A stretch of 57,433 nucleotides of DNA, the filler included, from Basidiobolus meristosporus CBS 931.73 (lineage: Eukaryota; Fungi; Basidiobolomycota): NCBI GenBank assembly GCA_002104905.1. It is 3 parts of 3 records of this genome, joined end to end, with 100 filler letters (N's around TTAATTAATTAA, not from the genome) between each part and the next. Parts side by side here need not be neighbours in the genome. Positions count along the whole stretch, not along the records: positions 20,207 to 39,136 come from MCFE01001044.1; positions 39,237 to 57,433 come from MCFE01001067.1; 1 more part is not named here. The stretch is one strand, 5' to 3'. The position numbers and the translations under genes were made by a program. The notes below the pieces were generated by a model. It was given only the letters and a program-made list of their open reading frames with translations, did not search any database and was not told where the DNA came from. Positions 1 to 57,433 of the stretch are shown in pieces; position 1 is the first letter of the stretch, and each line of letters begins with the position of its first letter.

Positions 1-1166
1 TTTTGATTTTCGGCTGCTCCTAGAGCCCTCGAGTTGGTCTGTGATTCTGCGGGTGGTAACTATGTTTGCTTCATGCGATAAGCAAGCATTCTGCGCTTGA
101 CTAGAACTGCGGCACATTCGTAAACGGGCAATTACCTACACATGTGAATATGGGAGTCACGTCTCAGTGGCATTGATTTGACCATGGACGCCTAGCAAGT
201 TTATGGGCCTTTTCCTTCATTCTGTGTAGCTTTGAGCTCGTTTTGTACTTCGTGGAATATTCTTGCTGTAAATTTTCAATATTTCTTAGCCTATTAGATA
301 TCATTTTCACCCTCCATGCTACTACAGTCACCTGTGCCGCTAATATATGAACCCGCATTTATGTATGGTTGGGAATATTGTGCCGGGTATTGTGTAGCTA
401 CACTGTATAGCCATAGCCTAAGCATATCCGAACAATCATTCCATAACAGCCCCCTCGTTGTACCACCCATATTGGCGTTGGGAATGAAAGGTCTATTGAG
501 ATATATTACAGCAGCGAAGGACCGGCTATGATTCCGTATCCTTAGGCCCATGACTGTTAACTAATGCTTGCTCAGAGGACGCATTTCGTTGTTATCATTG
601 CTGTAGTGGGATCCATCCACGTGCCTCACCAGTACAAGTCTGAACCTACACGAGGTTAATATCACTGCTTGTGGTGGTCATCGCTGAAGTGCATACTGGG
701 CTAAGTTCTTCATATTCATGGAACATCCTCCATGGTTATTCACGTTTGATGAGGAGAAGAAATGACTTTTGGTGAATGCTTTGATCAGTGTTTAGGAGTT
801 GCACTCATCAAAGCGATTATATGGAAGCCTCCCCATCTAGTCCGTCGGCAAAAAGCTATATTCTATTACGACGGCCCTGATTGTTTTTAAGCATTTGATT
901 TCGTAGTGCACCGGAAGTTTACAGCATCTGGTAGGAAACACACATTTTCGGCGTGAGCGTTCCAATACTGAAAATAAGTGAATTAAGGAGTCTACAACGT
1001 TTTATTTGGACAGGAGTATAATCGAAAGCCGGGTAATGGATAGGATGATGTAGAGAATTTAACTGCGTGGTTCCGAGACGGAGAACACTTAGATATGCAT
1101 GCGAGATTTTTCCCAAAGGCTAGGAGGCGGATGATTAAAATTGAGCCCTACAATGTCCAATCAGGC

Positions 1167-2487
1167 TCAGCTGTTGCCAGCCCGGGCAATGGAGGCTGCT
1201 TCTTGCATATGAAGTAGCTTGGTGTGGCTGACTTCAGTACGAAGGTCCTCTTGCTTTAATGAGATCCGATCGGAGAAATGATGGTTTGTGTCACGATGGA
1301 GTGCTTCATCAGCGCGAACTGCCAAAACAACATCGCGGATCGTAGCTGATTTTTGTAGATTCCAGTAGTCGATCGCAATTTGCGGCGCTGCTTTGTTTTC
1401 GATTCGCCCCTCGTCAATCTCCTTCAAGAACCCGGTATATGAGATGACTGCTTCTTCTTCTAAATATCCAACAATTCTTTGTACATGGAGTGAATATTCC
1501 GCAACTTTAAATTCATGTATACTAGGGCCTTACCGATGCGCGGTTCTGGGTGTGCTGAGGTAGAATAGAAAGAAGCAGTTGAAAAACACACCCTAAATGA
1601 TGGCTCTGTCAACCCAATGCCCATTCCTCACACTACAATTGTCTCTAGATGTTACCTGTACTGCTGTCACCAGCATCCTCTCGAGGAGTGTTGGCTGACA
1701 CACCTTCATCCAGGTGAGTAGATGCATTCTACATTCAGAAGTCTGGTGAGTATACAGTCAAATTGGCGTACTCATTCCTCGCGAGTTACCTCTCATTCTC
1801 TGCTTCGTGCAATAGATGGGTAATCCAGCCTAAATGACCCAACGCAATGTAAATACTCGTTCGAAGAATTCGAAACACTGCACCTACCTCCATCATGCTT
1901 CATCTTTCGAAGGCTGCGCAAGTGGCGTATCACCGCTGCAAAGAATGGGATTAACACTCATTGGGTACTCAAAGCATAAAAATCATCCTACCGCCAACCA
2001 TCCCGGGCACTGCCGCAACGGTCTCAAGAGCCTATGCAACGGATTAGATATGCTCATCCTAAGGTAAATTGCCAACACATACCACTGCCCTATGCAAATA
2101 CTTCTTTCGAAAGAATAGATCAGCGGGAATACGCAGTGATTTGACCACCGCTAATGCCACTTTGTCTCCGAAAGTAACGGGCTGGCGATGCTTAGTTAGC
2201 CCAATGTCCCACTTCTCCAGATCATCCGAGGAGAGTTGGCGTGAGACAAAATCGTTTCGAATGGGCAGAGGATGTACATCATTTAGGAGTTCCTCAGGGA
2301 TCTTGAGGAAATCCGGATTCACCATGTTTTTCTTGTCAGCATTGAAGGGCTCCAGGTGGATTCGACGGGTGTACAATGGCATTGTTCGGACCAAAGAATG
2401 TCGCAGATCAGACGATGTCAGTGCGGAGATGGCCACGCGGGCTATTGGTTTGGAGACTAACATGCGCGAGGCTTTCAGAGTGTTCAT
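1167..2487 (-). CDS. AOX1: Mitochondrial alternative oxidase, 7 exons (approx. 2487-2083, 2031-1992, 1935-1888, 1830-1790, 1728-1656, 1593-1532, 1481-1167)
   Basis: Manual splicing at GT..AG introns joins [65 protein letters not shown] and [13 protein letters not shown], the AOX di-iron carboxylate motifs. The N-terminus is basic and Ser-rich, like a presequence. Confidence 0.96.
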
Positions 2488-3893
2488 GCTTATGTTCAAT
2501 GGGTAGTAGCTTGGAGTGATGATTGACACCATGTCCCACACCTATTATATATGATTCCTGCATAATCTCCTGAGAGGAAATCAAATGTATATCGGGAGCT
2601 GCCGGGAGTATTTAGGTACACTCGACTCTTGAATCATTTGCTTTGATTACAGTATTAGCAGCCCCCCGGAAAAGGGAATCAGTCATTACAGTTATGAATA
2701 GATTAACAAATACTTCAATTTGTGAAGTAGATTAGGTTGCACAAACAAGTCATTTTTCGCTTTAACACGGCATTTGAATGTCTAATGGATCGAAGCCCGT
2801 CCTGGCTGTTACTGGTTGAGTTCAGTGTGATCAAATGATGAGCGCAACGTCAGGCTTGTAATGAGCAGTAGTGAACATCGGAAAATCAAGTCTTGCTTTA
2901 TTTGTACATTGAAGCAGTATGGTTTTTCCTTCGCTTGTATCTATTCGAAATATCCTGGGTCAATACATGGCATATGGGATCTAAATATTGTCATTGTTAT
3001 CTGAGTGTTTGTGTGCTCCATGTGGTCAACACCTTTATGACGGGACTGAGAAATGTGTGACAACGGAGCTAATGGTGAACTTAATTTGGTGCTTTTCGGA
3101 GCCAATCCCGTATTGTAAGTCAGACTGGGTGGACGATTTTCCTTACGGGCTAGTTGGTCTAGGTTTTTATGGCTATTGTATGCATAACATAATTAGTATT
3201 GCCTGGTTGTTTTCTGATCTGCCCTTCATAGATATGCTCCGGGGCCTGGTAAACAGACCGGCATACATGCCTCCAGATTAGCAGCAGACGGACGTGAGTA
3301 GAATGTAACTCCAGCCGGATACTGGAGTTCACACCGAAATGATGTATAGCGATGTCTACAAGTTCAAACTGCACAACCTTTTTCTTATTTTGAAGCATCG
3401 ATATAACTAACTCCTCCAAAGCCAGGCAAAATTGGAATCGAGACTTATGATTAATGAAATGATGAGCATTTTATGTACAGCAATTGCTAGGAAAATCGCC
3501 AGGGTCCATTGATTAGGGTCCTTCTCCGACAAGACGTGGAGTTGTTGAAGGACAATGAGTCTTTGGCCATTGGGGAGTCGGCGATTTTACCCACAAACTT
3601 GGCCTGGACCTTTTGAAGAACTCCATCCGTACCTGGATTTGATTCGGCAAGCAAAGCTCGCTTGCTAGCAATATTCCTTTGCGCCCTCAAGCTTTTCTAC
3701 ACTCTTCAAGTCAGTAGCACCACCTTCGATATAGCATCAATTGTTTTGAACCCCTCTGCCACACTGACAATAAATTATTGGTAACTTCGCTACATCGAGA
3801 ATTCCTTGTGTTATTTTTCTTACTGTTGTACATTTAGGATCAGCCTATTCCAATACCGCAGGCCTACTGCAACGTTCTGACGCCCCGACCCGA

Positions 3894-5743
3894 CTACCTA
3901 CGATCGGGAAACGCCTTTTCCGTGATTGACCACAGAGTAAGCTCCTCGACCAACACCTCCTCCCCCTTGGCCAAGTTCAATGAGATCTGAGTTGAATGAG
4001 GTTGTGTAGGGTAGACGCGAGTAGTAAGTGCAAACCGATCATTTGCGAACACCTCTATGATCGAATTGTCAACAAACACCCGTAAATCCAATCTCTCTAG
4101 ACCGCCCGAGGTGTTGAACAGCGGGAACTCACCCCACTGAGTTGTAGAGGAGTAACGTGGATCTAACGAGGATTTACTCCGGTCAATTGTGATATTTGAA
4201 GTAACAGGGTCGTAGATGATAACTGTTTCCTCACTGCCATCTTCCGACTGCATCAAGGTAAAGCCCGCTTGGGCAGTTGGATCATGCGAGTAATCAAAAA
4301 CTGCGCGTATTTCGTAGCTGCGCTTACCAGCAGTGAGATGTGAGGTGCTTCTTCCTTCCAAAGAAGCCGTAAGTTTGAAATCAACAAGCTGCACTTCAAC
4401 TTTATCTCTAACATGTTCGAGCTCCCTGATTGGTCTTATCCCCAACGTTGTGACACTATGGGTCTCCTGGCCATTATCTGGGACGAACTTCATACTTCCT
4501 GTAAAGTTCGTTAAGTGGTCCGTAAGCAGGATCCCAGGCTTCTTGAAGAGAAATAATTCCCGGGGCACGGTGAGCATACCGGCCCAACCTTGGGCTCTAC
4601 GAACCTCATCATTCTCCGAGTCATCTTCGGTAACCCAGCCCCAGACGATTCTCTGATTCGTCGCGACATCGTAGAAAGAGTTATCGGCATAATCAATTCC
4701 GTTGTCGAGGATCCCAGTGATTTCGGGGATGAATTGGATATCGCTAGACTCGACACGCCCCAGGGACCAGGCTGGCCAACGGATGGTATTATAGACGCTG
4801 TTCCCTTCAACCCCAATGATAGTGGCGTGCCATTCATCAGGGTCGTTAGGTGAATGGTCTGCTTCCTCCTCGTTTAGAACAAAATAGTTGGACATTTCCC
4901 AGTTGTAGCCAAAGGTGTAGTCGGAATACTGGTTTAGACGCTGGTCCCCAGTGGCTTCGTAGAAGGGAGTAGGGAATAACTCCCAATTGATCCAATCCTG
5001 TGATTTGTAAAGCCAAAGCCTGCCACCCTTTGTGGAGGAATTCGTGCCCCCACTGATAGTCATGTATATGTACTCTGAGGTGGCGCTGCCGTTGGATAAT
5101 AGCGCGTCGAAGGTTGAGCTGCGAAACAGATAGGGATCTCTAAAGCCAGTTCGATTGGTGTCAGGTGGGGTAGGAATGACCACCCCTAGCTTTTTCCAAG
5201 TGCTGCCATTATCTTCGGAATACGCTAGTGCCTGCTGCTCTGCATCCAAGGGATATGAAATCTTCCAAGAAATAGGGAGCTTTGACACGGCTGTGTAGGC
5301 AACGGTTGGCTTCCCTTGGTAGCCTTGAGTTATTCCGCTTCCAGAGAATATCGCAAGATGGTCGTAGGGCTGGTCAGGCACCAGTGCATTGCTTTCGTCC
5401 TTCCAATGAATCAAGTCGTTCGAAGAAGCGTGTCCCCAGGTGATGTTTCCCCAAAAAGGATCGTAGGGATTGTATTGGTAGAAGAGATGGTATTTTCCAT
5501 CCGGGGTCTTCATTGGCGCGCAAGGATCATTCATCCAATTTTTAGGTGGCTGAAAGTGGTAGAGCGGTCTATATGAAGATCTATTAGAGTAATTGAACTG
5601 CTAAGTGCACGCAGATCTACTGACCGATATTTCCAGAACTCGGGAGAACCTGGTTCACTCTGGGCCCCAACGTCGGTGGTCAACGTTAAAGAGACCGCTC
5701 GTGCGAGAATTAGTAAATACGATGTCCAGTGCCTGAAACACAT
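3894..5743 (-). CDS. Secreted GH32 beta-fructofuranosidase (invertase/inulinase family), 2 exons (intron 5624-5569)
   Basis: Spliced product reads YRPLYHFQPPKNWMNDP (nucleophile motif), FRDPY, GYNWEMSNYF (acid/base Glu) and a C-terminal beta-sandwich (LRVFVDNSIIEVFANDRFALTTRVYP). Exon 1 encodes a hydrophobic signal-peptide-like N-terminus. Confidence 0.93.
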
Positions 5744-6572
5744 GTTGTGGTGTTCGCAAGCTGCTGGCTGAGCCTTATATAGATATACCTTGATGTTTCC
5801 ATGTGACCCTTCACAATCCTGAAGAGGTGAAACACTGACGTGAGATGAAAGGCCCACCATATGCGTAGAATTTCCATGGTGACATATCCTAAAGCACACC
5901 TCTATTGGATCTGGCACTTTACCATTGACACAACAGAGACCAGTGATTGCCAATGTTTCGGGTGAAAGTTACCAGTCCACTGGGTCAGAGTAGAACTGAG
6001 CATCGCACTGGGCTTAGCCTGTCGAGTAATCAGCCCAAAGCACCTAGATCAGTTGGCTCTGCGCCTTCATCCGAGCATGAGTTCATTCACCTTGATGCTG
6101 TTGCACTGGAATCTCGGCCGTATCAGAACAAAGCTATGTCCTCGGATAACCTACACACGGTTGATCCACTCATTATAGATTATGGGCCTCGATGCCATGT
6201 TTATGTAATCACGAGGCTAGGGCTGATCTGATTGGAAGGATCTCGTTGACCTACATTTGACGTATCCATCAGATGGTGTAGGAAACGATCTCCCTCGGTG
6301 ATAATCATCTATGCTTAAGAACGTGTTGGTATTCATCCAAACAGCGATTAGTTTGCTATGACGCCATTTGCACGTGTACCCAGAGAATGCCATTCACTTG
6401 GAGCAAACGCACACTGAATATCTGTAGTATTTGATGTTAATCATTTAATCATTATATCAAAAATACAAGTTTGTGTAGTAGGTAGAAAATGGGGGAATGA
6501 AGGAAGGTAGGGTGATTTTCCATCCACCACAGAGATGACAACTTGGGAGTCACTATCTTACAAAATCAACGT

Positions 6573-9167
6573 TTAAGGAAGGCGGCAAGGCTTGATGTTC
6601 CAGATGGAATCGGCATACTCCTTAATGGCACGGTCAGAAGAGAACTTGGCCATACCAGCAGTGCACATGATGGACATCTTGGCCCAGGCCTCAGTATTCT
6701 TGTAGGCTTCGTCAACCTTGGCTTGAGCTTCCAAGTATCTGGGGAAGTCCACAGACACGAGGTAGACATCACCACCGTTCTGGAGAGTGTACAACAAAGG
6801 TGCGAACACATTTGGATCACCGAAGACACCAGAGTAGATAACATCAAGGACCTTCTGGAGTTGAGGATCCATGGCGAGGTTGCGATATCTCATGGCGTGT
6901 CTGTAGTCGTCAACTTCGTGAGTGAGGACACCGAAGGTGAAGATGTTCTCATCACCAATCTCTTCGTTGATTTCAACGTTGGCGCCATCTACGGTACCCA
7001 AAATAACACCACCGTTCAAGACGAACTTCATGTTAGAGGTACCGGAAGCCTCAGTACCAGCAGTTGAGATATGTTGGGAAATATCACTGGCAGGGATGAT
7101 GACTTCAGCAATGGAAACGTTGTAATCAGGGATGAACACGACCTTGAGCAAATCGCCAATCTCCTTGTCAGCATTAACCACATCGGCCACACTGTTGATA
7201 AGCTTGATAACCAACTTGGCAACGTAGTAACCAGGGGCAGCCTTACCACCGAAGATAACCACTCTGGGGACTTGCTTCTCTCTTTCAGCGGGGCTCATGG
7301 CCTTGAGGCTGGAGTAGCGATGAATGACACTCAAAATGTTCATGTATTGGCGCTTGTACTCGTGAATACGCTTAACTTGAACATCGAACATAGCCTCGGG
7401 GTTGACCTTAACACCGCAACGCTCTTCAATATGCTTGGCCAAGCGCACCTTGTTGCTCTTCTTGACATCCATCCATTCCTTGTGGAAATCCTTGTCATCA
7501 GCGAACTCCTTAAGTTTGGCGAGTTCGGTGAGGTGGGTGGTCCACTTGTCGTTGCCGAGCTTCTTGGTGATAAGGTCACTAAGGCCGGGGTTACATTGAT
7601 GGAGCCATCTTCTGGGAGTGACACCGTTGGTCTTGTTCTCGAATTTGGCGGCACCATAGAAATCGACGAAGTCCTTGAAAATGGTCTTTTGAATCAAGTC
7701 GGAATGCAAGGCAGCGACACCGTTGACACGATGGGAACCAACAATAGCCAAATGGGCCATTCTAACATTCTGAGGGCTGGATTCCTCAATGATAGAGATG
7801 CGGTTCAAAAGATCACGATCTCCGGGGAAGCTCTTCTCGACAGATTGAAGGAAGTACAAGTTGATGTCGTAAATGATCATCATATGTCTGGGCAAAACGT
7901 GCTCCAACATAGGAACAGACCACTTCTCCATGGCTTCGGGAAGGATGGTATGGTTAGTGAAAGCGTATGTGCGGCTAACAATATCCCAGGCAGCATCCCA
8001 TTCAAGACCCTCCTCATCGATAAGAAGACGTTGCAACTCTGGGATACCAAGAGTAGGATGGGTATCGTTAAGTTGGATAGCAACTTGCTCGGGGAACTCC
8101 TTCCAGGGGCGCTTGGTCTTCTTGAAACGACGAATGATATCGTGGAGGGTAGCGCAGACGAAGAAGTACTCTTGCTTGAGACGAAGCTCCTTGCCGACCA
8201 TATGGTTATCGTTGGGGTAGAGGACGGAGGTGATGTTCTCGGCGGACTTTTGCTCACCGACCGATTTGTCGTAGTTACCTTCGTTGAAGCTCTCGAGATC
8301 GAAGCTCTTCTTAGGCTTGCTGCTCCAGAGACGGATGTTGATACAGTTCTTGGTGTCGTAACCAGGAATGGGGACATCGTAGGCAACGGCTTGGACAATC
8401 TGTCCACCCTCCCAGGTGTACTTGGCCTTGCCAGCGCTGTCGTAGTTCTTGTCTACATAACCGTAGAAACGGACTTCGACGGAGATATCGAGGCGTGGGA
8501 GTTCCCAGGGATTACCGAAATTGAGCCAGTAATCAGGGACCTCGGTTTGGAATCCGTCGACAATCTTCTGTTGGAACATGCCGTAGTTGTAACGGATACC
8601 GTAACCCCAGGCAGGATAATCCAAGGTGGCCAATGAGTCCATATAACAGGCGGCAAGACGGCCGAGACCACCGTTACCGAGGGCGGCATCCTTCTCTTCA
8701 TCAATGAGATCCTCCATGGTGAAACCAAGTTGCTTGACACCCTCGTTGTATTTCTCCTTGAGGCCAAGAGCCAACAAAGCGTTGTCCAATGAACGGCCAA
8801 TCAAGAACTCCATGGAGAGGTAGTAGACTCGCTTGGGATCATTTGAGGTATGGTATTCCTGGGTCTCGTTCCAGCGCTTGATCAATCTGTCACGAACAGA
8901 GTAGGCGGTAGCAAGATACCCAGCGAAGTCATCGACATTGTATGGAGTTCTAGCTAGGGTGGTGGCCATGTGACGAGCAATGGCAGTTTGAATGGCAGTG
9001 ATGTCATTCTCACTCTTCTCCATCAATTCATTCCAAAGTTTGCTCTCCTCGTCAGTAAACTTCTTTCTATGGTCCTCATACTTGCCAGTAAGGACGGGAA
9101 GAGGAAGTACAGTGGAACTTCTTCTTCTGGGTCTAGGTCTTTCAGGGGTACCGCCGTTCATATTCAC
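6573..9167 (-). CDS. GPH1: Glycogen phosphorylase (GT35), intronless, 864 aa
   Basis: [40 protein letters not shown] and the PLP-lysine motif [10 protein letters not shown] are all present in one ORF. Confidence 0.98.
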
Positions 9168-12100
9168 AGGTGAGAAATAGGTGAGGGAGAGAATAGGGCG
9201 GAGGTGATTTCTGAGTTCTCACCTTCCAGCAAGAGGGTTTATATACAACCGGTGCGTACGTCAAACAAACCATGGTTGATCTAATCGGGATTTCCACGAA
9301 CTGCCAATCAGCAGGGGAGGGCTATCCTATGATGGATTCAATTCAGCCGTTTTGAGCCAGCATAATTCATTCATGTGTAATCCATTAAACCAATAACAAT
9401 ATACATCCATTCAATTGGCATCCGTAGACCGCTGGAGTCCTATCATTGAGTCTTGAGAACTTCATCCAACTTCTAACCAAATCGATTCATGGGCGATAAA
9501 CAACCATTATCTATTACGTAACCGCCGAATGGAACGCAACGATAAGCGGAGATATGCAGCGCTTGGTGGGTTCCTTTTGGAGCCACCGCCAGGTGAAGGT
9601 CGGGTCTGTCCGAGCGAGGGATAAAGTTGGACCCTTAGATTTGCAGCATAGCCGGCGCACCATGCACACTCAGCAACCGGTGGCAATGCCCCAATGAGAA
9701 CACCAGCGCGCCCCTCTCAGGCAGGATGTCGTTCTGATCTTCCACGCTGCTCGAAATGGACACCACAACAACAGTAGCTCTTTATCGATCAGGATCATTA
9801 TCGATCGTCCCGCAAATATTTCCCTGTCTCGACCCAGTTTGTGCTCGTCTGAATGATTGGATCCAAGTGCCACATTTCTATGTGCGGAAATTACCAGTCT
9901 AACACCAACACAGCCACCCTCAGGATAACCAAGATTGCGCAGGGGGATGGTGCTGATTGGGGTTGAATCCCAACAACTCCGTCAGTCCACTTCAAGATTA
10001 TTGGGTGCAAGAGGCAGGCTTCTGGATACAATCAAGGCACTCTACGCAGTGGCTTAAGATCAGATTGTATGTTTAGATCGGTGCTACCAGCAGGACGTAT
10101 GCGACTCCAGAATGTCGTTGCTCCTGGTGAATACGCAACCAAGGAAGGGGCGTGTGCCTTGCTGCCGAGCTGGATCGTGCTGGAAATAGATCATCCGACT
10201 GGTGAGGGGCAGCGGATAGCTTGCCCGGGAAAGTCACGCTCGAATGAACCTTGCTTGATGACAGGGTAGATTTAGCCATAACGTTCAATTCCGCTTACGT
10301 AGTTTAGATCAATCATTTAGCCCACCCACCGGTGTTAGTAACTCGCATAAACTTTTTTATCGGATCTCCCCAAAATCCCATTTTAGCCACGTAGTGAGAG
10401 ACGGGGGATTCGGTGGGTACCACAGATCTGGCAGACGGAGCAAGAGCTGGAAAAAAGGGTTTAAGCATAAAAACGAATGGTGGACGGCCGACGAGCTGCT
10501 GGCCGCGGACTTGGCTGACCTGAGGCCATCGGAGTGTGCTGGGAATGAAGGGAGTAGGATGAACCGGGCTTCGATCCCTCTCACCGTCGCCGTCGGTTAG
10601 AAAACCCATATCACTGATTTAGAATCCTCGCATTAGTCGAGATTAACAGGAATAGTATCATTGTTTCAAAACAGCAATTTCCCGTGCGGTGGTCGCGTTA
10701 TCAACAGTAATTTAAACCCAGTCCCAAGAGTGGATCTATCTTTTATGCCGGGCACCTGGTGCGATTAACTCAGTCTAGTTATATTGAATGGTTCCTGAGA
10801 ATCACCAACAATCGCTTACTACATTATATTAATTAATTCCCAAGTGACAGCAGAGACGTTGATGCCAAGCCCATAATAGGAATTTCCAGATTTCTAGATC
10901 TTGTTGATTAGGAATAAATCTGGGTTCAAGCATCCCCAGATACCTGCGAGAACCGCTCCGGATACCCATGGACTCCAATCCCTAACAGTAGTCTTGGTCC
11001 TGGCACTTCGTATTTTCCTGGCCGATGCTTCGATAGTGGAGTCTAGTAACTGCCTCCCTTAATCTGTCTGTTCGGCCAATATTTGGCAGTAGTAGTTAGC
11101 GGGATATTGATACCCTGGGCCTTTTCCTTTGTAGTTGATTTACCATATCAGCAGCTCTCCTCCGGGGGTAGTGTCATGTCGAATGTGATTGCGCCCCACA
11201 GCCATACTTGTCTAGTAATGAATGGCTATGGATAAAATTTGTGGTGTGGTGAGAGGGGCGAAATATTCAAGATTCTATACACATTGATTATCCTGATCCC
11301 TTAGGGTTAGGGTTTGTACACGATCAATAACAGCCCACATTGGAGTCCCCATTATTGCTGCTACCTATTGCATACATTCTATTATTGTTGACGAACTGGA
11401 GTAGACATATGTCATAACTAGGACGCATTTGGAATATCATAATAATAGCGATTGTTATAGATGCTGATGCTAGTCAACTCAAGATATATAAGATATGACC
11501 CTTGTTGTGGCAGTAGGTGATGAGATCAAGGAAGTTGGCGTAAACTTCAGGATGCGTATTGAAATGGCAAATTATGCAATGCTCAAGTATAATAGGAATC
11601 CGATGATGTTAGTAAGTGAGGGGGGACATTGATCCTTAATCCTAAGCGCAGCCTACACGCTTGGTTTTGGCCTCTCCATCTGTGCAATTTGGTGAACGTT
11701 TGTTGACTCTTCTTTAGTCTAGGGACGCCGTTGGAATGAGTTGTTAAACAGTGATCTGAGGGAAACTCCTCGAATGCAACGCCAATGTGCGGCAAGTCAA
11801 ACCAAGCAGCATACCCCATAATATAGTCTTTCCACCAGGACTTGTAGCCAATTCAAGGTTTCAGAGGAGAAATGTGTTTCCGCTCTTTTTGTCAGATTAG
11901 CTGGAATTCTAATGGTACTCCGGACGGTACACAAGGGTATATTACATGCCAAATTTGAATACGATCTACTTTTTGGCCTGAAACGTTTCAGAATGGCACT
12001 GATGTTTGTCATAGCCTTTGCTATATGGATGGCTGCCGTTACAGATCAGATTATTTTTGGATGGTGGTTCAGATAGAGTTAATGTTCAATTAGGTTTCGT

Positions 12101-12197
12101 GGTTGCACGGTGCAACCTTTCGGGATTGTTTATGGATTTGCAAATCATCAATCAGGACGTTGCTTCTTCTTTATATCTATATAAACATCTAGAATGA

Positions 12198-13447
12198 ATG
12201 GCTCCTACCATAGAAGCTTTGCCCCGCCAACATCAACATATGTACAGTTCCTTCACATATCTGCTATATTTTCTAGGGTGCACTGCGTTGGCCTTGGCCA
12301 AGTCTGCAGCAAAGGGTAACGTAGTGGCGTGTTTGGGTTTACGCAGAAAGGGCTAAATAAGCTTTTATAGACGAGAGCTTTCGTTATGGCGGACAAAGCA
12401 AAGAAGAATATTGCTCCCAGGTCGATGCGGGGGAATATGATGTAAAGCAACATGTCATCGGGAGTGTGGCAGTGTTGTTAACGAGTATCGTTGGTGTCTT
12501 CCTACCGTTTTTCTTGATCAAAGTGTTCAAAATCGGGGTTGACTCTTTCCCGATAAACCTTGGAAGGCATTTCGGGACTGGAGTGGTGATTTCCACCGGG
12601 TAAGACATTGCCAAGCATGTTTACCACCACCAGGAGCTTAACAATTAGTTGCAGTTTTGTCCATATGATGCCAGAAGCTATCATTAGCTTGACCCACGTA
12701 TGTCAATCCGACTTCTTCCATCAATATCCTCCGCTGGCCGGTGCTATTGCTATGTGTGCCGCTTTGATAAACCAGCTGCTTGAATACCTAGTAAGCGATA
12801 TGACGGAGAAGTCCTGTTCTACCAACGAGGAGAAAGCTGTCGAGTATGCTCACGTCAGCCATCACAACAATACACAGCCAAATCCACACGGTCATGGTTA
12901 TTCACATGGAGGGATTCATTCTCATAGCGCAGCACCGGCAGAGATAGAGGGTGTAAGCCTGAGACGTAGAAAACTATCCACTTACATGTTGGAATTTGGG
13001 ATCTGGCTACACTCCGTTCCAATTGGCATCACCTTGGGAGTGACCACCGGAGATCAGTTTAAAACGCTTCTAGCGGCCTTGATATTTCATCAGATGTTCG
13101 AAGGGATCGGCTTAGGTGCGCGCATCTACGAACTGGATAGCCGGAAGCTCATGGTGCCTCTTTTGAACGGCCTGGCCTACGCATTCATGGCACCTTTTGG
13201 GGCGTTCATCGGGATTTTGATTCGAAACTCCTACAAAGCCAATGATCCCCACACGTTGATTGTAGAGGGGGTTTTTAACGCGATCTCCGGCGGGATACTG
13301 ATCTACATGGCATTGGTGAATCTGATCTCCATGGATTTCACGTTTAGTCCCCAATTTAAGGCGGAGAAGAGACTGCGCAAAATCGTCTATTTCATTGCGA
13401 TGTATGCTGGTGCCATTTGCATGTCGATCATTGGGACTTGGACGTAG
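12198..13447 (+). CDS. ZIP-family (Zrt/Irt) zinc/iron permease, 3 exons; start at 12198 or 12240
   Basis: Splicing gives GRHFGTGVVISTGFVHMMPEA, a His-rich loop (HGHGYSHGGIHSH), LEFGIWLHSVPIG and FHQMFEGIGLG, which are ZIP TM4/TM5 signatures. Confidence 0.93.
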
Positions 13448-14095
13448 AGTTGGAAGGAAAGCGGCGGCCAGAAATCCCATATCTCATCCTTCCCTATGAC
13501 AAGAGGTAAAAGTTTGTTCCTAGGCGATCGCGTACATAGCTTAGCCCCACCCACTAGCCTGGTCATCGAACCCCCATTAGCAATAGATGTCTATATTAGC
13601 ACGTGTATAACTAGTGCTAATTCTGTCGACTTGCGGTCAACGTCTACAACGGAATAAATAGCTGTCACCTGGCTGTTATACTCTCACTCCTGCTGAACCA
13701 GATCGATCAGCTCTTTCTTGTACTGCAAAAACATATGTAGCAGTTGGATACTTTGCATACCATCGATGCTCTGTTCTAAGCCACCAACGACTTGGCCGGT
13801 TGATAGTCCAGAAACATTCTAAAGATTGCCGAATGTTAATGCCAGAGCATTAACTGACATGGTCCTGGAAGAGGTTTCGGATTGGCTGAAAATCAAAATG
13901 AAAATTATCCGGAATCGTGTCATACCGGGTCTTTCAAAATGCGATGGTTTTTATCCATTCAGTTGTGACTCTGAAGCCACCTCTGTATTTTAGGCTCGCA
14001 CTTGCCGGGTCATATATGATCGTGGTGGATGATGGAATGCATATCTGGACTGGTTATCCACAGTGTACACCAATCTTCCCAACTCCCTCCCGACA

Positions 14096-14431
14096 ATGTC
14101 AAACCAGGAAAATTTTGTGCCCTTGGGCCGAGAGCAGCGAAAGATTTGTTGGCTCGCACGAGACGAGTTTTTCCACTTCCTGGACAGCAAACAGTTAGTG
14201 GACCCGGCGGAGGAAAACGTAGGCCAAGACAAAGTGGGGGCCGCACTGAGAAAGGACTACGAAGAGAAATGCCCTTCGAGCTGGGTGAGCGTGGTCTTGC
14301 CTTTCTCGCAACTTACTCTGTATGCTAATGCGTTTGATAAACCCTCCGTGTAGGTGAAGTACTTCAACGATCTGCGCTTCCGTCAGGCCCACATGGGCGA
14401 AGTACAAAAGACCGGGAACCGCTTACTATGA
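14096..14431 (+). CDS. COA6: Cytochrome c oxidase assembly factor COA6-like (COX6B family), 2 exons (intron 14285-14353)
   Basis: REQRKICWLARDEFF...LRKDYEEKCPSSW|VKYFNDLR matches the R.ER..CW.ARD.YF / CP.SWV.YF family pattern. Confidence 0.82.
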
Positions 14432-14626
14432 GGGAAAATTCTCGAGACTGTCCCTAGGAAGTTTGGTCAGCTCGCCTCCCTTCGAAATCCCATGAAGCCA
14501 TCAGCCTGTTGTACTCATAGTTTACTTTATTTGGGGTATATTAAAGGACATTTACAATGATTGGGTTATGTGAGAATGATATAGTGCGGCTTTACAGAGT
14601 GAACCCCATCGAATGTGACGGGGTTC

Positions 14627-16332
14627 TCAGACGGCTACGTGCTTGCTGCGTTCGTGATCTTCCTTCGATTCATCCTCTACGATCGACTCCAATGATCTGT
14701 CCTTGGTTTCGGGGATCAAAAAGGTTGCCAGAAGCCCGAGAAACATGAAGAACGAAAAGACCAGCATCAGCTTTGGGATGAACTTCCCTTTCCCGCCCAG
14801 ATCTTGTAACGGGCCAAACGTGGTGGTCGCCAGTATGGCCCCGAGCTTGCCACATGCTGCCGAGATGCCATGCCCGGTTGATCTGAAGCGGGTTGGAAAG
14901 ACCTCGCTGGGAATGACGAACGTGGTGGTGTTGGGGCCGAAGTTGAAAAACAACTGTCCAACTATATAAAGCCCTATGAACAGTCCAATGGAGTTGGCCA
15001 TCAGTGCCTCATACTCTACCCCCAGTATCAATAGGATTATGGTGAGCATGGAAAACCCAAGGATCTGGATAGGTTTCCGCCCAACCTTGTCGATTAAAAT
15101 GACGGTGATCCAGTATCCAGGCACAGTCCCAACCATGCTGATCAGTGCGTTTCCTAATGCCAAGCTGTGCAGCATTGCATACGGTGTGGTCTTATCGGAG
15201 TATCCAATGGACGTCAGCACCACAGAGGTGTTCAGCCCAAGCCCGTAAAACGCCACGTCCAGTGAAAACCATGCGAGGGAGCAGCCCAAGAGAACCTTGA
15301 AATTTCTCCACTGCCCGAAATACTCGCGGAACTCAAGCAGCATGTTCCGACGTGTGGGGCTTGGGCGGGCCAAGGCGTTGGAGCTTGCGGGGCTATTTGG
15401 AAACTGGATGGCCTGGCCAGTAAATCTAGAGGTATCGGCCACCGCGCGCCCGAGATCTCCCTCGACATCCATCGTGAATCTGGGGGTTTCAGGTATAGTC
15501 ATTCGGTAGTAGACGGTGAAAAGCGCGGGGATTGCGCCGAACCCAACGATCAAGCGCCATACGTAGTCTACAGTGTAAGGATCCTCCTCAATGCTCCTCT
15601 TGAACAGGACCAAAACAAACATCGATACCAACGCGGCGCTAAGAATCCCCAACCCTTGCATTGCGAAAACCGCGGCAACCATCTTCCCACGGTGTTTGGC
15701 ATGGGCAAACTCACTGGTGATAACCGCCGAGACCGGATAGTCGCCACCTAACGATGTGGACCAAATGCGGCCTGTTAGCAAACGACCCCATCAGTGAGTG
15801 GATGGCCAGGCTTACCGATCCCAAATCCCAGAACCAGCCTCCAGAAACACAGCATAGAGACCATGGAGAGGCCGGGAAATGCGTTGAACGAAAGCGCGCA
15901 GCCAATAGCGCCAACAACCATGATCATCAGTTCTACGCCATAGATCTTGGAACGCAAGTTAGCATGCAACTGTTGCTGGAATGCCATGCCGCACTTACTC
16001 TTACCCACCTTTTTTCTACCTAGTCGGTCCGCAAGCACCCCGAATAAAAGTTGCCCCAGGAGCGTTCCCACTGCTGCCGTGCCCTTGATTAGTGCGTCCA
16101 CGGAAGACGGGACTTTGCCATCCTCGAATCTGTCGTAATATGACATTCCAATCATGGGGACGGCCAGGTTCACGATGAAAAGGTCATACGCATCGGTGAA
16201 AAACCCAATCCCAGACACCAGAACCGCCTTCAAGTGGTACCATGATAGTGCTGTCTCATCCAACACGTCGAGCACTTGCTTTCTTGCCTCGGAACTCTCG
16301 TGCCTTAGAAGTGGAGAGCTCTCGTGATGCAT
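14627..16332 (-). CDS. PHO84: MFS phosphate:H+ symporter (PHS family), spliced (about 3 exons)
   Basis: SGIGFFTDAYDLF, GQLLFGVLADRLGRKK, GGDYPVSAVITSE, SWFSLDVAFYG-like TM7, FFNFGPNTTTFVIPSEVFPTRFRSTGHGISAACGKLGA. Confidence 0.94.
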
Positions 16333-17723
16333 TTCGAATCGCTGAAAGTAGACGGAGAAACAAAAGATATGTCCAACAGAGCCAAATGACCAGGGTGAAT
16401 TGAACAGAGGAGATGGCACCTATTACCTAGACGGAAAGTGGAATTGCTTGCTTGTCTCAGAGTCCCCATTCCGCTGGCAGCATTTATAATGCTTTTGCCG
16501 TGACTGTGGTTCAGAAGAATGGGCGTGAACGTGGTGTTTGTTCCGCTAGTGATAGGCTAGCAGGCTGCGATAGAATACCGCTTCACTTCAATTTCAGGAA
16601 TGGACATAAATTACGGAGAAGGGATGGTGTGCTCTCTAGTCAACTCGATTCTCCACCATGAGCCTAACAGCACAGTCATTGGCTCTTCTGAGAGGTACGG
16701 AGATATATTAATCTGAGCCGATCAAGAGGCAACACGCACCAGCTAGCAAGGGGGGTTTCTATTCCAACCACGGAATCCAGCATTACGGCACACCTTCACA
16801 ATCCAAGGGCCCCTATTGGATGGACATGATGACACATGGGCAGCATTATATATGGAGCGCTAATATCAGGCTTTGCGCCAGGATTCCCATTGTATGCCGC
16901 TCGATAAGAGCAATACTCCAAAAGGGACAAATGAAATCGGCCGTTGCTCACATAGAAATAACACACCCGCCCACCTTTCGAAGCGAAATAGAGGACACAC
17001 ATCATTGACGATTCTCGAAGTTACCCACACTCTGCAGGAACTTCAAGTGCAGGCATCTCCCTTCTCCGGAGTAGAGTGACTCTGGCCCACAAGACATTCA
17101 TAGTGGCCAGTTCGACTTCTGAAATGGCTCGAAATCATGAGTTTGCCACACCTTCGATCCTTCTACGAACTCGATCTATTGCGTGGGATATTAGCACCCG
17201 CATGGTTCACTATTGCTTCCTTCAACCTCGAATTCCACGATGGCTCGGCCGTTGTTTTGGCACACCCACTTGTCAGTGTGCCACTGTCCAACTGACTTGT
17301 GTCCAGCACAAACCGGAATCTTTGCCAAGAACAGAAACCAATACCATCAAGAGCTAGCACTCCAGCTAGACCTGCCAAACAGTAGACAACAAGCAATGTC
17401 GATGTTGATCAGCATTCGAATCTGCTCCGACTTCCCGCGATAGCCAATCAAGTGAGCGCACTCAAATCCGCCAACATCAAACACTCCAACATTCATATTG
17501 GAATTGGTGGATGATATTACCTTTTCTCTACAGGAATGATTCATCATCCACAAACTTGAACCTCTTAACGGGAATAGATGCATGATAATTCCCCATCGCT
17601 CCATGCGATATTTTCATGGTCCGCTCATAGGAATCCACCAGAAGTTTTACTCTTAAAATATCCCTAACCCAAGCTTATCGAGAATTGGTCACTCACAATG
17701 AATTAGACTCTGGCGGCTTCATA

Positions 17724-17805
17724 TGCTGTAAATTTCGCAATTACACCTAAGTATTCCCCTAACTTAGTCACTTAGATCATTGTCTACAAATCTTAGAGAA
17801 TTCCC
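17724..17805 (+). mobile_element. Partial (5' part) copia-type LTR
   Basis: Begins TGCTGTAA and shares ACCTAA..AACTTAGTCACTTAGATCATT..CAAATC.TAGAGAA with the LTR copies downstream. Confidence 0.6.
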
Positions 17806-18109
17806 TAAGAAAAAAAGATTAAGAAAAGGCCAGCAGATTGCTGTCACAACATCAGCTGAATTCCAAATTTCGCAAAACTGACAACTCTCAATATCTCAGG
17901 TATTAGCTATTTGGCAGACAAGCAGACATATTCTCCAGGAGACTAGTCCATGTAGCATTCATACCACATTTTAGTTTTTTCATGGGGATTCTGCCCTTTT
18001 GGACTAAATTGGACTAGAGAGATGGTTGACTAAATGGAATAGCCTCGTTTAATCTGCAAGCTTAAGTACTTGTACAGTATCAGAAAGCCTCTAAATGCAT
18101 AGGAACAAG

Positions 18110-18440
18110 TTGTAAAAAATTCGGAATTCCACCTAAATATTCACCTAACTTAGTCACTTAGATCATTACCTTCAAATCCTAGAGAATACTGACCAAATTG
18201 CTTGTCGGGATTTACTTAGAATATTTACCCAGAACATGAAAATTCTCAAAGTTGTCCAAACAGCCCCAAACTTTGCACACATGTTCTTGGGACCTTCCTT
18301 AACCTATTCTACGTGTTTGTAATGCCAAGACCAGGTAAAAGTATAAATACTACCTTTACATTCAATAAATCATTAAGTGAAAACCACATAATCTACTTGT
18401 TCTCCCAATCACTTCCAATATCTCCAAGACTCTTACAACA
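18110..18440 (+). mobile_element. Solo LTR (Ty5/copia-type), possible 5-bp TSD ACAAG
   Basis: ~330 bp, ends TTACAACA, has internal GTATAAATA then CAATAAA; ACAAG lies at 18105-18109 and 18441-18445. Confidence 0.75.
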
Positions 18441-18721
18441 ACAAGGAATCTGGTCAGTGTTCTCTGAGATTTCTAGGTAATGCTCTAAGTAACTATGTTG
18501 GGCAATTATATAGATGTATTAATTCACTTTTACAACACTGTGGACTTGAAAAGATCAGGTAATTAGAGGACCCCTGAACCTTGTTTATATGCTCCTGAGA
18601 CCTTACTACATACACTCAATATTTATATAATAGTAAACCATATAAACAGTTAATTCCGCTTGTACATGTAACAGGTCATTAAGTGATGATCAAACCACCT
18701 TCTTGTTTTAAGAGTTACTTC

Positions 18722-19064
18722 TGGTGTAAGCTTTGTAATTATACTTAAATATTCATCCAACTTAGTCACATGAATCATTACCTACAAATCCTAGAGAATT
18801 CTGATCCAATTCTTTGTTGGGGCTTGGAATATTTTCACCAAATTGTCAGATACCCATTACATGAAATTTGTCAGAGTTGTCTAAACACCCCAAACTTTGA
18901 ACACATGCTCTTGGGATCTTCTCAAACATGATTTACATGCTGGTTTTGCCAAGATCATGTAAAAGTACAAATGCTGCTTTTACATTCAATAACACAATAA
19001 GCAAAAATGACATAACCTGCATGTTCTTGCAGTCACTTCCAATATGTCCAAGACTCTTACAACA
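18722..19064 (+). mobile_element. Solo LTR (same family, diverged)
   Basis: TGGTGTAA...TTACAACA termini; alignable by eye to the other copies (CCCCAAACTTTG.ACACATG.TCTTGGGA.CTT). Confidence 0.75.
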
Positions 19065-19069
19065 GCTTA

Positions 19070-20106
19070 TGTTGTAATTATTGAATTGTCACCTAAATAT
19101 TCATGCTAACTTAGTCACATAGATCTTATTCTGTGATTAGCATTCTGTCCTGACTAGATTTCTTGTCGGGATTTACTTAGAATATTTTTCACCAAATTGT
19201 CAGGTACCCAGATTATTATTTTTTTCAAAGTTATCCAAAAGACCCCAAACTTTGCACACATACTCTTGGGACCTTCCTTAACAAACTCTACACGTTTGTT
19301 TCCCCTACTTTATCAAAAGTATAAATACCATACTTTTGATCAATAAATCTACAAGTGAATAACATGTAAATCTTCTAGTTCTCCACATCACTTCCAATAC
19401 TCCTCAGAATATTGCAACAGGTTATGAGCCCCGAGCTTGCTGTCCTCTTGGTGTCTACTATGCTTTGGATCCTTTTCTGCTAGTCTGGAGAAAGACTTTC
19501 CGCACTATTGCTCTGCTAAGGTTAAAGAAGACTACCGCTGCTAAAGGACTATGTTTATGAGGATATTGCTGTGGAGAAGAAGGCCTTGCCTTCAAAAGAT
19601 GCTTTCAGTAACTATCCAAGTTAGTTATGGAGAAGAGTCAATCAAACTGGCATGTAATTGTGTCAAGAAATATAGTATGTTGGTGCTCTACCACTACTGA
19701 AGAAAATTGTGTAATTCCAGCAATTGAGGGTCCAGATCTACAATGAAATATACTGCAATATGTATTCATATGACCCCAATTGACTGTTAGACGAGCTCTT
19801 GAATAGGATATTATCCTGAATTGCAAAAAAAAAAATATAGATCATTATTAATGATTGCCGGAGGAGGATTTTACCAAAAATCTGTTGCCACTCAAAATAC
19901 AGCTGAGAATGCAAATACTGGAGCTGTTAGCCGCTATTCTGGACTATCTACTGATGGAAAAAGATCTCAGAAACAAGCTTCCTGAATTGTAAGGATCCCA
20001 ATGATATATAATACATATATATCCACCTGGAGTACGGATATGTACTACACAATCCATTAGAAGAATGCTATAATTGTATCAAGTGTTTTGATACTGAAAC
20101 CAGTGT
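19070..20106 (+). mobile_element. 5' LTR (19070-19419) + PBS (19420-19431) + decayed internal region of a Ty5/copia-like retrotransposon, truncated by the gap
   Basis: TGTTGTAA...TTGCAACA followed immediately by GGTTATGAGCCC, complementary to the anticodon half of initiator tRNA-Met (the Ty5/copia half-tRNA PBS). Confidence 0.82.
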
Positions 20107-20206
20107 NNNNNNNNNNNNNNNNNNNNNNNNNNNNNNNNNNNNNNNNNNNNTTAATTAATTAANNNNNNNNNNNNNNNNNNNNNNNNNNNNNNNNNNNNNN
20201 NNNNNN
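20107..20206. other. Artificial scaffold spacer (N44-TTAATTAATTAA-N44)
   Basis: Exactly 100 nt with a six-frame-stop linker; identical to the spacer at 39137. Confidence 0.97.
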
Positions 20207-20997
20207 TCCTCTGGTATTCACACAATGGTGGTCTATTTTTTTTGCAATTCAGGATGATATCCTATCCAAAACCTTGTCTAACAGTCATTTGAGGTCATAT
20301 GAATACATATAGCAATATCTCTCATTGTAGATCTGGACCCTTAATTGCTGGAGTTATGTAATTTTCTTCAGTAGTGATAGAGTACCATCATATTATATTT
20401 CTTGACATATTTACATGTCAGCTTGATAGGCTCTCCTTCATAAACAGCTTGAGTAGTTACTGAATGAGTCTCTTGGAGGCAAGGCCTTCTTCTCCACAGC
20501 AATATTTTCATGAACATAGTCCTTTTAGCAGCAATAGTCATCCTTAACTTTGGCAGGGCAATAGTGCGCAAAGTCTTTGTGCAGACTAGCAGAAAAGGAT
20601 CCCAGGCAAAGCAGACAACAAAAGGACAGCAAGCTTAGGGCTCATAACCTGTTGCAATACTCTGAGGAGTATTGGAAGTGATGTGGAGAACTAGAGGATT
20701 CACATGTTATTCACTTGTAGATTTGTTGATCCAAAGTGTGGTATTTACACTATTGACAAAGTAGCGTAAGCAAACATGTAGAGTTTGTTGAGAAAGGTCC
20801 CAAGAATATGTGTGCAAAGTTTGGGGGCCTTTGGACAACTTTCTGAAAGACCATAATCTGGGCACCTGATAATTTGGTGAAAATATTCTAAGTAAATCCT
20901 GACAAGAAATTTGGTCTGGACAGAATGTTATTCAAAGAATAAGATCTATATGACTAAAGGAGCATGAATATTTTGGTAACAACTTAATAATTACATT
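20207..20997 (-). mobile_element. Second 5' LTR + PBS + internal region of the same copia family, inverted, reading towards the gap
   Basis: Diverged reverse complement of about 19072-19866; PBS appears as AGGGCTCATAACC at 20637-20649. Confidence 0.8.
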
Positions 20998-20999
20998 AA

Positions 21000-23900
21000 A
21001 TATTACCCTACAAGAGATCTAAGTTGAAGCTCATCCAGTTTTCAGCCGGAAACAATACACTGCTGATTACCATATTTAGCATCAGTGCTAGTAGGCCCAA
21101 CTGCCTCTTGGTACATATGTCTGCTTGTCTGCCAAACTGCTAGTACCTGAGATGTTGAGAGTTGCTGATTTTGCAAAACTTGAGTTCTGCTGATCTTGTG
21201 ACAGTTTACTGCTGGCCTCTTGTTAATTTCTCTACCTAGGGTCTGTTGAAGAATGCCAAACTGTACCTTAAGATGCCAGAGCCTTATAAGAAATAATTTG
21301 GTACCACTGGTGGATCCAATCTTGATCAGCCATCAGGATCCCATTTGGTGACTGTAATAACACCAGCAGCTTGGAATTAATGACCCTCTTGACTAGCTTA
21401 TGACAAGATCATGATCCAGAGTGTGAAAAATGTTCTCCCTCAATGGTGGTGGATTCCTGACAATTTGGTCATGTTGCAATGGTGGCATCTTTGGATGTGA
21501 ATGCCATGTAACAGTTAACACATGCTGGAACCAGGACAGTCTCTGGGTCATATGTTGCCAGCTGCATGACATTTGTCCACTTGTGCCATGTACATGGTAA
21601 GTTGCATCCTGGAAAGATTTTGGCAAGAAGTAGTAATAAATCCTCAAAGCCCCAATTCTGAGATTAGTGGAAACATGCAACTTCTCTAGGCACAGCATCA
21701 CATCATTCACCAGTAGATGGACTACAGGGCTCACTTAGCTCCATAAAATATCCTTGGCAATTGTTTCAACTGGTGCTATCTCATTGAATATCAGGATTTG
21801 ACTGGGCCCATGAGTGGTACTGTTGTTAGGGGAGATAGGCCATAATCCATCAGCAAGCTTTCTTTGTCAGAGCTATCACTCTGCATGCCATATTCAGAAG
21901 GCTATGCAGAGCCTAAAGGCATCACAAACTCACCTGACTCAGTTTGAGCAAGGTGATAATGATGGCCAGGTGCTGATATTGAGGTATCAACTAGCTAGCA
22001 AGATAAAGTTAGCACAGTAGTGACTGATGAATGGTCAGATATGACTTGTGTGGAAAAACACTGGCCATGATCCTTTCATTACTTCCTACGCTCTATGTGT
22101 GCTTCATGACTGAGAGGCTTGCTACAATAGCCACATGGTCTTTTCTCCCTTCTCTTATGGCATTGACTCAAAGCAGTCTTGTCCATGGGGCCAACAGTTT
22201 GACCTTCAACAATGTAATGCTATTATATCACTTTTTGGTCAATACTTGTGTGAATTTATGGCAGTCTTGTATTTGAGACATGGCACCTATATGAAAGTAA
22301 GATTCAATGATGACCTGCTATATTAAGCATTATAAATAAAGTTGTGGCATTACATACACACATATATGTAACACTATTTCCCCTTTGGCTTGACTCACTT
22401 CCATATATATATGCTGCCAAAAAACAAAGCAAAGTTTTCTGGTTCCCAACCAAACCCCACTGCTGACAGCAGCAGAAGGAAGGTTGAACAACAGCTTACT
22501 TTGACATTCAGTGCAACAAGCAGGGCTACATCTAAAACAGCTTTGTTGACAGTGTGCCAACTGAAGGTAATAATGCGGACTCTTCAGGCACTCAGTCAAG
22601 TAGGCAATTGAGAACCTCTGCAGAGCCACAAGCTAACTGTTATGCTCAGGAAGATGAGAATGTAGCAAACACAGTACCCTCAGTAGAACACTAGCAAGTG
22701 ACTGTCATAACATCACCCCCACCCATATTAGCAAGTATGTTGTCAGCACATACTAAAGCATTAGTGAAGCAATTAGGTGCAGTGGCTGATAGGATAGATG
22801 CAATGACCCAGAGAAATCAGGAAATAGTCCAGAATCAGGATCAGTGGTTAATATGTGTAGAGCAATCAATATCCCAGGTAGAGAAAGGAGTATCTTTGCT
22901 GCAAAGAAGGAACTCAAGTAGCTCAATGGTACAGCCAAGAATTGAGCCATTTCCCAATGTAACAGCAGAGAATCACTATACAGTCTTTGAAGCACAATAG
23001 CAGTGCCCAAAGATACAGCCCACAGAAAAACCTATCACAGCATGGGAGGGAGACAATGTGGTTTTTATACCATAGCCTAAAAATCAAAAGTCATTGAAGA
23101 TCTGTGAAGCCATTGAGTGCAATAATGAAGAGTGGGCCAATATTCAAGAGGCTGTCAGAAGTCTAGAATGCCATCACCTTAAGGCCAGCATACCATGGGA
23201 CCATCAGGAACTCAAGGCCAAGCAGAATGCACTTGATCTCTTCCATGGGCATTATTCTGGATTCAAATAGGCAAACAGATCTTGGGCCACCATTGGTATG
23301 CTAAGAAAGTATCTTAAGAATAGCAGAAACTATAAAAAGGCAGAAGAACAAGGGTGCCATGGCTAAAAACCAGTGGTTTCCTCAAGAGTGCATTACAAGC
23401 AGGGCCAAATGCTCCAAACAAGCATCAAAGAGATGTCAGGTAGCTGGAAAAGTGCCAATTAGGGACAGGCAGGCAGACATGGACACACCAGTACAACATT
23501 TATCATGGAAAACGTGTAGTACCACTCAAGAAGCACCCAATCAAAGTAACAGTGAAGGACCTGGAAGTGATAAAGACCAGCAGCTCTCACAGGAGCCCAT
23601 CACAACTACAGCTGAGAGCTCAAAGCAAGCGGAAAAGAAATGTCAGGTTGCCAGAAGAGTGCCAGTAAGGGACAAGCAGGCCAAAACAGATGCATCAGAG
23701 CAGAATTTATCAACAAGAAAATGTAGTCTAGTACAAGAAGTACTCAGACAAAGTAACAGTGAAAGACCTGGCAGTGATAAAGGAAAAGATAAAGGGAAAA
23801 ATGTCTACCCAAGCCTGAGACAGGGAAGCATCCAGAAACAACTGCAGTTCTTGCCAATTAGCACTGCAAGCCCACAACAGACTGAATCCCTTTATAGCTA

Positions 23901-25800
23901 AGAAGAATTACCAACCAGAAAACAGCTGTTTTCACAAGAGCTGGATGCACCGCCAGTTGAGCTACACTCCAGCAAGGTAGGTGAGTTTGCTGAAAAAGGC
24001 AATTTGTCTACCACTGCCTCCACATCCTCCACTGTTGCCAGAGTGGAGATCCCACCAACAAACAAGGCTGCAATGTCAGGAACTTAAAAGACTATCACAA
24101 TGGCTTCAGTGGAATTCTGGAACATTAATAGGCACACTAAGAGGTTGCAGCACTTCTTCAAGAGCAGTGCTCAAGAAAACACACTTAAATATTGCAAGGA
24201 TTTACTGCAAAGACTGGCAGATGAGGTGCTGGACCTTGCAGTGCCGGCTGAGAACCAGGATGTGTGGGAACTAGCAAATGACAGTAGCATAAAGCCATTG
24301 GGTTCCCACCAAAGTCATGGAACCAGAGCATCACAGCAGAAATACTTATTGAGCAGTGGATTTTAATGGAGTTACTTGTTGAGTGAGGGGTTGTGCTTAA
24401 TGTTAGTGTAGGATACAGGAACTGGTATAGGTCAATACAATTGGAAATTGAGGTACAACTGAAGTTTCAATTGAAGTAAATCAATTCTTACGCATGAAAA
24501 GTAAGTGAAACAGTTGCGTTGGTAAGTAAGGAGTGTAAAAAAGAGGCAATATCCAGTCAATGCACACAAATGTAGGGGGTGATAGAGTGTCTGGGATCAG
24601 AAAGTGAGTGAACTGGTGGAGAACCAACAAAACCCACTTATAAATCAATGTGATGAGAAATTTTGACTGAGTTTTTTGTAAAATCTGGGGTGCAATTATT
24701 TTTCAATGGTCTCTGCATGGTGTCTGGATGGGATCAGTACCTTTTGGTCACAGACCTTTAAATCTGCGACAGCCTTTTGACAGGATCAGCACAATAATTT
24801 CTCATAGGGGAAAGCCACAAAGGCATCAGGTTTTGCCACAAACACAGAAATGCTATGGTACATCCTCAAGCAGAGTAACCTCTGTTTTTACTCACCTCTA
24901 CTTTGTACCTTTGTTTAAGTCAAAGTGGTGCAAAATTTATGTGAGAGGTGGTGCTTATTAAATATTTGCTTAGAAGTGAAATCAATATAGTAGATTATTA
25001 GTTCCAGATGGTATGCATTGGGAAAAAAGTTTGATGTGCTTTTTTAACAAGCTACAGACCCCTGGAGCAGGTTTCAAAGTGCTGTAGGTCTTGGGTATCT
25101 TACCAACATCAGGCATACTTTCATATCTAATATATCACACATTATTTTGACCCAAAAAATGACCTAAAGATTAGCATTTTACATTAAGGAGAGTGAAATG
25201 CAGAGGCTACACTACATGAGGGTGTGCAAAAGTAATTCTGTATTTATGACAGTGTCTTTTGAAGTTTTCTGGATCTTTGGGGCATCATTTGGCACTATCT
25301 GACAGAGCAAGTCTATTGCTAGAGGTGAAGTGGATATGATGCAACTTGTAAGACTGGTATTGTGACTGTGCACAGTTACAACCATAGGACACAATTGAGA
25401 TATATTGATGAGCCAGTGCTCCATATGTAGTAGTGTTTACCACATGATTTCCAGAATGCACAGGTCTCTACAATCCCCTTACAAAGCTACACCAAAGTAA
25501 CTCACAGTGGATGTGTATGCAAGGGCCCAAGAACAGGCATACAAGTAATCCAGTTTCTGAGGTTGACAAGTGAAGTATCATGTGTGATGTTGGTCCCTAG
25601 GTGGTGGAATAAATTTCATCCAATTCTCAGCTAGGAATACAGCCAAGAGAGTGATGCGACCAATAGACTAAGATTTTGGTGAGTAATCTGAAGTAGATAT
25701 TCTGGTGTAAGTACAAATATCTCCTACAAAAACAATATAAACCTAGGGAAACCATAACGTCTATGTTCAAACAGTAATCATCAATGTGGGGACCGGCTTT
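21000..25800. mobile_element. Degenerate, CpG-depleted transposon-like relics (family unassigned)
   Basis: Stop-riddled divergent ORF remnants (minus ~21390-22630, plus ~22700-24370), very few CpGs, and a segment at 21100-21240 homologous in reverse to 17805-17950. Confidence 0.45.
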
Positions 25801-28800
25801 TCTAAATATCGGCACCGGCCGGTGCCATATAAAGTACATGGCAAATAGCAAGCTAGAGGATCCAATTGCTCTGACACTTGAATCAGCTACATCCCATACT
25901 GAGAGATTGCAACCGATGGTATTCAGGTCGATTTGACAAAGTATTCACGAATTCTTTGGAATAGCACAAATAGCGAAGGTTACCCAGAGTTTCAAATACC
26001 TGCAGAGGGCCCCGAGCATTGCACAAAACCTTCTTGTGCCTATTCTGAAGAGTATCACATCGTTGCTTTTACGAAGTTCACATCGATGTGTGGATACTTC
26101 ATTTTCAGCCCAACAAATGCACAAGCAAGCCCCCCCACTCTGTTCCAAACACTCCAGATCACTCCCGGGTTCCCCCTCCCACTGCCCCTTTCAGCAATGA
26201 CATGGCCAAATCTCATCATGGGGCAATTGAGCAGGATTCCTGGGATAGTGCTGCAGAAATCTCATGTGAAAGCTGCAACCAGTGAAGACGCACCTTGCTC
26301 TGATGAGTAGGCCGAGTCATAAATGCTAATGATTATCCAGCATGGTAGCCAGTCCGCATCCACAATTTCCGTGCCGAATCGGGTGGTGTGATGTGGTAGA
26401 GCCAAGAACCAGGAGGATGCCGGTTCGGCCAGCCAGATTTCATCGTGCCATAATGCAAGTTAGCCGGCGGCATGGAATTTGGCCATGGTGGATTTCATGG
26501 GGATGGATGGCTAGACTAGGAATCTGGCCCAAGAGTTTCATCCATCTGACCAGGTGCTTGGCCACTCGACTGCCGGTCCATAACTCGATTCCGGTCGTCC
26601 AGGTGGGATGCGTGTAGTGGGTGTCGGCCTCCTACAAGGTCAGGGACATGCCAAGTCAGCGTAATAGCCAGGTGAGACATGTCAGTTGATTGCTAGGGGG
26701 CGGGCTCAAAGAATGGCAGTATTGGTCCACTCACAGCACAGTGATGCTATCCTCGTTGGTGTTGCTTGGTGGTTAGCCCCTGGCCCATGGATCTCGCATC
26801 TCGCAGGTAGCCCAGATTGACTACCTAACCGCCAGGGCAGAATTTGCATTCCGTATTAAAGAGCCTCCATATGTGCATGCATCGCATGCAGTTCTTTGGC
26901 ATCTTGGTACACTCAAGTTCTCCATTCAGACAGGCTAGCCTAACCCGAATCCTGTATCATCTCCCACGACGCTTTATTAAACAGTCCACTCGTACACAGT
27001 AGGATATAGCGGTAGGTACAAGAGGGGTGCATATGAGATGATACGACCAAGCGATACCACAAACTAGATTTACCGTCTTCACCATGAGGACTAGATTGCA
27101 TCGGAGCCAGAAGGTTCGATTACTCCATTGTGTGTGGTAACATCCCAGTTGATTAACGTGGAATATACGCCATACGGGTGGGAGTGGATGGATAGCCCCG
27201 GTCGGTCAGCCGACGCGGATGAAGATGAAATCAAATCCATACTAGAGAGATCTCAGAAGATTCTTGAAATCTTAGTGCGTTCCACGCCCTCATCCCCTGA
27301 CAACCCTCCCCCCAGATCCCAGATCCCATTCGTAGTTGGCGACGAGGTGACCAGCCGATGGGTTTCCTTTTTCGGTGGACCTTAGGGAAGTATCACTCTA
27401 CCTGATATGGAAGAAATCGATTCATCATAGCACTAAGCTTGATATGGAGTCCCGATTTGGCGCATCACCATCCCTGGTATGCAGCATATGCCGACTAAAA
27501 TTGAATTTTGCAGAGTTTTGGTCACGAATGAGATTACACAAACGAGCTTGCTGGGTTTCGGGAATCGCTTGAGGATTTGGAACGGGCTTAGCGAGGTTGA
27601 ACCTCAGCCATAGAGCTTATCTACGGTGTGCTAAACAGGTGGTTTCTGGAAATCGAAGTTGTCGGAGCCCCTTGCTTTCGCCAACCCCGGGAGTGGTAGG
27701 GCAGCACCAACCTGTCCTGAGAAGGTGCAGCCTCTGGTGATGCGATCGCTCGCAGAACAGAGCCTATTCATGACATGCATCTGATCTTCAACACCGATAA
27801 GCCTACCAATGGTCTTCTCTGACCGTTATGCTACAGCACAGATATCTCGTCCAATCATCGCAGAGGTCTATTCTGGCTCTAACCCATCTGTGCTACTTCT
27901 CCTGAACTTTTGCTGTTCACCAAGTCCATGAGACGCCCCCACGATTGCATGTCGGGCATGTTCCAGTGGCTTCCTATGGATCCGAAGCCTAGCTGTGCTG
28001 CGAAATCGCGGGTCGTACACTTGGTATCATTTCAGAATGGGAATCGTAAAACTGAATTTCATGAACTGTGTCATATAGATCTTGGAAATGCAGACCGATG
28101 CAGCACCAATGGCGATGCTATGTTGGAATCTAATATATGGGAGCCACTTCCAGCAAGTTGATTTGTGGCATCCTAAACGGGTTCTGATTGGCAGATGGCG
28201 CTTAAAAGAATATGAAGCAACACGAGTGCTGCTGCTGCTGCTGCACTGTCCCGGGCCACCTGCTGAGTTCCTTGGGTATTTCCTCCACCATATTCTGGGC
28301 ATATGGTTCCTCTGCCCCTGCCCCTATGGATCCTAATCGCCACACATGAGCCAGACGAGGTAGGTAGTTCAATTGATTTACGTGGAGGTGACCTACCGTT
28401 GGTGCGCGGAGGTGCCTATTAGGTTGATAGGCATGGGATGCATCAACATTCTCCAGGCGGAGGATCGCCGTGGGTGGTTGATAGAATGGAAGTGAGATCC
28501 ATCGCACTGGTTGCAGCAGAGGACTTTGAGGATGCCCTGGCAAGCGGAAAAATCCCGGGAACCTATGGCGCCATGTCGGAGTGGTGTGCGAGATGCAGTC
28601 AGCATTCATCTTATCCACGAAAGCACACCATCACTTCGGCAACTAGTGGTTACGTTACGGAGAAAGAGCCACCGTGCAGTAAACCCATTGGACATTGGCA
28701 CTAATGGATACCGCTGGTATTCTGTGCGCCCGTTTAGCAGATGGAAGCGAGGGTACTGGCGAGGCCCAGAGTCACCAATCTCCCAATAGCCCATAGTGCA

Positions 28801-31255
28801 CTAGGAATATGCCAATTAACATGCGCGAATATACCAAACGATATCATCGTGGTGCCACTGGACGCTGTGAGGAGCTCGTAGAGAAACATTGTGACTCTGA
28901 GGCAACGCCAAACACTTTAACATGATACTGACTTGCACATCCTGCCACAAGCATCGACGACGTGCCTGAAGTCAGAATGGACAGGGATCTCTAGACCTCT
29001 AATTATGCGTGTTTCAACACGGTGTCTTGTGCTTCAACTATGCGAGTGATTCAGCCATGTCAATCTAGTGATCCAATTTCCCAACTCAGCCGTTTGCTTG
29101 GTGAAGACTGAGATAGAGTTGCCAATGGGATTGGTTAGGCCGCTTCGCCAAGGTGTGGCAATCCAGTAATAAGATCAATCCCGAATCCCCTCCGATATCC
29201 TTAGAGCTCAAGGCAGCATTTTCCGATTGCTTCACTATGTGCTCAGCCAAGTCAGAGAAATCGGAATTTTGCAAGCGGGCGTATGGATCTCCCGTGGAGA
29301 CTGCCCAATATTTTCCGATTCCAGGAGCCATGATGTTGAGGGTGGTAGTGGCCTCGAAGCCCTTAGGCGCCAAGACAAAGTCGTCTCTGGACGACCCAAG
29401 AGAAAGCGGGTATTTTTTTGGAGAAAGCCATTGGCGCAACCACAGGAGCTGACAACCTGCATGTTTTCCAGGCGGAAAATCCAATCAGATCCACAGGAAG
29501 GGCAATTAAACTGGGAGGCTGAAACCGTTGTCCACCAACAAATTGGTGGGGCTAGCGAGGTGCGTACTGAGTTTCAAGAAGCCACCCTCGTATTGGATGG
29601 TTCGGGGGCCTTCTCAGTGGTGAAATGCTCGCTTTACCCAAATCCTGCTTGCTGTGATGTTACAAGTCTCTGGGGAGTGTTTTGAGGCATAAGAAAGTGT
29701 CACCGCACACTCTCTCATGCCATACATCACATCGCAAATCAGCATACAGCCTCCAGCGTGACTTCAATCACACGAATCCGTCCAATATCAAAATCAGACC
29801 ATCGGGCCAATGATCAGCTCATGCAGTCATTGGCTTGGGCCGAGCACAACCAACCACGGGCCAGACATCACCGATGTTTCTAACTATATTGAGATCCAGC
29901 GTTGTGCAGGACCTAACGAATGGAACTCCGGCAGGGCTGGCCATTAAACGAACAAGCGTCTTGTTGCAACTGCCATACATGCTAGGGACGGCTAGGCGAG
30001 TCCCTCTTATTCACGGTGTTTCGGATACATTGCTCCCAAAGTGCAAATATTCACCAATTGACTAACCGAGTAAATATTGCTGGGTAAATTAATGTGTTGA
30101 GCCTCAAATGGTATAGCGAAGTTTGTTGGCTGAAGCATGTAGAGCGTATGCCTCCAGCATTATTCCGGGTGTGCGCTTCCTCAGTAGGGGAGCATGGATG
30201 CCAGACAAGCCTGTAGACCGGCCACTGCTCAGCAAAGGCCCCAGAGATGGCCACAGCCCTGTTCTCAGCCGGTGTGTGGATCCGCTAGACAGCACTGGGA
30301 TAAGCCGCCATGTAGAAATGGTTCAAGTGCTGGCATACATCCAATACGAGAGTGTCATGCACCCAGAGCCCATAGTCCAGTGGATGCACTTCTTACAAAA
30401 TACCGTTTACCGTGGCCAGTGCCGGTGGCTCAAGAGCATCAACCCTGACAAGTGAGGAATGCCAGAATTAAATTAGCAGTATATTGAATTTTCAGTATGG
30501 CTTCTAAAATAAGCAGGCTCGGGAACGATGGCAAGTGAAACCCATCGGACGGTGAGTGTCACTCAAGTCGTTACTATAATTGGTGCCAGTTGGTAATTTC
30601 CCTGGGCTGAGTGGCATCAATGCAATCTCCACAGGGAGTTGTTATCAATCAATCCCAACCAGGGTGGTTGGGCTCCCAGTGCCCGGTAATTACCAGCGAG
30701 GGCAACCCACAATGGTGGTTGGCACAGGTGAACGTTACGCGCGCCGTTTTGAAGAAACGATGAGCTACTCAGATTCTCCAGGATTCTTCCGAGAATATGA
30801 ATCACGAATGCAAACACGTGTGCTGCCATGACCCAATGCTCATTTCCAAATCTATACTGCCTTAATGATGCTGGCTTACGATGATTTGGCCGTGTCGCTA
30901 TGCCTAGTTGGGGGCTCCTAGCTCATTCCACTCTGGAACCGATCGTTTCTAAAGCCACCGGGCGAATCACGCGAGAGAGGGTTCTTGCAACATAGGAAGA
31001 GGCGAAACAATCCGATTTAAAGAGATCTGCCAACGGCTGGACGCGCTCGAATTACACATATTGGCTGGTAAGCAGAGAGAATCGTTTGAAACTGTGCCAG
31101 CCTGAGATTTCGAAAGCGTGGCTCTCCTTTGCCATGTTGAGAGCCATGGTTACATCATCGCTTCCAATTTCCCATTGACCATGATGAACTCGACTGCAAT
31201 ATAAAAGGGTGTGGATGTGGTAGCCAGCTCAACATCTCAACTCAGAATATCAAAA

Positions 31256-32243
31256 ATGAGCCATCAAGCGGTTGACATCCCACCAAACGCGAACATCGAC
31301 ACTAACGGCCAGAACAATACGGTGAAGACAAACCATGGATCAGTAGTGGAGGTGGCTGATCCCCCACTGATTCAGCTCTCGGCGGTTCAAACTATGCTGA
31401 ACAGAGGGGCCATCGGTGCTTTTCGCTCGCATTTCAGAGAATATCTGGCTGAGTTCCTAGGAACCATGGTGTTTATTAGTTTTATCATAGGCGTGGTTCA
31501 TCAGGTAAAGATGGGGCTTGGTGGATACGCCGACACTGGAAACACCATAGTCTGGGGGGTTGGATTTGCCTTTATGATGGGCCTTTTCATGTCCGCGGGT
31601 ATCTCTGTAAGCCTCCGTTGTGCGATTCTCCCTGGCCTATCTCTGTACTAACTCTTCTACCAAACAGGGTGGTCACATTAACCCCGCGGTGACGCTGGCA
31701 ATGGCCGTTAACAGGGGGTTCCCTTGGCGAAAGGTCCCCGGTTATATGTTCTCACAGCTCCTTGGAGCCTTCTTTGCCGCAGTCTGGAACTACACGTTGT
31801 TCAAGGCGCAGATCGATGTCTATGACGGGGGCAATAGAAACCTCCAATCATGCGGTCTGTATGTTGCGTTCCTGCCCGATTATATGACCATTGGCAATGC
31901 CTGGGTAGCCGAATTCTTTGCCACTGCCTTCTTTGTGGGCGGGATCTTTGCCATCACCGACAAGTTAAATGCCGGTGCCATCTATTTCGCCCCGGTTGCC
32001 CTAGGCCTGATGATCACTGGCATCGGGTTCAGCTTTGGTTCGCTGTCAGGTTACTCGATGAACCCTGCTCGAGATGCTGGGCCACGTATATTCACTGCCA
32101 TGGCTGGCTGGCATTCCATCGGGTTCACCGGAACACAGCATTTTTTCTGGGTGGTATGGACTGCACCCTTTGTGGGGGCTGTTGTTGGCGGGTTTATTTA
32201 TGAATTCTTTGCTTGTACTACCCCCAAGAAATCATTCCATTAA
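31256..32243 (+). CDS. Aquaglyceroporin (MIP family), 2 exons (intron 31607-31667)
   Basis: REYLAEFLGT, SGGHINPAVT and GYSMNPARDAGPRIF (NPARD marks the glycerol-facilitator type); TATA-like ATATAAAA near 31199. Confidence 0.95.
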
Positions 32244-33248
32244 TACTTTGGAAAATCCCTCCGAATGTGTGAATAATAGGAAATGCTTTATGGATTTCGT
32301 TGCTACATTTGTTCTCGTCTCTCGTCCCCTTCATAATAAATATATGCTATTGCCCTTGTAACCTTGCACCCAAAAGAGTTGGCTTGGCAGCGCACTCGGG
32401 CGACCTTACGCCGGGCCGTTTTGGTGATTCCCTAAGGATTGGACGTTGAGATCCACGGCCCAATATCCATGATTCCATATCCACTATCTATTACCCAATA
32501 TCTAGCACCCAGAATTCAAATCCCAAAATTGGCCAGTGTATGGCGTATGGCCAATTCATGCAGGATCACATCAACCCGCGCTCCCAAGAGAAATCTTATT
32601 TGACAACTACACCAAGTTCCACTGATAGTGATCCATCTTGGCCGCATGAATCCTGGCCTCCGAACGCGTACTCCGGATCCAATAATGAGTAAATAGCGAT
32701 TGTCCAACCGACGCAATTAATCGAATCGCTCAGTCTCAAGGCTAGGGTCACAATACACCAGATCTGGTGTGGAGGAGGTGCAGGCCTCTTGGTTGGGCCA
32801 CAGCGGAGCTCTCTGCCGAGCATGAAGGGCACTCTGCACGTGATCTGATCTGACACATCACCTAAGGGAGTCTGGCTGCTATGGACGGTGGGCAGAGTTT
32901 CCCAACCCGGATGAGGGCCAGCCAGATTGAGCCTCGAGAGACGATTCCACCGCTCACTCACCGATTCGATATACGACTTTGGGGGGACTAACAAGTAACT
33001 GGGACGCTGCCAACCGATAGACGAGACCTCAAACATATATATATTAGATTCTGTTACAGATACATGCTGGGTTGCTGATGCGCTTTTTATACACTGTCCT
33101 AAGTGAGGAGTCGAGCTTCCATCAAAACCCCTCGATTCACCTATTTTACATGGAATGTCTAATGTGAGAAATGGCTGAAAATCTGTAGAGACTTTCGCTA
33201 AACCCAATGCATCTTGACCATATGTGGGAATCAAGCCCCGCTGGCAAT

Positions 33249-35142
33249 TCACGGCTTGAATTCTTTCATCTTCTGAAGTTTCTGATCAATCTCCTCGCAA
33301 GGCCACTCGAACTCGAATGGCTCTGATGACAATGCCGCCTTCTTCTTCATCTCCTGGCACAGATCATGCAGCTCCATCACCAACTGATCTAAATACGCCA
33401 CTGAAACCCCGTCATCTGCGGATAACGCCTCAAGGGAATCCGGGGTTAACGTCGGTAGGTTCATGTTGCTATGCTGGTCCGTATTCGGTGTTACGGAAAG
33501 CGCGTTGTACTGGTAGTTGATATTGCTTTGCTGCGCCATGGAAGGGTCCTCATTTGCTGTCGAGTGGGCGATCTGATCAACTAACGAATATATCCCATCG
33601 TTTGCCCCTGCCTCCACGGCATTTCGGAACTGCGCTACATTGAGTGTACTCGTATCGGATTTTCCCGCTATTTGAGGTTGTTCAGGAGGAACTAGATAGC
33701 CTTCTGGCACACCTTCGGTGGTATGAGCTGCTGAGCGAGTAGAGGGCCCTGGGGGAGGTCTATCGTTGGGCTGAATAGGATACACTGAGTCTCTAGAAGC
33801 CCGATACTCGGTGCTCTCAATTGCTTCCCGCTCTTCTCTAGCTTTGCTAGATTTATTCAAACAAGAAGTGAATGCTGCTCTGCCATTTGGCACACCATGG
33901 TGGTTGGTCTCTAAATTTGAACTTGATTTGGACCGGGCACGCTCGCACAGTCCGGGCTCGTTTGTTCGTGACGCTGCATATTCTATAGTACGGTGTGTGT
34001 GCTTAGTAGCTATAGATATGTCTTCTGTATATGACGAACTCTGGCATTTCCGTGGCAGAAGCGGCGGAGAATAGTGCTTATCTTGATTAATATTAATTCC
34101 CCGTCCGTGAGTGTTGAGGCTAGTAAATTCTTGTGGCGTAATTCGTAAACTGGGGGCTCTTCCGGCATGCGGATCTTTCAATTTCACACTGGTATTCTTA
34201 AGTGTATTCGATTGCTCTTGACCGGGCTGCTTTTTAGCAGAATGCACTTTTGGTATAGCGGATGGGCTGGTGACAAACGCTAGGTGACGAAACTCCTCCT
34301 TGGGAATTTGAGGGGCTGTGCTATGTACCGCAATAACTGTTGTGATGATTAAATTCAGCTACAAAAGATCTCATCCAATCCAATCTACAATACCTGGCCT
34401 GGGAGTCGGGTCCTGCACAGCAGTGGAGGGTTTATGTATCAAGGGCTTAATGTTGGTATAGCGCCAAGGGCCTTGCGTTTGAAAGGATGCCTGGAAGTCG
34501 GAAGAGTTGGGCTTGTCACCATCCACTGGAAAAGGTGCGCAGTTGGATGAGTTGTTCTCCGTACAAACATTTTTCAATGTAGCCTGCAATCTTTCGTTCT
34601 GAACCTGTAACTCTTGCGCCACCAGTTTCAAATGGTAGTTTTCTCGTTGCGTAGTATCTCGTATGTCTTCCAGCTCTTGAATTCGATCGTACAAGTGCTG
34701 CTGTTGCCTTATTTTGCGCTCACGAAAGAGTCGTTGAGCCTCACGATTCTGCATCTGCCTTTTCTACGGAATGGTAAACAGCTTAAATTTCAGCCAAAGT
34801 TATAGCAAAACCAGGGTTTTCAAACCGATATCGGCGCTGTAGCCACGGGCTTACGGCCTGGCTTTCTGGAGAGAAGTTCTAAAGTGTTGATATGGAGTTA
34901 GAAATAGCAAGTGAGTGTCAAGTAAATAGCAACAATACTGACCTGAAGATAATGGGGTCTCCTCCTCACTTCTGTCGCGCTTTCCTGGAAAGGGGGTAGT
35001 TAGTTTGTGAGGGGTCGGAGTTAGGTCAGCGAACAAAGCTACCAGAAATATTGGACAACGAAGAATTTGGAGAATACTGAGGTGAATCTGTGGGAGGCGA
35101 TGATTGTACATCGCTTGGATGCGCAGGCAAAGGACTCGACAT
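33249..35142 (-). CDS. Yap1/Pap1-like bZIP transcription factor, about 5 exons
   Basis: Manual splicing gives MSSPLPAHP...RKPGRKPVATAPIS|KRQMQNREAQRLFRERK (AP-1-type basic region), a leucine zipper, and a C-terminal LHDLCQEMKKKA resembling the Yap1 c-CRD/PAP1 domain. Confidence 0.8.
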
Positions 35143-36398
35143 TTTGTGAAGAACTACCGGAATAACTTAGGGAAATTCTGAGAGAAGATACAGCATTCAG
35201 TCAATCGCCAAAATGTGGATGCCAATTCCCACATCGTACACCCATAAATACACCGAAGTGGCTTCGATGTCTATGACCAAATCATCGTGTCACTCACCAG
35301 ATCCAATTTTGGCCCTGAATTCATTTCACAGAGAGTTTTCCATATAGCTGCATTATTTTATAAGTGACTGACGCTGCATCCAGTGTAGATTGCTGTCATC
35401 ATCAAGCTGAAAAATCCGGCCAAAGATGCCCAAATTGAGATTCCACACAGATCAAACTCTAACTTTCCATAATTGTCAGGTGGATTTAGCAGATAGTGGA
35501 TCTGAGACAGGCCCTTTATTAGTAGGACTCAGTGGCGACAGCCTGATCTAGTGCTCGATTATTGGCTGTTTGGTTGGTGATCGATATCGCGAGGATCTTT
35601 CGTTTGCATTCCTACATAATGTATCAGTGATTCTAGCCATATGTAGCCGAGAAGCGTGTGATCGACGTAATAGTTCTAAATGCCAGGGACTATCTACGCC
35701 GATTTCACGATCACCACCATTGCTAAACATAGATGAGAGCTTTGGATTCTCTGCACCTTCCACACAATTGAATGCCAGATTGATCTGAGTCGTTAATGTA
35801 CTAGCAATGCACAAATATAGGAGGGTTACGGAAGCCCCATATTGCGTAAAATATCCCTCACTACTGAGCATTGCAAGCGCACAGAATGCAGTAATGATTT
35901 GACTGCTGCCTCTAACAGATAGAAGGCCAACCGTCAATAGGGGAGTTCTCTATATCAGTTGAATAAAAAAGAATACTGTCTACGCCAATATCTTTACTAA
36001 TCTACAAGGAGAATTATGGGCTTAGGATCTATGCGGTTGCAGAGTTTGCAACTAGTAGCTATAATCCCAAGGTTTTCAGAGACAAAACATCTGAAACTAA
36101 GAAAAAAGTAATTGAATATTGCTATGACTGCTGAGCCCTGATGTGGCCTGCTTAGGGTGTAAGCATTGTTGCAATGGTTGGCAAAGGCTAGAAATACTTG
36201 GCAAATATAGCATTTTTCAGTGGGGTTCTACAGAAGCAGAATTGTCAGCTAGTGGGTTCAAGATGCAGTTCTGGTTCTTTTGAGGTGCAATTGTCAAGGG
36301 GGCAACAATCACTAACTGATAAATTTGTTTTTTCAACCACTCAAAATAAAGCAGCCTAGTACTACGCAGGTAGCTTTTCTATAAGTGAATAAATAGAA

Positions 36399-36921
36399 GG
36401 GGGAGGAAAGTCACCAAGTGGTGAAATCTTTATTTACTTATAACAAGTATTTACAGAAGCCATGTTTATCTGAAGTAATTCCTAGAAAGCTAGGTCTGAA
36501 AGATATCTTCCTGGTAAGCCAGGTCTAAGAGTCGAGAAGCTGAGTGGTGCTGTATTTCCTAGTAAGCTAGGTCTGAGAGAGGTTTCCTGGAAAGCCAGGC
36601 CTGAGAATTGAGAATCTGAGTATATCTGAGGTGATTTGTACTGATTTGCGGTATCTGATTTATGGCCCAAATGGCCAGTAGACCAGGGGAACTGAGGGGA
36701 ATATCTGGGCAATCACTGGCCATATTTACTAGGTAAATCTGACCAATTAGCATTTCAAGAATTTCAGCCAATCAGAGCCTTTACTTTGCCCAATGGTTGA
36801 TCAAGCCATCTCCCAATGAGCACACATCAATTTATTGATCAAATTTGTTGGATCCAGGATTTGAACTCACAACCATGGGTATGGAAGGGTTAGGGATAAC
36901 CACAAGGCTAAGTGTTTTTGG
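36399..36921 (-). mobile_element. Telomere-associated tRNA-derived SINE, copy 1 (full length, most diverged)
   Basis: A box 36900-36910, B box 36857-36867 (one mismatch), four internal hairpins, and a 3' tail shared with the RT element; colinear with copies 2 and 3. Confidence 0.85.
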
Positions 36922-36932
36922 TTGGGTTAGGG
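36922..36932 (+). repeat. Telomeric remnant TTGGGTTAGGG between SINE1 and RT copy 1
   Basis: Read directly from the sequence. Confidence 0.8.
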
Positions 36933-38364
36933 GGGGAGACAGTCACCAACAGGTGAAATCTTTATTTCAGTTGAAACAAAGAAGCCAGCACTACTGTTGT
37001 AGCTTTGATACAAGAGTGTGTAGCTGAGGGGAATTTGTAGGTAAGTTAATAAGAAGTGATGATAGTTCTTCAGTGCTCAAGACACTGTTCAGTGGGAAGG
37101 GGGGTAGCAAGAGAGGTAAGAATGACTTGTGAACAACATTAATGAGGGGAATGTGATAAGGATTGATGTTCATCATAAAGGGAGTGTGCTGCTGCAGATA
37201 TTGCTGCCAAAGGTCTGTCAAGTACTTCAGGTAGGCCAGCTTGGGTTTTTCTGACTGCAGAATAAATTCAGCAAACTTCTTGACTTCAGGATCTCCAAGT
37301 ATAGTTCTCCAGCAGGAGCCAGGTGTTGTGTGGTGTGTTCTCTTCCAGGCCTTAATCAGTGGGTTGCTGCAGTTGTGAAGTCTGAGGTATAATCTGGTTC
37401 TAAGGTAGAGAAGTCTGATCTTATAGGGCATAAACCCAAAAGCACCAAGAATAGCATGTCTGTAGGGGCATTCAGGCAAATGTGGCACCAAGGAGGTAAT
37501 GCACCATACTGCAAACTTGTCAAGCTTAGTGCAGTCTCTAGAAGTAAGAGAGAGAAGTGGTAAGCCAAATTCCAGGACAGGGAAGACAAACTGCTTGAGT
37601 AGAAGGAGGCAGCTGGGAGCTGAAGTTGTAGGAGGAGTAACAGCCAGTAGCTTGTGGAGTGCCTGTCTTGCCAGGATAATTCTCTTCTTCAGGTGTGCTC
37701 CAGAGTCTAGTCCAGTAGGAAGGAAAGGAAAGCCAAGATATATAGCAGAAACCTGAGCAGGTAGAGTGGAGTTCTCCAAGCTGATGGGAGAGCCCAAAGG
37801 TACTGTCTTTGCAATGGAAAGCTGGAGATTATTCTTCTGCAGATACTGGTGGATGGTCTGGGAGTCTTGTTGCACATTGGAGGAGGATATTCTGATGTCA
37901 TCAGCAAAGAGAGTAACCAGGCAGTCAGCTGAGAGTCTTGGGAAATCATTCAGGAAGATGGCAAACAGTATAGGACCAAGCACAGAGCCTTGAACCACTC
38001 CATTAGGAACTGAGAACACAGCTGATTGCTCACTTGGGTGCAGAATTCTTGCTTGTGGATCCAGAAACAGAGACCTGACAAGGAGGGTGAGAGAGGTACT
38101 GGAGAAGCATTGCAACTTGGACCAAAGCAGATTTCTGTCAACTGAATCAAAGGCCTTAGTAATATCAAACAGAACAGAGGGATACTTGCACTGGAGAGAG
38201 TGATCTTGGCTAAGTATGACTGCATATTCCAAGGAGAGGCCAGGAACAAAGCCAAACTGTGCAGGATGAAACTTGAGTGAGTCAGAGTAGAGCTCCTGAG
38301 CAAGCAGAAGCTCAAACACCTTTCTGCAGGTGGGCAACAGAGATATTGGCCTGTAGGAGCTAGG
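36930..38364 (-). mobile_element. Telomere-associated non-LTR retroelement, copy 1 (5'-truncated; RT/C-terminal frame 36991-38364 open)
   Basis: YRPISLL, QFGF, DITKAFDSV, GVVQGSVLGPILF, FADD and YLG are LINE-class RT motifs; ~60-nt 3' UTR with AATAAA, a hairpin and a C-run. Confidence 0.95.
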
Positions 38365-38383
38365 GTTAGGGTTAGGGTTAGGG
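38361..38383 (+). repeat. Short interstitial telomeric tract, TAGGG(TTAGGG)3
   Basis: Read directly; it produces the PNPNPNP in the ORF track. Confidence 0.95.
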
Positions 38384-38906
38384 GGGAGGAAAGTCACCAA
38401 GTGGTGAAATCTTTATTTACTTATGACAAGTATCTAAAGAAGCCAAGTTAATCTGAAGTTATTCCTAGAAAGCTAGGTCTGAGAGATATCTTCCTGGTAA
38501 GCCAGGTCTGAGAGTTGAAAAGCTGAGTGGTACTATATTTCCTAGTTAGCTAGGTCTGAGAGTGGTTTCCTGGAAAGCCAGGCCTGAGAAGTGAGAATCT
38601 GAATATATCTGAGCTAAGTTATCATGGTTTGCGGTAGCTGAATTGTGGCCGGAATGGCCAGTAGACTGGGGGAACTGAGATGTATTTCTGGGCGATCACT
38701 GGCCAAATTTACTAGGCAAATCTGGCCAAGTAGCATTTCAAGGATTTCAGCCAATCAGAGCCTTTACTTTGCCCGATGGTTGATCAAGCCATCTCCCAAA
38801 GAGCACACATCAATTTATTAATCAAATTTTTGCTGGATCCAGGATTTGAACCCACAACCATGGGTATGGAAGGGTTAGGGATAACCACAAGGCTAAGTGT
38901 TCTTGG
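38381..38906 (-). mobile_element. Telomere-associated tRNA-derived SINE, copy 2 (full length)
   Basis: A box 38885-38895 (TAGCCTTGTGG), B box 38842-38852 (GGTTCAAATCC), hairpin array at about 38464-38583, shared 3' tail. Confidence 0.88.
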
Positions 38907-39136
38907 TTAGGGTTAGGGTTAGGGTTAGGGTTAGGGTTAGGGTTAGGGTTAGGGTTAGGGTTAGGGTTAGGGTTAGGGTTAGGGTTAGGTTAGGGTTAGG
39001 GTTAGGGTTAGGGTTAGGGTTAGGGTTAGGGTTAGGGTTAGGTTAGGGTTAGGGTTAGGGTTAGGGTTAGGGTTAGGGTTAGGGTTAGGGTTAGGGTTAG
39101 GGTTAGGGTTAGGGTTAGGGTTAGGGTTAGGGTTAG
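38907..39136 (+). repeat. Telomeric array (TTAGGG)n with two TTAGG variants, running into the gap
   Basis: 230 bp of TTAGGG repeats ending at the N spacer. Confidence 0.98.
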
Positions 39137-39236
39137 NNNNNNNNNNNNNNNNNNNNNNNNNNNNNNNNNNNNNNNNNNNNTTAATTAATTAANNNNNNNN
39201 NNNNNNNNNNNNNNNNNNNNNNNNNNNNNNNNNNNN
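39137..39236. other. Artificial scaffold spacer (N44-TTAATTAATTAA-N44)
   Basis: Same 100-nt linker as at 20107. Confidence 0.97.
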
Positions 39237-40953
39237 CAGAAGTTGATGTGTGGCCCCTTGTAGCTGTAGCTTCCTCAAAAGCACAGGTATTACAACTCTA
39301 TCATATGCCTGCTTTAGGTCAATAAACACTCTGTTTGGCCGATGATGGGACCCTAATAGATGAAATGCATCATGGGATACCACCAAGTGGGAGATTGCAG
39401 AGTAGCCCTTTCTAAAGCCAGCTTGCAAGTAGTGAAATCCCGAGAGAGCTAGGGAGTTCATATATTGGAGAAGACAAGCCTCAAATAATCTCCTGTACAT
39501 GGCTGTTAGTGCCACTGGCCGGAATCCATCAATGGTTGCTGAAGATGATTTCTTTGCAATGGGATGTATATGCGAGATGTTCCACTTTGAAGGAGTACAG
39601 CCAAGCCTTAGACAGGAGTGAAATAGTTTTAATAAGTCATCAACAAATGCTGATGATCCGCATAAAACTTTGATAATCTTGATGTGCCATGGGATCCTCT
39701 CCAGCAGACTTAGATGATGGATACTTTTGAATTACAGCCAGTAATGCACTAGGAGTAAACCATTCTGAAGTAGAAAGCTGGTCCTTAAAATATAGACCGC
39801 TTGGCGGTATATAGGTGCCACTATAATCTATGTTGGAAGGCATTGCAAATATTTGCTTAAAATAAAGCACAGCATCGTCTAAAGCAGATAAATTGGGATC
39901 TCTGGAATTGATGCAACGGCTGGAGCACTGAGACTTTTGTGAGTTTTTAAAAAGCATTGCCGCCTTATTTGCTGCACTAGAGGAGTCTAACTTGGCAAGT
40001 AACAGCTTCTCGGTATTGTTAGGCTTACTTCGCACATGCTGTACAGAATAGCTCCCTAGGAAGTATTCGCAAATTGACACTACAATAGAGTCAAAGATTG
40101 TATATACAGCATCTATTGCTGCAACAATGTCTGGAGTTGGACTAGAAACATGTAATGAATCCAACAATCTCCAAGCAGCTTTTATAGGAGCTGATTTAGA
40201 TTCTAACGCATATTGCGCTAGAATAAGATTCTTGATGATAGGCTTTTCAAGAGGTTGCAGAAAGAGCTTGGTAGAGTCCGAACTAGATAATGGAATTGAA
40301 GGAGCCCAACTAAGAGAAATCTCAGCCAGCATAAATGCATGGTCTGAGAGGTCATTAAGGGAATTAGATTGAAATAACCAACTACCAGCAGCACTATAGC
40401 TGACAAAAGCATGGTCTGGGGTATTTCTTGGAGGGTTTGGTACTAAATGATTGAGCCCTAACTGGAAGGCCATTTGCGCAAATATATCAATACGATTTCT
40501 TGGTCCTACTCTTTGCGATCCATAAGCACTCCCAAAGTGCGTATTGATATCACCAAGTAGTAGAGTGAGTGGATCAGAAGGTAGGTACTGAGCAAGGGTA
40601 GAGCATGACATGGATGGTGGAAAGTAAACCGCCATGATGCTTGCTGCAAGTAATTTGACAGAGATTGTATATTGGGTTGCAACCACGCTAGATACTTGAT
40701 TTCTAAGATGCGGGGAGATTAGGCATATGAGACCTGCCTTGTGGTGTCCCCGATCAGAGCTAGGAGCAACTCTTTCTGATGAGGCAAGAAAATATGGATG
40801 TGAAGCATGTAAGCTTTGATCCACAAACCATGTTTCAGCTAAAAAGATTATGTCGTATGAGCTTTTCATTAAGCAAAGTATCTTGTTCCACTTGATTATG
40901 CTTAGTCCCTGACAGTTCCAGAAACCTATCTTTAGAAAGGTTTGCTTCATCAT
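39237..40953 (-). pseudogene. ORF2 (AP endonuclease + start of RT) of an APE-type LINE; 1-nt frameshift near 39687; 3' part lost in the gap
   Basis: IGFWNCQGL, IFLAETW, LLGDIN, PDHAF and LSDH are APE motifs. A frame change after SAGEDPM restores HIKIIKVL...WNISHIHPIAKK...FRPVAL, continuing to QAGFRKG and FIDLKQAYDRV (RT domains 1-3). Confidence 0.92.
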
Positions 40954-42536
40954 TGGCAGTCTGATGGGGAGTGCTCACTTAAGCTTTTTACTAATGAACA
41001 TGTAGGACTTTCAGCAATAGCTGCTGTTTCCATAGATGTACCGTTAGTACCTTGCTTTTCAGTGTTAGTTTCTAGTGGTATGCCACATTCTTTTGCTAAA
41101 GCAGCCAAATAGTTCTTATAAATTGTATCGTTGGACAGTGTATAAGACTGCTGTATGCGCTTAACATATGCTGCCTTAACCTTTTGTGCAACTTCGGTTG
41201 AAGCATTTGGATCTGATGGTTTTGAAGGATCCAGCTTTGATAACAGTGTCAAGAAGGGATATTTTTTCACGTGTGCAACAAATGAATGTGCATATGATGC
41301 AGCAATAGTGAATTCTAAGGTGTTTTTTCCAATAAAATCTATACTCCATATCTTTGAGAGCTGAAATCTCAGATCATAGAGAATGGTTTTAACATCCCTA
41401 ATCCGCTGATGTTGTATTCCTCTGAGATATATGCGACAACATTGATGCTGCTCTTCTGCATGAGTAGTAGTGTATGGAGGTTTTGCTCCAACACATTTTC
41501 GCATAGCTGCTTGCATCCGTGCAATTTCCTCTCTTGTTCCGGTCTTAGCATTTTTTTTAGCTATCTCGGCAAATGTTGGTTTGTGGATTTTTTTTGCTAT
41601 TGTGTACTCATTAGGTACATTGGTTGTTGCTGAAGTGCTGGCATGTGTGGTCACTGTAGGGAGCTCACATCGTGTTGTATCCTGAAAGGCAGCTTTTCCT
41701 TGGTCCAATGACTTCTGCTCATCCAGAACCAACTCTGTGAGACTACTGCAACTTTGAGCAGTGCCAAGCTGTCCCTTTTGGACTTCGAGAAGATTCTCTA
41801 TTAGAATAGTTAGCTTGTCTATTCTTGAGTCAAAAGAAGCTATTTTTGCCTCCATTGACCGCAAACTCTGCTCTAATGAAAGGATTCTTGCTGTAGTGCT
41901 AGTAGAATTTGGGTCTTGTTGTAATGGGGAGTAGGCTTTTCGCTTTCTTGAATGCTTTGGTTTGTGCTCATATGGATTGCTGACAGAAGGTAAGCTTGGT
42001 GAATGTAGTGCTATATCCGGTTTAGATTTGTTGTACTCAAGGCTATATAAGCTGCCTGCTGGCGTTCCATTCATTGATTCATCGTCAGAAGAGGTGCCAG
42101 AGTGCTCACGCTCACATGATGATGAAATTACGATTTCCAAGTTATGAGAGTGATTTTGAATAAGTTGTGCAGCGGGCAGATGGTCAGCTTCGGACTCTGA
42201 ACAAGCGGCCCATAAGGCATTTGAGGCTTTAGCCTTGATTGGAAGCAAGTCCTCCGAAAGTAGAAGGCATTCAGTCCAGAATTGCAAGGCCTTGTATTTG
42301 GTGGAGCAGTGCTTACACTTGAAACAGCCATAAGTAGCACTACCCACTCCATTAGAATCCTTAGTAAAGCCGTAGCCAGGACCACACTTCGGGCATATTG
42401 CTTTATTCCTATTACTCTCATAATAGGCAAGTGCGGATTTACTTGGCTCCAGAGACCAATACCAACCCCTTGGCGGGTTAGTTGTAGATGGGTTAGGGGA
42501 ATTCATGTTGGGGCTAATATTCCGAGATAAAGACAT
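40950..42536 (-). CDS. LINE ORF1 (gag-like) protein, 528 aa, intact
   Basis: Lies directly upstream of and overlapping ORF2; has a CPKC-x17-CKHC zinc-finger-like motif, a coiled coil (ILSLEQSLRSMEAKIASFDSRIDKLTILIENL) and a C-terminal RRM-like block (RIYLRGIQ...IDFIGKNTLEF). Confidence 0.8.
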   Translation of the reverse strand: MSLSRNISPNMNSPNPSTTNPPRGWYWSLEPSKSALAYYESNRNKAICPKCGPGYGFTKDSNGVGSATYGCFKCKHCSTKYKALQFWTECLLLSEDLLPIKAKASNALWAACSESEADHLPAAQLIQNHSHNLEIVISSSCEREHSGTSSDDESMNGTPAGSLYSLEYNKSKPDIALHSPSLPSVSNPYEHKPKHSRKRKAYSPLQQDPNSTSTTARILSLEQSLRSMEAKIASFDSRIDKLTILIENLLEVQKGQLGTAQSCSSLTELVLDEQKSLDQGKAAFQDTTRCELPTVTTHASTSATTNVPNEYTIAKKIHKPTFAEIAKKNAKTGTREEIARMQAAMRKCVGAKPPYTTTHAEEQHQCCRIYLRGIQHQRIRDVKTILYDLRFQLSKIWSIDFIGKNTLEFTIAASYAHSFVAHVKKYPFLTLLSKLDPSKPSDPNASTEVAQKVKAAYVKRIQQSYTLSNDTIYKNYLAALAKECGIPLETNTEKQGTNGTSMETAAIAESPTCSLVKSLSEHSPSDCQ

Positions 42537-42732
42537 ATTGAAAATTGCATAAATTATCCGTCCACATTTCCATTACTTTAAATATAAACAAAAGCAGCAA
42601 CGGTTTTAGAGGCTAGAAATAGATCACAGCGAACAGCATAGAATGTTTCATGGCTGTATCACCCCATTCCAACTGGACTGCTGATGACTAGGTAAATACT
42701 ATATGCGAGTATCTTGCCACATCATAGCCAGC

Positions 42733-42871
42733 CATGTTGGGTATTTGGTGTATACGAAACATGTTGGGTATTTGGTGTATACAAAACATGTTGGGTATTT
42801 GGTGTATACGAAACATGTTGGGTATTTGGTGTATACAAAACATGTTGGGTATTTGGTGTATACGAAACATG
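42733..42871. repeat. 27-bp tandem repeat x5 (CATGTTGGGTATTTGGTGTATACRAAA), alternating G/A
   Basis: Read directly from the sequence. Confidence 0.97.
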
Positions 42872-43632
42872 GCATACAATCTCAAGATGAATATTGACAG
42901 GATTACTCCCCAAAATCCCATGGACACATTATTGCATGTGTTACGCCATCAAGTTTGAGAGGGAGGAGACACAGTGCAGATCAAAATCAAAACAATAGAT
43001 CGATCAACAGTGCAGCATTCAAAAAAAAGGGCAAGCTATGACTTCCTGATACAGTATGGCACCGCGCGGCAGCAAAGTGCACCAAAGTAAGGTTAGGATG
43101 ACTAGCTTTAAAGAATCTTCAACTACCACAGTAGGTGCTAAGAATTGTGGGCTTGCCGTTCCAAAACTGAAAACAGTCTAGGGTTGCGGTTTTAATACGT
43201 TAGCAAATATCTGGTACTAAACGAAGACTACTTCAACAAGTTAATCTAAAGGGTCATATGTGATAGAGGTTGGTGATACACTAAAAAAGTGCGCCGTATA
43301 CTAATTACCTCCTTTAGGCACTAGCAAAGCTCTGTAGCAATCCTTGTATACTAAGGCGAATCTGGTTTTGGATACCTGTTGCCAGTCAGCCCAAGAACGA
43401 TATCTGTTCCAGGCTCAAGTTCACGTGAGCTAGGCATCATTCGATCAGATCCTGTTATTCTCGGAAAATATACCAAGTGGCTTAGAAGGAACTATTTTGG
43501 GTTTCTTGCAGGTCCGTTTCGTGGAGTACCAAGATATCGACTGTTCTGCACCGTAAACTAACGCTGGTTCCGAGAAACCATCTACTTGATGTGATTACTC
43601 TACTATGCCCCTTGTATGAAAGGAGAAAACCA

Positions 43633-43752
43633 CTAGTCACAAACAGGTTTGGATTGTCAACAACAGGACATTCTAGTCACAAATAGGTTTGGATTGTCAA
43701 CAACAGGACATTCTAGTCACAAACAGGTTTGGATTGTCAACAACAGGACATT
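43633..43752. repeat. 40-bp tandem repeat x3
   Basis: CTAGTCACAAACAGGTTTGGATTGTCAACAACAGGACATT three times, with one substitution. Confidence 0.97.
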
Positions 43753-45884
43753 GACCAGGTTGCTTGCTTGTTTAGTTTGACAGAGGCTATGCTAGTTGAT
43801 ATTCTTCAACTCGTTGACCTGCCTATTACAATCGATTCACACAGTTCTAAGATTGAGAAGAGTCTTATTGAGGTCCTGAGGGAAGGAGCCTTTTGGGGTG
43901 CTCTGCTCAGCATATCCAAATCCAGTGAAACGTTGCGAGGTAATCACCGTTTATTGCGGGTTGCACAGGTCATACATACTGGCACAGAGCTCCTCTCCGA
44001 GGGGGAAGTATCTGTAATGGCTATAGAACAACTGCAAGCTCTGCCGCAACACGACATCATCCCAATTATGAAAGCCGCTCAAGAAATCCTTCATCTCCCC
44101 GTATGTACTCTCTCGACAGAGGAGCTCGCAAATTTTTATAGGGAATGTAGGCTGGCAAGAACTCGGATGCGCACCTTAAACAGATTTCTCGGGGTGTGTG
44201 TTTTGACTAATGCTATGGATGCTGGCGAGGTACTGTGCCAGTTAAAAGACATGGAGAAGTCGATAGATGCCTCTAAACTATCATCTATTTCAAGTGCTTG
44301 TTTCTGGGACGTTAAAGTGTGCTGACCAAATACTATGAAGTAGGGACTTTTACAAATATACTAAAATCCATGTCCTCGAAAAAAGATATGCTACTGGTTG
44401 CGGATATAGCAGCCACCTTTTTTCCTGCCGCTATTCAAGCATATTCTCAGCATGCCAAGCTCTATGATGATTGGCAAAAAATCTCCCTGAAAGAAATCGA
44501 ACAAGTATGGGAACGAGTGCCCGTAAAGGATGCGGAGAAGGAGTTGCGATTCCTGAGGGAAGAGAGCAGAGACGACTTCAAGCCGTAAAGTCCTTCATTG
44601 ATCTCGTGTAATGCCGGTCCAAGAAATCAAAGCAATCTATGGTGCCCCAGAATGCTACACCTCATCGGTGGCAACCGAGGATATATTGACCAACTTGAAG
44701 TCACCAGAGCATACCTTGGGAAGCTACCAGCAAGCACTCGGAAGAATTCAGCAACTCCTCAATTCCTACGATCGCCGGTTTTGGAAACTGTTGCAAGAGA
44801 TGGTATCCGGGAAGGATTTTCTTCAATTCCTGACTGCTGTAGTCGAGAATGACTTGCGGAATATGATGATGCGCGTGTGATCCAGGAGGAAACAATCTTT
44901 TCCATGATCGAAGTCCAAAGATCCCTAAAACCGGTTCTTCAAGCAATCCATACCTGGAGGGAGGCCCCACTTCTCAATATCCTCCAAGAAATTGCCAGGG
45001 ACAATCCGGTGCTACATTCAAGAATTAGTATGTTGCCCTTCAAAATCTATACAACAATATTGCAAATCGTGGAGAAGCTACGAAGGATAAAATAGCCAAT
45101 GCTGTTAAGCGTGGGACGTACGACTTTGTCTTCCAAGAAAGGGTGGATGTTTTGCTGAATTACCGCGGAGAATCTAAGCAGACGTCACTTGCTGAGCTTC
45201 AAGATCTTTGTGGAAGGGCAAGGCTGTATGCCAAGTCCGCCATGTCAGAAGCGAAGTCCTTATCGCTGGGAGCTGGAAAAGACGAGGAGCATATGGTGGA
45301 CATCATGCACGAGTTTGTGCAGATCGTGGATACTATACAGGGCATGATACCAATTGCTACCAAGCTGATCCGACTGGGCCACCTGAAGTATATCAATTTC
45401 GTCCGGAAAGCTGTCAGAAAGTCCAAGTTGGTGGCCCTGGCTACGGAACTCAAGGAGGATTTGCAAGATCTGTTGTTTATCATCGGTGATGCGCAGCGAG
45501 AAAACTATTACCTGACATTCTACAATCCACACGATTTCCTGATCTTTTACCAGTACTTCTATCAAATTGTTACCCAGGCGATGCTGATATTCCGACTAAA
45601 TGCCACGATCTACTTCGATTCTACCACCCGAAAGCGCCATCTTTCGATCATGCACTCCTCGTGGCTGAAAATTACTCACTTATCCTTTCGTATATTGGGA
45701 GTCGTTTGAGGGATGTCCTTGGCGACCTTCCGAAAACCGTCCATACAGCATGCCACAGTCCACACTGGATATTGTTCAGCCGGGAAAGTTGTTCGTAGTT
45801 GCCTGCGCCAGCCGATACCAAACATCGTAATATCGCTGTTTGTGAACTGTAAACAGTATTCACAGCCATGGCAAATAATGATTT

Positions 45885-46005
45885 GCCGCTCCAGCACTAC
45901 AGAAGAAGAGATCCGATGTTTCCTAAGCCGCTCCAGCACTACAGAAGAAGAGATCCGATGTTTCCTAAGCGCTCAGCACTACAGAAGAGATCCGATGTTT
46001 CCTAA
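45885..46005. repeat. 42-bp tandem repeat, about 3 copies, inside the RNF213-like pseudogene
   Basis: GCCGCTCCAGCACTACAGAAGAAGAGATCCGATGTTTCCTAA twice plus a shortened third copy. Confidence 0.95.
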
Positions 46006-48855
46006 CGAGAGCCTTTTTTGCATCAACAGCAGGGCACAGTTCAAAGCTGTTCTGCGTTGCAGGTGTCGATATCCTGTCTAGTGATGATTCAAGAACACCG
46101 GACTCTGTGCAATTACATGCTTGCATTGATCCGAAAACGAGAATCACCATATCCTGGATCAGTTTGCCTCGTTGGTTGTCCGTTCCAGCGGCTTAGCTGA
46201 CAAGTCGATGAAAAGACTTTATTCAGATTTCCGAAACGTTACGTGTGTTACTTCTGCTCACTCGGGTCAAGGGAAAACCACCAGAATCAATCAGATTTGC
46301 GGTGAAAATAGGAAACATACAGTAATGATCAGCGGGGACTCGACATACCCCAGCCTTATCAAAGCACCGGAAACGCTTATCTTGCCTTCAGGAGAGATAT
46401 TCGTAGAATTTTCTTCAGATTTTGGAGATATGCTGCCATTCGCAACCTATCTGAATCTTAAGCCAGAGCCCTGGATCGATATGCGCAATCTATAGGAACA
46501 GGGATTTAGTACCTAGAAGCGTAATTAATCTACTGGAGAGTCAGCACTTTGGAAGATCGCGGTTCCATCTCTCCGACTACAATGAGATGAGTCAAGAAAA
46601 TCTGATGGCGTTGCTACAATCACTTGTTAGGACAAACCTATCGGAATGGAGACCTGAAAGACCATATGTCTTGAGTGCAGACAATGTGCTAAAAATGGTC
46701 CTAATGCTCTTGCGTATTCATGCAAATATACCCATTATCATCCGGGCGAGGCTGGGTGTGGCAAGGTATTGTTTTCCAGAATAGCACACAGGTTCATTAA
46801 TATCTTATCTTAAGGTACTTTAGAGCAGCTTAATCGGCTTTCTCGCCTCTATGATGGAGGCTAAATTACAAATCCTCAATCTCCATGCAGGTGTTAGTGA
46901 AGGGGAAATCCAAGCTTTTGTTGAGAATGCAAATTCCCTTGCGAGAACAGGCCCCCTGTGGGTGTTCTTCGATGAAATTAATACTTGTAATCATATGGGC
47001 CTATTAATGTCTATTATTACCGATTGCTCGCTGTATGGGCAATCGCTAAGTGACAATCTAAGATTCTTTGCTGCTTGCAATCCGTATCGACTCCGTAAGA
47101 TCCCAACAGACGCAGCCGCTCTAAAGGAGTATTTTTATGAAGAACAAAGCAAGTTGGTCTATCAAGTCCATCCCGTCCCAGAGGCGTTGCTAGACTATAT
47201 ATGGGATTACGGCGTATTGAGTCCTTTGGATGAAAACCTATACACCCAACATATGGTCACGCATTCTATGTCGAATTTTGCTGAATCCCAAATGTTTGCA
47301 GAAATGCTATGCATGTCTCAGGAACACATACGTAGTATCGATGGGGAGCATAGTGTCAGCTTACGAGATATTAAACGAGCCATCGAACTTGCAAGATTCT
47401 TTCGCCAGAGTCTTGAAAGTAGGGCAGCCCTAAAAACCAAGAGGGCTTCGTATCCGCAAGCAGACGATATCCCGCAGCGCTCTATGGTCCTTGCACTAGT
47501 TGTCTCTTATCAGTGTAGGTTGTATCGTCATGAAGATCGAAGGAAATATCGGGAAAACCTTGGGAATATATTTGCCAAGTTCAAGAATCCAATCACTACT
47601 CAGGGGATTCTGGAGATATTTCATCATGATGCCATTGACTATTTCAACCGAATGATATGTGGTGATGATGTTGCACCTAGTGAAGCACTGCTGGAAAATA
47701 TGCTCGCTACTATTGCATGCATTTTAACCAACATTCCAATCTTTGTAGTTGGGGCTCCTGTAAGTCAATCAATCAAAATCTGCGAGGTGCTGACTCTAAC
47801 GACCCATAAAAGTGAATGAAAAGTTCAATGAATCGTTTTGAGAAGCACCAGCTGTCTGTACTGGATATAATATCGGCAAACATATATGACACGGTCTCAT
47901 CGCTGAATGACTGGCTTGAGGCCTATACCACGCTGGCTACGTCGAATGCAGAAACAAGCTTCTGTGTCTCTGATGCTTTTCTTGGCCTCAATCCCAAAGA
48001 GAATCTGTACGGACTTGTACTGCGCCAGTACCACACGAAATCGGAGGGAAATATCATTGAATCTTGCAAGAAGGCTCTTGTCAAGCTTGCCAGTGTGGAT
48101 ACGATTGTCCGGTCAAGATACTCTCTATTGGCCCAAAGAGCTCCGAAGGACCCACGTGTATGGGACGAATACTTCTTTTCAAAGTGCCACCAGGGTGATC
48201 TACGAGATTTTTACCAGCACAATATAGCAGACGTCAATAATCATAGTAGTCGTACGATTATTCGTACCTTTTCGAAAATCAATACTGATATTCAGAGTTT
48301 AGTCTGCGATTTGGTCAAGTGCCAAGTTGACAAATTATCAACTCTCAAGTCGGAGGCTGATATTTTTGGAAAGAATCCATACTACAGTGTGATGTTACGT
48401 CGGCCCAATCCATGTAGATCAGCACCAACGAACTAGCTTGGCCGAGAAGAGCCGCATGCCAAAGCACACCTGCATAATTCTGCATCTGAATCGCCAGAGA
48501 GGCTACATGCCAGCAACGGATATCAGTTTCCTATGTGAATGGAGCCAAGTAACTATTGACCTGTTAGCACCGCTCAATATGCCCTTTAAAGACTTGTTGA
48601 CTCGGCCGATGGAAGTGATTCTCGATACCTGGTATCCATTTGAAGATATTCTAGAAATAGAGCTAATATGGTGCATATCTTGCAACAGGTATCCACCTGG
48701 AAGCGAATGGCATGATCAGATTCGGTACAGTACCACCGCCCTTTCCAACGAATCATCAAGATTGATATTTACCAATTTGCATTTGTTGCTATTAGAGGGA
48801 GACTGCTACAAATTCCCAAAGACAGGCTTTTCGTAGCATTGCTGAAACAAAGAGT

Positions 48856-48993
48856 ATTGGCAGTAATCAGAGACCAAAGTTTAGGAGATTGGCAGTAATC
48901 AGAGACCAAAGTTTAGGAGCATTGGCAGTAATCAGAGACCAAAGTTTTAGGAGATTGGCAGTAATCAGAGACCAAAGTTTAGGAGATTGGCAG
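48856..48993. repeat. 32-bp tandem repeat x4 inside the RNF213-like pseudogene
   Basis: ATTGGCAGTAATCAGAGACCAAAGTTTAGGAG four times, with two 1-nt insertions. Confidence 0.95.
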
Positions 48994-51900
48994 ATCGAAG
49001 TCGCAAGTACCAGCAAGACCTTTATGTGGCCTCGTCCCTGGTTGACGCACTTAAGGATCGGCTTCATAAAACTGTTCGCCGGATTGTTTCTCCTATCATC
49101 TATATTTTGGAGCAGTCCCACATCCTTGATGCCTATTTCAGGCAAGTGGAGCTACCGCTAAAAATCATGGATAAAAAGCAGGTCTGTGACCCAGTGAGCT
49201 TGCATATGTTCGTTTGGCGTCACTTCACAAAGGTCATTGAGATTGCAAAACTAGTAAGGAAATTCCCCGAGTGGGAATTGTGGGTTGCGAGCAGCAACAG
49301 CACTGGGGTTAATTTCACTAATTCATTCCTGGAGTATGCGGTCGCTAGTATGGTTGCGAAGCTTCGAGCAACAGAAGAGAGTAGACCTGCCTTTATGCAA
49401 TGGTATCTTGATGTCTGCTCTGTCTTGTCTGTAGTGGAGATTGTTGTCGGCAGCGTACAATGGGACAATCGAAGACTCTTGGAATTTCTAAGTAAACTGG
49501 TCAAGGACATAGTTCTATTAGCTGGCTGCACTACTGCTCTAATCTCGGAGTTTCTTCCAAGCAAATCAAACGCTCAGTTAGATGAAATCTTCAACTTCGA
49601 TTACGCACGAAATTTCCTTGACATAGTGGAACAAACACACCAGGATGTTGAGGCGATACGGAGAGCGTATTTTTCACGACTTCTCGCCGTGGTCTCCGTT
49701 AAATCGCCTTTACGATCAAGGCTCTATCAAGAACTATTCTCTGGTGAACCACTGCTTTTAGTTGAAAATATTTTAGGGGATATTATTCTTGAGGATGATG
49801 ACAAGATGGTGCTCTTGAATCTTTTTATCCCTATTGCTGGTGACGCAAACGCTTACACTCGGATGAAAAACATCAACAACGCATTTAGCGAGTCTGGTAT
49901 CTTTTCGCCAACTGCAGTGCAACTCTGTGACGCTCTCCAAAGATATCTTTATCCCCAGTGTGAAGAATGGTTTGGCCACTGCGTAGATTTAGCAATGCGA
50001 ATCGTTGCCACACCCAAACCAGAGCCATTAAGTATCGTTTGCTTAATTGCGTTTCTTAAGGTAACCGTAGCTACGTTCTGGAAAGGTCTGTTAGAAGAGC
50101 GCTCTTTTAAGCAGGCAATGGACATGACGCTCGATATTACTGTGATAAATCGTTATCAAGCCCTATATCAGATGATCATTTCTGCAGCCCTTTAAGGTTT
50201 ATCTAGTCAAACAGCTTCGAACGAGGATACAAACATTTTTAACCCAAAAACAATGGCCTTGCAGTTGGTTCTCGTCACTTCATTGGAGGGCCAAGGCTAC
50301 TCTAGGAGTACCAAGAATTGACCTAAATCCATATTGGCTAGTCGAAGGCTATAGTAAGGTGGATGCTGTTCTCACCCATATAGATTCGGTCGTTGAACTG
50401 AGTGAAAGATCTCTGCTGTCACAACCATTGACTGCTTGTTTCATCGAGCAACACTGAATTTGAATGCAACCTCACCAATGGTTGGAAGAATTCACACCCA
50501 GTGCATCCAAATAGCTCAGGTGCCTTCTTGTGGGGAGATTCAGAGCTTCTTACTACAATCTACGCTTAAAAGTGACCACCCAATGACAAATATCACTCCG
50601 GAGTCCTCAGATATGATGTTGTCTCAGTGGCCCATCATCTTGTGAGTAAGCACTCTAGCCTAGACCCAATGAAAAATCCCTTGGCCTTGTATCTCCACGA
50701 TCTAGAGAAAGCGCAAAACTCCTATATTCTCACTTGCTACTCAAGCCTAGAAGACGACGATTTGGTGGGATCGATACGAAAGGATGATCCGAGAGTACAA
50801 AGGTATAATCGATTTAAGAGAGATTTCACAGGTTGACTAACTTTTTTTCAGCTACAAGTGCAAGTGTGGATACCGGTATGTAATTGGGGACTGCGGGAAA
50901 TGTCCAGAATGTGGTGCGCGACTCGGTGGCTCTGACCATGTACTAGTGCCGAGCAGCTTGCGGTTACCAACAACCGAGAAGGAATATGATAGGGTTGGTT
51001 ACCTGGTCGAGTCCGCTTCTCCCTGTAAATCAGCTACTGTACGTGATATGTCATGTATCGCCTACAGAATCCTGCACCTGTTTGTTCATTCTCTCCGTTG
51101 GTCAGTCAAGTGATTCAATCCAAGAAAACGGGAATGGCATTTGAAGGGTCTGCAAGTGAATATTGCCGAAAACATGTGGAGAATGACTGGGTGATTTTGA
51201 GGCAACTGCTCCATTCAAATGATCTCTGTTGCATACCATTATATTGAGCTTCAAAAATCTGGAACCGGCAAACCTTAAAACAAGCAAAGAAAGAGAGATC
51301 TGGGAGACAACGTTTGAGCAGAAATATGTTCTTCCCTACACAAGCAACCTGTCATCCACTGCCCATGGATTTAGGCAACAAATTGCCGGATCTGATTCAC
51401 TCAAAAATGAAATTGAAGAAACAAACCTTATTGTTCCAAGCAAGGAATGTAGGTACCTCTCCTCACTATGGCGCAATACTGCTCAGCCAACTAGGGATGG
51501 ACTTCTTTCATACTTTTGGGCATCGAATAGCAGCCGGCAGGAACACCCTTTCCTGGAGATCTTATTTCGACAAATTTACTTCTGATGCAACATCTTTACC
51601 CCATAGTTTGTTTTGTCATCGTGCTGCACAGGCGACTCTTGCACCGCATATCCCGAACTGACGCTTTACAAATCACATTCAGCAAGTTGTTCAGTCAAGA
51701 GGACTTAGGCTTAACTGGTAAACCTCTGCGGGCACACCAGGATAGCCTCATAGATCTGTTCACATCGTTTGAGTATGCGAGCATGTGAGATATTATCGAT
51801 GCCACGAATTTCGGCAACCAATTCCAAAGATCTCACTGGAGAGTAGTATTTGTATGGCCTTGGTGGATGACAAGGATCTTTGCGCAATCCTAGAGCACCT

Positions 51901-53946
51901 TTGCAATATCCAATCACGCTTTATAGCCGATGTCCTGGCCATCGATATCAAATCCTGTATGCCTCTGAAGTTTGCCGAGAGCACTGTGGAGAATTCCGAA
52001 GGAGATTCAGTACTGCAGATACCCCTGGTGCAGCTCGAGATGATTCGAGAAAGTCAGATAGTTGACTATTCGTGGAGTGATGATCTACTTGACTTTAGTC
52101 AGTATAATCTGGAGTATGGACAGGGGCTTGCGGTGATATATGACTTGCAGAAGATTGAAAACGAGCTGGTTGCACACTTGATGGTCGGCAAAGCAATTGT
52201 ATTTGTGGAGGATGGAAGCCCGCCGCTCCCGTACTTTCAATACCAATCAGAGCTGTTCTGCAACTCGGCACGCTTGATGGCAGAAATCCGGAAATTCATT
52301 CCCCAGGAGACAGCTCCTATTGAGAAACAAGCGATGATCATGACTATTGACAAGAAGGAACCATCCAAGCTACTCGGCAATTTTGACATATTACTCTCCT
52401 TTTTGCGGCAAACTCCTGGCCATCCTGATCAAATGATTATCGAGTACGAGAAGATGTGGAACTTGGGCAGCGGGCTGGTTGATGCTGATACCAGGGAAGT
52501 GTTTGGCACTTGGCAGCTAAAGCATATATTATGCCTGTATGTCTATATCGAGGAAGTCGTGCCTGATTTTATTCTGGGCTCCATCGATAAGCAGTATCAA
52601 CCTGAGCTTTCTGCCGAAAAGAAACGGCTACTACAGACCAATTTGCCATACGACTCGAGCAGTTTTGCCGTTATTGCCGGCTCACTGAAACGGTTTATGC
52701 TACAAAGCCTGGCCTATAAAAGCGTTAGGCCTGTAGATCGACTGCTAGACTACATGATAGACAATTTGCTCAAATACTGGCCATCCGAGTACAAAGAGGA
52801 TAAAATTGAGAGTAGCATCCCAGAGTGTATCTTGGTGGAAGAGACCCTGGAGTTTTACAACTGGGTGAATCAACATATAGCGCAGGTAATAATGACTTGA
52901 ATGCTGGATTTAATAATACTTAACTCGAACCTTCAGTAGTCAAGCAGATGTTCCACCGTTGGAGAGACCACAGGCAACACTGCACGCCCCAAGGGCAAGG
53001 AAAAAATGGCTCTTCCTGAGAAGAAAGCTCGGAAATTCAATCGAGCATAGTTTGCCTAACACATGCTCACAATGATGCCATTTGGCGATTCGTGCCATTG
53101 TTGTATATTACTTGGCAATTGAGCCACGGAATGCTGGTAATATCTATTTTTTCCAGGTCGCAGATGCCTTTAATACATACTGCCAAAGTAGTAGATCTAC
53201 TCAAAGGCTAATGATTAAACAAAAGATTTTCAGCATGGGGTATGATATGCATTTCATTTGATAAAGCATAGAGAAGCAGTGTCACTAAGGTAATGAAATC
53301 CCAGCTTGGACTAAGATCAGATGAAATCACAAAATATTGTTTCTGGTTTAAGTTTTGGAGATATTTTAAGTGACTGGGCACACAGGTGGACTATGTAGTT
53401 TTCACTTATTGATCCTGTGGATGAAAAGGTAGTTTTTATACATTCCAAGACACCTGATGCTTTAGTATAATCCAACACCATATTTATTCACAGAATTGTG
53501 AAGCTTTTTAAGCGTTGCTTTTAGTTGCTGTAGTACTTCCTGAGGAAAATTGTGACCTGGAGGGAAGGTGAGCTCTTCAATATGCTGAAGTATATTTTGA
53601 CCAGCTTTAATCTAAAGAGAACAGCACAAAGAGAGCACTATTGTAGTGAAAACCATAGATATATCCCTTGGGCTCCCAATTGACAATATGGCTGACTTCA
53701 TCTTTGTGTTTTGTCAGTAGCAGTCAAGTATAGAACTACTGTGATTGTATCCTAGCTACATAATGAATTTAATAAGTTTAGGCATGTAAATGCTAAGTGT
53801 ATTCAGGTAGCTTCCATGATTTGCCAATAAAGGACATGCAGTATTTCTCAAGTAGCAAGCTGTTTGATTGGCAAATACAGAAGACTTTCATAGCACAATC
53901 TATATGATATGCAGATATGAGGCGTGTATCAGGTATGAGGGGGCAT

Positions 53947-56650
53947 GGAGCACAGTCACCAACAGGTGAAATCTTTATTTCAGTTGAAACAAAGAAGCCA
54001 GTGCTACTGTTGTAGCTTTGATACAAGAGTGTGTAGCTGAGGGGAACTGGTAGGTAAGTTAATAAGAAGTGATGATAGTTCTTCAGTGCTCAAGACTACT
54101 GTTCAGTGGGAAGGGGGGTAGCAAGAGAGGTAAGAATGACTTGTGAACAACATTAATGAGGGGAATGTGATAAGGATTGATATTCATCATAAAGGGAGTG
54201 TGCTGCTGCAGATATTGCTGCCAAAGAGTCTGTCAAGTACTTCAGGTAGGCCAGCTTGGGTTTTTCTGACTGCAGAATATAATGAGCAAACTTCTAGACT
54301 TCAGGATCTCCAAGTATAGTTCTCCAGCAGGAGCCAGGTGTTGTGTGGTGTGTTCTCTTCCAGGCCTTAATCAGTGGGTTGTTGCAGTTGTGAAGTCTGA
54401 GGTATAGTCTGGTTCTAAGGTAGAGAAGTCTGATCTTATAGGGCATAAACCCAAAAGCACCAAGAATAGCATGTCTGTAGGGGCATTCAGGCAAATGAGG
54501 CACTAAGGAGGTAATGCACCATACTGCAAACTTGTCAAGCTTAGTGCAGTCTCTAGAAGTAAGAGAGAGAAGTGGTAAGCCAAATTCCAGGACAGGGAAG
54601 ACAAACTGCTTAAGTAGAAGGAGGCAGCTGGGGGCTGAAGTTGTAGGAGGAGTAACAGCCAATAGCTTGTGGAGTGCCTGTCTTGCCAGGATAATTCTCT
54701 TCTTCAGGTGTGCCCCAGAGTCTAGTCCAGTAGGAAGGAAAGCCAAGATATATAGCAGAAACCTGAGCAGGTAGAGTGGAGTTCTCCAAGTTGATGGGAG
54801 AGCCCAAAGGTACTGTCTTTGCAATGGAAAGCTGGAGATTATTCTTCTGCAGATACTGGTGGATGGTCTGGGAGTCTTGTTGCACATTGGAGGAGGATAT
54901 TCTGATGTCATCAGCAAAGAGAGTAACCAGGCAGTTAGCTGAGAGTCTTGGGAAATCATTCAGGAAGATGGCAAACAGTATAGGACCAAGCACAGAGCCT
55001 TGAACCACTCCATTAGGAACTGAGAACACAGCTGATTGCTCACTTGGGTGCAGAATTCTTGCTTGTGGATCCAGAAACAGAGACCTGACAAGAAGGGTGA
55101 GAGCGGTACTGGAGAAGCATTGCAACTTGGACCAAAGCAGATTTCTGTCAACTGAATCAAAGGCCCTAGTAATATCAAACAGAACAGAGGGATACTTGCA
55201 CTGGAGAGAGTGATCTTGGCTAAGTATGACTGCATACTCCATGGAGAGGCCAGGAACAAAGCCAAACTGTGCAGGATGAAACTTGAGGGAGTCAGTGTAG
55301 AGCTCCTGAGCAAGCAGAAGCTCAAACACCTTCCTGCAGGTGGGCAGCAGAGATATTGGCCTGTAGGAGCTAGGATCCAGGTGCTTTCCTTTACCCTTGT
55401 ACAGTGGCAGAACATTTGCAAAGGACCATTCCTCAGGAGTAGAAAGCTGGGGTGAGCATTGGTGAAACAGTGGAAGCAGAAGTGCAGACATGGCCTTGGT
55501 ACTAGTCTTCAGAAGCTCATAGGAGATTGTGTCCACATCTGGAGCAGTAGAGTTGGGAAGCCTCTTGAGCACATTATGGATTCTCCTTTGATCAAGTGCA
55601 AGTGGGATGGGCAGAGTCTTGAAGTCAGGATGAAAGCCAGGAGTTGAGTACTGCTTTATAGAGAAGAAGATGTTAGCCAGCTGTTCTGTTGAAGGTAACT
55701 TCCTGGAAGAGGGCCTCATTGCCCTGTAGAGTCTTGATACTGCTCTTGTTATAGAGTTGGAAGATTGCAGAGGCAAAGAACTCATAATATGATCCCAGAG
55801 CTGAGTATGCAGAGTGTGGTGAATTGCCTTGGAGTGGTGTATGTGTTGTATCCAAGAGAAAGTGTAATAAAACTCTTGAATGGTTTAACTGAACCAAAGG
55901 GACAATTAAGTGCAGAATCTTAGAATTGTCAGAGAGTGGCAGAAATATTAGCAGAAAGATTCTGATCTAATATTGGTCTTGGATATAGCTGGGTTGGCTA
56001 TAAAGGCAATGATATTTGTTTGCTAGGCAGGCTAGGCTTGGTGTTCTTTGGAGTGCTAGATATACTAGGCTTGGATAGAAACTAGAACGGAATTGTTGGA
56101 TTCTTATTTTTGCTGAGACAGAATCTTAATTTCGTTGAGACACACACTAAACCAAAAGGTTCAGTAAACTTTATTTATACTTTTCTGATCAAGTTGAATT
56201 AGTCAGCGCCAAGGGACTGGATTGATTGAAATCAATTTGGGTGTTCATAGGTGCATAAGACAAATGAAAATTACATCATCAATCAACTGATGTCTTGGCA
56301 ACTGCACAGTGGTTGGATAGATCTCAGATGACTAATCACCTGGGAAGGCTTGGCAGATAGGTTGATAACGTAATGACCATTTGAAAATAGATCAGGTGTG
56401 ATAGCTAAAAATAGATTCTGATGTGGGATAAAATAAACTGTAACTGGGATTTGTTATGTTTGGGTTAGGGAAAATCAGTTAGGGTACTAGATTTTCAAAC
56501 GGAGTAAAATTGGCTAAGCTTTAAATGTTGATGCACAACAGTATGGCTGTCAGGAGGAGTTTCTCTGTTTTTGGGTTAGGGAAACTCAGGTAGCTTTGTT
56601 GCAGGGCTGAAACAATGGATTCCCATTTTCTTGAGGTAACAGCAGTAGGG
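53947..56650 (-). mobile_element. Telomere-associated non-LTR retroelement, copy 2 (longest, ~2.7 kb; RT frame 54004-55785 disrupted)
   Basis: Near-identical to copy 1 over 1.4 kb and extends further 5' (KRLPNSTAPDVDTISYELLK, EEWSFANVLPLYKGKG). Carries a 5-nt deletion near 54737 and a nonsense codon at 54294-54296; the upstream 0.85 kb has stops in all frames. Confidence 0.93.
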
Positions 56651-56715
56651 GGGAGACAGTCACCAACAGGTGAAATCTTTATTTCAGTTGAAACAAAGAA
56701 GCCAGCGCTACTGTT
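56648..56715 (-). mobile_element. RT element copy 3: ~68-nt 3' stub (3' UTR + stop codon)
   Basis: GGGGGGAGACAGTCACCAACAGGTGAAATCTTTATTTCAGTTGAAACAAAGAAGCCAGCGCTACTGTT matches the 3' end of copies 1 and 2. Confidence 0.92.
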
Positions 56716-56716
56716 A

Positions 56717-57242
56717 GGGGGAGGAAAGTCACCAAGTGGTGAAATCTTTATTTACTTATGACAAGTATCTAAAGAAGCCAAGTTAATCTGAAGTAATTCC
56801 TAGAAAGCTAGGTCTGAGAGATATCTTCCTGGTAAGCCAGGTCTGAGAGTTGAGAAGCTGAGTGGTACTATATTTCCTAGTTAGCTAGGTCTGAGAGAGG
56901 TTTCCTGGGAAGCCAGGCCTGAGAAGTGAGAATCTGAATATATCTGAGCTAAGTTATACTGGTTTGCGGTAGCTGAATTGTGGCCAGAATGGCCAGTAGA
57001 CTGGGGGAGCTGAGATGAATTTCTGGGCGATCACTGGCCAAATTTACTAGGCAAATCTGGACAATTAGCATTTCAAGGATTTCAGCCAATCAGAGCCTTT
57101 ACTTTGCCCGATGGTTGATCAAGCCATCTCCCAATGAGCACACATCAATTTTATTAATCAAATTTTTGCTGGATCCAGGATTTGAACCCACAACCATGAG
57201 TATGGAAGGGTTAGGGATAACCACAAGGCTAAGTGTTCTTGG
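56717..57242 (-). mobile_element. Telomere-associated tRNA-derived SINE, copy 3 (full length)
   Basis: Only about 14 differences from copy 2 counted by eye; A box 57221-57231, B box 57178-57188. Confidence 0.88.
57178..57231 (-). promoter_or_regulatory. Internal RNA Pol III (type 2) promoter of the SINE: A box + B box
   Basis: TAGCCTTGTGG-32 nt-GGTTCAAATCC, with tRNA-like spacing; conserved in all three copies. Confidence 0.78.
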
Positions 57243-57433
57243 TTAGGGTTAGGGTTAGGGTTAGGGTTAGGGTTAGGGTTAGGGTTAGGGTTAGGGTTAG
57301 GGTTAGGGTTAGGGTTAGGGTTAGGGTTAGGGTTAGGGTTAGGGTTAGGGTTAGGGTTAGGGTTAGGGTTAGGGTTAGGGTTAGGGTTAGGGTTAGGGTT
57401 AGGGTTAGGGTTAGGGTTAGGGTTAGGGTTAGG
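57243..57433 (+). repeat. Terminal telomere (TTAGGG)n
   Basis: Uninterrupted TTAGGG to the end of the window, G-strand pointing outward. Confidence 0.99.

What the first reader, a model, noticed from the sequence alone, without database searches (positions are those of the whole stretch)
36399..57433. Candidate new telomere-specialised LINE/SINE system building head-to-tail arrays at two chromosome ends
Seen: end 1 is unique DNA-SINE-TTGGGTTAGGG-RT element-(TTAGGG)~4-SINE-(TTAGGG)n. End 2 is relic DNA-RT element-TAGGG-RT stub-TTAGGG-SINE-(TTAGGG)n. All six elements are on the C-strand with 5' ends distal, so their cDNA would be primed from a G-strand 3' end. Established: telomeric retroelements include Drosophila HeT-A/TART, insect TRAS/SART (APE), Magnaporthe MoTeR (RLE type) and endonuclease-less Penelope-like Athena/Coprina. 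Inference: this RT is LINE-class rather than Penelope-like, shows no RLE, and is paired with a tRNA-derived SINE. I know of no description of that combination at fungal telomeres. It may act alongside telomerase to extend or heal ends.
Basis: partly seen in the sequence, partly recalled or inferred. Interest (0 to 1): 0.93.

Follow-up and report, generated by a model that had tools for sequence, protein, structure and literature searches.

The report
Telomere-stacking LINE and SINE in fungus
At two chromosome ends of a fungus (likely Basidiobolus), a reverse-transcriptase retrotransposon and a short non-coding element with the same 3' tail are stacked head-to-tail under the TTAGGG telomere, and they likely get there by copying their RNA from the telomere's G-rich strand, which would be an independent origin of telomere-targeting in fungi.

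Summary
The arrays are real. Two contigs end in LINE and SINE copies, all on the C-strand with 5' ends distal, 0-3.5 TTAGGG units apart, capped by (TTAGGG)n. Read contigs of one sample show the family is abundant, with many 5'-truncated copies joined to the next element's fixed 3' end through telomere-like letters. LINE and SINE share a ~55-nt 3' tail with hairpins ending in a C-run. Correction: the LINE is not shown to lack an endonuclease. Window copies are 5'-truncated, and relatives at 50-82% identity carry an N-terminal APE domain. No RLE or zinc knuckle is present. The SINE has A/B boxes but no tRNA match. Near-identical proteins are from Basidiobolus meristosporus. It works like Magnaporthe MoTeR1/2 and silkworm TRAS but belongs to neither tested family: an APE-LINE of an unplaced long-branch lineage, with a Pol III-type SINE partner. 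Ten paper searches found no description. Genome-wide telomere specificity, clade and telomerase status could not be tested (no genome held). Verdict: new variant of a known kind; interest 0.63.

The parts
36399..36921 (-). SINE copy S1, most proximal at end 1, joined to unique DNA without a TTAGGG unit; most diverged copy
   Evidence: 90.8% and 91.4% identical to S2 and S3, which are 97.3% identical to each other
36922..36930 (+). Short telomere-like linker (TTGGGTTAG, running into the G-run of E1)
   Evidence: sequence
36931..38364 (-). LINE copy E1: 5'-truncated at the start of the RT domain; ORF open to its stop (36991), 60-nt 3' UTR; no CpG
   Evidence: 0 CpG observed, 71 expected
38365..38383 (+). 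Interstitial telomere, (TTAGGG)3, in phase with the TAGG at which E1 is cut off
38382..38903 (-). SINE copy S2, full length: A box 38895-38885, B box 38852-38842, a CCCTAACCC motif between them, internal ~77-bp duplication, LINE-type 3' tail
38905..39136 (+). Terminal (TTAGGG)n of contig 2, 232 bp, two TTAGG variants
53938..55843 (-). LINE copy E2, 3' part (linker, RT, thumb, helical C-terminal part, 3' tail); frameshifts near 54097, 54227 and 54735 that most read contigs lack
   Evidence: table 4; 97.3% identical to E1
55844..56540 (.). 697-bp insert in E2 with TGTTG...CAACA ends and a GTATG duplication; likely a solo LTR, not part of the LINE
   Evidence: empty-site joint 55838>56541 in read contigs
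56541..56645 (-). LINE copy E2, 5' remnant: 35 codons of the endonuclease-RT linker; truncated before the endonuclease
   Evidence: tblastn 80% to P0001 residues 18-52 and 68% to P0122 residues 281-311
56648..56715 (-). 68-bp 3' stub of the LINE
   Evidence: 98.5% identical to the E1 3' end
56717..57240 (-). SINE copy S3, full length, directly under the telomere
57241..57433 (+). Terminal (TTAGGG)n of contig 3, 193 bp

Best explanation
A LINE retrotransposon and a SINE that shares its 3' tail lie in head-to-tail arrays under the TTAGGG telomeres of this fungus, and they likely insert by target-primed reverse transcription after the LINE's predicted APE endonuclease nicks the G-rich telomere strand. 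Shown: the arrays, their polarity, fixed 3' ends with variable 5' truncation, the shared hairpin tail ending in a C-run, telomere letters at most junctions, and an APE domain in relatives of 50-82% identity. Inferred steps: (1) ORF2 protein binds the 3' hairpins of LINE or SINE RNA (stringent tail recognition), the SINE being made by Pol III from its A/B boxes. (2) The APE nicks the G-strand at or near TTAG/GG. (3) The RNA's terminal C-run pairs with the G's at the new 3' end and primes cDNA synthesis outward, so no poly(A) is copied. (4) The often truncated 5' end is rejoined to distal repeats or recapped by telomerase. (5) Repeated rounds, and breakage at the short internal repeats, leave old copies proximal and young copies distal.
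For: Geometry and chance control. Retrotransposition signature in read contigs of one sample: 11 of 15 joints shown (of 194) and 15 of 15 shown (of 30) end at the 3' end of a LINE or SINE, starting from scattered internal positions. In 20 of the 24 joints printed with their letters (3 with long linkers and 1 duplicate left out), the G-run of the incoming element is preceded by TA in 16 and TTA in 13, against 5.4% and 1.2% background in the elements. Diverse proximal flanks: 30 contigs (median 212 nt) before the LINE 3' end, and 36, 10 and 8 contigs at three LINE places and 23 at the SINE 3' end. The consensus next to the LINE end reads AGGGTTA. The dispersed-element control, the LTR-like insert, has diverse flanks on both sides (33 and 39 contigs), whereas only 23 contigs in all run over either end of the stretch whose right end is the SINE 5' end. 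Tail: two hairpins, z -3.7 to -3.9 in 4 of 4 tails folded. APE: P0122, P0273, P0123, P0278, P0125 and P0121 keep GDxN, the catalytic D and SDH (6 of 6). The model of P0122 (pLDDT 85.8) matches L1 ORF2p with its endonuclease and APE1/ExoIII folds. Age polarity: proximal S1 and E2 are the most decayed. Precedent: APE-directed telomere targeting by TRAS1/SART1 (PMC1919474 passages).
Against: No endonuclease sequence of the window's own family was seen; it is inferred from relatives whose genomic positions are unknown. The metal-binding Glu is Asp in 5 of 5 family sequences that cover it, against Glu in 56 of 59 other LINEs, so activity is uncertain. All four inter-element linkers in the window are at most 3.5 units in telomeres of about 32-38 units, and the two junctions to unique DNA have no clean TTAGGG, which fits end-priming as well. 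At read-contig joints the truncated element's own continuation is mostly not telomere-like (read by eye), so these are not pre-existing targets. The read tables show only the best-supported rows (6 of 136 and 20 of 1686 loose-end places), contigs break at long repeats, and the tool drops human-like records, so interstitial copies cannot be counted. Runs X1-X3 are one sample and may be the window's source.
Confidence: 0.55

Rival explanations
1. End-priming (healing). The RT needs no nick: it captures free G-ending 3' ends of broken or very short chromosome ends, often after telomerase has added 0-3 units, or jumps from one RNA template to the next. The APE is weak or serves end-processing. The elements would then patch and extend ends alongside telomerase.
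For: Linkers of 0-3.5 units. Telomere units completed from 1-4 nt seeds of the truncated element (TAGG at 38364, GTT at 56715). Junctions to unique DNA without a repeat tract. Glu-to-Asp change at the APE metal site. Basidiobolus ranarum is reported to have about 60 to many hundreds of small chromosomes (PMC3281927 passages).
Against: The other APE catalytic residues are kept across members only 45-67% identical to P0122, which implies selection for activity. Equally short linkers occur with nuclease-bearing MoTeRs (half a unit to >20) and FoTeRs (3-7 units).
Confidence: 0.27
2. An ordinary dispersed APE-LINE/SINE pair with a loose preference for TTAG-like sites. It accumulates at gene-poor ends, and the arrays are spread by subtelomeric recombination or break-induced replication.
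For: The family is abundant (summed contig depth 10^5-10^6 against 10^2 on unique flanks; not a copy number). Many diverse proximal flanks. B. meristosporus gene models P0002 and P0126 lie on scaffolds of 177 and 117 kb at unknown positions. Break-induced replication is known to extend MoTeR arrays.
Against: 6 of 6 copies in 57 kb are within 3.5 kb of a telomere and in one orientation. No target-site duplications. The flank pattern is one-sided, unlike the LTR-like control. Truncation points differ between arrays.
Confidence: 0.13
3. Assembly artefact: collapsed repeats stitched to telomere reads.
For: The elements are high-copy, and no listed contig spans a whole array.
Against: Read contigs hold many independent element-to-element joints of the same kind, including SINE 5' end to SINE or LINE 3' end (57240>56713, 57240>56649). 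Window copies carry private mutations. A B. meristosporus gene model runs through three tandem LINE pieces (P0002).
Confidence: 0.03

Closest known systems
MoTeR1/MoTeR2 (Magnaporthe/Pyricularia oryzae) and FoTeRs (Fusarium oxysporum)
   Same: Fungal TTAGGG telomeres; head-to-tail arrays, 5' ends toward the tip, short interstitial repeats, many 5'-truncated copies; MoTeR1 has a non-autonomous partner (bioRxiv 10.1101/845669 passages; PMC12857005 passages).
   Different: Those are RLE elements grouping with CRE/SLACS/Cnl1; this one has an N-terminal APE (in relatives) and no C-terminal RLE. MoTeR2 shares 860 bp 5' and 77 bp 3' with MoTeR1; here the partner has its own A/B-box head and shares only the ~55-nt tail with the part of the LINE that could be seen.
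TRAS1/SART1 (R1 clade, Bombyx, Tribolium) and Tx1-1_ACar (Anolis)
   Same: APE-type LINEs inserted in telomeric repeats beside telomerase; specificity set by the endonuclease (PMC1919474, PMC10088271, PMC4640811 passages).
   Different: Animal hosts. SART1 ends in poly(A), whereas this element ends in a C-run. No C-terminal CCHC here. No SINE partner is mentioned in the passages read ('SINE' occurs 0 times in PMC10088271). Clade relation could not be tested.
Mg-SINE/MgL and SINE2-1_BG/Tad1 (fungal tRNA-SINE/LINE pairs)
   Same: tRNA-type SINE sharing a 3' tail with its LINE; stem-loop tails typical of stringent recognition (PMC3747384 passages and table).
   Different: Those pairs are not described as telomeric in that review ('telomer' occurs 0 times). 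MgL and Tad elements belong to the Tad clade, with RNase H/CCHC parts (recalled) not seen here.
Drosophila HeT-A/TART/TAHRE; Athena/Coprina Penelope-like elements; Giardia GilM/GilT
   Same: Head-to-tail terminal arrays, cDNA strand continuous with the G-strand, G-rich bias on that strand (E1 skew 0.25; the LTR-like insert has 0.30, so this is not specific).
   Different: Telomerase-type repeats are present here. The RT is LINE-class and relatives have an endonuclease, unlike Athena/Coprina.
SINEU-3 (crocodilians)
   Same: A SINE that inherits target preference from a site-specific APE-LINE and occurs in tandem (PMC4494074 passages).
   Different: snRNA-derived head; the target is a Mariner element, not telomeres.

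Membership tests
MoTeR/FoTeR (CRE-group telomeric elements) | C-terminal CCHC plus restriction-like endonuclease | tested here: not met
   No CCHC pattern after the RT in 15 of 15 family sequences; only helices after residue 687 in the P0122 model; no Pfam hit there.
MoTeR/FoTeR (CRE-group telomeric elements) | Head-to-tail telomeric arrays, 5' ends distal, short TTAGGG linkers | tested here: met
MoTeR/FoTeR (CRE-group telomeric elements) | Non-autonomous partner sharing both termini with the autonomous element | tested here: inconclusive
   Only the 3' tail is shared within the visible LINE part; the LINE 5' end was not seen.
TRAS/SART (R1 clade) | N-terminal APE endonuclease | tested here: met
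   In relatives at 50-82% identity, not in the truncated window copies; Pfam scores mostly just under the curated cut-off.
TRAS/SART (R1 clade) | RT groups in the R1 clade | not testable with these tools
   No labelled R1 references available; the tree shows a 15-sequence long-branch clade (support 1.0) with no supported sister (0.50).
TRAS/SART (R1 clade) | C-terminal CCHC zinc knuckle (recalled as typical of R1 ORF2) | tested here: not met
TRAS/SART (R1 clade) | Endonuclease cleaves telomeric repeat specifically | not testable with these tools
   Needs a cleavage assay.
Tx1-clade telomeric element (Tx1-1_ACar) | RT groups in the Tx1/L1 clade | not testable with these tools
   No labelled references; L1 ORF2p is the best solved match at only 13-17% structural-alignment identity, and it is the only APE-LINE RT among the solved matches.
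Athena/Coprina (endonuclease-less Penelope-like) | Penelope-type RT | tested here: not met
   LINE-type RT motifs and hits.
Athena/Coprina (endonuclease-less Penelope-like) | No endonuclease | tested here: not met
   APE in all full-length relatives found.
HeT-A/TART/TAHRE | Arrays replace telomerase repeats | tested here: not met
   Both ends carry (TTAGGG)n of 193-232 bp; TERT itself could not be sought.
tRNA-derived SINE (SINE2) with stringent LINE tail | Internal A and B boxes at the 5' end | tested here: met
   A box in 3 of 3 copies, strict B box in 2 of 3 (S1 differs at one base); the joint pattern appears in 8 of 20000 shuffles (consensus patterns recalled). T4 runs 0, 1, 0 against 2.6-2.7 expected (P 0.06, 0.23, 0.04), weak support for a Pol III unit.
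tRNA-derived SINE (SINE2) with stringent LINE tail | Head homologous to a tRNA or folding as a cloverleaf | tested here: inconclusive
   ARAGORN none; Rfam none at E<=5 and E<=10; head folds no better than shuffles (z -0.4 to +0.5). Old SINE heads often fail these tests (own knowledge).
tRNA-derived SINE (SINE2) with stringent LINE tail | 3' tail shared with a LINE, with stem-loop | tested here: met
   the last stem is invariant with differing loops, so there is no covariation evidence.
tRNA-derived SINE (SINE2) with stringent LINE tail | Short, non-coding, multicopy, 5'-truncated copies | tested here: met
   About 520 bp, no ORF of 100 aa within it, 13 truncation joints among 15 shown.
tRNA-derived SINE (SINE2) with stringent LINE tail | Dispersed with target-site duplications | tested here: not met
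   No duplication around S1 or E2; copies sit in terminal arrays.

The most novel reading that the evidence does not exclude
In Basidiobolus, a genus reported to have tens to hundreds of small chromosomes, an APE-LINE of an unnamed lineage and its Pol III SINE have become a chromosome-end repair system. They are added to uncapped G-ending 3' ends, and the SINE, which is the last element under the telomere at both ends, carries a CCCTAACCC motif in its head and ends in a TTGG telomere seed, acts as a mobile telomere-seeding cap. This would be the first SINE specialised for telomeres, and a telomerase-plus-retrotransposon telomere in an early-diverging fungus.
Probability: 0.2. Interest if true: 0.88.

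Novelty: new variant of a known kind. Interest (0 to 1): 0.63.

Why it matters
The telomere-targeting retroelements listed for fungi in the papers read are RLE elements of the CRE group (MoTeR, FoTeR, Cnl1), and the APE-type ones listed are from insects, a lizard and a green alga. An APE-LINE doing this in Zoopagomycota would be another independent origin, from a lineage on a long branch. A Pol III-type SINE riding along gives a small, self-promoting RNA whose tail and C-run can be mutated directly. This makes it testable whether telomeric retroelements nick the repeat or prime from the free end, an open question for such systems. It also gives a marker for counting chromosome ends in Basidiobolus, whose chromosome number is unresolved. 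The CpG-free yet open ORF suggests a family that persists under heavy cytosine methylation.

Tried and rejected
No whole genome is held, so the genome-wide copy census and the TERT search could not be run. No RNA holder was listed, which says nothing on expression. tRNA tests on the SINE head were negative. No family-level loci with flanks were found: metagenome scan with P0001, 0 of 94 candidates; with the alignment, 80 loci kept of 175, all at most 41% identical; genome contigs 5 loci at most 38%; viral contigs tail pattern 0. As a control, 3 of these 85 distant loci hold a two-unit telomere motif and none the tail. Clade placement failed for lack of labelled references; the Atlas gave only generic APE+RT clusters. 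I first took 55885-56645 for a 5' UTR with telomere-like motifs, which would have made E2 a complete endonuclease-less element; rejected, as it is an LTR-like insert plus more ORF. I considered the short beta-hairpin region of the family APE a telomere-specific trait; rejected, because the neighbouring unrelated LINE and several others share it, and the GDxN-to-Asp spacing (45) lies within the range of others (24-61). A pair count on the tail alignment was not obtained (not repeated); the one stem in register is invariant and uninformative. Earlier scan findings: none. Paper searches found no report of Basidiobolus telomeric retroelements or of a telomeric SINE. The library lacks most subscription journals and Repbase Reports, and no supplements were read.
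Full report
1. What is in the window. The window is three contigs joined by N-linkers; the second and third end in (TTAGGG)n of 232 and 193 bp with the G-strand on +. End 1 reads, outward: unique DNA, SINE S1, a 1.5-unit linker, RT element E1, (TTAGGG)3, SINE S2, telomere. End 2 reads: decayed gene DNA, RT element E2, TAGGG, a 68-bp 3' stub, one unit, SINE S3, telomere. All six copies are on the minus strand with 5' ends distal. A 26-nt pattern from their 3' tail matches 6 times, 0 in 100 shuffles, always within 3.5 kb of a telomeric end, a zone that is 11% of the window. No whole genome is held.

2. Host. Two gene models of Basidiobolus meristosporus CBS 931.73 match the RT element: P0126 at 92-100% and P0002 at up to 87-93% in its best segments. 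P0002 runs through three partial copies in tandem. I take the host to be B. meristosporus or a near relative; this rests on the transposon protein only, as no host gene was placed. B. ranarum is reported to have about 60 to many hundreds of small chromosomes (PMC3281927, passages). Two of three consecutive 18-20 kb contigs ending in telomeres fits that.

3. The LINE. E1 and E2 hit RVT_1 and their closest solved relative is L1 ORF2p. E1 starts at the first RT motif and is open to its stop, followed by a 60-nt 3' UTR without poly(A). E2 has frameshifts near 54097, 54227 and 54735; read contigs mostly lack the first two and 24 carry the 5 bases missing at the third. The 0.7 kb that looks like a 5' UTR is an insert with TGTTG...CAACA ends and a 5-bp duplication; read contigs show the empty site (joint 55838>56541). 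Beyond it the ORF goes on for 35 codons and is cut. So the window cannot show whether the element has an endonuclease.

4. Endonuclease. A search with the pre-RT linker returned three longer relatives at 60-64% and HMMER a fourth at 51% (P0125). They begin with an APE domain: Exo_endo_phos hits at E 7e-5 to 7e-3, mostly under the curated cut-off; P0125 reaches 27.5 bits against a cut-off of 27.4. GDxN, the catalytic Asp and SDH are present in 6 of 6 family sequences; Tyr93 is nearly invariant in alignment A3. These match the catalytic set listed for R1Bm EN (PMC1919474, passages), except that the metal-binding Glu is Asp in 5 of 5 family members covering it, against Glu in 56 of 59 other LINEs. 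The closest relative, P0001 (79-82% to the window RT), begins three codons after the end of P0294, a 251-aa APE ORF listed with the same source and contig length; I infer one ORF2 split by a stop. The AlphaFold model of P0122 (pLDDT 85.8) matches full L1 ORF2p and APE1/ExoIII folds, and is all-helical after residue 687, so there is no RLE. No CCHC knuckle follows the RT in 15 of 15 family sequences. In a 273-sequence RT tree the family is one clade (support 1.0) on a branch of 1.12 substitutions per site, with a weakly supported sister group (0.50) of unnamed LINEs, half of them CCHC-bearing. I could not name its clade.

5. The SINE. The three copies are about 520 bp and 91-97% alike, without a long ORF. 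The head has an A box (3 of 3) and a B box (strict in 2 of 3) at tRNA-like spacing; the joint pattern, built from recalled consensus, arises in 8 of 20000 shuffles. T4 runs are scarce on the sense strand (0, 1, 0 against about 2.7). ARAGORN, Rfam and folding give no tRNA, so Pol III type is supported and tRNA descent is only likely. The last ~55 nt align with the LINE's 3' UTR. Both fold into two hairpins (z -3.7 to -3.9, 0 of 200 shuffles) and end in 5-6 C. This is the stringent SINE/LINE tail pattern (PMC3747384, passages).

6. Beyond the window. Runs X1-X3 (one sample, possibly the window's source) hold the elements at great depth. Of the joints shown, 11 of 15 (194 in all) and 15 of 15 (30 in all) join a scattered internal position of one element to the fixed 3' end of the next. 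For 20 of the 24 joints printed with letters (3 long linkers and 1 duplicate left out), TA precedes the incoming G-run in 16 and TTA in 13, against 5.4% and 1.2% background. The truncated element's own continuation is usually not telomere-like, so the letters were added at or after truncation. The LINE 3' end has 30 contigs with diverse flanks of median 212 nt. In one search three LINE places have 36, 10 and 8 contigs and the SINE 3' end 23, though some of these may be LINE interiors absent from that stretch. The consensus beside the LINE end is AGGGTTA. The LTR-like insert has diverse flanks on both sides (33 and 39 contigs), while only 23 contigs in all pass either end of the stretch that stops at the SINE 5' end, and no SINE-5' place is among the 6 of 136 loose-end places shown. 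This one-sidedness favours terminal arrays at many ends. It is not a count: tables are cut, contigs break at repeats, and human-like records are filtered. No family-level loci were found in public contig collections.

7. Mechanism. Fixed 3' ends, variable 5' truncation, no poly(A), and a C-run facing the G's of a telomere unit point to target-primed reverse transcription from a G-strand 3'-OH (inferred). The retained APE makes a nick in the repeat the most likely source of that 3'-OH (0.55), as shown for TRAS1/SART1, where the endonuclease sets the site. Priming from free or freshly healed ends, or template jumping, is the main rival (0.27). It is favoured by linkers of 0-3.5 units, seeds such as TAGG and GTT at truncation points, and the Glu-to-Asp change; but MoTeR and FoTeR, which have nucleases, also show short linkers. 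Proximal copies (S1, E2) are the most decayed, as expected if arrays grow outward. A dispersed family pooling at ends (0.13) and an artefact (0.03) are less likely.

8. Comparison and novelty. It works like MoTeR1/MoTeR2: same geometry, same polarity, an autonomous and a non-autonomous member (bioRxiv 10.1101/845669, passages; PMC8381367, passages). It fails membership there (no RLE) and in Athena/Coprina (LINE RT, APE in relatives). R1 and Tx1, the APE clades named as target-specific (PMC4640811, passages), could not be tested by phylogeny. The survey of telomeric retroelements in PMC10088271 (passages) lists only MoTeR1 for fungi and never mentions SINEs; the FoTeR paper (PMC12857005, passages) places fungal telomeric elements in one RLE clade and does not mention SINEs either. 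Target-biased SINEs exist elsewhere (SINEU-3, PMC4494074, passages). Ten searches showed no report on Basidiobolus telomeric elements or a telomeric SINE. Subscription journals and Repbase are outside the library, and I read passages, not whole papers or supplements.

9. Verdict. Observation confirmed; interpretation partly supported. A new variant of a known kind: telomere-associated APE-LINE plus Pol III-type SINE in an early-diverging fungus. Interest 0.63. The boldest reading left open is an end-healing system with the SINE as a telomere-seeding cap (probability 0.2, interest 0.88).

Noticed in passing
window:36931-38364 and 53938-55884: The LINE has 0 CpG in 1434 bp (71 expected) with its ORF open; all Arg codons are AGA/AGG and no NCG codon is used. 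E2's single CpG is a minority allele in reads, so the family itself looks CpG-free, likely from long methylation-driven decay.
   Followed up: partly
window:55844-56540: Likely solo LTR (TGTTG...CAACA, 5-bp duplication) inside E2; multicopy and dispersed in read contigs; holds two TTAGGG motifs.
   Followed up: partly
window:39237-42572 (-): A second, different APE-LINE with a 540-aa ORF1 bearing CxxC pairs and a frameshifted ORF2, cut by the contig start; CpG o/e 0.38. P0126 fuses a piece of this kind to the telomeric LINE.
   Followed up: partly
window:43700-53050 (+): Long fragmented gene with an AAA+ domain (Atlas clusters AAA and RING-type E3; RNF213-like by recall), broken by frameshifts and short tandem duplications, just inside end 2.
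   Followed up: partly
window:36435 (loose end): Eight read contigs match only the shared 3' tail and then continue in other sequence, and P0002 holds a P0125-like divergent piece beside E1-like pieces: there may be a second LINE subfamily or another SINE using the same tail.
   Followed up: no
window:38872-38880, 57208-57216, 36887-36895: The SINE head holds GGGTTAGGG (CCCTAACCC on the sense strand, 1.5 telomere units) between its A and B boxes in all three copies.
   Followed up: no
window:17700-21240: CpG-poor repeat with ~350-390 bp subunits; the end of contig 1 and the start of contig 2 carry inverted copies 86% alike.
   Followed up: no
window:35900-36398 and 53100-53937: CpG depletion extends 0.4-0.8 kb into the DNA proximal to both arrays, as if methylation spreads from them.
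   Followed up: no
P0271, P0276: Two members of this LINE family are filed as Bacteroides fragilis proteins on contigs of 727 and 1561 bp, probably fungal contamination of a bacterial assembly.
   Followed up: no
window:3894-9218 (-): Ordinary host genes on contig 1: a GH32 glycosidase and glycogen phosphorylase; a bZIP gene lies 1.6 kb inside end 1.
   Followed up: no
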